This document shows positions 1 to 48,274 of a DNA stretch of 48,274 bases, in pieces. The position numbers and the translations under genes are program-made. Origin of the DNA: Candidatus Eiseniibacteriota bacterium (GTDB taxonomy: Bacteria > ARS69); assembly GCA_052390515.1 (NCBI GenBank), contig JBQTGV010000106.1, positions 1 to 48,274 on the forward strand. Direction: 5' to 3'. The notes beneath the pieces were generated by a model, which was given only the letters and a program-made list of their open reading frames with translations, searched no databases and had not been told where the DNA came from. Positions within the stretch are counted from its first letter, which is position 1. Each line of letters starts with the position of its first letter.

Positions 1-1
1 G

Positions 2-1627
2 GTGCTCAAGCTCGGCAAGTTCCGGATTCCTCTGAAGAAGCCGGAGCTCACTTCGCTTCGCCGGTCGAAGCCCTGGTGGACGATCCTCGGCGAGCACAAC
101 GTGTGGAGCACGGTGATCCGGGTCCCCATCACGTTTCCGCCCGACCGGTTCTACGGAGCGCAGCTGGGTGCCATGAGCATCCCGGATCTGCTCGGCACCC
201 AGGGGACGTTCCTGCTGTTCACCACGCGCAAGTCCGACGAGCGCTTCAAGGAAGGCGGCATCCGCGTGGCGCTCACGCGCAACGGCACGCCGGACTCCTT
301 CGACACCGTCATCCGTGGACCCGAGAACACGCTCGTCGAGGGGAACCCGACGCTGGAGATCCCCCTCGCCATCCGGCTCGACCGCGCGGCGAAGCGCGCG
401 CGGCTGCTGCTGAACGGGCAGAATCTCGATCTCGAGGCCGGCAAGCTCTCCGACTGGATCAAGCTCGAGTTCCCCGCGGCTCCCGGCGTGAAGATCTCCG
501 GTCTCTGCCGCATGATGGTCACCGAGCTGGACGAGCACTTCTCGCTCTACCTGACGCCGATCAGCATCGACCCGGAGAAGCCGGCGATGCCGATCTCGCA
601 TCCTTCGTACTACTCCACGTACCTGGCGAAGAAGGTCGGTCCGTACAGCACGATGGGACTCGCCGAGGACACCTGGGCGCTGAACGAGCGGGTCACGAAC
701 GACGCGGCCTTCTGGGAGCAGACCTTGGCGATCGACGACGAGCGCCGGCGGATGTTCTTCTCCGCGCTCGAGAAGCTCCGCTCGGGAGCGCTCGTCTGCG
801 TGTTCGACGGCGTCGACCGCGTGCAGCACATGTACTGGCGCTACGCGGAGGACGGCCATCCGGCGCGCGCGCGGAGCGAGAACGGAGCGCACGTCGGGGC
901 CATCGAGACGTACTACCGGCGTAACGACGAGCTCGTCGGAAAGGTCCGGGAGAAGATCCGCGAGGGAGACCTGCTGCTGGTGATCTCCGACCACGGATTC
1001 ACGTCGTTCCGGCGCGGTGTCAATTTGAACCGCTGGCTGCTGGACCAGGGCTATCTCGCGCTGAAGCCGGGCTCGGACGGCAAGAGCGAGTGGCTCCGCG
1101 ACGTCGACTGGTCGCGGACCAAGGCTTACGCCGTGGGGCTCTCGGGCATGTTCCTGAACGTGGAAGGTCGCGAATCGCAGGGCATCGTGAAGCCCGGCGC
1201 GGACGTGGAAGCGCTCAAGGCGGAGGTCGCCGCCAAGCTGCGCGGTCTGCGCGACGACGCGAAGAACGAGACGGGCATCAACGAGGCCTTCGACACGGCG
1301 AAGATCTACAATGGCCCGTACAAGGGAAACGCGCCGGATCTCTTGATCGGCTACAACCACGGCTACCGTGCCTCGTGGGACTGCGCCTCGGGCGTCGTGG
1401 CCGGCCCGGTCTTCGAGGACAACGTCAAGGCCTGGAGCGGCGACCACTGCGTCGATCCGCGGCTCGTCCCCGGCATCTTCTTCTGCAACCGGAAGATCAG
1501 CGCCACCGATCCGGCGCTGATCGACATCGCCCCGACGGCTCTCTCACTGTTCGGGGTCCAGCCGCCGGAGCACATGGAGGGTAAGCTGCTCTTCGACACG
1601 TCCACCTTCGAAGGCGCACGCGCGTGA
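2..1627 (+). CDS. AlkP-superfamily (type I phosphodiesterase/nucleotide pyrophosphatase-like) enzyme, 5'-truncated by the window edge
   Basis: Motifs DRVQH, ISDHGF, GNAPDLLIGY, WSGDHC and LIDIAPTAL. Clear paralogue of 1624-3690. Open from the window edge. Lacks the LGY tail. Confidence 0.85.
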   Translation: MLKLGKFRIPLKKPELTSLRRSKPWWTILGEHNVWSTVIRVPITFPPDRFYGAQLGAMSIPDLLGTQGTFLLFTTRKSDERFKEGGIRVALTRNGTPDSFDTVIRGPENTLVEGNPTLEIPLAIRLDRAAKRARLLLNGQNLDLEAGKLSDWIKLEFPAAPGVKISGLCRMMVTELDEHFSLYLTPISIDPEKPAMPISHPSYYSTYLAKKVGPYSTMGLAEDTWALNERVTNDAAFWEQTLAIDDERRRMFFSALEKLRSGALVCVFDGVDRVQHMYWRYAEDGHPARARSENGAHVGAIETYYRRNDELVGKVREKIREGDLLLVISDHGFTSFRRGVNLNRWLLDQGYLALKPGSDGKSEWLRDVDWSRTKAYAVGLSGMFLNVEGRESQGIVKPGADVEALKAEVAAKLRGLRDDAKNETGINEAFDTAKIYNGPYKGNAPDLLIGYNHGYRASWDCASGVVAGPVFEDNVKAWSGDHCVDPRLVPGIFFCNRKISATDPALIDIAPTALSLFGVQPPEHMEGKLLFDTSTFEGARA

Positions 1628-3690
1628 GACTCGCCGGCCTCGTTCCACAGCGCCAGAGCGCGGGACTCGCCGGCCGCGTACCGCTGGTCGCGCTCATCGC
1701 GGCGGCGCTGCTCGCCTTCGCCCCGACGAACGCGTCGGCCAAGAAGTTGATCGTGCTCGGCTTCGATGGGCTCGATCCGGACATCGTGCGGCAGCTCGTG
1801 GACGAGGGCCGCCTGCCCAACATGGCCCGTTTGGCGAAGGAGGGCGGCGGCCTGCACGATCTGGCCACGTCCATCCCACCGCAGAGTCCCGTGGCCTGGT
1901 CCAACTTCATCACCGGACTGGACAGCGGCGGGCACGGCATCTTCGACTTCCTGCACCGGGATGCGAAGACCTACATCCCGTACCTCTCCACCAGCAAGCC
2001 GATCGAGAGCGAGGAGGAGCCGTTCAAGCTCGGCGAGTACTGCATCCCCCGCGGCGCCGGCGGCTTCGAGCTCCTTCGCCACGGGACCGCCTTCTGGGAG
2101 ACGCTGGAGCAGAACGGCGTGCCCTGCATGATCGTGCGCATGCCGGCGAACTTCCCGGTTTCGGGCAAGGCGACGTACGAGCTATCCGGAATGGGGACGC
2201 CGGACGTTCGCGGCACCTACGGGACGTTCTCCTTCTATACGACCGATCACGCCGAGTTCGCCGGCAAGAACATCGGCGGCGGCAACGTCTACAACGTGAC
2301 GCTCGCCGGCGGACAGGCCACTTGCAAGCTGGAAGGGCCGATGAACCCGCTCCTCTGCAACGAGAAGAAGCGCGCGTTCGTCGAGTTCACCGTGGACGTC
2401 GATCCGGACGAGGACTGGGTGCTGCTCTCGCTCGAGGGCGAAGAGCACCTGCTCGGCGCGGGGGAGTGGACGGAGTGGCTGCCGATCGAGCTCCCCTTCG
2501 CGCCGAACGCGGCGCTCTCGCTCGTGGCACCGCCGGTCAAGGTGATGGCGCGGTTCTACGTGAAGCAAGTGCATCCGCACCTGAAGATCTACGTCTCGCC
2601 GATGAACTACGATCCCATGTACGCGACCGACGACTTCGCCAACCCGCCGTCCTTCGCCAGGGAGTTGGCCGAGGCCGCTGGGCGCTTCGCCACGCAGGGC
2701 ATGCCCGAAGACACCAAGGCGCTCGACGAGCACGTCTTCACCGTGGACGAGTTCCTGAAGCAGGCGGGGAACGCGGGGCAGGAGATCCTCGACGAGTTCC
2801 CCTGGGTGCTCGACAAGTTCCAGCGGGAGTTCCCCGACAAGGGCTGCCTCTTCTACTACACGGGAAACCACGACCAGATCGGACACATGCTCTACCGCAC
2901 GATGGATCCGAGCCATCCCACCTTCGATCCGGCCGTCCACGCGCAGTTCGGAGAGGTGATGCCGGGGATCATCGAGCGGCTGGATCAGCTCGTCGGCTAC
3001 GCCCTGGAGCGCATCGACGACGACACGACGCTGATCCTCATGTCCGACCACGGCTTCGCCAGCTGGCGCCGCGCGATGAACGTCAACTCGTGGCTCGCGT
3101 CCGAGGGATACCTCACGCTCAAGAACCCGAACATCGAGAAGGACCCGGGCTTCTTCCTCAACGTGGACTGGACGAAGACCCGGGCCTACGCGCTGGGTCT
3201 GAACGGCCTCTACGTGAACGTGCGCGGGCGTGAGGCGAAGGGCATCGTCCCGGAGTCGGAGCGGCGGGGACTCCTGGAGGAGATCGCCTACAAGCTGGTC
3301 CAGACGAAGGACCCCGAGACCGGACTGCAGGCCGTCTCCAAGGTGTACCTGTGCGAGGACAGTTTCCACGACCGCGGGCACCTGGACGTCGGGCCGGACA
3401 TCATCGTCGGCTTCGCCAAGGAGATGCGCTCGTCGAACCAGTCCGCGACGGGGACGATCCCGCCGGAGGTGTTCAAGAACTGCGACACGGAGTGGAGCGC
3501 GGATCACTGCATGGATCACACGGTCGTGGCCGGCGTGCTGATGTCCAATCGGCCGCTGGCGAAGCCGGCGCCCGCGCTGCAGAATCTCGCCGCGGCCATC
3601 CTCGCCGAGTTCGGCATCGGCGAGTTCCCCGGCGACGCCGAGAAGGATCTGAAGGCCGTCGGCTACATCGCCGCGACCGCGACGCACTAG
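1624..3690 (+). CDS. Secreted AlkP-superfamily phosphodiesterase/sulfatase-like enzyme with C-terminal KDLKAVGYI tail
   Basis: Signal peptide (..LLAFAPTNASA), VLGFDG, PPQSPVAWSNFITG (Ser nucleophile region), HGIFDF, MSDHGF, WSADHC. GTGA overlap with the upstream stop codon. Confidence 0.88.
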   Translation: MRLAGLVPQRQSAGLAGRVPLVALIAAALLAFAPTNASAKKLIVLGFDGLDPDIVRQLVDEGRLPNMARLAKEGGGLHDLATSIPPQSPVAWSNFITGLDSGGHGIFDFLHRDAKTYIPYLSTSKPIESEEEPFKLGEYCIPRGAGGFELLRHGTAFWETLEQNGVPCMIVRMPANFPVSGKATYELSGMGTPDVRGTYGTFSFYTTDHAEFAGKNIGGGNVYNVTLAGGQATCKLEGPMNPLLCNEKKRAFVEFTVDVDPDEDWVLLSLEGEEHLLGAGEWTEWLPIELPFAPNAALSLVAPPVKVMARFYVKQVHPHLKIYVSPMNYDPMYATDDFANPPSFARELAEAAGRFATQGMPEDTKALDEHVFTVDEFLKQAGNAGQEILDEFPWVLDKFQREFPDKGCLFYYTGNHDQIGHMLYRTMDPSHPTFDPAVHAQFGEVMPGIIERLDQLVGYALERIDDDTTLILMSDHGFASWRRAMNVNSWLASEGYLTLKNPNIEKDPGFFLNVDWTKTRAYALGLNGLYVNVRGREAKGIVPESERRGLLEEIAYKLVQTKDPETGLQAVSKVYLCEDSFHDRGHLDVGPDIIVGFAKEMRSSNQSATGTIPPEVFKNCDTEWSADHCMDHTVVAGVLMSNRPLAKPAPALQNLAAAILAEFGIGEFPGDAEKDLKAVGYIAATATH

Positions 3691-3712
3691 CCCGCCCCCG
3701 CAAGGAGAGGAC

Positions 3713-3910
3713 ATGTTCGGAGGGAACCGGATCAAGCTGGAGAAGGACCTGCTGGAGAAGGTGAAGAAGTACGCGGCCGTTGCCGGCTACTCCTCGCCGG
3801 AGGAGTTCGTGAAGCACGCCCTCGAGAAGGAGATCGCCTTGCTCGAGGAGGCCGGCGACGACGAGGCGGAGCTGAAGAAGCGGCTCCAGGGTCTCGGCTA
3901 CATCTCCTGA
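3713..3910 (+). CDS. Small ribbon-helix-helix (CopG-like) protein with acidic linker and KKRLQGLGYIS tail
   Basis: AAGGAG RBS upstream. Pattern beta(RIKL)-helix-GYSS-helix(EEFVKHAL) is RHH-like. Lies in operon context. Confidence 0.75.
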   Translation: MFGGNRIKLEKDLLEKVKKYAAVAGYSSPEEFVKHALEKEIALLEEAGDDEAELKKRLQGLGYIS

Positions 3911-3921
3911 GCGAGGTTGCG

Positions 3922-4803
3922 ATGACGTTCGTGGTCCGACTCCTGGGTGGGATCGCCTTGCTCGGCGTGCTCGCGCTGCTGCGCGGCCCGGTGAACGCCG
4001 TCCTGCGAGTGCTGTTCGACGCGGTGCTGTTCCCGTTTCGAGGATTGCACCCGGTCGTCGGGCTCACCGTGCTGGCCGTGCCGTTCGCGGTGCTCGCGCT
4101 CGTGCTGTTCAAGGCCACGTCGGATCAGGCGGCGCTGGAGAAGATCAAGGCGAAGATCCACGCCGGGCTCTTCGAGATCCGGCTGTTCAACGACGACATC
4201 CGCGCGATTCTCCGCGCGCAGTTCGAGATCCTGGCGCACAACGGGCGGTACTTCCTGCAGAATCTGGTGCCGCTGCTCTGGATGATCGGGCCGTTCGTGT
4301 TCGTGATGGGACAGCTGCAGTTCCAGTACGGCTTCGAGGGACTCGCGCCGGGAGAGAGTGCCTTGCTCAAAGTGCAGCTGGCCGGGGAGAAGGCGGCGGC
4401 GCGACCGGATGCGGCGCTCACCGTGCCGCAAGGGCTGGAAGCGGAGACGTCGCCGGTGTGGTTCCCCGCGCGGAACGAGCTCGTCTGGCGGCTCGGAGCG
4501 CGAGCGGAGGGCAGCTACGACGTGCGCGTGAACGTCGGCGGCGAAGAGGTGACGAAGTCGGTGCGCGTGGGCGAAGGTCCCGCGCGGCGTTCGCCGCTGC
4601 GCGTGGCGCCGTCGGTGATGGACGAGATCCTGAACCCGGCCGAGGCGCCGCTGCCGAAGGCCGCCGGCATCGCCTCCATCTCGCTGGATTACCCCGAGGC
4701 CGGTGGGAGCTTCGCCGAGCTGTCGGCGTGGGTGTGGGCCTGGGTGGGTCTCACCATGGTGATCGCGTTCGCGCTGCGCGGGAAGTTCGGCGTGACGATC
4801 TGA
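3922..4803 (+). CDS. Membrane protein, DUF106/EMC3/TMCO1 (Oxa1-superfamily)-like N-terminal half plus a soluble beta domain and C-terminal TM
   Basis: Amphipathic helix, TM (HPVVGLTVLAVPFAVLALVLF), KATSDQ coiled coil, TM (LVPLLWMIGPFVFVMGQL), soluble region, final TM. GAGG RBS. Family call is by pattern only. Confidence 0.55.
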   Translation: MTFVVRLLGGIALLGVLALLRGPVNAVLRVLFDAVLFPFRGLHPVVGLTVLAVPFAVLALVLFKATSDQAALEKIKAKIHAGLFEIRLFNDDIRAILRAQFEILAHNGRYFLQNLVPLLWMIGPFVFVMGQLQFQYGFEGLAPGESALLKVQLAGEKAAARPDAALTVPQGLEAETSPVWFPARNELVWRLGARAEGSYDVRVNVGGEEVTKSVRVGEGPARRSPLRVAPSVMDEILNPAEAPLPKAAGIASISLDYPEAGGSFAELSAWVWAWVGLTMVIAFALRGKFGVTI

Positions 4804-4810
4804 GCGGCGC

Positions 4811-4843
4811 GAGGTCGCGGATTCGATTCCCGCTGCTCCACCA
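4811..4843 (+). other. Degenerate 3' half of a tRNA-Ala/tmRNA-like gene (probable att-site remnant)
   Basis: GAGGTC-GCGGA-TTCGATT-CCCGC-TGCTCC-A-CCA reads as variable loop, T-arm (one mismatch), acceptor strand 1 nt short with U70 and A73, and CCA. No 5' half upstream, where the sequence is CDS. Confidence 0.7.
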
Positions 4844-4844
4844 A

Positions 4845-4881
4845 CCCTGGGCCCGTAACCTTCGTGGTTGCGGGCCCAGGG
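4845..4881 (+). terminator. Strong 16-bp hairpin following the tRNA-like fragment
   Basis: CCCTGGGCCCGTAACC-ttcgt-GGTTGCGGGCCCAGGG (one G-U pair). No U-tract, so terminator function is uncertain. Confidence 0.6.
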
Positions 4882-4929
4882 CGTGGCGGGGGAAAGCCGC
4901 CTGAGCCGTCTCCGTAGAATCTGCGTGCG

Positions 4930-5065
4930 CCGGACCAAGGCGAACACCCATTTCGGACCAACGTGAACACCCGTTTCGGTCAAGGTGAACGCTGATTTCG
5001 GGATGGCGAACAGCCGTTTCGGTCAAGGCGAACACCGGTTCCGGACGCGGGGAACGGCTCTTCCC
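4930..5065 (+). repeat. About six ~22-bp tandem subterminal repeats (GAAC-N5-TT(T/C)CGG) at the IS21 left end
   Basis: gaacacccatttcgg / gaacacccgtttcgg / gaacgctgatttcgg / gaacagccgtttcgg / gaacaccggttccgg / gaacggctcttcc. Inverted copies at ~7590-7645. Typical IS21 transposase-binding repeats. Confidence 0.85.
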
Positions 5066-5162
5066 AAGGAGTCGAAGGGCGTGGTGCATCCTCCTCCACC
5101 GGGGACGGACGGCCCGCCCAGTATGGCGCTGAGCGCGGGACCGCCCGCCCCGGGGAGGAGGC

Positions 5163-6703
5163 ATGGGGGCGGCGAGGCTTGCGATGCGGAAGAGTCGAGA
5201 CATTCTACGGCTGAAGTGGGCGCTCGGGGTGAGCCACCGGCAGGTGGCGCGGAGCCTGGCCGTGGGGCTTGGGACGGTGGCGGAGACGCTGGAGCGGGCC
5301 GCGGCGGCCGGGCTCACGAGCTGGGCGCAGGTGGAAGGGCTGGACGAGCCGGCGCTCGAGGAGCGGCTGTATGGCGTTCGCCTCGAGGTGCCTTCGCGGC
5401 CGCTGCCGGACGCGCGCTATCTCCACCAGGAGCTCCACAAGAAGGGCGTGACGCTTCAGCTCCTGCATCTCGAGTACCTGGAGAAGCCCCCGACGGCTAC
5501 CGCTACACGCAGTTCTGCGAGCACTACCGGCGCTGGGTCAAGCGGCAGCGTCGCTCGATGCGCCAGATCCACGGCGCCGGCGAGAGGATGTTCGCGGACT
5601 ACTCGGGGCTCAAGCCCCAGTACGTGGATCGGTCCACCGGCGAGCTGATCGAGGCGGAGCTCTTCGTCGCGGTGCTCGGTGCCTCGAACTACACCTACGC
5701 GGAAGCGACACGGAGTCAGCAGAGCGAGGACTGGATCGCGAGCCACGTTCGCGCCTTCGAGTACTTCGGCGGAGCGCCGAGGGCGACCGTCCCGGACCAG
5801 CTCAAGAGCGGGGTCACGAAATCCTGCCGCTACGAGCCGGGCGTGCAGCGCACCTACGAGGAGATGGCGACGCACTACGGGACGATCATTCTTCCTGCTC
5901 GGCCTTCGAGCCCCAAGGACAAGGCGAAGGTGGAAGTCGCCGTGCAGATCGCGGAGCGCTGGATCCTCGCGAGGCTGAGGAACCGGACCTTCTTCTCGCT
6001 CGCAGAGCTGAACGCGGCCATCGCCGAGCTGCTCAAGGAGCTGAACACGAAGAAGATGCGCGTGTACGGGAAGAGTCGGCGCGAGCTCTTCCTCCTGCTG
6101 GATAAGCCGCAGCTCAGGCCGCTTCCGCCTGAGCGCTTCGAGTACACGACGTGGAAGAAGGCGCGGGTGAACATCGACTACCACGTCGAGCTCGAGTGGC
6201 ACTACTACTCGGTGCCGCATGCGCTGGTGCACGAGGAAGTCGAGATCCGTGCGTCGAAGTCGGTGGTGGAGATCCTCCACCGCGGAAAGCGCGTCGCCTC
6301 CCATGTCCGGAGCTACGTGCGCGGCGGGCACGCCACGGATCCTTCGCACATGCCGAGGGCGCACCGGGCACACCTCGAGTGGTCGCCGTCCCGGCTGATC
6401 CGTTGGGGGGAGAAGATCGGGAAGTCCACCGGACAGCTCGTGCAGGCGATCCTCGACGATCGGCCGCACCCCGAGCAGGGCTACCGGTCATGTCTTGGAA
6501 TCCTGCGCCTAGCGAAGCGCTACGGGGACGAACGCCTGGAGGCCGCGTGCGCGCGAGCGCTCCTCGTGCGCGCGCGTTCGTACCGCCATGTGGAATCGAT
6601 CCTGAAGAACGGCCTCGATCGCATGGTGCCCGTGAGCACCCCCGCGCGAGCGCCGAGCATGCTCGTCCACGAGAACATCCGCGGCCCGGAGTACTACCAC
6701 TGA
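5163..6703 (+). pseudogene. istA: IS21 DDE transposase IstA, frameshifted at ~5487-5491
   Basis: N-terminus MGAARLAMRKSRDILRL..LHLEYLEK in one frame. DGYRYTQFC, FADYSG, VPDQLKSGV and PKDKAKVE in the -1 frame. One base is missing in a C5 run. Confidence 0.9.
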
Positions 6704-6808
6704 GAGAAGGGAGGAAGAACGACCTCCTGGGAAGCCCCAGGACGCGAGATCTCACCAGGGGGAGGCATCCTGCTATCCCCCCTTTTCCCCGCACCAGAGG
6801 AGGAACGG

Positions 6809-7549
6809 ATGCTGACCGAACCCACCGTCGAGAAACTCAGGACGCTGCATCTCGACGCGATGGCGCAGGGTTACCTCGAGCAGACGCAGAAGCCCGACAT
6901 CGCCGAGCTTCCCTTCAACGACCGCTTCGGGCTCCTGGTGGACGCCGAGTACCTCGCGCGTGAGAACAAGCGTCTCTCCAGGAGGCTGCGCGAGGCGAAG
7001 CTCCGCCTGACGCAGGCCTGCGTCGAGGACGTCGACTACGCGCCGAAGCGTGAGCTCGACAAGGCGACTTTCCGCCAGCTCGCCACCTGCCGCTGGGTCC
7101 AGGAGCACCTCAACGTGCTCATCACCGGCTCCGCGGGAACCGGCAAGAGCTACCTCGCCTGCGCGCTCGCCAACCGGGCGTGCCGCCAGGGCTACCGGGC
7201 GCTATACTGCCGCGCCTCGCGTCTGTTCGACGAGCTGCTGCTCGCCCGGGCCACGGGCACCCACCTGCGCCTGCTCGCCAAGCTTGCGCGCATGGACGTG
7301 CTCGTGATCGACGACTGGGGCCTCAAACCCTTCACCGACCAGGAGCGCCTCGATCTCCTGGAGATCCTGGAGGACCGGTACGGCTCGCGCTCCACCATCA
7401 TCACGAGCCAGCTTGCGCCGAACAAGTGGCACGAAAGGCTGGGCGAGCCCACAATCGCGGATGCCATCCTCGATCGGCTCCTTCACGGAGCCTACAAGAT
7501 CGCCCTCAAGGGTCCTTCGAAAAGAAAGGAGGAGGTCGCCGAGCCCTGA
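6809..7549 (+). CDS. istB: IS21 helper AAA+ ATPase IstB
   Basis: Walker A GSAGTGKS, Walker B LVIDDWG, IITSQ, ADAILDRL. GAGGAGG RBS. Confidence 0.97.
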   Translation: MLTEPTVEKLRTLHLDAMAQGYLEQTQKPDIAELPFNDRFGLLVDAEYLARENKRLSRRLREAKLRLTQACVEDVDYAPKRELDKATFRQLATCRWVQEHLNVLITGSAGTGKSYLACALANRACRQGYRALYCRASRLFDELLLARATGTHLRLLAKLARMDVLVIDDWGLKPFTDQERLDLLEILEDRYGSRSTIITSQLAPNKWHERLGEPTIADAILDRLLHGAYKIALKGPSKRKEEVAEP

Positions 7550-7968
7550 GACCACCGCGTCGCTTCGCTCCGACAGGAGCCTGACGCCGCGTTCCCGATC
7601 CGGAAGCGTTCACGATGGCCGGAACGGGTGTTCAGAATGGCCGGAATACGCAGAATCTCCGTGAGAAGCGCATCGGGCCATTTAGACACGCCGATGCGGA
7701 AGTTCAAGGACCCCGATGATCAGTACCTTGGGCGCTGGGACTTGCTGGGTCCCGGATAAACCTGCCCGACCAGCGAATTACAGGGGCCGAGCATCGGGCT
7801 GCTTGGAAGCACGCTCTCCTTGCTATTCGGTATCGGCCTCGGGCTCGCGACGCACAGTCTCCGCCGAACCATTGGATGAGATCTTCGGGAGCGGAGCAGC
7901 CGGAATAGGTGGGCGAACCGGTGGCGGAACTGGTAAGGGGAGCCCCGGCTGGGGCCGGAGGACTCTAG

Positions 7969-8955
7969 GTGCGAGACGTGCTGGAAGCGAGTATCGAAGC
8001 CGCACTTCGGGTGAGTATCAACGTTACACACAAGCGGCTCAGACGTCGTCTCGGGCATGTACGAAAGTGCCGAGCGATTCGCATCGGGGGGTTTGAGCGA
8101 CGCCTTGTGCATCGATGGGGCCGAACACTTGATCTCTACGCGCTCGCGTACGAATACACTGTCGGTCTGGGAGAACGCTTCTCCAAGGAGAGTCTGCCAG
8201 GCGCAACGGATCCAGTGCGTGTCGCCACGCTCGCCCGATTGCACGCTCGGGCTTGCTTGGTTTCAGTGGAAGTGCACAGTCTGCTGCGTTGTGGGTTTGC
8301 GAGTGCCGCGTTGGCACGATGGAGAACGCTGCACGAGACGGCCGTCGTTGCTCGAGTTCTGCGGGATCGGCCGAGCGATCTGGCTCAACGCTACCTGGAC
8401 TACGAAGTCGTAGAGAGCTTCAAGGCGGCGGTAGAGTTTCAGGAGTACGAGCACTTCCTGGCAGAGGACCCGTTGCCCCCAGAAGACGTGGAGGAGATTC
8501 GAGCGGATCGGGAGCGAATCCTCGTGCGCTACGGGAAGGAGTTTGACAAGCCTTATGGATGGGCCGCGGAACTGCTTCCCGGAAAGACGACCCTGAAGGA
8601 ACTGGAGGAAGTCGCGGGGCTGCAAGGGTGGAGGCCCTACTACCGCATGGCCAGCGATGGTGTCCACGCTGGCCCGAAGGCTATCGCCTGGAACCTGGGG
8701 CTGGAAATGGACGCCGCCGGGCTTCTCGCTGGACCGAGCAACGTGGGTTTGGCGGATCCAGCGTACAACGCGATCTGGTCGCTGAGAGATGTGACTGCGT
8801 CGCTCCTCTCGCAGAGGCAAGACTTCGACGGCCTAGTCCAACTCGGCGTCTTGGAGCGGCTCCTCGAGGAGATCGGCGAAGCGGCCATGCGTGCCCATCG
8901 GGCGCTGGAGAGGCGGGCCCGCCTGGCGCGGCGTCCCCTCAGAGAGAGGGCATGA
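7969..8955 (+). CDS. DUF5677-like (HEPN-related) protein
   Basis: LLRCGFASAALARWRTLHE, YGWA and YYRMASDGVH (Rx6H). All-helical. Start uncertain. Confidence 0.7.
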   Translation: MRDVLEASIEAALRVSINVTHKRLRRRLGHVRKCRAIRIGGFERRLVHRWGRTLDLYALAYEYTVGLGERFSKESLPGATDPVRVATLARLHARACLVSVEVHSLLRCGFASAALARWRTLHETAVVARVLRDRPSDLAQRYLDYEVVESFKAAVEFQEYEHFLAEDPLPPEDVEEIRADRERILVRYGKEFDKPYGWAAELLPGKTTLKELEEVAGLQGWRPYYRMASDGVHAGPKAIAWNLGLEMDAAGLLAGPSNVGLADPAYNAIWSLRDVTASLLSQRQDFDGLVQLGVLERLLEEIGEAAMRAHRALERRARLARRPLRERA

Positions 8956-8956
8956 G

Positions 8957-9781
8957 ATGGCGAAAGGGTCCCGCGATCTCGTGACAATCATGAAGAGTGA
9001 AGGCCCCGTTGCGTTCCTGAGCGCAGTACTTCAAGACTTCGACGCGGTCGGCACTGGACTTCTTTCACGCGTAGCGGATTCCGGCAAGCTGGCGCCATTC
9101 TTGATTGGCGGGCGCCTGATTCAAGCGGCACGTTCCGGCCAGTTTTTCGAACAGCTTGCTCGCGAGGCGGAGGATCTGAGGAGGGTGGGGAGGATAGAAG
9201 ACGAGTACATGGGCGTCGGATCAAGCCAAGGCTTGCTTCCAGGAGTTGTGGGCTGCGCTGGAAGATCCACCTGTTGACGAGGTGAAGTTCGAAGCCCTGA
9301 AGGCTGTCTTTCTGACGGCATGCACTGAGGACATCTCCAACCGCGACGACATCGAACCGAGGCTCCTCATGACCGTGGTCCGTGGCCTTTCCACGGGCGA
9401 GCTCCTTTTGCTGGTGCAGGTCTTCAAAGAAATCGGCCGCACCGTATCCGCGGCCGGGCACCTCAGTACCGAAGCATGGATGACTGAGATCGCACCGGGA
9501 CCGGATTCAAGACCTCCGAGATGGCACGGATCTACTGCGAGAAGCTGTGGGAGAAGCGCCTTGTTGCCGGAAAGAGGCGGCCGTCCGATGGGAGTCTGGA
9601 CATCGGCAAGGGGCCGACGGTCACGCCACTTGGGCAACGGCTCTGTGCCTTCCTCCAGCACTGCGATGCGAATCTTAAGCCCCCCGCCGTGACCGGGAAA
9701 CTCGGATGCCCGAGCACGACGACCTGTTCGACGGGCTCCACGCCATGGTGGAGGGGGCGTTCGGGCGGCGCTCGGGGTTGA
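8957..9781 (+). pseudogene. Abi-alpha/DUF4393-like protein split by two frameshifts (~9212, ~9496)
   Basis: Three overlapping ORFs join into MAKGSRDL..IEDEYM/SDQAKACFQEL..KFEALKAVF..LLMTVVRGLSTGELLLL..WMTEIA/TGFKTSEM..LWEKRLV..VTPLGQRLCAFL. The end resembles a winged-helix C-terminus. Confidence 0.55.
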
Positions 9782-10166
9782 TGTGCTTCCTCGCTTGACC
9801 GGGGGACCGAGCTCGACCGGAATGACCCGACCTGCCCCGATCTGCCCCGGAAACCTTACCGGCGATGTACCGGCGGGTGACGGAGCGTCGGTGAAGAGGC
9901 GGTCCCGGAAGCTGTTGTGGGAGCAGAAGATCCGCTGGCGGCTGTCGTCCACCGGGCCCTTGCAGGCCCCACAAAACTGTACCGAAACCGCGAAATCGGC
10001 TCCGGCGGGTCAAATCTGGTCAGTTCGGGTCAGGGGGGCGACTGCGTAGATTGCGGAATCTACGACGTGGGAAGGGTCCCGCGTGTTGCGCGGCAGGGGC
10101 CGACTCAATAGGCTCGTGGCCGAGTGTCAACGGACGGTTCCGGTTGCCTACGTCACGCGGAGGGGC

Positions 10167-11810
10167 ATGTTGGCGGGGAAGAAGACGACGACGCCCGCGG
10201 AGCCGAACATCCTGTACTACGGCGACAACCTCGACGTTCTCCGGCGTCACGTGCCGGACGGGTCGGTGGATCTCGTCTACCTGGACCCGCCGTTCAACAG
10301 CAACCAGAACTACAACGTCCTCTTTGCGGAGAAGAACGGCACAGCTTCAAGCGCCCAGATCCACGCCTTCGAGGACACGTGGCACTGGGATAAGGTCGCG
10401 GCCGCCGCCTACCAAGAAGTCGTCGAAGGCAGTGGCCGGCCATCGGAGGCGATGCAGGCATTTCGCACGCTGCTCGGCGATAACGACATGATGGCCTACC
10501 TGGCCAACATGGGCATCCGCCTCCTTGAACTCCGCCGCGTGCTGAAGCCGACGGGCTCTATCTATCACACTGCGACCCGACGGCGTCTCACTACCTGAAA
10601 GTCCTCATGGATGCGATCTTCGCCGCCCGGAACTTCCGAAACGAGCTCGTCTGGCAGCGCTTCGGTTCTCACAATGACCCGAAGCGGTGGGGACGTGTAA
10701 CCGACTCGATTCTGTTCTACACGAAGTCGAAGGACTACAAGTTCAATCCGGTGCGCGGATCGTACAGCGAAGAGCACATCACGAAACGTTTTCGCTACAA
10801 GGATCCCGACGGCCGTCTGTTCTGGCCCAACACCTGTCTCGCCCCCGGCGGACGTGGACCGCGCTACGAGTGGAATGGTCATACGCGAAACTGGCGATTC
10901 ACCAAGGAGAACATGCAGAAGCTGCATGACGCGATTCAGTTGTACTACAGCAAGGAGGGTATGCCGTACCGGAAGAACTACCTCGACGAACTACCGGGCC
11001 GACTCATTCAGAGCCTTTGGACGGACATCAAGATGACGAAGAGCGGAGCGGAGAAGCTCGGCTCCCACGCAGAAGCCGGAGGCGCTCCTTGAGCGCATCA
11101 TTCTCGCGAGTAGTAATGAGGGAGATACCGTCCTTGATCCGTTCTGCGGGTGTGGGACAACGATCGCCGTCGCACACCGGGTCAAGCGCCGTTGGATCGG
11201 CATCGACGTCACGCACCTCGCGGTAACACTCATGAAGCATCGTCTCCGAGATGCGTTCGGTGAGGAAGTATCCTACGAGGTAATTGGCGAACCTACTGAT
11301 CTTGCCGGCGCCCGAGCACTTGCCCAGGATGATCCCTATCAATTCCAGTGGTGGACCCTTGGCCTCGTTGGCGCTCGGCCCGCAGAGCAGAAGAAGGGTG
11401 CTGACAGGGGGATCGACGGTCGGCTGTACTTCCACGACGAGCTCGGTGGCGCCACTAAGCAGATCATCTTCTCTGTCAAGGCTGGCATGACCGGACCCTC
11501 ACACGTACGTGACCTCCGCGGCGTCGTCGAACGAGAGGAGGCAGCGATGGGCGTCCTGATCACCATGCAGGCACCCACACAACCGATGCGCAAGGAAGCG
11601 GCTAGCGCAGGGTTCTACGATTCGAAGTGGGGCAGTCGACACCCCACGCTGCAGCTTATCACGGTTGAGGAACTGCTCGACGGTAAGCGACTTGATATGC
11701 CTCCGATCGGACAGGTCAACAGGACGTTCAAACGGGCGAAGAGGACCAAGGAGAAGCCGCCCGAGAAGCTCGCGCTGCCTCTCAAGAGCCCAGAGGGTGA
11801 GGTCTTTTAG
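10167..11810 (+). pseudogene. Beta-class N6/N4 DNA methyltransferase fused to a C-terminal Mrr-like PD-(D/E)XK domain, with two frameshifts (~10568, ~11063)
   Basis: [58 protein letters not shown]-terminus [26 protein letters not shown]. Confidence 0.88.
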
Positions 11811-11963
11811 CCGGCAGGGCTCGAAGTGAGCGTGTCGGTGATGAACGGCCACATTCCGCAGGTGAGACCGAACTAGCCACGCACTGGAGGGAGGGGCACG
11901 TCGAGTCTTGGCGAAGCGCTCACTAGCGGCAAATCTCCCACCTCGCAGCCGGACGGTCGCCTC

Positions 11964-14900
11964 GTGACTGCCGATTCTCCAGGTTCCCGACACTTGATCA
12001 TCACCGTACACGGCATCCGCACGTTCGGTGAGTGGCAGGAACGCTTCGAGTCGCTGCTGCGTTCATCGAGTGTCGTGCCAGACGTGATTCACTACAAGTA
12101 CGGTTTTGTGTCAGTGCTGGCCATTGTGGTCCCCTTGTTCCGTTGGTTAGCCGTTCGTCGATTCCGCCGCTCGCTAGTGTCTCTGCTGCGATCTCGCGAA
12201 TGGGACCGAGTAGACGTTGTCGCGCACAGCTACGGCACCTTCATCGTTGCATGGACGCTGCACGAACTGAGAAGGGACAAGTCGCTGCCAGCGATTCACA
12301 CGTTCATTTGCGCCGGGAGCGTACTGCGCTCCACCTTTCCTTGGGACGCAATTCTGAGCACGCGATTGTACCGTCTCGTGAACGAGTGCGGCCTGCGGGA
12401 CGCGGTTCTTCTGGCAAGCCAGTTCTTCATTCCGTTTCTCGGGATGGCCGGTCGAATCGGATTCACTGGGATAACTGGGGATCGCATTCGCAATCGGTTC
12501 TTTCGATTTGGTCACGGTGGCTACTTCTCGTCACACGATGGTGGCGACCGAGACCAATTCATGCGACAGCACTGGCTTCCGCTTCTTCAGAGTGATGCCG
12601 CGATTCCTGTCATTGACGAGCGTGCCGGTACGCTGATCGAGGGCTACGCCACCCTTCTCGCCAGGAATGCTGACCCGATCAAACTGGTGGCCTTCGCAGG
12701 GATACCGGTTCTCGCGTGTCTATACGTCACCCACCTGTACCTGGAGTCTGAACGCTTGCGGCGCGTCGATGTCGCGGAGCGTCTGGCGAGTGCTGCGTTT
12801 AGCATGCAGATTCAACCCCCTCATGACCGCTTCGACTTCGCCAGTTCCAGAATGCACTCGCTTCATCTCGCCGTGCTTTCCGAGCGTCTGTCGCCGAACC
12901 CGATCGCCAGTTCTGTTCTCTGGACGGCGATTCAGGGACAGCCTGAGATTCGCCACCGGCTTGTACATGACGGTCCTGTACGCGGTGTCGCATTGAACGG
13001 AGCGGGGACTCTACTCGCAACGTCTTCGGCAGCGGGCACCCTGCGGATCTGGGATCTCTCTCGCGGGGAGATGCTTTCAAACTTCGGCGTGGGCCACGCA
13101 ACCTCCAACATCGCACTCAACAGAAGTGGTTCCGCGGTTCTGGAGGTCGACGAATCAGGCGTCCTCCAGATCTGGGACGTCTCCACACGAGAGCTGCAGG
13201 CTAAGTTTGCCTACGATAGCAAGGATGGCTTCGTGGCACTAAGCGCAAACGGCCGGCATGCCGCGTTTTCCGGACGCGACCTTGTGCTGCTCGATGTCGG
13301 TGAGGGGAGGATAATTCGGGCCGTGGAACGCTGCTGGTTCAGCTCTGGTGAGTTTACCTCCGACGGTCGCACTTTCGTCGCAAGACGTCGAGCCGCGCAT
13401 TCCGTGCATGTCTTCACCGGTTCACAATTCGAGAGAGATCGAGAGGTCCAGCTTCCCGAGTATAGGCGGCTGTGGGTCTCTCCGCAGGGCGGCTACGTCG
13501 CAAGTTATCTAAGCACTAAGGGAGGCCCGACCGAGCTCTCGGTGACAGAACTGACCTCGGGCGAGGCGACTCAGACCCTGTTGCCGCCGACGCACGCCTC
13601 GCCAGGGCCCGTGGTGGCGTGGTCGAACGATGAAACGACGCTTGCCGCGGCGGCTGGGACGGTTCTTCGGATCCTCGACTTGCGCACAGGTCGCGCCCAG
13701 GAGGCGGAGGTCGAGTCCAGGATCCGCGCTATTGACTTCCTGGACGAGACAGCAAGTCTAGTCACGGCAGATTCCGATGGCACTGTGATGGTACGACAGT
13801 TGAGCGACCTTCGAGAGAGTGCACGCATATACCTTGACGCACAGGTGGCAGAGCTTCAAGCCTTGGAGGGGCCGCCTCGTATACTTGTTTCGAACTCTCA
13901 GTTCTCGGCACATCTCGTCACTATCTGGGATCTCGAACTCCGCGGACGTACAACCCTCCGTTGTGGCCTGGGATTCCGGACTATGCGGCTATCACCGGAC
14001 GGGTCACTTGTCGTGGCGGCGGCCGGCGACACTCTCGTTGGCATGGACAGGGACGGACGCCAGCTGTGGACGGCACCAGAGAGCGGTGTCAAGTGGATCA
14101 CCTTCTCCCGATGTGGCACATGGTTTCTGGCTTGTACTGAGGATGGACAGACCCGGGTACGAGACGCGCGCTCGGGTCGCACTCTGTCGTCGCTGGTTGC
14201 CCAGCGCGAAGTCTGCGCGTGCTTGGCACTCGATGCAACCTCGTATGCATTGGGATTGAGCGACGGGGTCATTGAGATTCGCGACGCGGTGACGGGCTCT
14301 CTCTTGGCGACGGCACGGGACGACACGGTCGTGGAAATCCGCGATATTGATGAGGGGGAGGCGGTCGTGTCATCGACGACCGTGGTGTCCGCGGTTCGCC
14401 ATCTCGCGGTGTCAGCAAACGGCAGTCGGCTGGCTTCTGGACACGATACTGGTACGGTGATCGTGTGGGACCTTCCAAATCTCCGGGAGCTACGTCGCGT
14501 CTATCCCGTCGTTGGGAGCGATCTCGTCTCACTCGCCCTCAACCCGACCGGCTCCGTAGTCGCGGCAGGGGTGAGCGGAACGGTTAGTCTATTCCACGTT
14601 CCCACCGGCATCCAGTATGGACGGATCAGGTCCGGAGATGTGGACATGGTCTGTCATCCGAGTAGGTGGCGCATCGCAGTCGGAATGGGGAAGGACAACA
14701 CACTTAATGCGGGGATCTACTCGTTGATTACAGGCAGGCTACTTGTAGACCTCAGGGACGGAGGAGGCGGCCCACATAAGCTCTGCTTCGATCCTCAAGG
14801 TCGGTACATTGTTGGCGTTCAGAGCGCCCACCCTGCAACGCTCCAGCTGCGTTCGGCCGAGAGCGGCAGGGTGCTTGCTGCTTACGAGTTCCCTTCAGAG

Positions 14901-15098
14901 ATCGAGGATGTCGAAATGAGCCGCTCGGGACGAACGCTCGCTGTAGTGGCGTCGTCGGGCGATGTGTTTGTCCAGATCTGGAGTCCGGAGGATCTGATCG
15001 AAGGGGCCTGCAAGCGTTTGCCAAGGAACCTTACTCTCAGGGAGTGGAAGTCTCTCGTTGGTGATGAGGACTACGAGAGAACGTTCGAAGAGCGATAG
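11964..15098 (+). CDS. Alpha/beta-hydrolase - TM - WD40 beta-propeller fusion protein
   Basis: ITVHGIRTFG oxyanion loop, VVAHSYGT nucleophile elbow, candidate Asp (CGLRD) and His (FGHGGYF). TM at ~aa 240-260. Many WD-like repeats (LRIWD, LQIWD, VTIWD, VIVWD). C-terminus ACKRLPRNLTLREW. Confidence 0.85.
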   Translation: MTADSPGSRHLIITVHGIRTFGEWQERFESLLRSSSVVPDVIHYKYGFVSVLAIVVPLFRWLAVRRFRRSLVSLLRSREWDRVDVVAHSYGTFIVAWTLHELRRDKSLPAIHTFICAGSVLRSTFPWDAILSTRLYRLVNECGLRDAVLLASQFFIPFLGMAGRIGFTGITGDRIRNRFFRFGHGGYFSSHDGGDRDQFMRQHWLPLLQSDAAIPVIDERAGTLIEGYATLLARNADPIKLVAFAGIPVLACLYVTHLYLESERLRRVDVAERLASAAFSMQIQPPHDRFDFASSRMHSLHLAVLSERLSPNPIASSVLWTAIQGQPEIRHRLVHDGPVRGVALNGAGTLLATSSAAGTLRIWDLSRGEMLSNFGVGHATSNIALNRSGSAVLEVDESGVLQIWDVSTRELQAKFAYDSKDGFVALSANGRHAAFSGRDLVLLDVGEGRIIRAVERCWFSSGEFTSDGRTFVARRRAAHSVHVFTGSQFERDREVQLPEYRRLWVSPQGGYVASYLSTKGGPTELSVTELTSGEATQTLLPPTHASPGPVVAWSNDETTLAAAAGTVLRILDLRTGRAQEAEVESRIRAIDFLDETASLVTADSDGTVMVRQLSDLRESARIYLDAQVAELQALEGPPRILVSNSQFSAHLVTIWDLELRGRTTLRCGLGFRTMRLSPDGSLVVAAAGDTLVGMDRDGRQLWTAPESGVKWITFSRCGTWFLACTEDGQTRVRDARSGRTLSSLVAQREVCACLALDATSYALGLSDGVIEIRDAVTGSLLATARDDTVVEIRDIDEGEAVVSSTTVVSAVRHLAVSANGSRLASGHDTGTVIVWDLPNLRELRRVYPVVGSDLVSLALNPTGSVVAAGVSGTVSLFHVPTGIQYGRIRSGDVDMVCHPSRWRIAVGMGKDNTLNAGIYSLITGRLLVDLRDGGGGPHKLCFDPQGRYIVGVQSAHPATLQLRSAESGRVLAAYEFPSEIEDVEMSRSGRTLAVVASSGDVFVQIWSPEDLIEGACKRLPRNLTLREWKSLVGDEDYERTFEER

Positions 15099-15252
15099 GA
15101 AGCGGCTTCACGGCGATGGCACGCTCGATGCCGGCCACCTACCGCTCTACCACGCGTTTCAATGGACCCGTCGTCGCTGGGCAGGCAACGGTCGCGTAGT
15201 GGCTTGCCTCTGCGCCGCCCCGTCCAGTCAGTGGGAGGTGGACCGATCGACT

Positions 15253-17970
15253 CTACCGCTGCACGAGCCGCAGCACGCCCGCCGGCTCGAACACCTCCCG
15301 CGCCAGCGTCTGCACCTCCTCGTACCGGACCGCGCGCAGCGAGTCAGTCGTGCCGGTGTGCCGCCGGAAGCCGGCACCGTTCCCCTCCGCCACCGCCAGA
15401 CTCCACGCCTGCATCGCGTTGTTCTGCGCGTCCAGGACGTGGCCGTTCACGAGGCGCTGGACCGCGTCGGCGAACTCCTTCTTGGTGAACCCGCGCGTCG
15501 AGTAACGCGTCAGATCCTCCTCGAACATCGCCAAAATCTCGTCGAAGCGGTCCCGCTTGACGTCGTTCTCGACGATCCAGGCCCCCGGACCGAGGTGGTC
15601 CCAGAAGCGGATCCAACTCCGGTACGAGACGCCTTCGCCGTAGACGTACTTGTAGAAGTGGTCGTTCCCGGCGATGCGGGAGAGCACAACGGACGGGAGC
15701 CAGGCATCGCCCCCGTACGGCGCTCCCGGCCGCCCCCAGTTCACCGTCCAGTAATCCTTGCCGAGATCGAGAGACTCGCTCAGCACCGGCGCGCTCCATC
15801 CCGCGGTGGCGCCCTCGACGTCCACGCGCCACGGCTCGGCGACGACATCCGGAAGATCCGCCCAGTGCGCCGCCACCCACTCGGCCACGGCGGCCGGCTC
15901 TACGCCCCCGACCACCGACACCACCGTCCGGTCCGGCTTCCAGTTCGTCGCATGGAACGCGGCCAGCTCCTTCGCCCCGAACGCCGCCACCGACTGCTCC
16001 GTCCCGATTGTCGGGCGGCCGTAGGGATGCCCCGCGTACGCCCGCACGTAGAACTCCTGCTTGATGTACTCGAGGTTGTTCTCCGGCAGCGAGCGGATCT
16101 CGGTCAGTTGATCCTCGCGGAGCTTTTCGATCTCCTTCGCGGCGAACGACGGGAAGAAGAGCGTCTCCTTGAGACAGGCGAGCATCGCCGGCCACTGCTC
16201 CTCCAGACCGACGTAGTGGTGCGCCGCGGCGTCCCGGTAGTCGACGTTCCGTGAAGTGTTCGCCCGGCTGTTCGACGGCGCGTGTGCGCCGGCCTGAATC
16301 GAACGGGAGCCGAGCAGCCGCGTGAAGCCCTCGCGGTCCCAGCGCCGCGTGCCCCGCATGCCGAGCTCGGAAACGAAGCGGTTGATTCCCGGGCGGCCGT
16401 CCGGCTCGACCCACTGGCCGCCCAGCACCCGACCACTGACCGCCAGCAGCTCCGACGCGTCGGTCGGCTGCACCAGCAGGCGAAGACCGTTCGCGAAGGT
16501 GAAGAGGTGCGCGCCGTCGGCCGCCGCGGTCTCCATCCAGGCCAGCGGCGGGCGGCCGGCCGCCGGGAGAAGCGCTCCGGCCACCTCCAGGTCGGGAGCC
16601 GCCGCCGCTCGCGGCGCCTTCGGCTGGACGCTCCGCTTCTCGGCAGACGCAAGGTCGAAACCCTCGGGATGCAGCGTGGCCGTCACCAGCCGGTCCGCCA
16701 CGAGCCACGCCTCCTTCGCCGCCTGCACGTCGGCGGCGCCGAGCGCGCTGTATCGTTCCAAGAGCTGCTCCGCGCCTTCACGGCCGCGGCGGCTGACGAG
16801 GAACCCGAAGCGGTGCGCGCGATCCGCCACCGTCTCCCGATCCCTGGCCTCGGAGAAGAGCACGCGCCGCCGCGCCTCCTCGAAGACCGCGGGTGGGAGC
16901 TTATTGACGTCGAGGTCCTCGAGGAACTGCCGGACGAAGCTCGTGACCGGCTCGGCCTTCGCCGGATCCACGCGCGCGCTCACCGTGAACACGCCGTGAT
17001 CCCGCATGGCGTAGTGGTCGGCGCCGACCGACACGACCCACTTCTCCTGTTCCACGAGGTACTGCGGCAGCCCGTGCGAGCGGTCGTTCAGCAGCGCGGC
17101 GAGCAGGTCGAGCGCCGGCGCGTCGGGATGCGAGCCTCCCGGGACGACGAATCCCAGGAGCACGCGGCTGTCGCTGGCCTGCGCCGTCCGGTCCACGCGC
17201 GAGCGCGGGCCGGTCTGGACCGCCTCGGCGAGGCCCAGCTCGAACGACTCCGGACCTGGCTCCTCCTGCCCCCACACCGAGCGCACCAGCCGCGTCATCT
17301 CTTCCGTCTCGAAATCCCCGGCGATGGAGAGGATCATGTGGTTCGGCGTGAAGCGCTCTCGGTAGTACCTCTCGGTGCGCTTCATCTCGAGGTCCCGGAT
17401 GGCCTTCTCCGTGCCGATCACGGAGCGCCCGTAGGGGTGCACCTGGAACGCCAGGCGGTCCCAGTTCGTCCAGATCATGTCGTCCGGATCCTCCAGACCC
17501 TGGGTCAGCTCCTGGATGACGACTTCCTTCTCCGCCTCGAACCACTCCTCCTCGTACTCCAGATCGAGCAGCGCCTCGCGAAGCGCCTCGAGTCCCTCGG
17601 CGAAGTTCTCCTTCGGCGCCTCGAACCCGAAGTTGATCTCGTCGTCCCAGGTCCAGCCGCCGGACTCCTGGCCGAGCAGGGCGATTCTCTTCCGGAACTC
17701 CGTCGGCGCGAAGTTCGGCGTGCCGCCCTTGTAGACGAGGTGCTCGATGTAATGCAGCGATCCCTGGAAGTACTCGTCCTCGGTACGCCCGCCAGTCGTG
17801 ACGTACGCGGAAGCGGCGATGACCGGATGCGCGCTCGTCGGGGCGAGCAGCACGGTGAGCCCGTTGTCCAGCGTCACGGTGGCGAAGGGCGGAGCGCCGG
17901 CGCGGGCACCGGCGGCCGCGAGGAGCGGAAGAACGGCAGCGAACGAGACGGCGACGAGGCGAGACGGCAT
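15253..17970 (-). CDS. Secreted M16 (pitrilysin/insulinase) zinc peptidase, four-domain fused form
   Basis: Signal peptide, TLDNGLTV, inverted zinc motif HYIEH, EKEVVIQE, HPYGR twice. The second half lacks HxxEH. Confidence 0.92.
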   Translation of the reverse strand: MPSRLVAVSFAAVLPLLAAAGARAGAPPFATVTLDNGLTVLLAPTSAHPVIAASAYVTTGGRTEDEYFQGSLHYIEHLVYKGGTPNFAPTEFRKRIALLGQESGGWTWDDEINFGFEAPKENFAEGLEALREALLDLEYEEEWFEAEKEVVIQELTQGLEDPDDMIWTNWDRLAFQVHPYGRSVIGTEKAIRDLEMKRTERYYRERFTPNHMILSIAGDFETEEMTRLVRSVWGQEEPGPESFELGLAEAVQTGPRSRVDRTAQASDSRVLLGFVVPGGSHPDAPALDLLAALLNDRSHGLPQYLVEQEKWVVSVGADHYAMRDHGVFTVSARVDPAKAEPVTSFVRQFLEDLDVNKLPPAVFEEARRRVLFSEARDRETVADRAHRFGFLVSRRGREGAEQLLERYSALGAADVQAAKEAWLVADRLVTATLHPEGFDLASAEKRSVQPKAPRAAAAPDLEVAGALLPAAGRPPLAWMETAAADGAHLFTFANGLRLLVQPTDASELLAVSGRVLGGQWVEPDGRPGINRFVSELGMRGTRRWDREGFTRLLGSRSIQAGAHAPSNSRANTSRNVDYRDAAAHHYVGLEEQWPAMLACLKETLFFPSFAAKEIEKLREDQLTEIRSLPENNLEYIKQEFYVRAYAGHPYGRPTIGTEQSVAAFGAKELAAFHATNWKPDRTVVSVVGGVEPAAVAEWVAAHWADLPDVVAEPWRVDVEGATAGWSAPVLSESLDLGKDYWTVNWGRPGAPYGGDAWLPSVVLSRIAGNDHFYKYVYGEGVSYRSWIRFWDHLGPGAWIVENDVKRDRFDEILAMFEEDLTRYSTRGFTKKEFADAVQRLVNGHVLDAQNNAMQAWSLAVAEGNGAGFRRHTGTTDSLRAVRYEEVQTLAREVFEPAGVLRLVQR

Positions 17971-18048
17971 CGACGGATCCTCCGGGAAGCACGGCCGGCG
18001 CGGATGCTACCGTGACGGCGGGACCCTCGCCAAGTAAACTGGCCGGCG

Positions 18049-20379
18049 ATGACTGCGGAAATCGCGCTGCTTCTCGGGCTCCTCGCCGTGATGGCGTATC
18101 TCTTCCTCACCGAGAAGCTGCCCATCGAGCTGACCGCCTTCAGCGGGCTCGTGGCCCTGGTGCTGGCCGGCTTCGTCCCGGCGGCCCAGGCCTTCGACGG
18201 CTTCTCCTCTCCGGTCGTCATCACCATGCTGTCCATCTTCTTCATCGCCGCGGCGCTGCTGCACACCGGCGTCGCCGACTGGATCGGGGAGCGGGCCCAG
18301 GAGCGGCTGGGCAGCCGGGAGCGCCCGCTCATCGTCGCCATCATGGCGGTGACCGCGCTCCTGTCCTCGGTCATGAACAACATCGCCGCCGCGGCCATGG
18401 TCCTGCCCGCGGTGGCCAGCATCGCCCGCGCGACCGGCGTGTCGCCTTCGCGGCTCTTCATGCCGCTCTCCTTCGGAGCGGTGCTGGGCGGCACGACCAC
18501 CCTGATCGGCACGCCGCCGAACATCCTGGTGGCCGAGATCCTGCGGGACCGGGGCCTCGAGTCCTTCGGACTGTTCGACTTCACGCCGATCGGCGTGGCC
18601 ATCTGCGTGGTCGGAATCCTGTACACGGCGGTGGCGGCGCCTCGGCTGCTGCCGGCGCGGGAGTTGGCCGCGCCGATTTCCCGCCAGAGCGACCTCGTGC
18701 AGGTCTACCGGCTGCACGACACGCTCTTCTCGATCCGCGTCCCGGAGGGGTCGAAGCTCGCCGGCCGCAGTCTCCGGGACACGACGCTCGGCTCGGCGCT
18801 CGGCGTGCAGGTGGTCGGCATCGAGCGGGGGGCGAAGCGCGAGCTCGCCCCGACGCCGGACACGGTGCTCAGCGCCGGTGACATCCTGCTGGTCAAGGGC
18901 CGCGCCGCGGAGGTTAGGGAGCTCTGGCGCATCCAGGGAAGCGAGTTCGCCGAGGCGGTGCCCGAGGAGGTAGCGCGGGCCTCGGAGCGGGTCAGCGGGC
19001 TCGTCGCGCGTCTCGGCGCTTCGTCGCCGCTCGCCGGCCGCACGCTCCGTGACCTGCGCTTCCGTGAACGCTTCGGCGCGATCGTCATCGGGATCCGGCG
19101 GGACGGCAAGCTGCTGGACGGCGCGATCGCCGGCGAGCCGCTGCGCGGTGGCGACGAGATGCTCGCCCTGGGAATGCGCGCGCGACTCGCCGAGGCGGAG
19201 ATCCGCCAGCACTTCGAGGTCTCGACGATGGGGCCGGACGTGTTCCGGTCGCTCTCCGGTCGCCTCTACGTGCTGGCCGTGCCGGAGGCATCGGGGCTGG
19301 TCGGCACGACCCTCGGGGAGAGCCACCTCGGGGAGCTCGTGGGGCTGACGATCTGGGGGATCCTGCGCGCCGGCGAGACCCTGCTCGCGCTGGAGCCGAG
19401 CGAGCAGATCCGCGCGGGCGACCGGCTGCTGGTCGCCGGCCCGGTCGGGCGCATCCGTTCGCTCCTGGATCTCGGCAACGTGGAGCTGCTGCAGGACGTG
19501 GCCGAGGAGGCGTTCGTCTCCGACGGCGTGGGCGTCGTGGAGGCGGCCGTCGCGCCGAGGTCGGCGTGCGCGGGGAAGACACTGCGGGAGATCCGCTTCC
19601 GTGCGAAGCACGGGCTACAAGTACTCGCGGTGTGGCGCGAGGGACAGCTCATCCACTCCGGGCTCGCCGAGCTGGCGCTCCGCTTCGGGGACGCGCTGCT
19701 CCTGCAGGGTCCCTGGGACAGGATCCGGCTGCTCGCCGACAACCCGGACTTCCTCATCCTGTCGTCCGCCGTGCGGGACCAGCGGCGCACGCGCAAGGCG
19801 CCGTTCGCGCTCGGGGCGCTCGCGCTCATGGTCGTGCTGGTGGTGCTCGGCGTGCTGCCCGTGCACATGGCCGCCTTCACCGCCGCCACGCTGGTGCTGC
19901 TCTCCCGCGCGATCACCATGGAGGAGGCCTACCGGGCGGTGGAGTGGCGCGCGGTGTTCCTCATGGCGGCGATCCTGCCGGTCGGCCTCGCCATGGAGAC
20001 GAGCGGTGCGGCGGCACTGCTCTCGGAGAGCGTGACGGCGACGGTGGGGCCGGCCGGTCCCTTCGCGGTGCTCGCCGCGCTCGTCCTGCTGTCGAGCCTG
20101 CTCAGCCAGACGCTCGACGGTGCGCCTGCCGTCGTCCTTCTCGCGCCGGTGGCACTGTCCGCCGCGGAGCAGCTCGGCATCAGCGCGCGGCCGATCATGA
20201 TGGGCGTCGGCCTGGCCGCATCAGCCGCGTACATGACGCCGTTCTCGCAGAAGGCGAACCTGCTCGTCATGGGCGTCGGGGGCTACCGCGTCTCCGATTA
20301 CCTCAAGCTGGGGACCCCGCTGACGCTGCTGCAGATCGTCCTGATCATCGCGCTCGTCCCCCTGCTCTTCCCGTTCTGA
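18049..20379 (+). CDS. SLC13/DASS-family permease with four TrkA-C (RCK_C) domains
   Basis: SSVMNN, LGGTTTLIGTPPN, repeated S.LAG.TL..L RCK_C units, MTPFSQKAN..GGYRVSDYLKLG. Confidence 0.93.
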   Translation: MTAEIALLLGLLAVMAYLFLTEKLPIELTAFSGLVALVLAGFVPAAQAFDGFSSPVVITMLSIFFIAAALLHTGVADWIGERAQERLGSRERPLIVAIMAVTALLSSVMNNIAAAAMVLPAVASIARATGVSPSRLFMPLSFGAVLGGTTTLIGTPPNILVAEILRDRGLESFGLFDFTPIGVAICVVGILYTAVAAPRLLPARELAAPISRQSDLVQVYRLHDTLFSIRVPEGSKLAGRSLRDTTLGSALGVQVVGIERGAKRELAPTPDTVLSAGDILLVKGRAAEVRELWRIQGSEFAEAVPEEVARASERVSGLVARLGASSPLAGRTLRDLRFRERFGAIVIGIRRDGKLLDGAIAGEPLRGGDEMLALGMRARLAEAEIRQHFEVSTMGPDVFRSLSGRLYVLAVPEASGLVGTTLGESHLGELVGLTIWGILRAGETLLALEPSEQIRAGDRLLVAGPVGRIRSLLDLGNVELLQDVAEEAFVSDGVGVVEAAVAPRSACAGKTLREIRFRAKHGLQVLAVWREGQLIHSGLAELALRFGDALLLQGPWDRIRLLADNPDFLILSSAVRDQRRTRKAPFALGALALMVVLVVLGVLPVHMAAFTAATLVLLSRAITMEEAYRAVEWRAVFLMAAILPVGLAMETSGAAALLSESVTATVGPAGPFAVLAALVLLSSLLSQTLDGAPAVVLLAPVALSAAEQLGISARPIMMGVGLAASAAYMTPFSQKANLLVMGVGGYRVSDYLKLGTPLTLLQIVLIIALVPLLFPF

Positions 20380-20490
20380 GCCGGAGGTCGGTGTGGTCAA
20401 GTTCACTTGACCGTTGCCGAGGGTCGTCCCTCCTTGCCCGACGCCGGGCCGAGCCCCTATGATCGCCGGTCCCCGAAGGCGGAGTGACGG

Positions 20491-21573
20491 ATGAGGATCG
20501 GGATCGTCGGGCTTCCCGGAGCGGGCAAGTCGACGCTGTTCAACGCGGTGACCCAGGGCAAGGCGGAGACCGGGCACTTCGGCGGCCAGGGCCAGGTCCA
20601 CCGAGGCCGCGTTCTCGTGCCGGACCCGCGCCTGGACTGGCTCGCCGAGCACTACCACCCGAAGAAGACGACCCCCGCCACGGTGGAGTTCCTGGACGTT
20701 CCCGGGCTCAAGCCCGGCTCGACGGAGAAGGGGTCCGCGGCGCTGCTCGCCGATCTTCGCACGGTGGATGCGCTGCTCGAGGTGGTCCGCGTCTTCGACG
20801 ACCCGTCCGTGCCGCATCCCGACGGGAGCATCGACCCGGCGCGGGATGCCGACCACCTCGAGACCGAGCTGCTGCTCGCCGACCTCGTGGTGGTGGAGAA
20901 GCGCCTGCAGCGCGTCGAGTCGGATCTGGGCAAGGGCGTCGACAAGAAGAACCTCGAGCCGGAGCGCGAAGTTCTGCTGAAGCTGAAGGGCGCGCTCGAG
21001 GAGGGAAGGGCGGCGCGCGCGGTCCCGCTCGCGCGGAACGACGAGCAGCGCATCCGCGGCTACGCCCTGCTCACCCGCAAGCCGAAGATCCTCATCGGCA
21101 ACGTGGGCGAAGACGACCTCGCCGGCGGCGAATCCGACCGCGCGCTCGCCGCGAAGGCCGAGGCGGACAGCGTCCCGTACCTGCGCATCTCCGCGAAGAT
21201 CGAGGCGGAGATCGCGCAGATGGAGGCGGCCGACGCCGCGCTCTTCCTGGGCGAACTGGGGATCGAAGAGCTCAGCCGCGATCGGGTCGTCCGCGCCGCC
21301 TTCGACACGCTCTCGGTGATCTCCTTTCTAACGTTCGGCGAGGACGAGTGCCGCGCGTGGACCCTGGCGGACGGCTCGGACGCGGTCGAAGCGGCCGGCA
21401 AGATCCACTCGGACATCGCGCGGGGGTTCATCCGCGCCGAGGTGGTCGCGTTCGACGCGCTGCAGGGCGCCGGATCCTGGAATGCGGCGAAGGAGGCCGG
21501 CAAGCACCGCCTGGAAGGCAAGGAGTACCGCATGCAGGACGGCGACTGCGTGATCTTCCGGTTCAACGCGTAG
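20491..21573 (+). CDS. ychF: YchF-like Obg-family ATPase (divergent)
   Basis: [65 protein letters not shown]. Confidence 0.9.
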
Positions 21574-23339
21574 TGTGGGCGGCGGCGCTGCTCGCTGCGG
21601 CGGCCTACGCGCTGCTGGAGCTCGCTTTCGTCGCGGAGCGCAACCTGCTCCTGCCCTGGAAGGGTGAGCATGCGTCGCTCGGCGTCCTGTTCTTCGCCAT
21701 CCACGGCGCTGTGGCCCTCGCCGCCCTGCTCGCCGCTCGTCTCGTGTTCCGGCCGGCCGTCCCCTTCGCTCCCGCGGCGGTGCTTCTGGCCATCCATGCC
21801 GTGACCGCCTTCCGGGAGCGCTCCGGCGTTCTCCCCCGCGATGTCGCCGGCACGCTCGTGACCGCAGGAATCCTCGTCAGCGTCCTCGGCGCGGCGGGCG
21901 TCCTCGGCTGGCTACTCCGTGCCCGGCCGGAGCGGGCGGCGAGGCTCGGAGTGGCGACCGGCGTCGTGCTGCTCGCCGCCGGCGCTGTCCGCATGGCGAC
22001 GGTGCGGCCGCCCGCGGAGGCCGTTCCTTCGCCTCCTCGCCCGGCGTCCGAACCGCTCGTCGCCGCGGAGACCGGCCAGCGCGTCTTCGTCTTCGGGTTC
22101 GACGGGGCTGCCTGGGACGTGCTCGATCCCATGATGGCGGCCGGCGAGCTGCCGCATCTCGCTGCGCTCGCGGCCCGCGGTCGTACGTTCGCCGTGGAGA
22201 CGATCAGTCCGACGTTCTCCCCAGTCATCTGGACGACCGTCGCGACGGGGACGGACCGCCTCGCGCACGGGATCCACGACGTCGTGCAGACGGTGATGCC
22301 GGGAGGCGTGCGCCTGCCGCGGTCCATCGCGCGCACGGCGTTCCTGACCAAGACGACCGGCGTGCTCTTCCGCGGCCTGGACCGGCGCCGACTGCTGGGC
22401 TCGGCCCCCTACCGGAGCAATGACGTTCGCACCGCATCCGTGTTCGAGGCCGCCTCTGAGGCCGGTCTGTCCACGTCCCTCATCGAGTGGTACGTGACGT
22501 GGCCCGCGGTGCCGCTCTCCGGCGTGACGGTGTCGGACCGCTTCCACCTGCGAGACGCCCAGGCGGACTTGCCGGGCCTCGTGCATCCCGCGGGCCTGCA
22601 GGCGGCGCTCGCGCCGCACGTCGTGGACGCCGAGACGATCCCGCTCCTGGACGTCCTCGATCTGGTGGACCTCTCCGGACTCGACGAGACCGGGCAGGCG
22701 AAGTGGGTCTCGGAGCACGCGCGCTTCGTGCGGGAGATGAGACTGAACCTCGCGCGGGACCGGACCACGCGCAACGTCGCCGTCGATCTGCTCTCTCGGG
22801 ACTCGGAGTGGAAGCTGTTCGCCGTCTACTTCCGGGCGGTCGATCTCTCACACCACCTCGCCTGGCGTTTCCACCGCGGCGAAGGCGGCGAGCGCGAGCC
22901 CCTGCGCACCGCGGTGCGGCGCTATCACCGGATGATGGACGACATCGTGGGCGAGGTCCTCGCCAAGGTGCCCGAGGGGACGACCGTGCTCCTGCTCTCC
23001 GACCACGGGTTCGAGGACGTCTTCGACCATCGCCGCGGACCCGACGGCGTCGCCATCCTCGCCGGTGGCGCGACCGCTCCGTCGACGCGGCGGGACCGCA
23101 TGTCCGTGTACGACGTCGCGCCGACGCTCGGAGCCGTTCTCGGGCTGCCCGCCGCGCGGGACCAGCGCGGCGTGGTCCGCGGAGAGTGGCTCGTCCCGGG
23201 CTTCCTCGAGGCGCACGCGGTGCCGCCGGTGGCCACGTGGCTACGGGAGGATCGCGCCCTGCCCACGGAAGGGGGGGACGCCGAGGTCGTCGAGGCCGAG
23301 GAACTGGAGCGGCTGCGCGCTCTCGGTTACATCGAGTAA
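21573..23339 (+). CDS. Membrane-anchored AlkP-superfamily enzyme (N-terminal TMs) with C-terminal [12 protein letters not shown] tail
   Basis: GTG start overlapping the ychF stop (TAGTG). About 5 TMs, then [38 protein letters not shown]. Confidence 0.88.
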
Positions 23340-23532
23340 CTTCGTTCTCCCGTTTCTGCGTGCGCATGGCTAGGAACATCACTGCCCGTGAACTGGCGAA
23401 GCACCGGATCGCCGATGCAGGGCGACCGCCTCCGGCCCTCTCGTGAAGAATCTGCTGCGGCCGCGCCACACCTTCGCCGATACGAAATCTAGCTGCACGC
23501 GTGTTCCCCCACGAACGCGGAAGGTCGACGGC

Positions 23533-24525
23533 ATGGCGGAAGCCCCTCGCGGAGGGCTGGATCTCGGTCGGTTCAAGACCGCGGGTCGGGCGGTGCCGAG
23601 CTCCGGAACCGACACGCCCCCGGTCGCTCCGCTCTCCGGTGTCACCGATCCCTTCTCCATCGTGGCCCGCGAACGGCGCGTCAAGGAAGTGCTCGCCAAC
23701 ATCGAGAACCTGCCTTCGCTGCCGACCGTCGTCCTGAAGGCGCTGCAGCTCACGAACGACTCGACCTCCCGCGCGGCGGACTTCGAGGAGGTCATCAAGA
23801 GCGATCAGGCGCTCGCGGCACGGGTGCTGAAGCTCGCCAACTCTCCGTTCTTCGGGTTGCGATCCAAGGTCACGTCCATCTCGCAGGCCGTCGTCGTGCT
23901 CGGCATCAAGACGCTCAAGAGCGTCGTGATCGCGGCGAAGACCAGCAAGCTGCTGAACCGGCAACTGACGCCCTACGGCTTCGATCAGGCGGGGATGTGG
24001 AAGCACTCCATCACCTGCGCCATGGTCTCGCACCTGATCGCCCGCAAGGCGAAGTTCCCCCCCGATGCGGCCGAGGAGCTTTTCGTCGCCGGACTGCTGC
24101 ACGACGTGGGCAAGACGCTTCTCGCGCCGCACATCACGAAGTTCCCGGACGAGTTCGCCGCGCGTCTCGATGAGGCCAAGGACATCGTCCGCACCGAGAG
24201 CGAGCTCGTGGGCATCTCCCACGATGAGGTCGGCGGACGCATGGCGGGGAAGTGGGGTCTCGACCCGAGGCTCGAGTTCCTCATCCGGAACCACCACCGG
24301 CTGGACGTCACCGGGCCCGACGGGCGCGCTTTGTATGCGCTGCAGGTCGCGAACGACCTGTGCAATCAACTCGGCGTCGGGCGAGTTGCCGGAGGGCGGG
24401 AGGCGTCTCCGTCGTTCGCAGCCTGGATCGAACGACTCGGGTTCCGGAACGCTCCGGACCTCGTGAGCGAGGTCGAAGAGCGGCTGGTCGAGCTGCAGCC
24501 CGTCTTCGAGTCGATCGGCGGGTAG
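23533..24525 (+). CDS. HDOD-domain signal transduction protein
   Basis: LPSLP, IKSDQALAARVLKLANSPFFG, ISQAVVVLG, WKHS, AGLLHDVGK, W.L..IRNHH. Confidence 0.93.
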   Translation: MAEAPRGGLDLGRFKTAGRAVPSSGTDTPPVAPLSGVTDPFSIVARERRVKEVLANIENLPSLPTVVLKALQLTNDSTSRAADFEEVIKSDQALAARVLKLANSPFFGLRSKVTSISQAVVVLGIKTLKSVVIAAKTSKLLNRQLTPYGFDQAGMWKHSITCAMVSHLIARKAKFPPDAAEELFVAGLLHDVGKTLLAPHITKFPDEFAARLDEAKDIVRTESELVGISHDEVGGRMAGKWGLDPRLEFLIRNHHRLDVTGPDGRALYALQVANDLCNQLGVGRVAGGREASPSFAAWIERLGFRNAPDLVSEVEERLVELQPVFESIGG

Positions 24526-24531
24526 CCCCCG

Positions 24532-26262
24532 GTGTCCGGCGAGATGCAGGCGCGCGCGGAGCGACCCACGACCGCGGATCCGGCGGTCGAGGCGGGTCGC
24601 GCCGCGCACACGCTCCACTCTTGCCTGGACGCGAACGAGCTGCGCGAGTGCCTGGACCGGAGTCTGGTCGACGGCGATGCGCGCGGCTACTCCGTCCTCT
24701 TCCGCAATGCGCGCTCCGGCGCCTTCTTCGCGTACTTCTCCGGCGGCAGTGCGAAGCCCGAGACGATCGAGGTCGACGTCCGCCTGCACGAGCTGCTGGA
24801 GGAGGGCGACGGACGCCTGCGTCGCGTCGAGGCGTTCGCGCTCGGTCCGGCGCTTCCGCCGGTGCGTGCGGCGGCGACGCTGTCCTTCCGCGGCGAGAAG
24901 TACGGTCTCTTCCTGCTGCACGGCGGTTCGGGCGAAGAGCCGGCGGCCTGGCAGCCGGTCGCCGACGCGCTCTCCACCGAGCTCGTCAAGCTGCAGCTCT
25001 ACCAGGCGGCGAGCCAGGAGTCGGCCACCGCCGGAACGAAGCTCGCGGCGCTGAACGAGGCCGGCGACCTGATCAGGTTCGTCGACCTCGAGGTCCTGCT
25101 CACGAAGCTCATGGAGCTGTGCGTGCGGATCGTACAGGCCGAAGTGGGAGCCATCGTTCTCGCCCAGGGCGATCGCCTCTACACCGGCGTGGAGTGGGGG
25201 CTCACCGAGGAGTTCCTGCTGTCCCTCCGGACGCCGCAGGGCGGCTCGTTCCTTCGCTCGGTGATGGAGAGCGGCGAACCGCTGCTCATCGCCGATACGG
25301 CCGCCTCCGACCGCATCGAGACGAGGGGCCTCGAGCAGCATCTGCAGGGCGTGCTCGTCGTGCCGCTGCTGACCCAGAGCGACCGCGTCGGGGCCATCGT
25401 CATCGCCAATCCGGTGCAGGCCGGGCTCGACCAGGAGGGCTTCGAGGTGCTCTCCACGATCGCCAACCTCTGCGCTGCGGCGGTACAGAACGCACAGCTC
25501 TACCAGCGGGCGCTGCGGCACGAGCGCATCGAAGCGGAGATGCAACTGGCCGCCGACGTGCAGGCCGCCCTTCTGCCGGACTCCGCGCCGCGCCACGACG
25601 CCGTGGACATCGTCGGGTGGAACATCCCCTGCGATGAGACCGGAGGAGACTACTTCGACTTCGTGGATCTCGGCGAGGGTCGCACCGCCGTCGTCATCGG
25701 GGACGCAACCGGCCACGGCATGGGCGCCGCGCTCATGATGTTCATCGTGCGCTCCACGCTGCGGGCACTGCTCACCCGGGGCAACGACCTCGTGTCCATT
25801 CTGGAGACGATGAACGACCTGGTCGAGGACGTGTCCGAAGACCATCGGTTCATGACGCTCTTCATCGGGGTCATCGACGCGAAGGGCGAGACACTCACGT
25901 ACGCCACGGCCGGTCACGATCCGCCGCTGGTTCATCGCCCGGGGACGAGCGGTTTCGTGGAGCTGCCGCCGACGGGGGGCGTGCCTCTGGGGGTGCTGCC
26001 CGGCTCCCGCTACCGCGTGGTGCAGCTCGGGCTGCGCGGCGGCGACGTCTGGGTGTTCGGCACCGACGGCATCTGGGAAGCCCGCGACTCCGCTCAGCGG
26101 TTCTACGGCAAGGAGCGCGTGATGAATCTCGTTCGCGGCGCGTCGGACCGACCCGTGGAGGAGATCAGCCGGAGGCTCCGAGAAGACATCCTCGGATTCC
26201 ACGGCGGCAACCCCCGCCGCGACGACATCACCGCCGTGCTGATGAAGGTCCGCGCCCGCTGA
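24532..26262 (+). CDS. GAF-domain SpoIIE/RsbU-type PP2C phosphatase
   Basis: GAF (VLVVPLL..VGAIVIAN), AADVQAALLP, GGDYFD, IGDATGHG, AGH, GTDGIWE, DDIT. Confidence 0.93.
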   Translation: MSGEMQARAERPTTADPAVEAGRAAHTLHSCLDANELRECLDRSLVDGDARGYSVLFRNARSGAFFAYFSGGSAKPETIEVDVRLHELLEEGDGRLRRVEAFALGPALPPVRAAATLSFRGEKYGLFLLHGGSGEEPAAWQPVADALSTELVKLQLYQAASQESATAGTKLAALNEAGDLIRFVDLEVLLTKLMELCVRIVQAEVGAIVLAQGDRLYTGVEWGLTEEFLLSLRTPQGGSFLRSVMESGEPLLIADTAASDRIETRGLEQHLQGVLVVPLLTQSDRVGAIVIANPVQAGLDQEGFEVLSTIANLCAAAVQNAQLYQRALRHERIEAEMQLAADVQAALLPDSAPRHDAVDIVGWNIPCDETGGDYFDFVDLGEGRTAVVIGDATGHGMGAALMMFIVRSTLRALLTRGNDLVSILETMNDLVEDVSEDHRFMTLFIGVIDAKGETLTYATAGHDPPLVHRPGTSGFVELPPTGGVPLGVLPGSRYRVVQLGLRGGDVWVFGTDGIWEARDSAQRFYGKERVMNLVRGASDRPVEEISRRLREDILGFHGGNPRRDDITAVLMKVRAR

Positions 26263-26268
26263 CCCGAG

Positions 26269-27309
26269 TCAGCGTTCCACCCACTCCGCGACGAAGAGGT
26301 TCGTCTCTCCCGGAACGGATCCGTTCCGGTTGGAGGCGAAGGCCAGCTTCTTGCCGTCCGGACTGAACATCGGGAACGAGTCGAACGACGGGCACGTCGT
26401 GACGCGCTCGAGGCCGGTACCATCCAGGTTCACGAGCCACAGGTCGAAGTTGCGGCCGCGCTGGTCGGCCACGTTCGACGCGAACAGGATGCCGTTGCCA
26501 TCCGGTGTGAAGTACGGGGCGAAGTTCGCCGCGCCGTTGTTCGTGACCTGCGTGACGCCGGTGCCGTCCACGTTCATCCAGTAGATCTCCAGCTTGCCCG
26601 GACGCACCAGACCCTCGGCGAGCAGCGCGCGGAAATCCGCCAGCGCTTCGCCTTCCGGCCGGCTCGCGCGCCAGCAGACCTTCTTGCCGTCGCGGGAGAA
26701 GAAGGCGCCGCCGTCGTAGCCCGGCGCGTCGGTCAGCCGCGTCACCTCCGAGCCGTCCGTCTTCATCTTGTAGAGATCGATGTCGCCGTCCCGCGTGGAG
26801 GTGAACACGATCCATTGTCCATCCACGGACACCGTGGCCTCCGCGTCGTAGGCCTCGTTCTCGGTGAGCCGGAGGCGCTCCGAACCGTCCAGCTTCGAGG
26901 TCCAGATCTCGTAGGAGGAGTAGAGCGGCCACACGTATCCGCGAGAGCGATCCGGTTCCGGCGGGCAGTCCGGCGAGGCTGCGTGGGTGGAGGAGTAGAG
27001 GACGCGGTCCGGGCCCAGGAAGTAGGCGCAGGTCGTCCGACCGGTGCCGTCGGAGACGCGACGCACTTTCGAGCCGTCGGCCTTCATCACGAAGATCTGG
27101 TCGCAGCGGGCCCCCTCGGGCGTGGCCTGGAAGATGAGCCGCGTCCCGTCCGGCGACCAGTACGCCTCGGCGTTCTGCCCGCCCCAGGTGAGCTGGACGA
27201 CGTTGGCGAGGCGGGCTTCGCCCTCGAAGAGCAGGCCCGCCGGCTCCGGAGCACCGGCCGAGGCGGCGAACGGAATCGGGAGGAGCAGGAGCGCAGCTCG
27301 GATTCGCAA
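26269..27309 (-). CDS. Secreted TolB-like PD40 beta-propeller protein
   Basis: AAGGAGG RBS then TTG at 27309, signal peptide, repeats WSPDG / FSRDG / FTPDG / FSPDGKKLAFASNR. Confidence 0.88.
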   Translation of the reverse strand: MRIRAALLLLPIPFAASAGAPEPAGLLFEGEARLANVVQLTWGGQNAEAYWSPDGTRLIFQATPEGARCDQIFVMKADGSKVRRVSDGTGRTTCAYFLGPDRVLYSSTHAASPDCPPEPDRSRGYVWPLYSSYEIWTSKLDGSERLRLTENEAYDAEATVSVDGQWIVFTSTRDGDIDLYKMKTDGSEVTRLTDAPGYDGGAFFSRDGKKVCWRASRPEGEALADFRALLAEGLVRPGKLEIYWMNVDGTGVTQVTNNGAANFAPYFTPDGNGILFASNVADQRGRNFDLWLVNLDGTGLERVTTCPSFDSFPMFSPDGKKLAFASNRNGSVPGETNLFVAEWVER

Positions 27310-27436
27310 GGAACCTCCTTCGAGGACGACTTCTCCGCGGGGACGCGAGACTGTACCTTGAAGGCTCGCGGCTGACCAGCCGCCTCGCGGACGGGACGCC
27401 GTCGGGCTTCCCGTCCGATCGGCCCCGGAGTCGACC

Positions 27437-27787
27437 ATGGCATCTTCCGTTCTCGTATCGAGCCTGCTCGAGCTGGACCGGGCCCTCGACGAGTCCGCCC
27501 ACCAGCCGGTATGGGTGTTCAAGCACAGCCTGATCTGCTCCGTCTCCGTCTGGGTGCGGAAGGCCTGGGACGAGTTCGTCGAGGGGCGCAGCGACGGTGC
27601 GCTCTACGCGGTCATCGAGATCCAGAACGCCCGCGAGGTATCTGACGAGCTCGCGCGGCGCACCGGCGTGAAGCACGAGTCGCCACAGGTGCTGCTGCTG
27701 AAGGACGGCAAGGCGGTGTGGAGCGCCAGCCACTGGGACATCTCGAGGGAGTCTCTCGAAGCTGCGAGCGGCGTGGGCGGGACTTGA
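27437..27787 (+). CDS. ytxJ: YtxJ/DUF2847 thioredoxin-like (bacillithiol-associated) protein
   Basis: FKHSxxCxVS, REVSDELA, GVKHESPQ, WSASH. Confidence 0.88.
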   Translation: MASSVLVSSLLELDRALDESAHQPVWVFKHSLICSVSVWVRKAWDEFVEGRSDGALYAVIEIQNAREVSDELARRTGVKHESPQVLLLKDGKAVWSASHWDISRESLEAASGVGGT

Positions 27788-27830
27788 CGGTCCGGCGAGC
27801 CCCGGACGGCGGAGGCCGGCGGCAACGATC

Positions 27831-28799
27831 TCACCGCCCCGCGTCGGTGAGCCTGCGCAGCGTCTTCTCGTCCACGTTGAGCAGCTCCGGCCCGACGAGC
27901 CGCGCCGGGAGATCGCGCCAGGCGTCGCCCATCGCGTAGACCCGCGCCAGGATCCGCTCCGCGTCGTCGATTCGCCCCTGGTTCGCCAGAGTGACGGCGT
28001 GCCAGAAGAGCACCTCGGGGTTCCCCGGCGCGAGCTCGGCCGCCCGGCCGTATTCGCGCGCGGCGCGTTCGAAGTCGCCGGCCTCGATGGCCAGGTCGCC
28101 GGCATTCATGGCGTCGTAGGCCCGCGCCACCGTGAGGATGCGGCGAAGCTCGCGCACGGGCTCGGCGTGGTCGTCGACGCGCAGATCGAAGACGAAGTCG
28201 TCCCACGGGCGGCCGGTGCCGGCCGGCTTCGCCACGAGGAGCGCGGCGGACTGCTGGCCGCGGATATCGCCGCCCTCCGCCTGCGCGGCTTCCAGCGCAG
28301 CCATGAGCCGTTCCGCGAGATCGCCCTCGGTCCGCTCGAACGCTTCGGCCATCGCCTGCGGCACGGTGCCCCGGAACATCAGATTGGCCTGCACCGAGTA
28401 GTGCTCGCCGACGAGGTGGCCGGCCTCGGCGATGCACTTGCCGCCGGTGTGCGCAACGATCTCGCCGTCCCCATCCAGGATGGCGACCTGCCGGTACCAG
28501 GGCGCGGAGTCGGATGCGATCAGCCCCTCGAGCGTCCTCGACGCGGACCGCCCCAGGCGAAGCAGCTCGAGGCCGGCGGGTCCGTAGGTGAAGTCCGACA
28601 GCGACTGCGTCGCCACGGCGCCGACGCCGGGCTCGACCCAGATCACCCGGCTCACCTGGAACCAGTGCGATTGCACGGCCGCTCCGATCTGGCCGGTCGC
28701 GGGATCGCGTGCGACGATGGAGTAGGTGGCGCGCGCGACGGGCGCGGCGAAGAGCACCGCCGCCGCCGCGATGATCGCTGGTCCCGGACGACGCGTCAT
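27831..28799 (-). CDS. DUF1028 Ntn-hydrolase-like protein with C-terminal TPR
   Basis: Signal peptide then TYSIVARD, GVGAVATQ, RQV, QANLM, GGDIRGQQSAAL, DLRVDDH. TPR-like tail. Confidence 0.9.
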   Translation of the reverse strand: MTRRPGPAIIAAAAVLFAAPVARATYSIVARDPATGQIGAAVQSHWFQVSRVIWVEPGVGAVATQSLSDFTYGPAGLELLRLGRSASRTLEGLIASDSAPWYRQVAILDGDGEIVAHTGGKCIAEAGHLVGEHYSVQANLMFRGTVPQAMAEAFERTEGDLAERLMAALEAAQAEGGDIRGQQSAALLVAKPAGTGRPWDDFVFDLRVDDHAEPVRELRRILTVARAYDAMNAGDLAIEAGDFERAAREYGRAAELAPGNPEVLFWHAVTLANQGRIDDAERILARVYAMGDAWRDLPARLVGPELLNVDEKTLRRLTDAGR

Positions 28800-28844
28800 G
28801 GCAGGTTCCTCCCGGGCGCGAGTCTAGTTCAAGGGGCTGCCCGC

Positions 28845-29462
28845 TTGCGAGACACGAACGAGATCGTCGCCGTGGTGCTGGCTGCGGGCGCGTCGTCGCG
28901 GCTCGGGCGGGCGAAGGCGCTGCTTCGCTTCGGCGAACGATCCGCGCTGGACCTGGTGCTGGATGCGCTCCGCGGAGCCGGCCTCGACGCGGGAGTCATC
29001 GTGACCGGAGAGGCCGACGCCGAACTTCGCGCCGCGGTCGACGCCGCGCCGTTCGCCTGGGTGCGGAATCCGAACCCGGATGCCGGCCGGCTCGGCTCGA
29101 TCCGTGTCGGCCTGGAAGCCGCTGCCCGCGGAGCCGTCCTGCTCTGGCCGGTGGATCGGCCGCTCGCGGCGAGGGACACGGTCCGCATCCTGCTCGAGAA
29201 CGCACGCCGCTTCCCGGGGAAGGTCGTCGTTCCCGAGTCGTGCGGCCGCCGCGGTCATCCGCTGGTACTCCCCGAGTCGCTGCGGCCGGCCCTGGCCGCC
29301 GTGCCGCCGGACGCCAGCCTCCGCGAGGTCCTGGCCGCGTCGGGCGCAGCGCGGCACGTCGTGGCGCTCGACGATCCCGGTATCCACCACGATCTCGACA
29401 CCGAGGAAGCGTACGCGGAGGCGCTCGCCTGGTGGCGGCAGTCGAACTACCCGTTCCGGTAG
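28845..29462 (+). CDS. MocA/MobA-like nucleotidyltransferase (NTP_transf_3)
   Basis: VVLAAGASSRLG..KALL, NP..G.LGSI, PVDRP, GHP, DLDT. Start approximate. Confidence 0.88.
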   Translation: MRDTNEIVAVVLAAGASSRLGRAKALLRFGERSALDLVLDALRGAGLDAGVIVTGEADAELRAAVDAAPFAWVRNPNPDAGRLGSIRVGLEAAARGAVLLWPVDRPLAARDTVRILLENARRFPGKVVVPESCGRRGHPLVLPESLRPALAAVPPDASLREVLAASGAARHVVALDDPGIHHDLDTEEAYAEALAWWRQSNYPFR

Positions 29463-29486
29463 TTTCCAGCCGCCCCGGACTCGTCG

Positions 29487-32400
29487 ATGATGAGCCCAGG
29501 GAGGAGCATGAGCGTCCCGGCCGCCCGACTGTTCTGGATCTGCGCCTTCGCGGCGACCGCGTCGGCACCTGCGGCCGGCGAAGGCGCGGAGCCGCCCGTC
29601 GAGTTCGAGCACGTCTCGCTCGAGGAGGGTGTCTCGCACAACTTGATCTTCTGCCTGCACCAGGACCGGATCGGGTTCCTGTGGTTCGGTACGATGTACG
29701 GCCTGGCGCGCTTCGACGGACGCCGCTGGGTGGTGTACCACCACGACCCCGACGACGCGGCGAGTCTCTCGTTCGACGACATCGTCTGCATCGACGAGGA
29801 CAGCGCGGGCGACCTCTGGATCGGGACCTACGGCGGCGGCGTGAACCGCCTCGACCGCGCGACGGGGCGCTTCACCCGCTTCCTGCCCGAGGGGCCGGAC
29901 TCGACGCGCGTCTCCCACGGCGTCGTCTGGGACATCCGCGTCGACGGCGAGGACCGGGTCTGGGTCGGGACGCAGACCGGGCTCGACCGCATCGACGCGC
30001 GGCGCGGGACCGTCGAGCACTGGATGCACGACGCGAACGATCCCGGCAGCTTGCCTCCGGGCGCGGTCCGCGCGCTGGAGATCGACGCGCGCGGCGCGCT
30101 GTGGGTGGGGACGACCGGCGGGGGTCTCGCGCGGCTGGATCCGGGAGCGGGGTCCTTCGCCTGTTTCCGCCACGACCCGGCCGACACGACGTCGCTTCCC
30201 GGGGATTGGATCGGGGCGATCCTGGAGGACCGCGCGGGGTCCCTGTGGATCGGAACGGGCGGCACGGGGCTCGCCAAGCTGGACCCTGAGACGGGGCGGT
30301 GCGAGCGGTGGGCTCCTGGAGACGGCGAACGCGGCCTCGGCTCCGGGTGGGTCAGCCGCATCCACCTGGATCCCGACGACACTCTGTGGCTGGGGACCTG
30401 GGCGGGTCTTGAGCGGCTCGATCCCTCGACGGGCGCGACCGCGCGCTTCGTGCACGATCCGTCGGACCCCACCACGCTGCGCGGACGCAGCGTCGTGGCG
30501 ATCCTCCGCGACCGCTCCGGGGTGCTCTGGGTGGGAACCTATCTCGGGGGCCTGGACCGCGTGGCGCCGCCCGGGGCGCGCTTCCCCCGGTGGGGAGACG
30601 AGCTGACCGGACCCTTGGGGAACGCGCACCGCGACGTGCAGGCGCTCGCCGCGGATTCCAGCGGAACGCTGTGGATCGGGACGCGCGCCGGCCTCGTCGC
30701 CAGGAAGGGGCCGGGCGGTCCGGCGAGAACCTGGATGCGGGACCCGGGGGACCCGGGGTCCCTCGGCGGCAACGTGGTCGCGGACGTGCTCGTCGCCGGC
30801 GGGGACTCGATCTGGGTCGCCACGAACGGCGGACTGAGCCTCCTCGACGCGCGGACCGGCGGCATCGAGAACTGGGGCGTGAATCCGGGCGCCCCGGATG
30901 CCCTGGAAGCGGCCGCCACCGTCCTGCTTCGGGACCGCGGCGGTCGGCTCTGGATCGGCACGGCCGGTGGCGGCCTGCACCGCTTCGACTCCGCCACGGG
31001 GAGCTTCGGCGCCTACACCCACCGACCCGCCAACGCCAAGAGCCTCGCGGACGACAGCGTGCTCTCGCTTCACGAGGATCGCCTCGGCCGGATCTGGGTG
31101 GGCACGTACGCCGGGCTCAGCCGGCTCGATGCCGCGCGCGGCGCGTTCGATCGCTTCGCCCCGGACCCTGCCGACCCCACGAGCCTCGCGAACGCGTATG
31201 CCTATGCGTTCCACGAGACCGCGGACGGGACCCTGTGGATCGGGACCGCCGGCGGTCTCGAGCGATTCGACGAGGCCGGCGGCACGTTCCATCACCTGAA
31301 CAGCGCGGGCGGCCTGCCCAACGACGTCGTCGTCTCGATCCTGGAGGACGACGCCGGACGGCTCTGGCTCGGCACGAACCGCGGGCTCTGCACGTTCGAA
31401 CCCGCGACCGGGGCGGTGACCGCCTGGGACACGCGGGACGGACTGCAGAGCAATCTCTTCCGCGCCGGCGCGGCCTGCCGGCTTCCCGCCGGCGAGATGG
31501 CCTTCGGCGGCATCGGCGGCTACAACGCGTTCCACCCCGACCGCATGCGACGGAACGGGGCGCCGCCGCCGGTCGCGATCACGCGCTTCTCCGCCGGGCC
31601 GGACGCGCCGGCGTTCTCCCCGCTCGGCGGACCGGTGACTCTCGATCACCTCAGCCGATTCCTCACGTTCGAGTTCGCCGCGCTGGATTTCGTCGCGCCG
31701 CACCGCCACCGTTTCCGCTACCGCTTGGAGGGGCTGGACCGCGACTGGATCGACGCCGGCACTCGCGCCGAGGCAACCTACGCCGGCGTCCCGCCCGGCC
31801 GCTACGTCTTCCGCGTCCGCGGCTCGAACGCCGACGGTGTGTGGAGCGAGGACGGGGCCTCGCTCGCGGTGACGATCACGCCGCCCTTCCACGGCACGCT
31901 CGCGTTCCGCGTGGGGCTCGTCCTGGCCGCGGCAGCGGCCGGCGTGCTCGCTCACCGGTTCCGCCTGCGCGCGCGGCTGGATCGCGAGCGCGCCATCGAG
32001 CGCGCCAGGATGCAGGAGCGGGAATCCGTGCAGCAGCGCGCGGCCGAGGACTTCCACGACGAGCTCGGCCATCGCCTGACGAAGATCGGGCTGTACGGCG
32101 AAGTGCTTCGCCGCGAGCTCGGGACCATTCGCCCCACCGCGGAGGAGTGGCTGGCGAGGATCGAGACCGAGTCCAAGCACCTCTCCGACGACGCCCGCGA
32201 CCTGGTGTGGGCGCTCGACCCCGGCGGCGAGACGCTGGCCGAGCTGATGAAGCGCCTGCAGGCCTTCGGTGAGGAGCTCTTCGACCGCACCGATGTGCGC
32301 TTCGTCGTGGAGGGTCTCGACGCGGGCCTCTCCGCGGTGCAGGTCCCCGCGGAGAGCCGCCGGCAGATCTCCTCGATCTTCAAGGAGGCGATGAACAATG

Positions 32401-32672
32401 CGCTCCGGCACTCCGGCTCGCGGCGCGTCCTCCTGTCCGCGCGCGTCGAGGGCGAGGGCTTCGAGATCTCGCTGGAGGACGACGGCCGAGGCTACGTCCG
32501 CGAGGAGACCCGCTCCGGAGCCGGCCTGCGGAACATGGAATTGCGGGCGCGACGGATCGAGGCTACGCTGCGCATCGCGTCGAGGCCGGGCGCGGGATCT
32601 ACCGTCGCCCTGAGGCAGAAGGCTCGTCGCGCCCGAAGCGCCGATGATCCGAGTCGCCATCGTCGAGGATGA
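29487..32672 (+). CDS. Sensor histidine kinase with periplasmic Reg_prop beta-propellers and Y_Y_Y domain (NarX/HisKA_3 type)
   Basis: About 14 D..G.LW(I/V)GT..GL repeats, YRLEGLD..W..Y..PPGRY.FRV, TM, AEDFHDELG, EAMNNALRHS, DDGRG, G.GL.NM. Start may be 29508. Confidence 0.93.
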   Translation: MMSPGRSMSVPAARLFWICAFAATASAPAAGEGAEPPVEFEHVSLEEGVSHNLIFCLHQDRIGFLWFGTMYGLARFDGRRWVVYHHDPDDAASLSFDDIVCIDEDSAGDLWIGTYGGGVNRLDRATGRFTRFLPEGPDSTRVSHGVVWDIRVDGEDRVWVGTQTGLDRIDARRGTVEHWMHDANDPGSLPPGAVRALEIDARGALWVGTTGGGLARLDPGAGSFACFRHDPADTTSLPGDWIGAILEDRAGSLWIGTGGTGLAKLDPETGRCERWAPGDGERGLGSGWVSRIHLDPDDTLWLGTWAGLERLDPSTGATARFVHDPSDPTTLRGRSVVAILRDRSGVLWVGTYLGGLDRVAPPGARFPRWGDELTGPLGNAHRDVQALAADSSGTLWIGTRAGLVARKGPGGPARTWMRDPGDPGSLGGNVVADVLVAGGDSIWVATNGGLSLLDARTGGIENWGVNPGAPDALEAAATVLLRDRGGRLWIGTAGGGLHRFDSATGSFGAYTHRPANAKSLADDSVLSLHEDRLGRIWVGTYAGLSRLDAARGAFDRFAPDPADPTSLANAYAYAFHETADGTLWIGTAGGLERFDEAGGTFHHLNSAGGLPNDVVVSILEDDAGRLWLGTNRGLCTFEPATGAVTAWDTRDGLQSNLFRAGAACRLPAGEMAFGGIGGYNAFHPDRMRRNGAPPPVAITRFSAGPDAPAFSPLGGPVTLDHLSRFLTFEFAALDFVAPHRHRFRYRLEGLDRDWIDAGTRAEATYAGVPPGRYVFRVRGSNADGVWSEDGASLAVTITPPFHGTLAFRVGLVLAAAAAGVLAHRFRLRARLDRERAIERARMQERESVQQRAAEDFHDELGHRLTKIGLYGEVLRRELGTIRPTAEEWLARIETESKHLSDDARDLVWALDPGGETLAELMKRLQAFGEELFDRTDVRFVVEGLDAGLSAVQVPAESRRQISSIFKEAMNNALRHSGSRRVLLSARVEGEGFEISLEDDGRGYVREETRSGAGLRNMELRARRIEATLRIASRPGAGSTVALRQKARRARSADDPSRHRRG

Positions 32673-33261
32673 CGATGACATCCGCCGAACCCTCGCGCTC
32701 CTGATCGACGGATCGGACGGGTTCCGTTGCGTCGGCGAGTATGCCGACTGCGAGTTCGCGCTGGCCCGGGTCCAGGGCGATGCGCCGGACGTCGTACTGA
32801 TGGACATCCGCCTCCCCGGGATGTCCGGCATCGAGGGCACGGCGCGGATCCGGCAGCTCCTTCCCGACACCGACGTGGTGATGCTCACCATCCTCAGGGA
32901 CGACGAGCTCGTCTTCGAGGCGCTGCGCGCGGGTGCCACCGGATACCTCGTCAAGGACGCGGGAACGGCGCGGATCCTCGAGGCCATCCGCGAGGTACGG
33001 GCGGGCGGCGCGCCCATGAGCACCTCGATCGCGCGGAGGATCGTGCAGTCCTTCCGGGCGGCCTCGGCGTCGCCGCTCTCGCCGCGGGAAATGGACGTGC
33101 TGACCGAGCTGTGCAAGGGCAGCAGCTACCGCGAGATCGGCTCGACCCTGCACGTCTCCGAGGACACGGTCCACTTCCACATCAAGAACATCTACAAGAA
33201 GCTGCAAGTCCATTCCAAGTCCGAGGCGGTGGCGAAGGCGCTGAAGGACCGCCTGGTCTGA
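32644..33261 (+). CDS. NarL/LuxR-family response regulator
   Basis: IVEDD, LMDI.LP, MLT, GYLVK, LSPRE..TVHFHIKNIYKKL. Confidence 0.96.
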   Translation: MIRVAIVEDDDDIRRTLALLIDGSDGFRCVGEYADCEFALARVQGDAPDVVLMDIRLPGMSGIEGTARIRQLLPDTDVVMLTILRDDELVFEALRAGATGYLVKDAGTARILEAIREVRAGGAPMSTSIARRIVQSFRAASASPLSPREMDVLTELCKGSSYREIGSTLHVSEDTVHFHIKNIYKKLQVHSKSEAVAKALKDRLV

Positions 33262-33291
33262 ACCCCGCGGCGGCCGACCGAGCCCGGACGC

Positions 33292-33312
33292 AAAACCCCC
33301 AGTTCGGGTAGT
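33292..33312. promoter_or_regulatory. Possible NarL-type response-regulator operator
   Basis: Imperfect dyad AAAACCCCCAGTTCGGGTAGT (ACCC-N7-GGGT, TACCC on the minus strand), about 60 bp upstream of the secreted-protein start. Confidence 0.3.
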
Positions 33313-33374
33313 AGGCGTCCACGCCGCCCCGTCCCACGGTGAGGCAGTCGGCTGAATTCTCACCGGAGGACTCC

Positions 33375-35213
33375 ATGATCGCCCCTCGACACCCGCGCGC
33401 ACTCGCCTTCGTGACCTCGGTCGCCGCCCTTGCCGCCACCGAGGCCGCTGCCCAGAACTTCGTTGCCGTCACCGACTCGACGAACCCGATCGTCTCCGAG
33501 ACGATCACCGGAGCGTACCTCGGGTGCGCGTGGGTCGACGTGGACGACGACGAGCTGCTGGATCTCTTCATGGCGCGCAAGGGCGCCATCTTCCACAACC
33601 TGGGCGGTGGGACCTTCGCGAAGGTCACCAACGTGATCGCGAACCAGGGCAACGCGACGCTGGGAACGACCTGGGCGGACTACGACAACGACGGGGACAT
33701 CGACTGCTATCTGGCCGGGGGACCGGCCGTGCCCGACAAGGGTTCCATGCTGTACCGCAACGACGGCAGCTTCACGTTCACGCGCATCACCACCGGCGCC
33801 ATCGGCGACGCGCTGACCAACGCGAGCTGGGGCGCGGCCTGGGGCGACGTCGACAACGACGGCTGGGTCGATCTGGTCACCGCCGCCGCGAACGGGTTCG
33901 CCGGCATCAACCATCCCAACGTGCTGCTGCACAACGAAGGGGACGGCACCTTCTCGTACATCGATACCACCGCGGTGACCGCCGCACTGGACGCGTACAC
34001 GGTGCCGACCTTCGCCGACTACGATCTGGACGGCGACGTGGACCTGTTCATCGGCAGCGGCGAGATCTCGCAGTTGGATCCCGACAACCTCTACCTGAAC
34101 GAGCTCATCGAGACCGGCAGCGTCGGGTTCCCCAAGATCACCACCGCGCCGATCGCCACCGACTCGCTCGACGGTCAGGTCTGGAACTGGATCGACTACG
34201 ACAACGACGGGGATCTGGACGCGTTCCAGACGAACTACCGGGCGTCGCTCGCGAACAACCTGTACCGGAACGACGCCGGGACGTACGTGAAGATGACCGC
34301 GGGCGACGTCGGCACGATCGCGTCGGACGCCGGGAACTCCCTGGGCAACACCTGGGCCGACTTCGACAACGACGGCGACCTGGACTGCTTCGTGACCAAC
34401 GACGGCGGCGCCCTGGCCGACTACTACGTGAACGACGGCGACGGAACGTTCACGCAGAACTTCGCCACGCCGATCGCCAAGTCCGGGCCGCACTGGGGCG
34501 CGTCCGCCGGGGACTACGACAACGACGGGGACGTGGACCTGTACGTGCACGGAGCGACGCTGACGCACGCGCTGTTCCGCAACGACCTGGCCGGCGGCAA
34601 CGCCTGGGTGAACCTGAAGCTCGTGGGCGCGGGCGCGCCGGGCGGGTCGAACGTCTCCGCGCTGGGAGCGCGTGTTCGGGCGAAGGCGACGGTCGGCGGC
34701 ACGCCGGTCTGGCAGATCCGCGAGGTCTCGGCGCAGAACGCGTTCAACGCGATGAACATGCTGAACGTGCACTTCGGCTTCGGAGACGCGGGGATCATCG
34801 ACTCGCTGGAGATCCGCTGGCCGAGCGGGACCGTGCAGGTCTTCGAGAGCGTTCCGGTGAACCGGTTCCACCGGATCGTCGAGGGCGTCGACCCGACCGC
34901 TGCGGGCACGGACCTGCGCCAGGGAACGCTGCTGCGGCTCTTGCCCGGGCGCCCCAATCCGTTCGCGGAACGGACGCAGCTCGGATTCGAGACGCCCGTC
35001 CCGATGGCCGCGCGGCTCGAGGTCTACGACGTGGGGGGACGTCTCGTCCGCACGTTGTTCGACGGCGCCGTGGGAGCCGGCCGGCACGTGTCCACCTGGG
35101 ACGGCCGGGACGGCGAAGGCCATTCCGTCGCGGCCGGGGTGTACCTGGTCCGGCTCCTCGGCGCCGATGGAACGGCGCTCGCTCCTTCGGCCAAGGCGAT
35201 CGTCGTCCGCTGA
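33375..35213 (+). CDS. Secreted FG-GAP/VCBS-repeat protein with ASPIC/UnbV domain and C-terminal FlgD-Ig (T9SS-CTD-like) domain
   Basis: GGAGG RBS, signal peptide, about 7 DYDNDGDxD repeats, ALGARV..HFGFG..IRWPSG, PNPF..YDVGGRLVRTL..WDGRD..GVY. Confidence 0.92.
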   Translation: MIAPRHPRALAFVTSVAALAATEAAAQNFVAVTDSTNPIVSETITGAYLGCAWVDVDDDELLDLFMARKGAIFHNLGGGTFAKVTNVIANQGNATLGTTWADYDNDGDIDCYLAGGPAVPDKGSMLYRNDGSFTFTRITTGAIGDALTNASWGAAWGDVDNDGWVDLVTAAANGFAGINHPNVLLHNEGDGTFSYIDTTAVTAALDAYTVPTFADYDLDGDVDLFIGSGEISQLDPDNLYLNELIETGSVGFPKITTAPIATDSLDGQVWNWIDYDNDGDLDAFQTNYRASLANNLYRNDAGTYVKMTAGDVGTIASDAGNSLGNTWADFDNDGDLDCFVTNDGGALADYYVNDGDGTFTQNFATPIAKSGPHWGASAGDYDNDGDVDLYVHGATLTHALFRNDLAGGNAWVNLKLVGAGAPGGSNVSALGARVRAKATVGGTPVWQIREVSAQNAFNAMNMLNVHFGFGDAGIIDSLEIRWPSGTVQVFESVPVNRFHRIVEGVDPTAAGTDLRQGTLLRLLPGRPNPFAERTQLGFETPVPMAARLEVYDVGGRLVRTLFDGAVGAGRHVSTWDGRDGEGHSVAAGVYLVRLLGADGTALAPSAKAIVVR

Positions 35214-35257
35214 CGGCACCGTCGGCCAGGGCGATCGTCGTCCTACGCCGGCGTCGG

Positions 35258-36202
35258 TCAGGGCGTGCGCGGCGGCCGGGGCGAGAGCCCGATCGTGCGC
35301 AGCGAATCGGTGAAGCCGGGCTCGTTCATCCTCCAGTACTGCAGGCGCTGGGAGGCGACGAGCTCGGCGAGCACCCCGTCGCTGCGCGTCCAGCGCACGA
35401 TCCGCCGCGGCTCGAGCGTCTCGACGAAGACGTCCCAGGAGCGGCCGCTCTCGAGCTCCAGGGAGAACACCTCCACCTCGAACGAGCCGGCCGGGACGTC
35501 CACGAGGCTCGGGGCCGCCGCGCGCGCGAGCGTCGCGTCCTCCCACTCCACCGGGACGTGCTGCAGCCGCGAGATCTCCGTCGAGCGCAGGACCGGAACA
35601 TCCCGCGTTTCGCCCGGCGCGAGGAACGGCGCGGCCAGGCCGCGGGCCCACAGAAGCACCGCATCCTCCAGCAGGCCGTCCTCCCGGTTCGGCAGGCTGC
35701 CGGTCTGATCGCCCTCACCGTCGAAGTAGCTGTAGGACGCGTGCTCGATCGACTTCTCGCGGGGGAGCAGCTCGTGCCAGACGTGGCCGCACCAGTCCTG
35801 ACTCGAGAAGGTGACCTTGGCCACCGCGCCCTCCGGCCGGCCCGCGTGCGTCGCGAGACCTGAGAACGCGCTCGTCATGAGCTGGTAGTCGTAGATCCCC
35901 GTGGCGAAATCCTGCACGAGGTTCAGCTTCATCACCGGGAACTCGTCGTCCTTCGCGTGCTTCCCCGGATCGGCCTTCACGCGATCCTCCTCCGAGAACG
36001 TCTCGGTCACGAAGATCGTCACCGCGGTGCCGGCGCGCGGATCCCCGTAGCGGGGGTAGGTCAGATCGTACGTGGCGACCTCCCCCCGCCCGTCGCCCCA
36101 GTGCTTCCAGAAGCGGTCGGAGAAGCGCTGGGCGGATGCCGGGGCGGCGAGGCCGGCGACGATCGGCGCGGCGAGCAGCGCGGCGCGGACGGAAGCACGC
36201 AT
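35258..36202 (-). CDS. Secreted conserved hypothetical protein
   Basis: GGAGG RBS, signal peptide. Motifs W.DG.GE..Y.L...RYG..R.G, IFVTE, MKLN, TGIYDY..MTS.F, QDWCGH. Confidence 0.8.
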   Translation of the reverse strand: MRASVRAALLAAPIVAGLAAPASAQRFSDRFWKHWGDGRGEVATYDLTYPRYGDPRAGTAVTIFVTETFSEEDRVKADPGKHAKDDEFPVMKLNLVQDFATGIYDYQLMTSAFSGLATHAGRPEGAVAKVTFSSQDWCGHVWHELLPREKSIEHASYSYFDGEGDQTGSLPNREDGLLEDAVLLWARGLAAPFLAPGETRDVPVLRSTEISRLQHVPVEWEDATLARAAAPSLVDVPAGSFEVEVFSLELESGRSWDVFVETLEPRRIVRWTRSDGVLAELVASQRLQYWRMNEPGFTDSLRTIGLSPRPPRTP

Positions 36203-36336
36203 AAGGACCTCCTGGAGGACTTCCGAGGGTACGCGCAAGGGACCTCGGGGAGAAGCCCGGTTCTCGCTGGGTGCCGTTCTCGCGGTTGTATGGGCTCCTC
36301 GCGTGTGGTACGAACGGGCGGCCCCCGAGGGACGCC

Positions 36337-36966
36337 ATGCCTGCGAAACCGGCGAGCGACATCCAGACCCGTCCGGTCCACGTGGCGGTGATCTGCGGGA
36401 GCCTTCGCCCCCAGAGCTACACGCGCCGTGCCCTGGCCATCGCCGCGCGGGAGCTCGCGGCCCACGGCGCGACGGTCGACGTGATCGACCTCGCCGAGCT
36501 CGACCTTCCGCTCTGCGACGGCCCGCGCGACACCGATGATCACCCGGGGAAGAGGGCGTTAAAGGAACGCGTGAGCCGCGCGGACGGCGTCCTGCTCGGC
36601 TCCCCCGAGTACCACAGCAGCATGAGCGGCGTGCTCAAGAACACGCTGGACCTGCTTACCAGCGAGGAGGTCCGCGGCAAGCTGTTCGGTCTGCTGGGCG
36701 TGAGCGGGGGCGAAGCCGGTGCGGTGAACACGCTCGGGCATCTTCGCTACGTGGTGCGCGGGATCGGCGGCTGGAGCCTGCCGGCGCAGATCAGCATCCC
36801 CAACGCCGTGCAAGCCTTCGACGGGGAGCGGCTCAAGGATCCGAAGCTCGAGGCGCGCATCCGCGCGTTCGCCAAGGAGCTCATCCGCTTCACGCGCCTG
36901 CACGCCATCGTTCCCGAGTTCGAGGCCGGGCTCATCCAGGTGATCGACGACGTTCCGGGCGAGTGA
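36337..36966 (+). CDS. NADPH-dependent FMN reductase (flavodoxin-like)
   Basis: ICGSLRPQSY, ADGVLLGSPEYH.SMSGVLKN.LD, GVSGG. Confidence 0.93.
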   Translation: MPAKPASDIQTRPVHVAVICGSLRPQSYTRRALAIAARELAAHGATVDVIDLAELDLPLCDGPRDTDDHPGKRALKERVSRADGVLLGSPEYHSSMSGVLKNTLDLLTSEEVRGKLFGLLGVSGGEAGAVNTLGHLRYVVRGIGGWSLPAQISIPNAVQAFDGERLKDPKLEARIRAFAKELIRFTRLHAIVPEFEAGLIQVIDDVPGE

Positions 36967-37129
36967 CGCGCAGGACGCGCTCGCATCCTGCGAAGCCGGC
37001 GGGCGCCAGGATTGACCGTCCTTGGCGACGGCTGGCGCTTCTGCGGCTCCCCTGAACCGGCACCCGTTATGCAGTAACCCCCGGCGAGCGTTCCACGCCG
37101 CCAAGCTTCCCCCGCGCGGAGATGCGGTC

Positions 37130-37381
37130 ATGTCGAGCCGACGCCTGCGTCCGATCCCGTTGCTCGTGCTACTCGTCGCTCTGCTGGCCGCCTCCGGCTG
37201 CCGCGAGCTGCTCGGACCCTCGCCGGAGGCCGCGCTCCCGGAGCCCGACTCGTCTCTCGAGAGCGACACGCTCGACGGTGAGCCGCTCGACGAGCCGCTG
37301 CCGATGGTGCCGGTGCCGCCTCGCCACGGCGTGCTCGACGCGAAGAAGAAGAACCTGGCGAGGCCCGAGCTGGCTCTCTAA
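37130..37381 (+). CDS. Small putative lipoprotein (83 aa, acidic/Pro-rich)
   Basis: MSSRRLR, hydrophobic stretch, lipobox ASG|C. GGAG upstream. Confidence 0.6.
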   Translation: MSSRRLRPIPLLVLLVALLAASGCRELLGPSPEAALPEPDSSLESDTLDGEPLDEPLPMVPVPPRHGVLDAKKKNLARPELAL

Positions 37382-37400
37382 GGCTCCGTCTCGCGGAACC

Positions 37401-38138
37401 TTAGTCGGCGGTCCGGAGAGTCCGCACCAGGAAGTCGACGATCGTGCCGGGGAGCGCGGGATCGTGCTCGAACAGCGGCACGCCGTGCAGGTCGCTTTTG
37501 TAGAGCACGAGCCGGCTCTTGTCGTGCCGCGAGTTCGCGAAGAGCTGCCGCGTCCGGTCCAGCGCCTGCTCGTCGCCGTCCGCGGCGATGCCGAGCAGGG
37601 GAACGTCGCGGGTCCTCTCGAATACGGCGATGTCTTCGGAGCCGATCCACGGAAGACTGGACGAGAGGAACACGAGCGCCCTGACCGACTCGTTCCGGGA
37701 GGAGAGGAGCAGCGCCTGGCTCCCGCCGCAGCTCGCCCCGACGGCGCCGATGCGCGCGGAATCGACGTGCGGCAGGGAGATCAGGAAGTCCATGGCGCGG
37801 TCGACGTCGCCTTCGTAGAGCGGCCAGAGCGCCTCGCCCTGTTCACGGAAGCTCGCCGCGCCCTCGCCCTCGCCGAAGCCGCGGAAGTCCAGCGCCAGCA
37901 CGTGCAGGCCGGCGCCGGCGAGTTCCCGGGCCAGCGCGTCCCAGGAGCCCCGTTCCCGGTTGCACTGGTGCAGCAGCAGGACGCCCGGGCCGGGTGCCGC
38001 CGCTTCCCAGTATGTGGCGCGCAGCGTGAAGCCGTCCGGCGCGACGATGTCGACGTCCACGTCGGTCAGCTCGGCGGAGGCGGTGAGCGGGGCGAGGGCG
38101 AAGAGCCCGAAGGCGGCGGCGAGGATGATCCGGCGCAT
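37401..38138 (-). CDS. Secreted alpha/beta hydrolase (dienelactone hydrolase-like)
   Basis: Signal peptide, VLLLH, DFRGFG, VGASCGG, AADGD, LHG. Confidence 0.88.
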   Translation of the reverse strand: MRRIILAAAFGLFALAPLTASAELTDVDVDIVAPDGFTLRATYWEAAAPGPGVLLLHQCNRERGSWDALARELAGAGLHVLALDFRGFGEGEGAASFREQGEALWPLYEGDVDRAMDFLISLPHVDSARIGAVGASCGGSQALLLSSRNESVRALVFLSSSLPWIGSEDIAVFERTRDVPLLGIAADGDEQALDRTRQLFANSRHDKSRLVLYKSDLHGVPLFEHDPALPGTIVDFLVRTLRTAD

Positions 38139-38147
38139 GTTCCCTCC

Positions 38148-39680
38148 CTAGTACGCCTGCGCGAACAGGACCTCGGTCTTCGTGCTTCGGCCGGTGACGA
38201 TGCAGGGAGCGGTGCCCGCGGGCTGATCGAAGGGGATGCAGCGGACCGACGCGCGGGTCTCGTTCTGGATACGCTCCTCGACGGCGTCGTCCGGCTCGAA
38301 GCGGCATCGCACGAAGCCGCCGCTCGTCAGGAGGCTCTTGAGCTCGTCGTAGGTCGAGGCTCGCCGCGTGTTCTCCTCCCGGAAGCGGCGGGCGCGCTCA
38401 AGCAGCTCGGCCTGCGCCACCTCGAGCTTCGCGCGCAGCCACTCCGGCGAGATCTCGCCGAGCGTCACGGTCTCCTTCGCCCGGCTGACGCGATGCTTGA
38501 GCACGAAGGACTGCGCGTCGACGTCGCGGGGGCCGACCTCGATGCGGAAGGGGACGCCGCGCTGCTCCCAGTGGAACTGCTTATCGCCGGGGCGCGCGTC
38601 GCGCCAGTCCAGGACGATGCGCTGGTGCGCGAGCCGGTCGAAGAAGCGGGACTCGATGCCGCCGGCCGTGGCGGCGGGGGCGGCCGCGGACGCATCGGCC
38701 GGGGTCAGCATGCCGACCAGCCGGTTACAGAAGGCGCGAACTCTCTCTTTCTCCTCGTCGGTCTTGAAAATGGGGATGACCGCGGCGACGTTCGGCGCCA
38801 CGCGGGGAGGCAGCACCAGCCCGTCGTCGTCGGAGTGAGCCATGATGAGCGCGCCGATGAGGCGCGTAGTCGCTCCCCAACTCGTGGTGTGCACGAGGTG
38901 CTGCTCCTGATCCCGCCCCAGGAAGCGGATGTCGAACGCCCGCGCGAAGTTCTGGCCGAGGTCGTGGCTCGTGCCGCACTGCAGGGCCTTTCCGTCCTGC
39001 ATCAGGCCCTCGATCGTGTAGGTCACGTCGGCGCCGGGAAACTTCTCGCGGTTCGTCTTCCGGCCGGGGATGACCGGGAGAGCGAGACATCCTTCGCAGA
39101 ACGCCGCGTAGATGCCCAGCATGCGCAGCGTCTCGTCGCGCGCTTCCTCCGCAGTCTCGTGCGCCGTGTGGCCCTCCTGCCAGAGGAACTCGGCGGTGCG
39201 CAGGAAGAGCCGCGTGCGCATCTCCCAGCGCATGACGTTCGCCCATTGGTTGATGAGCACGGGAAGGTCGCGCCAGCTCTGGATCCACTGGCGGTACATC
39301 TCGCCGATGATGGTCTCCGAGGTGGGGCGGATGACCAGCGGTTCCTCGAGCGGGCTCGCTGGGACGAGCGTGCCGTCGGCGTTCTTTTCCAGCCGGGAGT
39401 GCGTGACGACGGCGCACTGCAGGGCGAAGCCCTCCACGTGCTGCGCCTCCCGGGCCAGGAAGCTCTGCGGGATGAGCAGGGGGAAGTACGCGTTGACGTG
39501 GCCTGTCTCCTTGAAGCGCCGGTCCAGGTCCCGCTGGATGGCCTCCCAGATGGCGAAGCCCTCGGGACGGATCACCATGCAGCCGCGCACCGGGCTGTGG
39601 TCGGCGAGCTGCGCGGCCTTGATCACGTCCAGATACCACTGGGCGTAATCGGTGGCGCGGGGGGTGATGTTCTTCGCCAT
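38148..39680 (-). CDS. proS: Proline--tRNA ligase, archaeal/eukaryote-like type
   Basis: IRPTSET, QWANVMRWE.RTRLFLRT.EFLWQEGHT, LQCGTSH.LGQNF, TSWG..TR, C-terminal FAQAY. Confidence 0.98.
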   Translation of the reverse strand: MAKNITPRATDYAQWYLDVIKAAQLADHSPVRGCMVIRPEGFAIWEAIQRDLDRRFKETGHVNAYFPLLIPQSFLAREAQHVEGFALQCAVVTHSRLEKNADGTLVPASPLEEPLVIRPTSETIIGEMYRQWIQSWRDLPVLINQWANVMRWEMRTRLFLRTAEFLWQEGHTAHETAEEARDETLRMLGIYAAFCEGCLALPVIPGRKTNREKFPGADVTYTIEGLMQDGKALQCGTSHDLGQNFARAFDIRFLGRDQEQHLVHTTSWGATTRLIGALIMAHSDDDGLVLPPRVAPNVAAVIPIFKTDEEKERVRAFCNRLVGMLTPADASAAAPAATAGGIESRFFDRLAHQRIVLDWRDARPGDKQFHWEQRGVPFRIEVGPRDVDAQSFVLKHRVSRAKETVTLGEISPEWLRAKLEVAQAELLERARRFREENTRRASTYDELKSLLTSGGFVRCRFEPDDAVEERIQNETRASVRCIPFDQPAGTAPCIVTGRSTKTEVLFAQAY

Positions 39681-39760
39681 GCGGGCCTTTCGATCCGTGG
39701 GCGGCGGAGAGTATCAGATGGCGGAAGAGGCGTCGCGGGGGGCGTGGGCAGGCGGTCCGC

Positions 39761-40978
39761 TCAATCTGCGGCCCGGGCCGCGACCGTACCCGGCAGGGCG
39801 CTCTCCGTCGGGTCTCCCACCACGGCGGCGAAGAGAACGGCGCGCGACGGCCGGTGCACGACGAGGAAGGCGAAGGGGTGATCGGCGCGGAGCACGGGCG
39901 GTGCGTCGTCCGGTCCGGAAACGTAGCCCAGCGCTCGCACCTCGACGCGAGTGATCGCCTCCGCCTTGGTCCCCGTCTCATCCACGCGGAGCGATACGGC
40001 CTGCTGCGCCCTGCCGAGGAACAGCGTGTCCGGCGAGATTCCGAGGAAGTCTGCAGTCCGGGGAATCCATGCATCCCGGATGCCCACCGCCTCGAGCATG
40101 GGCCGGCCGTGAATTGCGTCCAGGAAATCGAAGCGCGGGAGCGCAACTTCGACAGCGCGCTCGCGCCCCGCGTCGAGGATCTCGCGGATCGGTCGGGCGC
40201 CGGTCCGTATCAGAACGTCGACGGGCGGCTCGCCGCTTCGCGGCAGTAGCACGACGGCGCAGAGGTCCGGATTATCGTAGGGCAGGCGAACCACCTGCCA
40301 CTCGTCGCTCTCGAGGTACGTGGCGGTCGGCGAAGCGTGCATGAGCTGAACAGACACGGAGTCACCCGCTGCGCGGCGGAACGGCGCGTCGGCGGTTCCT
40401 TCCAGGGGGAACGGCGTCCGCCACGTGCCCGCGAACCGGTTGACATTGACGACCACGATCGCGGTGAGAACGTCGACGCTCCAGTCGATGAGCGATGCGA
40501 CGGGCATCTCCAGACCCTCGCTCGCCCAGGACTTCATCTCCTCGGGATCGAGTCCCCGCTCGAGACGGGCGTGGTACCGAGTAGAGGCAACGCTCTCGAA
40601 CGCCGGCTCGAGCCTGAGCCTCTCGCCCACCCAGGCGCAAGTCCTCGACGTCCAGCCCACCGCGGGGAAGCTCGCCGCCGACTCGGCCGGCGCGCGCCGT
40701 AGAGCATGCTCCAGCTCGTCGCGGGTCCTCCCGCGCGCGCCCTCGGCGAGCAGCCCGAGCGTCTCGCTCCATCCGTGCGGACAGAGCACCGCGTTCCCGC
40801 GCGGGCTGAGCGCGGCGTGCTGCAGCAGGGAGACGGCGAAGTCGAGGTTCTCGACCAGGGGAGCCCGTTCGACTGCCGGCGGCGCGGCGCCGGCAGCGGC
40901 CCGGGGTTCCTGCTTCGGCGAATCGTTGCAGCCCGCCAGAAGAAAGCCGCTGAGAATAGCCACGGACGCGCGGCGCAT
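39761..40978 (-). CDS. Serpin-family lipoprotein (serine protease inhibitor)
   Basis: Lipobox LAG|C, N...P, GARG.T..EL, VN...F.G.W..PF, T...PF, LPY, V.LPRF, ADF.GI, hinge VDETGTKAEAIT, signature ADHPFAFLV..LF. Alternative coupled GTG start at 41008. Confidence 0.92.
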   Translation of the reverse strand: MRRASVAILSGFLLAGCNDSPKQEPRAAAGAAPPAVERAPLVENLDFAVSLLQHAALSPRGNAVLCPHGWSETLGLLAEGARGRTRDELEHALRRAPAESAASFPAVGWTSRTCAWVGERLRLEPAFESVASTRYHARLERGLDPEEMKSWASEGLEMPVASLIDWSVDVLTAIVVVNVNRFAGTWRTPFPLEGTADAPFRRAAGDSVSVQLMHASPTATYLESDEWQVVRLPYDNPDLCAVVLLPRSGEPPVDVLIRTGARPIREILDAGRERAVEVALPRFDFLDAIHGRPMLEAVGIRDAWIPRTADFLGISPDTLFLGRAQQAVSLRVDETGTKAEAITRVEVRALGYVSGPDDAPPVLRADHPFAFLVVHRPSRAVLFAAVVGDPTESALPGTVAARAAD

Positions 40979-41004
40979 GGGGCTCGCTTTCGTGGCGCTC
41001 TCCG

Positions 41005-42882
41005 TCACTGCCCCACGTACCCCAGCGCGCGGAGCTGCTCCAGGATCTGCTCGTCCGCAGCCGCGTTCTCGGCCGTCGCTCGTGCTTCTCTCGGCGCCTC
41101 GTAGGACGGCACCGTGCGGATCGGGAACCGCTCCCAGAACGCGGGGTCCACCAGCTCGCGCGCGACCCGCCCGTCCATGTCCTCCGGCACCGGGATGCCC
41201 AGCAGCGCAAGCACCGTCGGCGCGACGTCGTACACCGACACCGCGGCGCGCTCCCGCGATGCGATGACCGGCCCGCCGGCCATGACGAAGAACCCGTCCG
41301 GCTTGCGCGCGTGCGCCCACTGCGTGTCCTCCCAGCCGTGGTCGGAGAGCGCGATCACCACCGTGGCGCTGTCCGCGTGCTGCAGGGTTCGCTCCAGCAG
41401 CCCGTCGCAGAACGCGTTGTAACTGTCCACGACGGATCGCAGCCGCTGGCCGCGCGCCGACGCGGCGGCGTCGGGCGGGAGGTCGCGGTACTTCCAGGTC
41501 ACGTGGTGGGACCCGTCCATGCCGCGGTAGTAGACGGCGCCGAGCTGCCAGTCCGGCACCTGGGCGAAGGCCGCCGGCACGATCCCCGCCGTCGTCAGGT
41601 CGCGGGACATCTCCGCGGCGAGCGTGCGGAACTCCTCGGGGAAGCTGCGCTTCAGCTCTTCGCGGCCGGCCGCGTCCAGGTCGCCGACTTCCGCCATCGC
41701 CACGACGCGGTCCATCACGTCCGCCGGCCTCACGAGGAACGGCTCCAGCACGGGCGCGAGGCTGTCGGGATGCACCGCCGTGCGCAGCGCGTCCCCCTCC
41801 AGCAGGTGGAAGCGGTCGGAAACCTGGACTCCCAGCACGGGCTCGACCGGATGGGTGACGTACCACTCCAGGCCGACGAAGCGCATCCCGAATCCCTCGA
41901 CGATTTCCCACAGCCGCCGCGTCCTCACGTTGCCGGACGCGTAGAGACCGAGCGGGAGCAGCCCCGCGCGATCGGCGAGGCGCACGTCCAGCTTGAGCAT
42001 CTTGGTGAGGTGCCGGAACTGCCGCGGCATGTGCGGGACAGGCGGCAGCCCGAGCGGCATCCGGGTGAACACGTGGCTGGAGACGCCGTGCTTCTCCAGC
42101 GTCTTCCCGCTGGCGATGCTCGTCCACAGGTTCGGCGAGTACGTGGGGATGATCGACTCCAGCCGCGCGGTGACGCCGCGTTCGGCCAACCCCGTGAGCG
42201 CCGGCATGCGCCCGGACTCGAGCAGCGGGTCGAGAACGCTCCAGGATCCACCGTCGATGCCGACGATCAGGACGCGAAGCCCCGTGTCGGGAACCTCGCC
42301 GACCTGATCCGGCGTGACGTACTCCGCGGGACTGCTGTCCGGCGCAGCGCCGTTGGCCACGAGCGCGACGACTCCGACGGCCAGGGCCAGCAGCCCGGTT
42401 CCGCGGAGCGTGCGCAGGGTCGCGGCGGCGGGGCGGTACGAGGCGGCGCGCGTCGCCAGGAGCAGGGCGAGTCCCCACACCGGGAGCGCCGCCGCGGTGA
42501 CCACGTTCATCGTCGGGCGCGTGTGCACGAGCGTGTGATCCCGATAGAGCGACACGGCCAACACGAAGAGGAGAACCGCCGGCGCCGCGAGAACCGTGAC
42601 CGCCGCCCCGACCGGACGCCACCGCCCCACGAGAGCGCCCGCCAGGGCGGCGCCGGACGCCAGCAGGCCGAACTGCGCCACCAGGATCACCCACAGCACG
42701 GCATGGGCGGGTCCGACCGGCCAGGACTCGTTCGCCGGAATGAACCAGGCGAGCTCGGCCGTGGCGAACGCGAGGGCCCAGACCCAGCCCACGCCGAGGG
42801 CGGCGCCCAGGCCCGTCCCGCTCCAGGATTCGTGCGTTCTTGCGGGGGAGGCGCTCATCGGGCCGAGCCTATCACGGAGCAT
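41005..42882 (-). CDS. Membrane-anchored AlkP-superfamily enzyme (paralogue of 21573-23339) with C-terminal LEQLRALGYVGQ tail
   Basis: About 5 TMs, IVGIDG, PTYSPNLWTSIASG, DGSHH, LSDHGW, YDVAPTVL..DMDGR. Start may be 42858. Confidence 0.9.
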   Translation of the reverse strand: MLRDRLGPMSASPARTHESWSGTGLGAALGVGWVWALAFATAELAWFIPANESWPVGPAHAVLWVILVAQFGLLASGAALAGALVGRWRPVGAAVTVLAAPAVLLFVLAVSLYRDHTLVHTRPTMNVVTAAALPVWGLALLLATRAASYRPAAATLRTLRGTGLLALAVGVVALVANGAAPDSSPAEYVTPDQVGEVPDTGLRVLIVGIDGGSWSVLDPLLESGRMPALTGLAERGVTARLESIIPTYSPNLWTSIASGKTLEKHGVSSHVFTRMPLGLPPVPHMPRQFRHLTKMLKLDVRLADRAGLLPLGLYASGNVRTRRLWEIVEGFGMRFVGLEWYVTHPVEPVLGVQVSDRFHLLEGDALRTAVHPDSLAPVLEPFLVRPADVMDRVVAMAEVGDLDAAGREELKRSFPEEFRTLAAEMSRDLTTAGIVPAAFAQVPDWQLGAVYYRGMDGSHHVTWKYRDLPPDAAASARGQRLRSVVDSYNAFCDGLLERTLQHADSATVVIALSDHGWEDTQWAHARKPDGFFVMAGGPVIASRERAAVSVYDVAPTVLALLGIPVPEDMDGRVARELVDPAFWERFPIRTVPSYEAPREARATAENAAADEQILEQLRALGYVGQ

Positions 42883-42894
42883 CGCAGGGTCGCC

Positions 42895-43382
42895 TCATCG
42901 GAGGCGGCTTCGCCCGCGGCGCGGCGCCGGCAGCCAGCGGCCGGTCCGGGCGAGGTAGTCGGCGTACTCGCTTCCGAAGCGCTCGCCGAGGCGCGGCTCC
43001 TCGTACAGCACCACGAAGAGATGGAAGGCCAGGGCGACGGCCGCCGCGTAGGCGGCGAGCACGCCGGTCCGGAAGTACGCCGCCATCCGAGGGTCACGCC
43101 GAGGACACCGACGTACATGGGGTTCCGCACGATGCCGTACGGCCCGCACATCACGAGACGCTTCGGGGCGTCGATCGGGGCCGGGGTTCCCCGCCCGAAC
43201 GAGGCGAAGTTCCAGATGCACCACAGGTAGAGCGACGCACCGGCGGCGAAGAGCACCAATGCCACGCTGCGCCGCGGATCCGAAGCCGGCACGGCGCCTC
43301 GCGAGAGCAGCAGCGGCACCCAGACCGCCACGGTGCCCGGCATGGCGACGGTGAAGAGTAGGTTCTTCAGGAAGAGCGTCAT
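42895..43382 (-). pseudogene. ICMT/PEMT-family membrane methyltransferase with one frameshift (~43086)
   Basis: GRGTPAP..P..LV..GPY..VRNPMY in one frame, YEEP.L..RFG.EY..Y....RW.P in the next. One G is missing in GGA TGG (G)CG, possibly a sequencing error. Confidence 0.85.
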
Positions 43383-44080
43383 GCGCCGGCCTTGCAGAGC
43401 TTGAGCAGCAGCCGCAGCGGCCACCCGAGGTACTTCGCGGCGCGCGGCGACCGGGTCACGAGCGCTTCGTCCACCGCGTGCTCGCTCATCCACTCGACCT
43501 TCAGACCGGCACGCTCCGCCGCCATCACGTAGTCCGCGATGACGTGCCCGGCTGCCGCGGGCCGCGTCTTGATCCCCGTCGACGGATCGGTGAACTGTGC
43601 TTGCACGTCGAGCAGCCGCATGGCCGGATGGAGCTCGGACACGAGGACGCGGCCGTCCGCGCCGCACACGCGGGCCATCTCCCGCATCATCGGCCCGAGG
43701 TCGGCGACGTGCTCCAGCACGAGGCAGCACGTGACGCGGTCGAACGCGCCGTCGGCGAACGGCAGCCCGCGGGTGATGTCGTGGCGCAGGAAGCGGATGT
43801 CGGCCGCGTCACGCTTCGCCCGCGCCCTGGCCAGCATCCCCTCGGAGAAGTCGGCGGCGACGACGTGCGCGCCGGCTCGTGCCCTGGCCAGCGCTTGTCG
43901 CCCGGTGCCGCATCCCAGGTCCGCGACGCGCAGCCCGCGGACGTCTCCGAGCAGCTCCGCGAAGAGCGCGGCCTCCAGCGAGATGAGCGGGTTGTCCTCG
44001 TCGTCGTAGATGCGGGCCCAGAGGTCGTAGCCCTCGCGGGTGGGGACGACCTGGGGGACGTCGGCGCGGATCTCGGTCAT
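43379..44080 (-). CDS. Class I SAM-dependent methyltransferase (BioC/UbiE-like)
   Basis: GYDLWA..YD, DLGCGTGR, DFSEGML, LPF....FD, LVLEHV. ATGA overlap with the next gene. Confidence 0.9.
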   Translation of the reverse strand: MTEIRADVPQVVPTREGYDLWARIYDDEDNPLISLEAALFAELLGDVRGLRVADLGCGTGRQALARARAGAHVVAADFSEGMLARARAKRDAADIRFLRHDITRGLPFADGAFDRVTCCLVLEHVADLGPMMREMARVCGADGRVLVSELHPAMRLLDVQAQFTDPSTGIKTRPAAAGHVIADYVMAAERAGLKVEWMSEHAVDEALVTRSPRAAKYLGWPLRLLLKLCKAGA

Positions 44081-44155
44081 GGGTTCCGGAGTATACGCGG
44101 CCGCGTGGGCCGGTGCCATGGAGCGGGAGAGCGCGGGCGATGGTAGGATGCGCGC

Positions 44156-45262
44156 ATGTCGCCGTTCCTCCGTCTCGTGCGGCTGCTGCTGGTCGTCGTG
44201 CTCGTGCTCGCCGCGGTCGCGCTGTGGCAACGCATCCGGACGCCGCGCCTCGACCGCGACGCGCCGCCACGCCCGGTCACCGCGCGCGGGGATCTGGCCT
44301 CCGACGAGCAGGCCACGATCGAGCTGTTCCGCGAGGCATCGCCGGCGGTCGTGTACATCACGAATATCGCGCGGCGGCGGAACCGCTTCACGCGCAACGT
44401 CACCGAGATCCCCCAGGGAACCGGATCGGGTTTCGTGTGGGACCGAGAGGGTCACATCATCACGAACCTGCACGTGATCGAGGGCGCGAGCGTCGCCACG
44501 GTCACGCTCTCGGACAACAGCACCTGGGACGCGGACCTCGTCGGCGAGGCCCCCGATCACGACCTCGCCGTGCTGCGGATCGAGGCGCCGCAGGAGCTGC
44601 TCGTCCCGATTCCCGTCGGGCGCTCCAACGATCTCCTCGTCGGGCAGAAGGTCTTCGCCATCGGGAACCCCTTCGGGCTCGATCAGACGCTCACGACCGG
44701 CGTGATCAGCGCGCTCGGACGGGAGATCACCGCGCAGACCGGGCGAACGATCTCGGGCGTCATCCAGACCGACGCGGCGATCAACCCCGGCAATTCCGGT
44801 GGGCCGCTGCTGGACAGCGCGGGCCGCCTCATCGGCATGAACACGCTGATCCTCAGCCCCTCCGGCGCGAGCGCGGGGATCGGCTTCGCCGTGCCCGTGA
44901 ACACCATCAACCGCGTCGCCACGCAGATCCTGCAGCACGGGCGCGTCATCCGTCCGGGCCTCGGCGTGCAGATCGCCGACGACACCGCCGCGCGGCGGCT
45001 CGGGCTCGACGGAGTGCTCGTGTTCTCGGTCGCGGAGGGGAGCGCGGCGGAAGCCGCCGGACTTCGGGGAACGACGCGCGACCAACGCGGTCGGCTCGTT
45101 CTCGGCGACGTGATCGTCGAGGTCGGCGGCGATGACGTCTCGAATGCCGACGACCTGGCCAACGCGCTGGAGAAACGCGAGGTCGGCGACGAGGTCGACC
45201 TGACCGTGGAACGCGACGACAAGCGCCGGACGGTCTCGGTCACGCTGCAGGAGATACGCTGA
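44156..45262 (+). CDS. HtrA/DegP-family (S1C) serine protease, single PDZ, N-terminal membrane anchor
   Basis: GTGSGFVW, ITNLHV (His), DLAVL (Asp), IQTDAAINPGNSGG (Ser), C-terminal PDZ (GDVI). Confidence 0.95.
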   Translation: MSPFLRLVRLLLVVVLVLAAVALWQRIRTPRLDRDAPPRPVTARGDLASDEQATIELFREASPAVVYITNIARRRNRFTRNVTEIPQGTGSGFVWDREGHIITNLHVIEGASVATVTLSDNSTWDADLVGEAPDHDLAVLRIEAPQELLVPIPVGRSNDLLVGQKVFAIGNPFGLDQTLTTGVISALGREITAQTGRTISGVIQTDAAINPGNSGGPLLDSAGRLIGMNTLILSPSGASAGIGFAVPVNTINRVATQILQHGRVIRPGLGVQIADDTAARRLGLDGVLVFSVAEGSAAEAAGLRGTTRDQRGRLVLGDVIVEVGGDDVSNADDLANALEKREVGDEVDLTVERDDKRRTVSVTLQEIR

Positions 45263-45304
45263 GCGCTGCTTGAGCGAGACCCTCGCCGGTGTCCTTGGAA
45301 CCGC

Positions 45305-45859
45305 CTAGATGAGCGACCTCTCCAGCGCGCCCTCGTGTTCGAGCAGCCAGCGCTTCCGCGCGATCCCGCCCCCGAATCCCGTCAGGCTCCGATCCGATCC
45401 GACTACGCGGTGGCACGGGATGATGATCGGGATCGGGTTGCCGCCGACGGCGCCGCCTGCGGCGCGGGCCGCCCCGGGCCGGCCGGCCTCGGCCGCGATC
45501 TCGCCGTAGGTGAGCGTTTCGCCCGCCGGGATCTCGCGGAGCCGGCGCCACACTTTCGCATGGAACGGCTGCCCGCCCGGGTCGACCGGCAAGTCGTCGA
45601 TCGCGTGGACGTCGCCCTCGAAGTAGCGGCGAAGAGCGTCGAGCGGCGCGCCGTCGCCGGACGTGACCAGCGCGGCCTCGGGGAAGCGCCGGCGGACGTG
45701 TTGCTCCAGGCGCGCCAGCGGCCGGATGGCCACGTACTTCGTCTCCCACGCGCGCCGGTCCTTCGCCTCCTCCATGTGCACGGCCACGACGGACTCCCCG
45801 CGCCAGGCCAGCGCGAGCGGTCCGACGGGCGAATCCATCGTCGCGATGCGGATCTCCAT
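45305..45859 (-). CDS. ogt: Methylated-DNA--protein-cysteine methyltransferase
   Basis: SPVG, VW..L..IP.GET.TYG.IA, NP.PIIIPCHRVV, L.GFGGG...K..LL..E. TGATG overlap with the upstream gene. Confidence 0.95.
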   Translation of the reverse strand: MEIRIATMDSPVGPLALAWRGESVVAVHMEEAKDRRAWETKYVAIRPLARLEQHVRRRFPEAALVTSGDGAPLDALRRYFEGDVHAIDDLPVDPGGQPFHAKVWRRLREIPAGETLTYGEIAAEAGRPGAARAAGGAVGGNPIPIIIPCHRVVGSDRSLTGFGGGIARKRWLLEHEGALERSLI

Positions 45860-47325
45860 CACTTCTCCTTTCCGTTCGCGGCGCCGAGCCAGAGGTGCAG
45901 CACTGCGTAGCCTCGCCACGGGCGCCACGGCTCCGCGAGCGCCTCCGCCTCCCGTGCCGTCGGCAGCTTACCGTCCGACGCCAGCGCACGCCGCACGCCG
46001 AGGTCTCCCGGCAGGAACACGTCCGGCTCGCCGAGCGCGCGCAGCGCGATGTACTGCGCCGTCCACGGACCGATGCCGGGCACGTCCAGCAGGTGCGAGA
46101 GCGCCTCCTCCGCCGGCACGCCGCGCTCGAGGCGAAGGTCGCCGCCGGCGAACCTCTTCGACAGCTCCCGAACGGCCGCCGCACGCGCGCGCGGCATCCC
46201 GATCCGCTCGACCTTCGCCCGGGCGAGCCGATCCGGATCGGGGAAGAGCAGATGCGGGCCGCCCTCGTCGAATTCCTCGATGCGTTCTCCCCAGTTCGCC
46301 GCGAGCCGTCCGGCGAGCGTCGTCGCTCCCCGGACAGAGACCTGCTGCCCGAGCACGGCGCGCACCGCGAGCTCGAACGGATCCCACGCGCCCGGTACGC
46401 GTAGCCCGGGCCGTCGCTTCGCCGCCGCGCGGAGCCGGGCGTCCTGTCGGAGGTGCGAGGAGATCTGCAGCGGATCCGCTCCGAGATCGAACACGCGCCG
46501 CACGCGCTCGACGACACGCAGCAGATCGCGGCGCACGGGCGCGTCGACGCGCACGACGACCTGGTGCTTCGCCGGATCCGGGCGAACCTCCACGAGCGCG
46601 GGCGCTCCGTCGATCCGCGCCGTACGCCGCCACGCACCGTCCAGGACCTGCTCGACGCCGGGAATCGCGCGCGCCTCGAGGTACCCGAGCATCTCGGCCC
46701 ACGCGTACGGCGGCCGGTAGGGGAGGCGCAGCGTGACACCGTGCGCGCCGCGGCTGCGGTCGCGCTTCGCCGCGCGGCGCAGGTCAGACGGCGCGCGCTC
46801 GAACGTGGAGCGGATCGCGGCGTTGAAGCGGCGGATGCTCGTGAATCCGGACGCGAACGCGACGTCTCGGAACGGCAGCGCCGTCTGGTCGATCAGCGAG
46901 CGCGCGAACTGCACGCGCCGGCACTGCGCGACCGCGACGGGGTTCGCGCCGAGGTGCTGGTCGAAGAGGCGGCGGAGGTGCCGCGAGCCCACGCCGACGC
47001 GCGCCGCGAGCTCGTCGACGTCTCCCGAGTCCAGCGCGCCGCCCGCGATCAGCGCGAGTGCGCGAGAGACGGTTGCGGACGTCCCGGCCCACGCCGGCGT
47101 GCCGGGGGCGGTCTCCGGCCGACACCTCCGGCACGGACGGAAGCCCGCGCTCTCCGCCGCTGCCGCGCACGGAAACCAGCGCAGGTTCTTGCGTTTCGCA
47201 GGGGGGGCGGGGCAGATCGGGCGACAGTAGATGCCGGTCGTGACGACGCCGACGAAGAACTTCCCGTCGAAGCGCGCGTCACGGCTGCGGAGTGCGTCGA
47301 AGTACGGGCGGGGCAGCGCGTCCAT
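45859..47325 (-). CDS. alkA: Ada(N)-AraC-AlkA fusion: adaptive-response regulator / DNA-3-methyladenine glycosylase II
   Basis: TTGIYCRPICPA, GFRPCRRCRP, AraC HTH (VAFASGF.S.RRFN), GQQVS, HhH PGIGPWTA, D, W.PWRGYA. Confidence 0.95.
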   Translation of the reverse strand: MDALPRPYFDALRSRDARFDGKFFVGVVTTGIYCRPICPAPPAKRKNLRWFPCAAAAESAGFRPCRRCRPETAPGTPAWAGTSATVSRALALIAGGALDSGDVDELAARVGVGSRHLRRLFDQHLGANPVAVAQCRRVQFARSLIDQTALPFRDVAFASGFTSIRRFNAAIRSTFERAPSDLRRAAKRDRSRGAHGVTLRLPYRPPYAWAEMLGYLEARAIPGVEQVLDGAWRRTARIDGAPALVEVRPDPAKHQVVVRVDAPVRRDLLRVVERVRRVFDLGADPLQISSHLRQDARLRAAAKRRPGLRVPGAWDPFELAVRAVLGQQVSVRGATTLAGRLAANWGERIEEFDEGGPHLLFPDPDRLARAKVERIGMPRARAAAVRELSKRFAGGDLRLERGVPAEEALSHLLDVPGIGPWTAQYIALRALGEPDVFLPGDLGVRRALASDGKLPTAREAEALAEPWRPWRGYAVLHLWLGAANGKEK

Positions 47326-47388
47326 GCCTCGGATATACCACGGGCACGGCGCCGGGACTGGCCGTTTTCGGACGTGGCGGTCGGCGCG

Positions 47389-47670
47389 TTATCCGCGTTG
47401 TTTGGCGCGACGCCGAGCAGCACCGAGCGCCGCGAGCCCGACACCGAGCAGCGCGATCGTCCCCGGCTCCGGCGTGATGACGCGCGTGCCGGGGGTCGGG
47501 TGCCCGAGACCCGGGTCGGCGACTTCCCACCGGACCTTCGCGAACGCGGATTGATCCGCGTCCTCGGGTGTGATCACGGTCACGAGGGCTTCCTCGGCCA
47601 TCGAGGTCTGCGCGACCGCGCCAATGAGAGGGATCAACGCGACCAGAACCTTGAGTCCACGAATGCCCAC
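47389..47670 (-). CDS. Very small PEP-CTERM (exosortase target) protein
   Basis: GAGGAAGG RBS then GTG at 47670, signal peptide, C-terminus TPEPGTIALLGVGLAALGAARRRAKQRG. Confidence 0.8.
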   Translation of the reverse strand: MGIRGLKVLVALIPLIGAVAQTSMAEEALVTVITPEDADQSAFAKVRWEVADPGLGHPTPGTRVITPEPGTIALLGVGLAALGAARRRAKQRG

Positions 47671-47690
47671 GATTGCCTTCCTCGCTGTCG

Positions 47691-48274
47691 TCACCGAGAC
47701 GCTTCCTTGGGGGGAGCCCCGGAGCGCGAGCCCGCGGCCGCTACCGCTGTGCCCGCTCTCCTTCCCGTCACCCATGCCCAGAAGAAATTATAGCCGCCCA
47801 GACGACCATTTCCATCAAGAATCTCGCCGCAAAAGAACAAATCCGCCACGTGACGGCTCTCCAGTGTTACGGGATTCACCTCGCTGAGCTGGATTCCCCC
47901 GCCAGTCACCTCCGCAGTCCGGAATCCCTCGTTCCCGGTCACTTCGAGTCGATCGCTCGTGAGGACCTCCACGAGGCGCCTCCGCGACCCGCGGGGGAGT
48001 TCGCTCAGGCTCTGCTCCGCGTCAGACCCCGCCCGTTCGATCAGGGCGGCCGCCAGGCGACGAGGGAGGTGCGCGCGGACCACCGTACCCACCGTCTGGC
48101 GTCCCCCGGCCCTCAGCAGGCGGTCCCAGTCGATGCCCGCCCCGCCCCAGCGGACTCGGAGGCGCACGCAGTCGCCCCCGGGAGCGGTCACGTGCCGGCT
48201 GGCGTCCAGGACGACCGGTCCGCTGAAACCACGGTGGGTGAACAGCAGGTCCCCCTCTCGCCGTTCCAGCAGCC
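47691..48274 (-). CDS. HI0933/YhiN/BaiN-family flavoprotein, C-terminal part (5' end beyond the window)
   Basis: GDLLFTHRGFSGP.VLD, AEVTGGG, TLES, LFFCGEILD..G.LGGYN...AW.TG..AG. Confidence 0.93.
   Translation of the reverse strand, partial: LLERREGDLLFTHRGFSGPVVLDASRHVTAPGGDCVRLRVRWGGAGIDWDRLLRAGGRQTVGTVVRAHLPRRLAAALIERAGSDAEQSLSELPRGSRRRLVEVLTSDRLEVTGNEGFRTAEVTGGGIQLSEVNPVTLESRHVADLFFCGEILDGNGRLGGYNFFWAWVTGRRAGTAVAAAGSRSGAPPKEASR

Follow-up and report, generated by a model that had tools for sequence, protein, structure and literature searches.

The window, by which we mean the whole stretch of 48,274 nucleotides analysed here, encodes three AlkP-superfamily enzymes and one small protein that end in similar short strings. 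Their genes are scattered among unrelated housekeeping genes, and within the window no peptidase recurs as a neighbour of the tailed genes. The genes and tails concerned are the following.

2..1627, forward strand: P0125 ('AlkP-A'), first gene of a conserved operon, cut by the contig edge, without an LGY tail
1624..3690, forward strand: P0001 ('AlkP-B'), a signal-peptide PF01663 enzyme with an insertion, ending in an atypical VGYI followed by seven residues
3713..3910, forward strand: P0002, an RHH-like protein of 65 residues without signal peptide, ending in …L-Q-G-L-G-Y-I-S-stop
3860..3910, forward strand: LGY-type tail of P0002, hydrophobic spacing as in the enzyme tails, one residue before the stop
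3922..4803, forward strand: P0124, a membrane protein, distantly EMC3/TMCO1-like, fourth gene of the conserved operon
21567..23339, forward strand: P0003 from its probable true start, about five transmembrane (TM) helices, PF01663 AlkP domain, canonical LGY tail
23292..23339, forward strand: LGY tail of P0003, by sequence and tail profile
41005..42882, reverse strand: P0004, about five N-terminal TM helices, PF01663 (NPP-type, Thr nucleophile) AlkP domain, a linker of 12-13 residues, canonical LGY tail
41005..41058, reverse strand: LGY tail of P0004, a helix with an acidic start (AF2 helix 423-435), then L-G-Y-V-G-Q-stop

The four C-terminal strings picked out by an earlier sequence-only reading of this DNA sit exactly at the ends of the genes to which it assigned them (P0001 to P0004). 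Its claim that they form one recurrent tail holds for P0003 and P0004. A profile of 29 enzyme tails run against 33,620 ORF ends, the kind of search that reading had proposed, ranks P0004 9th (29.8 bits) and P0003 29th (21.5 bits), but P0002 only 41st (8.4 bits, E 4.3) and P0001 161st (4.8 bits, E 60). Judged from sequence, the four tails are not equivalent: those of P0003 and P0004 are canonical, and the ending of P0001 is a weak variant specific to its lineage, shared by no more than 3 of 45 orthologues. The long ORF at 20484-23339 is not one gene because its first ~360 codons are overlapped in another frame by the YchF gene (20491-21573), and P0003 most likely starts near 21567. In the collection's gene call P0004 starts eight codons later and has 617 residues.

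P0001, P0003 and P0004 score 99.2, 73.3 and 64.4 bits, respectively, against PF01663 (gathering cut-off 23). In the P0004 family alignment D272 never varies, and conservation is 90% or higher at D26, T70, H276, D330 and H331; these six residues are the putative Thr nucleophile and Asp/His metal ligands of an NPP-type AlkP. For the PF00884-type carriers of the tail, identity as formylglycine sulfatases was considered and rejected, as C/S-x-P-x-R is absent from the stretch inspected in 21 out of 21, and most of them have, by eye, T-x-P-S-(H/x) at the aligned nucleophile position. The sole Cys-containing, near-canonical sulfatase ORF (contig C73, 15332-16939) has no tail.

How common is the tail? 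In its strict form, (D/E)…L-R-x-L-G-Y-(I/V/L/T)-x-stop, it stands at the C-terminus of 29 AlkP-superfamily ORFs of at least 400 residues in a genome-wide scan, where chance would give about 0.5. Among the strict-motif ORFs listed from outside the window, 25 of 25 belong to PF00884 or PF01663, two more PF00884 ORFs carry GYT variants, and the LGY tail is the C-terminal end of 30 of the genome's 46 AlkP genes. Among the 13,557 stop-to-stop ORFs that reach 150 residues or more (4.97 M residues in all), the looser string [LIVM]GY[ILVM] is found 195 times, with exactly one residue between it and the stop in 23 cases against about 0.5 expected per position. Across 27 tails from PF00884-type and PF01663-type enzymes Gly and Tyr are invariant and the Leu at -1 is at least 90% conserved; the alignment of 43 sequences of the P0004 family averages 25% identity per column and has just seven invariant columns, two of which are G437 and Y438. 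Pattern matches are found in all 11 same-family genomes (7-24 each, versus 0-4 for a reversed control), and 42 of 65 P0004 homologues carry the tail terminally and 16 more an internal copy, which bears out the earlier statement that such tails are widespread on AlkP/sulfatase-type proteins. After the motif there is neither a TM segment nor a basic cluster; 0-3 polar residues (seven in P0001) precede the stop. In the PDB the tail profile retrieves no AlkP-superfamily chain at E≤10, and look-alike strings occur in two solved unrelated proteins, at the C-terminus of Era (E 0.52) and in POTRA1 of TamA (E 0.14). We found no published description of the tail in the literature.

The tail often opens with an Asp/Pro helix cap, followed by an amphipathic helix of ~10 residues whose hydrophobic positions, counted from the Gly, are -8, -4 and -1. 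The helix stops at the invariant Gly, and the Tyr with the following Ile/Val forms a short extended stub. As the sequence-only reading had it, this element follows the folded domain without being part of it: for P0004, AF2 gives a pLDDT of 98 for the core, 68 for the 12-residue linker and 78-81 for helix 423-435, although the last value can equally come from a confidently predicted free helix. The AF2 model (pLDDT 93) has the NPP fold: its best PDB matches are Xanthomonas NPP and ENPP1/3, with a Foldseek probability of 1.00 but TM scores of only 0.41-0.44. Alignments by phmmer to 4upi, 4upk and 7oz8 stop at query residues 407-418 of 450, and for the sulfatase-type enzymes, whose homologues include PDB entries 6fny, 2vqr and 4upi, the alignment to PDB homologues ends about 30 residues before the tail. 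The distance from the catalytic domain is narrowly held. In the PF01663 type, a core anchor and the Gly are 24-38 residues apart (median 35), and for 40 of the 43 sequences the distance is 33-38; in the PF00884 type the D-x-x-D-P-x-E anchor lies 40-53 residues before it (median 49, n=18). The tether, about 12-14 residues, is unconserved in sequence although its length is held, which implies a fixed geometry relative to the catalytic domain.

The element is also found at other positions and on other folds, in agreement with the portability proposed earlier. In 5 of the 46 AlkP genes, and in one contig-edge fragment, the LGY helix is followed by a Gly-rich linker and a TPR domain, and it leads into a TPR in 15 of the 65 P0004 homologues. 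A variant, L-x-x-L-(G/P)-Y, precedes the propeller in all three arylsulfotransferase (ASST) ORFs. In other organisms, a BlaR1-like sensor carries seven tandem copies with acidic spacers and a zf-HC2 anti-sigma protein two copies. A carrier is in most cases a lipoprotein, a polytopic membrane protein or a protein with a signal peptide, but P0002 and an AlkP ORF on contig C118 (25321-26994, domain from residue 5) have no signal peptide. Carriers appear to lie on both sides of the membrane, as would be expected of a self-contained packing element more than of a machine tied to one compartment.

P0002 belongs to a very conserved family. This comprises 2,335 proteins at E≤0.001 (66-95% identity among the matches listed), and its GLGYIS end is kept in 20 of 20 aligned homologues and at 67 of 73 located genome loci. 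At 45 loci the gene directly follows an AlkP gene, at a distance of -1 to 65 bp. As the enzyme-tail profile does not retrieve P0002 significantly, its membership rests on the Phi-x-x-L-G-Y-I-x-stop spacing shared with the enzyme tails, the conserved end and the AlkP operon; with only 8.4 bits in that profile, its tail could be an independent look-alike. The proposal of two unrelated folds stands in so far as the AlkP enzymes differ from an RHH-like protein, but the RHH assignment is itself weak: PF01402 matches P0002 at 15.4 bits (E 0.018), below the cut-off of 20.5, and 5 of 20 family members, with a best E of 0.0013. Atlas neighbours of P0002 are automatically named CopG-type. The RHH repressor Mnt has a C-terminal oligomerisation helix, and P0002 appears similarly built from an N-terminal ribbon-helix-helix-like unit, a short linker and a C-terminal helix. 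Unlike Mnt, however, it falls below the PF01402 cut-off, its tail copies an AlkP enzyme ending and its DNA binding is putative.

Taken together, the LGY tail looks like an undescribed snap-on piece that holds proteins together, and not like an export or processing tag. Our preferred, still tentative reading, to which we give a probability of about 0.4, is that its roughly 15 residues form an autonomous module for protein-protein packing, acting as an oligomerisation or docking clasp; both protein binding and the choice of partner are inferred. Held beside the catalytic domain by its short tether of fixed length, the helix would pack on a partner subunit, against either its equivalent helix or its domain, and so tie Thr-type AlkP-superfamily envelope enzymes into homo- or hetero-oligomers. 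Grafted on ASSTs, the RHH-like protein, anti-sigma proteins and BlaR1-like sensors, it would make these oligomerise or join the assemblies of the enzymes. Such a clasp is suggested by the strong, even conservation of the tail across divergent carriers, by its portability, by its indifference to position and by a tether constrained in length but not in sequence. The higher pLDDT of the helix beside an AlkP domain than beside a TPR alone also suggests it, in a comparison confounded by alignment depth (43 rows versus 4). A precedent in other AP-superfamily enzymes points the same way by analogy: choline sulfatase, phosphonate monoester hydrolases and dimeric arylsulfatases oligomerise through C-terminal extensions (PMC5870055). 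These too are C-terminal segments with conserved residues beyond the AlkP core; they pack on a partner subunit near the active-site entrance, as is proposed for LGY. The extensions are longer, intertwined and subfamily-specific, and they have no sequence similarity to LGY, the PDB alignments ending before the tail. The LGY tail, by contrast, has ~15 residues, is common to two Pfam families and is portable to non-AlkP proteins.

Two of the carriers sit less easily with a clasp. The seven-copy array with its acidic spacers resembles a device for recruiting a separate receptor multivalently more than it does a subunit clasp, and the recurrent LGY-linker-TPR fusion hints, as a Rosetta-stone pointer, at a TPR receptor. 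The tail may be an adaptor peptide by which enzymes, ASSTs and sensors are gathered on a shared receptor or scaffold, most likely a TPR domain, in the manner of dockerins or hub peptides. We regard this as a serious possibility, although on balance probably not the answer. Near-identical tails on enzymes whose catalytic domains are about 25% identical agree with it, and from the tandem arrays and anti-sigma carriers one may surmise a single receptor that is bound multivalently or in competition. However, AF2 gives the helix a pLDDT of 54-62 and the linker <50 in the LGY-linker-TPR model, versus 92-98 for the TPR (4 alignment rows only), a free receptor leaves the narrow tether length unexplained, and the RHH operon contains no TPR gene. 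TPR domains of Hop/CHIP recognise EEVD C-terminal peptides, and clamps of this type require a free carboxylate. LGY resembles such ligands as an acidic C-terminal peptide, in its case frequently fused to a TPR, but the fused forms are internal and lack a free carboxylate, and AF2 does not place them confidently on the TPR. Dockerins, which bind Ca and have cohesin as their partner, are domains of about 70 residues; like them, LGY is one small module that a genome attaches to many of its enzymes and that scaffold-like proteins carry in tandem, but it is a 15-residue peptide. The FtsZ C-terminal peptide and the SSB C-terminal tail are hub-binding terminal peptides that follow linkers of greatly varying length. 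LGY shares with them a short conserved helix and extended stub at the extreme C-terminus after an unconserved linker, yet its tether is fixed at about 12-14 residues.

The sequence-only reading had proposed a docking, sorting or processing tag comparable in logic to PEP-CTERM or the T9SS CTD. As a sorting, secretion or processing signal, the tail would be read by a dedicated peptidase, transpeptidase or translocon. The extreme C-terminal position at a fixed distance from the stop (the 23 cases above), the preponderance of envelope carriers and the many paralogues per genome are all reminiscent of known sorting signals. In a PEP-CTERM signal a TM helix and then a basic cluster come after the motif, and the T9SS CTD is a folded domain of about 70-100 residues. 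LGY shares their C-terminal position on many paralogous envelope proteins but has no TM helix, basic tail or folded CTD; identity with the T9SS CTD was rejected, since the AF2 model shows no more than a 12-residue linker and a single helix of 13 residues. It is moreover internal in TPR fusions, N-terminal in ASSTs, tandem in sensors and present on signal-peptide-less, lipoprotein and polytopic carriers alike, and the scattered tailed genes of the window have no recurrent peptidase beside them. As no free C-terminus is needed, no TM segment follows and some carriers lack a signal peptide, a sorting or processing tag is very unlikely. A pseudosubstrate or acceptor arm, in which the Tyr reaches into the active site of an AlkP or ASST and either blocks it as an autoinhibitory plug or, as a phenol, accepts a phosphoryl or sulfuryl group, seems very unlikely too. 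It would suit an invariant Tyr on phospho- and sulfo-transfer enzymes (Thr-type AlkP, ASST) with a short tether of fixed length that fits reach into their own active site, and the extreme C-termini of choline sulfatase touch loops at the active-site entrance (PMC5870055). Nevertheless, neither the RHH protein nor the sensor arrays possess an active site that the Tyr could enter, and the strictly conserved Leu and Gly favour a packing helix over a flexible arm. Finally, there may be no single system: the enzyme tail would be the integral, cis-packing end of one AlkP clade, and the RHH, P0001 and ASST versions unrelated helix-Gly-aromatic capping look-alikes. The low profile scores of P0002 and P0001, the chance strings in Era and TamA and the fixed tether length, which is compatible with cis packing, are in keeping with this; but the identical stop spacing and conserved GLGYIS end of the RHH tail, its gene's place behind an AlkP gene, the helix in all three ASSTs and the seven-copy arrays outside any AlkP domain make it quite unlikely.

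A more far-reaching reading, which we consider unlikely, is an unrecognised, peptide-coded envelope assembly network. Here the LGY helix would act as a plug whose socket is an AlkP-fold domain or another such helix, and one 15-residue code would wire dozens of Thr-type phosphotransferase-like enzymes, ASSTs, BlaR1-like and anti-sigma sensors and a cytoplasmic RHH regulator. Its core would be the four-gene operon of AlkP-A, AlkP-B, RHH-LGYIS and the EMC3/TMCO1-like membrane protein, in which the small protein would supply the tail in trans and couple enzyme occupancy to gene regulation. AlkP-A, the tailless first enzyme of this operon, apparently faces the cytoplasm.

All four C-terminal strings that the sequence-only reading had singled out as LGY tails (acidic-start C-terminal helices of about 15 residues, of the L-x-x-L-G-Y-(I/V) type) sit precisely at the gene ends claimed for them. 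Three of the carriers had been read as AlkP enzymes and one as an RHH-like protein. The AlkP assignment stands, as P0001, P0003 and P0004 exceed the Pfam cut-off for PF01663 (NPP-type AlkP superfamily), whereas the RHH assignment is weak, P0002 giving a sub-threshold RHH_1 match in the Pfam scan (15.4 bits vs a cut-off of 20.5).

Window genes ending in the four strings
1624-3690, + strand: P0001 (AlkP-B), PF01663
3713-3910, + strand: P0002 (RHH-LGYIS), 65 aa, sub-threshold RHH_1
within long ORF 20484-23339, + strand: P0003, PF01663; probable start near 21567, ~590 aa
41005-42882, minus strand: P0004, PF01663

The 951-aa ORF at 20484-23339 was rejected as a single gene. It is composite, and its first third (~360 codons) is an artefact over a YchF GTPase gene (20491-21573), which lies in another frame and has a proper codon-position GC pattern. 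Because YchF occupies these codons, we place the start of P0003 near 21567, so that the two genes share a few bases at the YchF stop.

In the host genome (4.27 Mb, 70% GC, 223 contigs, 95% completeness), a search of the 13,557 stop-to-stop ORFs with a length of 150 aa or more gave 195 matches to [LIVM]GY[ILVM], 23 of which have exactly one residue between motif and stop vs about 0.5 expected per position. The longer pattern [LIVM]xx[LIVM]GY[LIVMT] plus 0-3 residues forms the end of 29 ORFs of at least 400 aa. The carriers first listed outside the window are without exception PF00884 or PF01663 proteins (25/25), and ORFs from the PF00884 genome search contributed two more tails, both GYT variants. 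When the PF00884 and PF01663 genome searches were merged, with three merged intervals split by hand, 46 AlkP-superfamily genes resulted, of which about three quarters (35/46) carry the same peptide, absent from the annotation.

C-terminal ends of the AlkP-superfamily genes (n=46)
Ending in the tail: 30/46 (29 strict, one L-S-Y-P variant)
Internal helix, then Gly-rich linker and TPR domain: 5/46
Atypical end: 1/46 (P0001)
Without tail: 10/46 (three of them run off a contig)

A sixth LGY-TPR piece is found at the edge of contig C9 (6,075 bp). Three sulfatase-like LGY-linker-TPR genes follow each other in tandem on this contig, the first of them truncated at the contig edge; behind the LGY helix, the TPR part opens with a conserved D-P-(K/H) motif.

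The carriers are routinely annotated as 'sulfatases', yet threonine replaces the formylglycine motif: all 21 of the PF00884-type carriers printed lack C/S-x-P-x-R in the stretch shown, most having T-x-P-S-(H/x) by eye at the corresponding alignment position. Judged by these residues, the PF00884-type LGY carriers are not formylglycine sulfatases; the sole Cys-containing near-canonical sulfatase ORF of the genome has no tail. Carrier N-termini vary from lipobox-like (by eye) to signal peptides or 4-5 TM helices, P0003 and P0004 being among the last, and in at least one protein (contig C118, 25321-26994) the domain starts from residue 5, which leaves no room for a signal peptide. Each of the genome's three arylsulfotransferase-family ORFs (C73 16906-18339, C58 45952-47418 and C35 32483-33727) has an L-x-x-L-(G/P)-Y helix, which follows the membrane anchor or lipobox and precedes the propeller.

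That similar tails are widespread on sulfatase/AlkP proteins, as the sequence-only reading had it, is borne out by the homologues of P0004. The motif is terminal in 42/65 and internal in 16 more, 15 of which have TPR Pfam domains; one ends in an LGYFE variant, and the motif is absent from six, some of them truncated. A back-translated pattern gave 7-24 matches per genome in 11/11 same-family genomes vs 0-4 for the reversed control, with most of 29 distant genomes at background; in this collection the phylum comprises one family, with 10 genomes at ≥80% completeness. Among 1.84 billion proteins, a 30-position tail profile retrieved 110 representatives at E≤0.001, with the motif at the end in 103. 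Eighty of the 110 are shorter than 170 aa and are therefore gene fragments or small proteins; of the 30 longer matches (≥170 aa) 20 were Pfam-scanned, and 15 of these are AlkP enzymes. Two proteins of other organisms carry the helix in multiple copies: P0200, a BlaR1-like M56 sensor, has seven tandem LGY units ~28 residues apart plus a beta-helix domain, and P0222, a zf-HC2 anti-sigma protein, has two LGY helices, the first following its TM segment and the second C-terminal. The peptide recurs in Gemmatimonadota-, Krumholzibacteriota-, Acidobacteriota- and Planctomycetota-like MAGs.

Judging from an alignment of 27 tails from both enzyme families, the PF00884 and PF01663 tails share one common consensus, D-x-x-x-x-E-x-L-R-A-L-G-Y-V-x, with G and Y invariant and the L before G at least 90% conserved. 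In the 43 aligned sequences of the P0004 family, whose mean column identity is 25%, only seven columns are invariant, G437 and Y438 among them. In the AF2 model of the soluble part of P0004 (overall pLDDT 93), the core ends at about residue 410 (pLDDT 98) and is followed by a 12-residue linker (pLDDT 68), a helix at 423-435 (pLDDT 78-81) and a non-helical end. A Foldseek search with this model returned distant NPP matches only, and since aligned ranges were not given it is uninformative on the tail. The tether between catalytic core and LGY helix is unconserved in sequence and constrained in length: anchor and Gly are 33-38 residues apart in 40/43 sequences of the PF01663 type (median 35, range 24-38) and 40-53 residues apart in the PF00884 type (median 49, n=18, TPR-fused forms counted in).

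The four window tails are unequal. We built a tail profile from 29 enzyme tails, which themselves score 21-33 bits against it, and ran it on 33,620 ORF ends of the genome.

Window tails against the enzyme-tail profile
P0004: rank 9 of 33,620, 29.8 bits, E 5.9e-07
P0003: rank 29 of 33,620, 21.5 bits, E 0.00027
P0002: rank 41 of 33,620, 8.4 bits, E 4.3
P0001: rank 161 of 33,620, 4.8 bits, E 60

By this profile, only P0003 and P0004 of the four window tails are canonical. The P0001-type end (VGYI plus 7 residues) is lineage-specific, being present in 3/45 P0001-type orthologues; a fourth case is an ORF merging two genes. P0002 has the hydrophobic spacing of the enzyme tails and one residue after the motif, and its family end is GLGYIS in 20/20 aligned homologues. 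Among 73 loci located of 80 fetched, the ends are GLGYIS in 67, GLGYMS in four and GLGYIQ in one. The case for P0002 as a member lies in this spacing, the single trailing residue, the conserved GLGYIS and tight linkage to AlkP genes, not in its profile score.

The P0002 family comprises 2,335 proteins at E≤0.001 and 512 genome loci; the 120 matches listed are mostly 64-66 aa long and 66-95% identical. MAG labels include Gemmatimonadota, Krumholzibacteriota, Acidobacteriota, Planctomycetota, Fibrobacteraceae, Myxococcota and Eisenbacteria. Same-strand AlkP genes lie upstream of the RHH-LGYIS gene at 58/73 located loci, and a gene for a ~280-aa membrane protein lies downstream at 36/73; these neighbours are orthologous to their counterparts in the window. 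Between the P0001-type gene and the RHH-LGYIS gene lie -1 to 65 bp (n=45); from the RHH-LGYIS gene to that of the membrane protein, the spacing is mostly -4 to 24 bp. Neighbour orthology and short gaps therefore establish a conserved unit of AlkP-A, AlkP-B, RHH-LGYIS and membrane protein, found across several phyla.

The four-gene operon in the window
2-4803, + strand: whole operon, 5' end cut by the contig edge
2-1627, + strand: AlkP-A (P0125), followed by AlkP-B (P0001) and RHH-LGYIS (P0002)
3922-4803, + strand: membrane protein (P0124)

In AlkP-A orthologues, two N-terminal hydrophobic segments flank a conserved Y-I-G-P-G-A-G motif and are followed by an Arg/Lys-rich stretch; by the positive-inside rule, the catalytic domain of AlkP-A probably faces the cytoplasm. 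AlkP-B orthologues, for their part, begin with a signal peptide or a lipobox. Both enzymes normally lack the tail, and thus the operon's tail comes on a separate small protein, RHH-LGYIS. P0124 itself has no Pfam match; PF01956 EMC3_TMCO1 is matched by 5/37 of its orthologues, at E 4.6e-5 in the best case, in agreement with an Atlas lead (score 0.83). P0124 may be a bacterial Oxa1-superfamily (DUF106-like) protein with an extra periplasmic beta-rich domain. A search for natural fusions found nine longer proteins containing the RHH family, three of them AlkP 'fusions'. The latter were rejected as Rosetta stones: an Arg-rich, out-of-frame-looking stretch is followed by a complete small ORF from Met, which we read as frameshift or read-through gene calls.

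What might the LGY helix do? Its features fit a protein-packing helix, and the element is best classed with docking or oligomerisation peptides. A membrane-anchoring amphipathic helix was dismissed on inspection, the helix start being acidic and Arg and Glu occurring all along. Near-identical tails on catalytic domains of ~25% identity argue for one common constraint, which, as read from sequence, would be each other or a shared receptor and not each enzyme's own diverged surface. The fixed tether length in turn implies that helix and neighbouring catalytic domain stand in a set spatial relation. Tail identity, fixed tether and the contrast in AF2 helix pLDDT (78-81 beside the AlkP domain vs 54-62 beside TPR alone, a comparison confounded by alignment depth) are consistent with the LGY helix acting as a clasp that would pair with a partner subunit, either at its equivalent element or at its domain. 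We hold this oligomerisation or docking reading tentatively, at a probability of roughly 0.4. A precedent exists in choline sulfatase, phosphonate monoester hydrolases and dimeric arylsulfatases, whose C-terminal extensions mediate oligomerisation (PMC5870055).

In the main rival, which we rate as less likely, the helix would serve as an adaptor to a separate receptor (TPR, for example); the recurrent LGY-TPR fusions and the seven-copy array favour it. Complex predictions with the P0004 AlkP core, the C68 fusion's TPR domain and, as partner, the 31-residue P0004 tail, run without controls, gave ipSAE values of 0.04 and 0.02 against a mark of 0.32 and count neither for nor against any binding. 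That the tails are unrelated look-alikes is improbable. The invariant tyrosine might serve as a pseudosubstrate or acceptor arm, which we consider very unlikely. Least probable is the sorting or processing tag suggested by the sequence-only reading: TM segment and basic cluster are both absent, the motif also occurs at internal and N-terminal positions, carriers include proteins without a signal peptide as well as exported ones, and the window's tailed genes stand among unrelated housekeeping genes. If the helix organises complexes, it could provide a handle for finding what these abundant envelope enzymes act on, explain the many enzyme-TPR fusions, and link the enzymes to sensors and a small regulator.

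PDB sequence searches with a tailed sulfatase-type enzyme, the RHH family profile and the tail profile found no solved AlkP enzyme with an LGY tail; their only matches, all weak look-alikes, were the C-terminus of Era, POTRA1 of TamA and a designed protein. The tail is covered by no Pfam or NCBIfam model, and we found no description of the motif in the literature searched (motif strings, sulfatase C-termini, choline sulfatase extension), subscription journals and supplements aside. New here are the genome-wide tally, the profile test by which two of four tails are canonical, the tether-length constraint and the conserved four-gene RHH-LGYIS operon. An HMM that treats the LGY helix as a new short domain or motif would be of practical use in annotation.

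Elsewhere in the window, at 44156-47325, a DegP/HtrA-type protease (Trypsin_2 + PDZ) adjoins an Ogt and Ada/AlkA alkylation-repair pair, an ordinary arrangement in which no link to the tail was found. Directly downstream of the operon lies an IS21-type element (4985-7549) with an IstA-like transposase (rve + Mu-transposase C) and an IstB ATPase. Beside it, the stretch at ~7700-15100 has a GC content of 59-62% vs ~70%, encodes DUF5677, a DNA methylase fragment, an Mrr/NA-iREase1-like nuclease and a 1,044-aa WD40 protein, and looks like an acquired defence-type island.

Follow-up and report, generated by a model that had tools for sequence, protein, structure and literature searches.

A bacterial protein family, with the look of a one-chain sensor and effector, in which a predicted alpha/beta-hydrolase is joined to WD40 or TPR arrays without an NTPase

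One gene in the window (the whole 48,274-nucleotide stretch of DNA that was analyzed) encodes a 1044-amino-acid protein in which a hydrolase, one hydrophobic helix, a helical linker, a WD40 array, and a C-terminal cap follow one another. The protein belongs to a large bacterial family without prior study that, judged by sequence, looks like a one-protein sensor-and-killer device, and we predict it to be a new NTPase-less variant of the repeat-sensor/effector conflict proteins. Avs, bNACHT, and nSTAND repeat-sensor immune proteins couple sensing to killing via a STAND NTPase. If our reading is true, the family wires the same sensor module directly to a lipase-like effector, such that the NTPase would be dispensable for a design of this kind, and it would provide a simple one-gene system for how WD40/TPR arrays switch an enzyme. 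We give about even chances to the window protein being a single-chain sensor-effector of the bacterial conflict (defence) type, built without an NTPase.

Table 1. Features of the gene, its product, and the adjacent DNA (positions in the window; residues in the 1044-amino-acid protein).
Feature	Position	Strand	Basis or remark
Complete gene	11964..15098	+	GTG start, 1044 codons plus TAG stop
Minimal alpha/beta-hydrolase (lipase/esterase-like), residues ~8–235	11985..12668	+	AF2, Foldseek, sub-cut-off Pfam, conservation
HG16-17 oxyanion motif	12009–12014	+	codons checked
S89, putative nucleophile	12228–12230	+	codon checked
D146, putative acid	12399–12401	+	codon checked
H184, putative triad histidine	12513–12515	+	codon checked
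Hydrophobic helix, residues 241–260, candidate single membrane span/anchor	12684..12743	+	KD windows
Charged helix and helical hairpin linker, residues 261–334	12744..12965	+	AF2 helices 292–309, 313–323
WD40 array, residues ~335–1007, 14 blades (two seven-bladed propellers expected)	12966..14984	+	Pfam, AF2, Foldseek
C-terminal two-helix cap with 'AC....RNLT..EW', residues 1008–1044	14985..15095	+	AF2 helices 1008–1018, 1025–1031
Low-GC island upstream of gene, context rather than partner	7650..11963		GC 0.58–0.63 vs 0.65–0.75 elsewhere
DUF5677 ORF, 328 aa, looks whole	7969–8955		Pfam
Methyltransferase split into two ORFs	10083–10598 and 10607–11092		Pfam, PADLOC
Mrr/NA-iREase1-like ORF	11232–11810		matches C-terminal part of its PADLOC model only
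IS21-family element bordering island	4936..7646	+	Pfam, terminal inverted repeats
IstA	4985–6703		Pfam
IstB	6809–7549		Pfam

An earlier note, made from the letters of the window alone, had described a large intact gene with this domain order and no NTPase. The reading frame indeed has no internal stop, and the order was borne out by Pfam, AF2 models, and a Walker A pattern scan. The alignments of relatives begin at residue 1–10, which points to the long GTG start. The gene call stored in the collection (P0006, 845 amino acids) begins instead at M200, so that the first 199 residues, and with them the catalytic residues, are missing and the enzyme is hidden. Neither NCBIfam nor PADLOC has a model that matched the protein, and a promoter and terminator scan gave no signal above that of shuffled sequences.

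Fold, elbow, triad order, and oxyanion motif, as seen in the AF2 model (pLDDT 85), place the N-terminal domain in the alpha/beta-hydrolase superfamily. S89 sits within 'AHSYG' immediately after strand 82–88, D146 follows strand 135–143, H184 follows strand 175–180, and the HG motif follows strand 10–16. The complete Ser-Asp-His triad proposed earlier is thus found at canonical post-strand positions, and it is kept almost without exception: S89 and H184 in all 207 long relatives, D146 in 206 of the 207, and each of the three in 17 of 17 short relatives. (Conservation of H16 and G17 is built in, because the aligned relatives were selected by the pattern HG[IV][RQ][TS].) Foldseek matched the model to alpha/beta hydrolases with probabilities of 0.99–1.0 (3ds8 at E 2e-4), among them Bacillus lipase A and palmitoyl-protein thioesterases, with thioesterases and esterases as near in fold as lipases. 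At the level of sequence, Abhydrolase_6 (PF12697) scored 23.9 bits (E 7.8e-5), below its gathering cut-off of 26.3, and searching the PDB by sequence with the first 329 residues returned no significant match. A second hydrophobic stretch (~41–65) belongs to the hydrolase fold itself, where it forms a conserved helix pair.

The protein leaves no room for an NTPase domain. The note had reported no Walker A/B anywhere, and a pattern scan of all 1044 residues found no Walker A; a cryptic NTPase was looked for in residues 1–329, where a family search gave nothing at E<=10. Only ~70 residues, predicted to be helical, separate the helix from blade one. Across the family the Walker A pattern occurred in 2 of 213 proteins, both times implausibly placed.

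The long WD40 region was confirmed by a PF00400 score of 69.7 bits (cut-off 27), by an AF2 model (pLDDT 75) whose 56 strands make up the 14 blades, with low-confidence inserts at 491–546, 620–662, and 755–778, and by Foldseek, in which tandem propellers were the best matches (2ymu, Pwp2, Apaf-1). No blade-length DNA tandem repeats were found in the gene; we take the blades to be old and divergent, without recent repeat shuffling. The terminal motif named by the note is present as ACKRLPRNLTLREW at residues 1015–1028. Searching for 'C..[RK][ND]L[TS]..EW' after the last blade recovered this cap at the C terminus of 16 of 211 relatives and of 10 of 72 WD40 sensor hits, most of the latter nSTAND1-type. 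Both cysteines of the usual cap pair are present in 22 of these 26 motif-bearing proteins, neither in 3, and one in 1; the window protein lacks the second.

Because a single-sequence search with residues 236–335 found only the window's own protein, the linker was examined by profiles. A profile from 170 relatives matched 25 of the 72 sensor-region hits; in 22 of these the match comes immediately behind a strong TM. At least 46 of the 72 list PF20703, the nSTAND1 family. Several kinase proteins (PF00069, without PF20703 among the domains listed) were among the best sensor-region matches, and none of the 25 linker matches was a kinase-only hit. The reverse profile, drawn from those 25 linker-positive matches, most of them nSTAND1-type, matched 58 of 212 relatives as against 0 of 212 shuffled sequences. 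The window linker itself (267–336) aligned in register but weakly (3.8 bits, E 0.004 in a one-sequence search). The nSTAND1-type linker that the note had assigned to the window protein therefore stands at the level of the family, where the profiles identify the helix–linker–WD40–cap module as the one found behind nSTAND1 NTPases, whereas the protein's own copy appears to be weak and divergent.

The N-terminal module is widespread. The window copy shares 40–53% identity over residues ~8–280 with hundreds of proteins (E down to 6e-81), and the hydrolase-plus-helix module hit 2873 representatives at E<=1e-3, a number that falls to 1573 at <=1e-10 and to 454 at <=1e-30. It heads at least 454 protein clusters at E<1e-30, in many phyla, so the combination of hydrolase, TM, and WD40 without an NTPase, for which the note had suggested an architecture search, is not a one-off. 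Among the matches listed, it starts within the first 85 residues in 148 of 149 non-self cases. The family is marked by HGIRT, HSFGT, NDCGxxD, GMAGRxGF, and NRxxxxGH (invariant columns), behind which come a hydrophobic helix and then a long stretch of repeats; the window protein has the features of this unnamed hydrolase–TM–repeat family, as does Blr1564 of Bradyrhizobium. Behind the module, precomputed domain lists for 78 non-self matches gave a beta-propeller in 39, TPR in 12, COR in 1, and no listed family in 26, and from these sequences we regard the module as a mobile unit with interchangeable WD40, TPR, and other repeat arrays. This member of the family, blr1564, comes from the well-studied symbiont Bradyrhizobium diazoefficiens; the term 'blr1564' was not found in the literature searched, and a literature search for NTPase-less NLR-like proteins returned only unrelated NLRP3 work.

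Short relatives place the same hydrolase in a candidate defence operon. They were taken at one point for ~250-amino-acid stand-alone proteins, a view that we rejected when their frames proved to extend upstream to 388–425 amino acids, with a receiver-like domain ahead of the hydrolase and a membrane anchor at the C terminus. They occupy the third-gene position of the three-gene PDC-M60, one of 145 PADLOC candidate systems listed in a preprint (10.1101/2024.01.29.577857); in the literature searched, the name PDC-M60 came up in a single survey paper. ORFs of ~1100 and ~150 amino acids lie upstream on the same strand in 16 of 18 loci, and PADLOC assigned PDC-M60A in 7 of 7 tested and PDC-M60B in 8 of 8 tested. 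In 8 of 8, the match of the third gene to PDC-M60C was confined to model positions 1 to ~150 of 407; after this part come the hydrolase and then the anchor, and the PADLOC model beyond position ~150 has no match to the hydrolase. PDC-M60A had no PDB relative by sequence search, and Walker A was absent from 14 of 14 copies. The PDC-M60 models matched neither the window protein nor the 9 window ORFs scanned. The use of the hydrolase as the output part of a variant PDC-M60 third gene suggests that the module acts as an effector on the cytoplasmic side of the membrane. Twelve plasmid records, of which 9 were typed as conjugative, carry the module, and on an IncF plasmid the cassette adjoins integrase and toxin-antitoxin genes; the hydrolase-anchor module marks an effector-swapped variant of the candidate PDC-M60 cassette on conjugative plasmids.

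These observations suggest how the protein might work. The hydrolase would be kept inactive on the cytoplasmic side of the inner membrane; once the repeat array had bound a foreign or damage-associated ligand, the packing or oligomeric state of helix 238–282 would change; and the lipase/esterase, freed onto membrane lipids, would damage the membrane and stop the infected cell. The note's appeal to hydrolase effectors on fungal and bacterial NLR-like proteins agrees with published accounts: bacterial conflict systems with alpha/beta-hydrolase effectors have been described (PMC8195603, PMC7159879), and sesB-like lipases serve as effectors of fungal NLRs (Dyrka et al. 2014, PMC4986451).

The surroundings of the gene bear on whether it serves defence at all. 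Its GC3 is 0.66, compared with ~0.9 in host genes, and it adjoins the low-GC island bordered by the IS21-family element (inverted repeats at 4952–4993 and 7605–7646, with 22–23-nt repeats at the left end). The claim that it is the only large intact gene in this island held insofar as the methylase is split and the REase-like ORF partial, but the DUF5677 ORF looks whole. No tRNA genes were found in the window. Treating the island as a definable insertion was abandoned: in G004 and G001, the only two relatives with both flanking genes on one contig, the flanking phosphodiesterase (1624–3690) and M16 peptidase (15253–17970) lie hundreds of kb apart, so no empty site can be defined.

A non-immune role, in which an inner-membrane-anchored esterase, thioesterase, or lipase would use its WD40/TPR array as a scaffold for recruitment to partners in the envelope, in lipid remodelling, or in signalling as part of accessory physiology, is possible, though we think it rather unlikely. 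The neighbours of long-form relatives, which are mostly ordinary genes (Mfd, SecA, TopA, transporters) with no conserved partner, speak for it, as does an M23 peptidase downstream in three related Rhizobiales loci. When 110 neighbour ORFs of 29 long-form loci were searched with PADLOC (excluding six long housekeeping ORFs), 5 loci had matches, and clearly defence-like immediate neighbours were limited to one of the 29 (L018, with PDC-S36, PD-T7-3, and PDC-M72A), the other four having generic kinase, methyltransferase, FAD, or TPR matches. A low copy number, 1–3 per genome in 5 genomes, also speaks against the conflict reading, as do the old and divergent blades, the absence of a PADLOC model, the marginal linker match, and the charges that flank the helix. 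Fold neighbours also include palmitoyl-protein thioesterases and housekeeping esterases, and the 90%-identity cluster of Blr1564 (942 amino acids) was seen on 193 contigs from several species of Bradyrhizobium, suggestive of stable retention. Against such a role, several members of that cluster are split into two genes, suggestive of decay, and the distribution is very patchy: the module is in 0 of 11 same-family genomes and, among 61 species genomes from the genus to which G042 belongs, in G042 alone, the other 60 lacking it. The plasmid locations and the low-GC island beside an IS element likewise argue, if indirectly, for the conflict reading, as do the swapping of the hydrolase-anchor module into a candidate defence operon and a sensor module that is that of nSTAND1 conflict proteins.

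The geometry of the protein is a separate matter. The one TM of the note is retained as a candidate: residues 241–260 are an uncharged hydrophobic stretch (KD ~1.8) within one long predicted helix, 238–282 in the AF2 model, and 172 of 204 relatives have a comparable stretch at KD>=1.5, its hydrophobicity kept and its sequence not. A cytoplasmic hydrolase is supported by the sequences of the tail-anchored short relatives, which begin with a receiver-like domain and lack a signal peptide, and in 192 of 206 relatives HGIRT lies within the first 40 residues with no signal peptide. The extracytoplasmic propeller fared less well. K+R residues are more numerous on the C-terminal than on the N-terminal side of the helix in 151 of 172 relatives (15 have equal counts and 6 have fewer on the C-terminal side), the opposite of the prediction for a cytoplasmic N terminus and an extracytoplasmic C terminus, and the helix is only moderately hydrophobic (KD ~1.5–2.0, compared with 1.7–3.0 in the linker-positive sensor hits, mostly nSTAND1-type, whose N-terminal flank has ~5 K+R compared with ~1 here). 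In two relatives (P0192 and P0007) a signal-like or TM N terminus precedes the hydrolase, which would lie outside in those cases. A peripheral or monotopic helix, or a reversed orientation, with cytoplasmic propellers sensing cytoplasmic ligands like those of Avs/bNACHT and no transmembrane signalling, would account for these features, but we doubt it: a 20-residue uncharged helix with 780 residues after it is hardly monotopic, the homologous nSTAND1 linker–WD40–cap follows a stop-transfer helix of the classical N-in kind, the pairing of the cap cysteines fits a disulfide, which would indicate an oxidising compartment, and the host genome has Omp85-family genes and thus a periplasm. On balance we lean slightly towards propellers that face the periplasm rather than staying in the cytoplasm.

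Arrays facing the periplasm would make the family a rare case of envelope-side invader sensing. In the fullest form of this idea, which we consider improbable as a whole, the family would be the bacterial equivalent of transmembrane pattern-recognition receptors. Periplasmic WD40/TPR arrays would detect an envelope invader, through cues such as phage tail or ejection proteins or the effectors of an attacking neighbour, and one continuous helix would activate the cytoplasmic-face lipase with neither nucleotide switch nor partner; nSTAND1 proteins would then represent the same outward-facing sensor under the control of an NTPase.

That the gene is a non-functional nSTAND1-type remnant whose NTPase was lost by deletion is largely refuted and very improbable: the split and truncated genes of the degraded island alongside, the divergent linker, and the absent cap cysteine would fit decay, but the ORF is intact over 1044 codons, its N-terminal domain is a hydrolase abutting the helix and not a truncated NTPase, hundreds of clusters in many phyla share the NTPase-less architecture with catalytic residues kept, and the host appears to have no clear nSTAND1 gene, its best match being marginal and non-specific (28.8 bits against a cut-off of 27.1, in a search that also matches 13 of 14 control genomes).

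Compared with known systems, the predicted conflict protein combines familiar parts in an unfamiliar way. Known minimal alpha/beta hydrolases, namely Bacillus lipase A (1i6w), Lin2722 (3ds8), and the thioesterases 1pja and 3gro, have the same fold, 'xHSxG' elbow, Ser-Asp-His order, and HG motif but only 8–17% identity to the window hydrolase, and the conserved hydrophobic helix pair (50–77) and the 'GMAGRxGF' and 'NRxxxxGH' motifs are specific to its family; the Pfam families DUF900, DUF676, and Abhydrolase_6 are of the same fold class, yet none reaches its cut-off here. The third-gene C-terminal part that accompanies PDC-M60A and PDC-M60B is related to the hydrolase-plus-anchor module at 30–39% identity, whereas the window protein lacks both a receiver-like domain and M60A/M60B neighbours and carries its own repeat sensor. 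Bacterial Ser/Thr kinase–WD40 proteins also join an enzymatic output to a WD40 array without an NTPase, the output being a kinase rather than a hydrolase. Fungal NLRs with sesB-like lipase N termini, as described in PMC4986451, are alike by architecture, with alpha/beta-hydrolase and WD40/TPR/ANK sensors in one chain, but differ in that a NACHT or NB-ARC domain separates effector from repeats and a membrane helix is absent. The nSTAND1-type NTPase–TM–WD40 proteins (for example P0226 of Couchioplanes caeruleus, named 'nSTAND1 domain-containing NTPase' by NCBI) share with the family, in the same order, a membrane helix, a linker with the common motif '..LSR.LAA.A....LLLA.EA..', tandem WD40 propellers, and a 'C..RNLT..EW' cap. 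PF20703 requires a P-loop NTPase with Walker A, and the window protein has neither, nor an HTH: nothing separates its hydrolase from the helix, which is itself less hydrophobic and has no arginine cluster N-terminal to it, and the linker match is marginal.

The window gene is an open frame of 1044 codons with a GTG start (11964–15098, + strand), and we take the GTG at 11964 as the true start because relatives align from residue 1–10 onward; the stored gene call (P0006, 845 aa) starts at M200, lacks residues 1–199 (11964–12560) and, with them, all of the hydrolase's catalytic region. An AlphaFold model of residues 1–329 (31 sequences, pLDDT 85) contained a six-stranded alpha/beta-hydrolase core followed by a single long helix (238–282) and a helical hairpin. 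Foldseek matched this model exclusively to alpha/beta hydrolases, among them Lin2722 (3ds8, E 2e-4), Bacillus lipase A, palmitoyl-protein thioesterases and type II thioesterases, and Pfam placed Abhydrolase_6 slightly below its cut-off (23.9 versus 26.3 bits), with faint matches to DUF900, DUF676 and Tle3. In the model, HG16–17 follows strand 10–16 and is a putative oxyanion hole, and S89 (in 'AHSYG', after 82–88), D146 (after 135–143) and H184 (after 175–180) form a putative triad, each in its canonical place. Residues 241–260 are a hydrophobic stretch without charge, and WD40 repeats span residues 335–1007 (PF00400, 69.7 bits versus a cut-off of 27). A second model (residues 236–1044, 33-row alignment, pLDDT 75) had 56 strands, corresponding to 14 blades, broken by three low-confidence inserts and followed by two short C-terminal helices that bear 'ACKRLPRNLTLREW'; its Foldseek neighbours were the tandem propellers 2ymu, Pwp2 and Apaf-1. 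Within the third insert, at 14248–14328, the DNA contains short imperfect duplications (units of 21 and 10 nt) that match a repeated 'IEIRDA / VEIRDI' peptide.

The earlier note had described the triad residues, hydrophobic helix, WD40 array and terminal cap in a protein without Walker A, and all of these observations were confirmed. Its proposal that the architecture lacks an NTPase was also supported, and a cryptic NTPase was ruled out, because the Walker A pattern was absent from the protein, residues 1–329 matched no NTPase family in Pfam even at E ≤ 10, and the 70 residues from the helix to the first blade are predicted to be helical.

A full HMMER pass with residues 1–329 over 1.84 billion representatives recovered 2873 relatives at E ≤ 1e-3 (1573 at ≤ 1e-10 and 454 at ≤ 1e-30), and the module began inside the first 85 residues in 148 of 149 non-self matches, among the matches listed. 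Pfam families listed for 78 non-self matches of a word-indexed search were beta-propellers in 39, TPR in 12 and COR domains in 1, with no Pfam family in 26 and no NTPase family among those listed; a Walker A pattern occurred in 2 of 213 family proteins, each time at an implausible position. These sequence comparisons support the extension of the NTPase-less architecture to a large uncharacterised family. Across 224 aligned rows, every long (207/207) and every short (17/17) relative retained S89 and H184, and D146 was retained in 206/207 and 17/17, respectively; the rows had been picked by their HGIRT motif, so the conservation of H16 and G17 carries no weight. Behind the hydrolase domain, 172 of 204 relatives had a hydrophobic window (KD ≥ 1.5) whose sequence was not conserved. 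Hosts across 80 loci included Bradyrhizobium and other Rhizobiales, Planctomycetota, Acidobacteriota, Nitrospirota, Verrucomicrobiota, Myxococcota, and beta- and gammaproteobacteria. Bradyrhizobium Blr1564 is a family member; a search of the available papers did not find the term 'blr1564'. Three relatives (P0192, P0007 and P0080) were odd: one had a signal-like N-terminus and CarboxypepD_reg ahead of the hydrolase, one had an extra N-terminal TM, and a distant one had COR-A/COR-B ahead of a related hydrolase.

The short relatives, from gammaproteobacteria, betaproteobacteria and a few others, were 30–39% identical. Their apparent length of 240–340 aa was rejected, as the frames run upstream to 388–425 aa and encode a receiver-like domain, the hydrolase and then a terminal hydrophobic stretch. 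These tail-anchored forms, which lack a signal peptide and begin with a domain of cytoplasmic type, are predicted to put the hydrolase on the cytoplasmic face of the membrane. In 16 of 18 short-form loci, ORFs of ~1100 and ~150 aa lay upstream on the same strand, which PADLOC named PDC-M60A (7/7 loci tested) and PDC-M60B (8/8 loci tested), components of a three-gene defence candidate. The third gene matched PDC-M60C at model positions 1 to ~150 of 407 only (8/8 cases); thus it differs from the PADLOC model in the output part, where it carries the hydrolase-anchor unit. According to the source preprint (10.1101/2024.01.29.577857), PDC systems are 145 untested candidates from 'guilt by embedding'. 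These PDC-M60-like operons (loci L054–L076, e.g. L056:3753–8726) have a gene A (~1100 aa) with no Pfam family and no Walker A in 14/14 copies; the L056 copy had no PDB relative by sequence. Genes B and C each start with a receiver-like domain, and the system seems to consist of phosphorelay-like parts without an evident kinase.

Turning to the sensor, the best BLASTP matches of residues 263–1044 were long WD40 proteins at 22–27% identity. Among 72 such matches (local alignments, query coverage ≥ 40%), nSTAND1 (PF20703) was listed for at least 46, and a kinase or NACHT for others. A linker profile made from 170 members of the family and covering the 66 residues behind the helix matched 25 of the 72 at i-E ≤ 1e-3, in 22 cases directly behind a strongly hydrophobic helix; the reverse profile, built solely from those 25, matched 58 of 212 family members versus 0 of 212 shuffled copies. 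The C-terminus carried the cap motif in 16 of 211 members of the family and in 10 of the 72 sensor matches, and two nSTAND1 proteins (P0226, from Couchioplanes caeruleus, and P0252) ran in the order Walker A, arginine-rich stop-transfer, TM, linker, WD40, cap. Together, the reciprocal profiles, the cap and this order mean that the earlier note's view of linker and cap as typical of nSTAND1 proteins holds for the family; for the window protein itself the linker match was weak (3.8 bits), at the correct position. Of the 26 motif-bearing proteins (P0009, P0107 and P0215 are examples), 22 have both of the cysteines that flank 'RNLT..EW', 3 have neither and 1 has a single one, a pattern that suggests a disulfide or paired contact; the window protein retains the first only.

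The lipase had been proposed to be cytoplasmic and the propeller to face outward. Consistent with this, the short relatives are tail-anchored, signal peptides are lacking and HGIRT lies ≤ 40 residues from the start in 192 of 206 relatives, the cap cysteines mostly occur as a pair, and the homologous nSTAND1 module lies beyond a classical N-in helix (~5.2 K+R before, 2.2 after). The host, moreover, has a periplasm, because Omp85-family genes are present. Against it, 151 of 172 relatives have more K+R behind the helix than ahead of it (means 3.2 versus 1.4), the helix is only moderately hydrophobic, and two relatives have a signal-like or TM N-terminus. On balance, we lean slightly towards periplasmic propellers.

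In favour of a defence role, the window gene lies between an IS21 element and host genes and is adjoined by a DUF5677 ORF, a split methyltransferase and an Mrr/NA-iREase1-like ORF.

Features around the window gene
Feature	Position	Details
Paralogous type I phosphodiesterase/nucleotide pyrophosphatase genes	2–3690	two, adjacent
IS21-family element	4936–7646	IstA (Mu-transposase C-terminal + rve domains), IstB
IS21 terminal inverted repeats	4952–4993, 7605–7646	42-nt, imperfect
IS21 left end		five tandem 22–23-nt direct repeats; one weak extra copy 790 nt upstream
DUF5677 ORF	7969–8955	328 aa; near-full Pfam model match; start of low-GC island
Split DNA methyltransferase	10083–11092	two neighbouring ORFs, 171 + 161 aa
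192-aa ORF	11232–11810	same strand, directly upstream of window gene

The gene sits within a 7.5-kb stretch at G+C 0.58–0.63 (versus 0.65–0.75 in the remaining window) and has a third-position G+C of 0.66 (versus ~0.9 in surrounding genes), both of which make it look acquired. The assembly that contains the window as a complete contig spans 4.27 Mb, is 95% complete and has a single copy of the gene. The methyltransferase gene seems to be disrupted, since its two ORFs match the N-terminal and middle portions of type II/III models. The 192-aa ORF matches Mrr_cat and the NACHT-associated inactive REase (NA-iREase1) and, of the PADLOC model PDC-S02, the C-terminal part alone. A restriction-endonuclease-fold protein (NOV_C; DUF4365-TPR) likewise lies just upstream of a family member in loci L018 and L060, which may be coincidence or loose association. 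The phosphodiesterase pair stays adjacent in related genomes.

Also favouring defence, no family member turned up in 11 genomes from the same taxonomic family or in the genomes of 60 other species in the genus to which genome G042 belongs. Members lay on 12 plasmid records, of which 9 were typed as conjugative, and on no phage record; on an IncF plasmid, the PDC-M60-like cassette adjoins integrase and toxin-antitoxin genes. Against defence, the two genes either side of 29 long-form loci were heterogeneous and mostly ordinary, and PADLOC matched in 5 loci, with specific matches in L018 only (110 neighbour ORFs scanned, six long housekeeping ORFs left out). Family copy number was 1–3 in 5 genomes, and the repeat array bore no sign of recent shuffling. 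We infer that the window protein could act as a transmembrane receptor with a defence role.

In the literature, nSTAND1 is defined and alpha/beta-hydrolases are listed among conflict effectors (Kaur et al., 2021; PMC8195603), alpha/beta-hydrolase effectors appear in NTP-dependent systems (Kaur et al., 2020; PMC7159879), TM segments occur on nSTAND1 targets (Doré et al., 2024; PMC10907252) and fungal NLRs carry sesB-like lipase domains (Dyrka et al., 2014; PMC4986451). The available portions of the literature yielded no description of a hydrolase-TM-WD40/TPR family without an NTPase; supplementary tables may list such architectures. We give an even chance to the window protein being an NTPase-less variant of repeat-sensor/effector conflict proteins.

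What the first reader, a model, noticed from the sequence alone, without database searches (positions are those of the whole stretch)
39761..42882. Serpin whose bait loop copies the C-terminal RALGYV tag of its upstream neighbour: candidate tag-processing protease/decoy-inhibitor system
Seen: the AlkP-family membrane enzyme (41005-42882) ends ..LEQL-RALGYV-GQ* (nt 41014-41031). The next gene in the operon is a lipoprotein serpin whose reactive-centre loop reads E-T-G-T-K-A-E-A-I-T-R-V-E-V-R-A-L-G-Y-V-S, with RALGYV at nt 39920-39937. The two DNA copies differ at three synonymous third positions (cgc/cga, ggg/ggc, gtg/gtt), so the match is at protein level rather than a recent copy. Established: counting from the hinge Glu as P17 puts P3-P3' at R-A-L|G-Y-V. 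The buried even positions (T14, A12, A10, T8, V6, V4, A2) fit an inhibitory serpin, and serpin RCLs mimic the substrate of their target protease. Inference: the LxxLGY tail, whose function I do not know to be described, is cleaved at Leu|Gly by an envelope protease or transpeptidase, and this serpin is its dedicated suicide decoy.
Basis: partly seen in the sequence, partly recalled or inferred. Interest (0 to 1): 0.92.

Follow-up and report, generated by a model that had tools for sequence, protein, structure and literature searches.

The report
Serpin bait loop copies enzyme tail motif
A membrane-anchored bacterial protease inhibitor carries, at its cutting site, the core of a short "LGY" motif that also ends dozens of exported phosphatase/sulfatase-like enzymes, which points to an undescribed protease or docking partner that reads this motif.

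Summary
RALGYV sits at the stated coordinates in both genes. It is the core of a conserved tail, [DE]..E.L[RE][AS]LGY[VI]x-stop. The tail ends 28 AlkP-superfamily enzymes in this genome, occurs in all 12 genomes of the phylum, and is invariant in distant metagenomic homologues. The motif is portable. It lies before fused TPR domains, at the N-terminus of some homologues, in the linker of an arylsulfotransferase-like protein, and at the end of a conserved 65-aa protein without a signal peptide.

Six serpins from at least two lineages carry the motif core in the reactive-centre loop, with its Leu/Ile at residue 16-18 from the hinge Glu (P1 ±1). A motif HMM ranks them as the top six of 352 serpin loop strings.

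Best reading (about 0.4): an inhibitory lipoprotein serpin that traps a serine protease cutting or recognising Leu|Gly in the motif. No protease was identified. The AlkP-serpin adjacency was not seen elsewhere. The helix-plus-cap pattern and the carrier without a signal peptide favour a rival: LGY as a docking helix for a non-protease reader. Interest is high and the mechanism is open.

The parts
41005..42882 (-). AlkP-superfamily enzyme (P0001, 625 aa). It has five N-terminal membrane helices, a Phosphodiest-type catalytic domain, a variable linker and an LGY tail.
   Evidence: ORF. Pfam PF01663 1.8e-17. AlphaFold2 model, mean pLDDT 89.2, with helices 17-43, 50-78, 84-109, 115-140 and 144-168. 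Hydropathy.
41008..41055 (-). LGY tail motif of the AlkP enzyme: DEQILEQLRALGYVGQ, followed by the stop codon.
   Evidence: Sequence. L, G and Y are invariant in 31 homologues of 22-85% identity. The model shows helix 599-611 (pLDDT block 601-610 = 84) followed by non-helical LGYVGQ.
39761..40978 (-). Serpin gene (P0002, 405 aa). It starts 26 nt after the AlkP stop on the same strand.
   Evidence: Pfam Serpin 4.7e-52. Only serpin match in the genome. AF2 model with mean pLDDT 84.9. Its best Foldseek matches are solved serpins, many of them titled latent or cleaved.
40928..40939 (-). Lipobox L-A-G-C (residues 14-17) of the serpin signal peptide.
   Evidence: Read from the translation. No signal-peptide predictor was run.
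39872..39979 (-). Reactive-centre loop with its anchors, Glu334 (P17) to Phe369. The motif core V-R-A-L-G-Y-V occupies P4-P3'.
   Evidence: Hinge count and alignment to 6ee5. Motif-HMM score 8.8 bits, third of 352 loop strings. In the model, residues 336-349 form a strand with pLDDT above 90 and 352-365 have pLDDT below 50.
39926..39931 (-). Predicted scissile pair Leu350|Gly351 (P1|P1').
   Evidence: Seventeen residues from hinge Glu334. The modelled inserted strand ends at Ala349.
3713..3910 (+). A 65-aa RHH-like protein without a signal peptide. It ends ..KKRLQGLGYIS*, the same tail on a different kind of protein.
   Evidence: ORF and Shine-Dalgarno-like AAGGAGAGG. RHH_1 E=0.018, below the cut-off. 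Found in 12 of 12 genomes of the phylum at 71-83% identity. Found in 3 of 31 sampled genomes of another phylum.
1624..3690 (+). Signal-peptide AlkP enzyme just upstream of the small gene. It has a variant tail, ..AEKDLKAVGYIAATATH*.
   Evidence: Pfam Phosphodiest 4.6e-28. Tail-bearing AlkP frames lie beside the small gene in 8 of the 11 other loci of the phylum.
3922..4803 (+). A 293-aa multi-pass membrane protein of no known family. It follows the small LGY gene in every locus examined.
   Evidence: No Pfam or NCBIfam match. tblastn matches at 28-51% identity in 14 of 14 other loci.
20484..23339 (+). A further AlkP-type gene in the window, ending ..[12 protein letters not shown].
   Evidence: PF01663 match at 22083-23033.
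44156..45262 (+). HtrA-like serine protease with a PDZ domain. It is the nearest candidate target by position only.
   Evidence: Pfam Trypsin_2 1.8e-34 and PDZ_2 1.3e-14. It is one of five such genes in the genome. In G011, none lies near the serpin.
37401..38138 (-). Alpha/beta-hydrolase with a signal-peptide-like start. It is the last gene of the same-strand run AlkP-serpin-proS-hydrolase.
   Evidence: Pfam Abhydrolase_1 5.3e-13, Hydrolase_4 3.2e-9 and Peptidase_S9 6.6e-5. The only terminator-like site on this strand lies after it, at 37366-37351.

Best explanation
The gene at 39761-40978 encodes an inhibitory serpin anchored to a membrane by a lipid. Its bait loop presents the core of the LGY motif, (L/V)-(R/K)-(A/S)-L-G-Y-V, at positions P4 to P3'.

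The same motif, on a flexible linker, ends about 28 membrane-anchored or lipoprotein AlkP-type enzymes of this organism, including the gene just upstream.

The most likely working is this. A serine protease of the cell envelope recognises the motif and cuts it between Leu and Gly. When it attacks the serpin loop it is trapped as an acyl-enzyme and dragged across the serpin. The serpin would therefore limit processing or degradation of LGY-bearing enzymes.

Shown here: the match, its recurrence in other serpins, its position at P1 ±1, and the features expected of an inhibitory serpin.

Inferred: that any protease reads the motif, where it cuts, and what cutting achieves.
For: 1. The loop matches the motif far beyond chance. 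A motif HMM built without any serpin ranks six serpins as the top six of 352 loop strings. None of the roughly 84 genuine loops among the 90 strings from 80 genome loci holds an LGY-like word, and none of the other representatives does.

2. The match recurs. Three of five members of one well-supported clade carry it (SH-like support 96). So do two of three close relatives of P0018. So does G011's serpin, which the tree places elsewhere.

3. In all six, the Leu/Ile of LGY lies 16, 17, 17, 17, 18 or 18 residues from the hinge Glu. That is where a scissile bond must lie (counted; register). Clade members without GY still keep Leu at 16 or 17 (P0008, P0221).

4. The hinge reads E-T-G-T-K-A-E-A, with small residues at P14, P12, P10 and P8. 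The AF2 model puts residues 336-349 into a strand at pLDDT above 90, ending just before Leu350. Its best Foldseek matches include many latent or cleaved serpins.

5. The match covers P4-P3', the usual footprint of a protease cleft. Serpin loops resemble the substrates of their targets (PMC8233489, passages read; other examples recalled).

6. Serpin and carriers share a compartment. The serpin has a lipobox. A lipobox-like word was found in 10 of the 22 frames that one search listed.

7. Candidate proteases exist: 5 HtrA-like and 14 S8 matches in the genome.
Against: 1. No protease is linked to the serpin. The nearby HtrA gene has no counterpart near G011's serpin.

2. Ten of the 12 genomes of the phylum have the tails but no LGY-loop serpin. 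None was found in 206 and 151 genomes of two other phyla, and one genome of the first, G062, has the tails.

3. The AlkP-serpin adjacency was not seen in 16 metagenome loci with AlkP relatives.

4. The motif also ends a conserved small protein without a signal peptide. It also lies at the N-terminus, before the membrane block, of 4 of 63 homologues. An envelope protease alone cannot explain these.

5. The conserved positions L(-9), L(-6), L(-3), G and Y, the larger helical than strand hydrophobic moment and the modelled helix 599-611 are the pattern of an amphipathic helix with a cap. They are not the pattern of an extended cleavage site.

6. Cutting 4-5 residues off a protein has no obvious use.

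7. With the full 15-residue HMM, the window's serpin frame is not among the 70 best of 929 genome-wide matches (lowest listed score 4.2 bits). Scored as an isolated loop string it reaches 8.8 bits.
Confidence: 0.4

Rival explanations
1. LGY is a portable docking helix read by a non-protease partner. Candidates are a TPR domain, the conserved 280-290-aa membrane protein next to the small LGY gene, or an export or assembly chaperone. The serpin displays the motif in its reactive loop because that is the one exposed segment of a serpin that tolerates any sequence. The serpin would then be a client of, or a competitor for, that reader. Its protease target would be unrelated to the tails.
For: - The motif is portable. 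It is C-terminal in 39 of 63 AlkP homologues by pattern, plus 4 by eye.
- It is internal, directly before a Gly-rich linker and TPR repeats, in 15 of 63, and N-terminal as well in 4 of 63.
- It lies in the linker of an arylsulfotransferase-family protein.
- It ends a 65-aa RHH-like protein without a signal peptide that is present in 12 of 12 genomes. That gene is always followed by the same membrane protein (14 of 14 other loci).
- The conservation is helical and cap-like. L, G and Y are as invariant as the catalytic residues.
Against: - The Leu/Ile sits at P1 ±1 in both serpin lineages, which a mere display loop would not require. Roughly 3 of about 10 possible placements fit, and this happened twice.
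- No reader was identified.
- Readers would be needed on both sides of the membrane.
- I know of no serpin that uses its loop as a docking tag (recalled).
Confidence: 0.27
2. The tail is simply the last structural element of this AlkP subfamily, a helix that packs in cis on its own catalytic or membrane domain. Nothing reads it. The serpin resemblance then has another cause.
For: The modelled tail helix has a fairly high pLDDT (block 601-610 = 84) after a weaker linker (block 591-600 = 66). The motif co-varies in presence with the AlkP fold (28 of 28 terminal copies are on AlkP-type frames).
Against: - The same motif occurs on an arylsulfotransferase-like protein, on a 65-aa RHH-like protein and at N-termini.
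- It follows a linker that is variable in sequence: most common residue 14-27% at most linker positions against 100% for L, G and Y.
- Solved sulfatase homologues end before it.
- It leaves the six serpin loops unexplained.
- I could not inspect contacts in the model.
Confidence: 0.1
3. The invariant tyrosine is the point. The motif is a pseudo-substrate or a modification site (O-sulfation, phosphorylation or nucleotidylation of Tyr) for the very enzyme families that carry it, which handle aryl esters. The serpin loop Tyr at P2' would be modified to switch inhibition.
For: The carrier families are sulfatase/phosphodiesterase-like and arylsulfotransferase-like. Tyr is invariant in every alignment. 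The link to aryl-ester chemistry is inference from the family names only.
Against: - There is no evidence of modification.
- It does not explain the RHH-like carrier or the helical pattern upstream.
- The sulfatase-type carriers I read (L110, L111) have Thr where true sulfatases have Cys/Ser-x-P-x-R (the signature is recalled).
Confidence: 0.06
4. Coincidence. This is an ordinary P1-Leu serpin aimed at subtilisin-, elastase- or HtrA-type proteases, and its loop merely resembles a common motif built from residues favoured in a genome of 70% G+C.
For: R, A, L, G and V are abundant residues here. LRALGYV also occurs by chance in the frame I take to be RpoB.
Against: The expected frequency is about 5e-6 per loop. 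Six serpins are the top six of 352 loop strings. The tree suggests two separate origins.
Confidence: 0.05

Closest known systems
Inhibitory serpins whose loop mimics the natural substrate of the target (recalled examples: antithrombin, PAI-1, viral CrmA, furin-directed Spn4A)
   Same: Serpin fold, inhibitory-type hinge, a 17-residue distance from hinge to P1, and a loop sequence matching a motif present in many endogenous proteins.
   Different: The target is unknown. The mimicked sequence is a helix-cap tail motif shared by dozens of paralogous enzymes, not a known cleavage site. The inhibitor is a bacterial lipoprotein.
Characterised prokaryotic serpins (miropin, thermopin, tengpin, siropins, chloropin)
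   Same: Bacterial serpins, often with export signals. Their physiological roles are called 'relatively enigmatic' (PMC8233489, passages read).
   Different: None of those I know of (recalled), and none of the search listings, links the loop to a motif of the organism's own proteins. Identity to solved serpins here is about 19-26%.
C-terminal sorting signals cut by sortase-type enzymes (LPXTG, PEP-CTERM, GlyGly-CTERM; recalled)
   Same: A short conserved C-terminal motif on many exported proteins of one genome. In the sortase case an acyl-enzyme step would be involved.
   Different: Those signals are followed by a membrane helix and basic residues. The LGY tail stops 0-4 residues after Tyr, with exactly 2 in 23 of 28 copies. 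It also occurs internally, N-terminally and on a protein without a signal peptide.
Short terminal peptides read by TPR or PDZ domains (PTS1-PEX5, EEVD-Hop, OMP YxF-DegS; recalled)
   Same: A short motif on a flexible linker at a fixed distance from the chain end. TPR repeats are fused directly behind the motif in 15 of 63 homologues.
   Different: In most of the 28 tails the last residue is polar or charged (E, Q, R, D, H; one ends in Leu), not hydrophobic. No binding was tested.

Membership tests
Serpin superfamily (Pfam PF00079) | Full-length match to the family profile | tested here: met
   E = 4.7e-52, 177.9 bits, profile positions 3-370 of 370. Foldseek probability 1.00 to many solved serpins.
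Inhibitory serpins | Hinge P17-P9 close to E-x-G-T-E-A-A-A-A, with small residues at the even positions | tested here: met
   The hinge reads E-T-G-T-K-A-E-A-I. The consensus is quoted from PMC8233489. P13 Lys, P11 Glu and P9 Ile depart from it at odd positions only.
Inhibitory serpins | Scissile bond about 17 residues after the hinge Glu | tested here: met
   Leu350 is residue 17 from Glu334. The alignment to 6ee5 keeps the hinge in register.
Inhibitory serpins | The loop can insert into sheet A | tested here: inconclusive
   The AF2 model has residues 336-349 as a strand at pLDDT above 90, and many of its top matches are latent or cleaved serpins. This is a prediction, not a measurement.
Inhibitory serpins | SDS-stable covalent complex with a protease | not testable with these tools
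   This needs protein biochemistry.
Bacterial lipoproteins | Signal peptide ending in a lipobox, L-[AS]-[GA]-C | tested here: met
   MRRASVAILSGFLLAGC. This was read by eye and no predictor was run.
Alkaline-phosphatase superfamily (PF01663 / PF00884) | Profile match and conserved metal-binding and nucleophile positions | tested here: met
   PF01663 1.8e-17. D202, T246, D448 and D485 are invariant in 31 homologues, and H452 and D506 are nearly so. The roles of these residues are recalled, not tested.
Sortase / exosortase-type C-terminal sorting signals | Motif followed by a hydrophobic helix and a basic tail | tested here: not met
   The tails end 0-4 residues after Tyr.
PDZ ligands / tail-specific protease substrates | Hydrophobic residue at the C-terminus | tested here: not met
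   In most of the 28 G000 tails the last residue is E, Q, R, D or H; one ends in Leu. The rule is recalled, and some PDZ domains differ.
Ribbon-helix-helix proteins (for the 65-aa LGY carrier) | Match to an RHH profile above its cut-off | tested here: inconclusive
   RHH_1 E = 0.018, 15.4 bits against a cut-off of 20.5. NikR and aCcr1 matches are weak.

The most novel reading that the evidence does not exclude
LGY is an undescribed, portable recognition tag of a lineage of environmental bacteria. It consists of an amphipathic helix and a Gly-Tyr cap on a flexible linker.

It marks a whole regulon of exported phosphatase-, sulfatase- and sulfotransferase-like enzymes, and also a small DNA-binding-like protein.

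A dedicated serine protease or transpeptidase reads the tag and opens it at Leu|Gly. Some members of the lineage have evolved a lipoprotein serpin whose bait loop is a copy of the tag, which throttles that enzyme.

This would be the first bacterial serpin with a defined endogenous substrate class.
Probability: 0.2. Interest if true: 0.9.

Novelty: new variant of a known kind. Interest (0 to 1): 0.74.

Why it matters
The physiological targets of prokaryotic serpins are largely unknown (PMC8233489, passages read). Here a serpin loop points to a concrete class of about 30 endogenous proteins, which makes the question testable with a peptide, a pull-down and a gel.

The LGY motif itself also matters. 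It is as conserved as the active site. It is present on several unrelated protein types and, going by the names that sources give the homologues, in more than one phylum. The searches found nothing about it. It therefore looks like a missing piece of envelope biology in poorly studied lineages, whether its reader is a protease, a TPR scaffold or a membrane protein.

Tried and rejected
**Complex prediction never ran.** Neither pair was tested.

I could see confidence and secondary structure, not contacts, so I could not tell whether the tail docks in cis.

As a result the source organisms and neighbourhoods of P0018, P0027, P0220, P0222 and P0008 are unknown. The 87-88% identical AlkP orthologues P0158 and P0159, on contigs of 46 and 36 kb, could not be fetched.

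**Searches that gave little:**
- The first metagenome scan with P0001 found nothing.
- The genome-contig scan with the serpin alignment was swamped by ordinary serpins, because it used a generic pattern. I used those 80 loci only as background.
- The word-based search with P0002 gave only 4 distant hits.
- One search failed on a parameter ('of' needs a G handle). I corrected it through.

**Ideas rejected:**
- Recent gene conversion from a tail into the serpin. Shared DNA is at most 18 of 19 nt and confined to the motif.
- HtrA as the target on grounds of position. There is no HtrA near G011's serpin.
- A Tat-type signal as a common feature. The RR count was uninformative: 10 of 37 lipobox-like starts.

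**Literature.** Motif strings, LGY with sulfatase and COG3379 gave nothing relevant. Supplementary files were not consulted.


Full report
**1.
The minus strand carries an ORF at 41005-42882 (625 aa, P0001) that ends ..ADEQILEQLRALGYVGQ*. Twenty-six bases downstream lies an ORF at 39761-40978 (405 aa, P0002) that starts MRRASVAILSGFLLAGC. It contains ..VDETGTKAEAITRVEVRALGYVSGPDDAPPVLRADHPFAF...

RALGYV lies at nt 41014-41031 and at nt 39920-39937. The two copies differ at three synonymous third positions.

Pfam gives Phosphodiest (1.8e-17) for the first protein and Serpin (4.7e-52) for the second. This is the only serpin match in the 4.27-Mb, 70% G+C genome.

No terminator-like site separates AlkP, serpin, proS and a secreted-looking alpha/beta-hydrolase. 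The only one on that strand follows the hydrolase (consensus scan only).

**2. The tail is a family-wide motif, not a private feature of the neighbour.**
- In six-frame segments of at least 150 aa, 23 of 363 LGY tripeptides lie exactly two residues before a stop.
- Listing all LGY within 8 residues of a stop in segments of at least 100 aa gives 36 rows. Of these, 28 share the consensus E.L[RE][AS]LGY[VIL]x(0-4)*.
- By coordinates, all 28 lie in frames matched by PF01663 or PF00884.
- A DNA pattern for LGY[VI]x-stop hits 7-24 times in each of the 12 genomes of the phylum, against 0-2 for the reversed control.
- It hits 9 times against 2 in one genome of another phylum (G062). It is near background in four others.

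I also read the C-termini of 63 database homologues of the catalytic part of P0001.
- 39 end in the motif by pattern, and 4 more by eye.
- 15 have it internally, directly before a Gly-rich linker and TPR repeats.
- 5 lack it, and one of those ends mid-motif and looks cut short.
- Four also carry a copy at residues 12-25, before the membrane block.

L, G and Y are invariant in alignments of 31 sequences (22-85% identity) and of 15 TPR-fused sequences, on a par with the catalytic positions. The 20 or so residues before the motif are variable and poor in hydrophobic residues (0.19 against 0.34 in the body). Solved sulfatase homologues end before the tail.

**3. The motif is portable.**
- It occurs in the linker after the N-terminal hydrophobic segment of an arylsulfotransferase-family protein (G000 C73).
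- It ends a 65-aa gene in this window (3713-3910). That gene has its own Shine-Dalgarno-like site, no signal peptide, and a sub-threshold ribbon-helix-helix match.
- The small protein is single-copy in 12 of 12 genomes at 71-83% identity, and L, G, L, G and Y of its ..RL.GLGYIS end are invariant.
- It is present in 3 of 31 sampled genomes of G062's phylum.
- In the window it follows a signal-peptide AlkP gene; tail-bearing AlkP frames lie beside it in 8 of the 11 other loci of the phylum. It is followed by a 280-290-aa membrane protein of no known family in 14 of 14 other loci.

**4. The serpin loops.**
No close orthologue of P0002 was found. The best hit is 39% identical (P0008). However, several distant serpins carry the motif core in the loop.

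| Serpin | Loop segment | Source call |
|---|---|---|
| P0002 | VRALGYV | 5 |
| P0156 (G011, same phylum, 32% identical) | GLALGYV | 16, 19, 30 |
| P0018 | MLKSLGYV | 25 |
| P0027 | TLRSIGYV | 25 |
| P0220 | ELRTLGYA | 51 |
| P0222 | LLRSIGYV | 51 |

- A FastTree of 118 single-domain serpins puts P0002, P0008, P0147, P0018 and P0027 in one clade (SH-like support 96) and P0156 elsewhere. The tree is quick and has long branches, so two origins are likely rather than proven.
- Within the clade, P0008 (KLGVVEYV), P0147 and P0221 (HTLSEE) lack GY.
- For background, none of the 90 strings from 80 genome loci (about 84 of them genuine loops) holds an LGY-like word. Nor do the other representatives.
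- An HMM of the 15-residue motif, built from 57 windows of metagenomic AlkP homologues, scores 352 serpin loop strings. The top six are the six above (10.4, 10.2, 8.8, 5.4, 4.3, 4.0 bits). The next best is 2.9 and all others are <= -0.1.
- A DNA pattern for GYV..ADxPF hits only G000 and G011 among the 12 genomes. It hits none of 206 and 151 genomes of two other phyla.

**5. Register and inhibitory character.**
Counting from the hinge Glu, the Leu/Ile of LGY is residue 16 (P0156), 17 (P0002, P0220, P0027) or 18 (P0018, P0222). P1 is residue 17 in alpha-1-antitrypsin, and the alignment to 6ee5 keeps the hinge in register.

The AF2 model of P0002 has mean pLDDT 84.9. Residues 336-349 (P15-P2) form a strand at pLDDT above 90, and residues 352-365 are below 50. 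Many of its best Foldseek matches are latent or cleaved serpins. The predictor therefore chose the loop-inserted state, with the strand ending just before Leu350. This fits an insertion-competent loop with P1|P1' at Leu|Gly. It is a prediction only.

**6. What reads the motif?**
For a protease:
- Serpin loops resemble target substrates.
- The match spans P4-P3' and sits at P1 ±1 in both lineages.
- The serpin and many carriers are lipoproteins or membrane-anchored enzymes.
- The genome has 5 HtrA-like, 14 S8 and 5 S41 matches. One HtrA-like gene lies 1.3 kb from the operon.

Against a protease:
- No HtrA lies near G011's serpin, whose neighbours are an M2 peptidase and an unknown membrane protein.
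- No serpin lies beside AlkP relatives in 16 metagenome loci.
- Ten of 12 genomes have the tails without such a serpin.
- The motif occurs on a protein without a signal peptide. In homologues modelled with five membrane helices, it would occur on both sides of the membrane.
- The spacing L(-9), L(-6), L(-3), then Gly, then Tyr matches an amphipathic helix closed by a Schellman-type cap (recalled). The helical hydrophobic moment exceeds the strand one (1.24 against 0.88). The model shows helix 599-611 followed by non-helical LGYVGQ.

I therefore keep two leading readings: protease bait at about 0.4 and docking helix for a non-protease reader at about 0.27. Minor ones are given under rivals.

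**7. Comparison with what is known.**
The protein is a member of the serpin family and has the features of the inhibitory class that can be checked in silico. The tail fails the defining features of sortase-type signals and of classical PDZ ligands.

The searches found no description of the motif or of this AlkP subfamily. In PMC8233489 I read passages only. In the listings I read titles and abstract starts only.

**8. Verdict.**
The finding is real and statistically solid, and it is broader than reported. What is new is twofold:
- a serpin lineage whose bait loop copies an endogenous, widely shared linear motif;
- the motif itself, which no search here found described.

Noticed in passing
window 1624-4803 (+): A conserved three-gene unit. 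A signal-peptide AlkP enzyme ends ..LKAVGYIAATATH*. A 65-aa RHH-like protein ends ..RLQGLGYIS*. A 293-aa membrane protein of no known family ends ..FALRGKFGVTI*. The small gene and the membrane gene are paired in all 15 loci seen, from two phyla.
   Followed up: partly
window 4985-7549 (+): Two ORFs (572 aa and 246 aa) right after that unit. By eye they look like an IS21-type transposase and its ATP-binding helper. The resemblance is recalled and no family search was run.
   Followed up: no
window 37401-38138 (-): A secreted-looking alpha/beta-hydrolase with weak S33/S9 peptidase-family matches. It is the last gene of the same-strand run AlkP-serpin-proS-hydrolase, before the only terminator-like site. 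It is a serine hydrolase close to the serpin, but not of a fold that serpins are known to inhibit (recalled).
   Followed up: partly
G000 C64:20228-27588 (locus L113): A 919-aa protein with a borderline Peptidase_S41 match (24.4 bits, cut-off 24). Its end overlaps the start of an LGY-tailed sulfatase-like gene, which is followed by a second one. S41 is the tail-specific protease family.
   Followed up: partly
G000 C73:16906-18270 (-) (locus L112): An arylsulfotransferase-family protein. It carries [13 protein letters not shown] in the linker between its N-terminal hydrophobic segment and the catalytic domain.
   Followed up: partly
L008 (G001 C4), ORF 1492-2229 (-): A truncated serpin-like ORF (245 aa) in a genome of the same phylum. 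Its loop reads ..GEADLRAQLQALGGLDLEPV... It resembles the motif but has Gly for Tyr, and charged residues in the hinge.
   Followed up: no
L115 (G011 C8) 9490-14378: The G011 serpin with the LALGYV loop lies between an angiotensin-converting-enzyme-type (M2) peptidase gene and a 537-aa protein with no family match. In the nucleotide read-out it begins with hydrophobic stretches.
   Followed up: partly
loci L110 and L111 (G000 C104, C62): The 'sulfatase' paralogues I read have Thr where true sulfatases have the Cys/Ser of the C/S-x-P-x-R signature (the signature is recalled). They are probably phospho- rather than sulfo-ester enzymes. Both have lipobox-like signal peptides.
   Followed up: no
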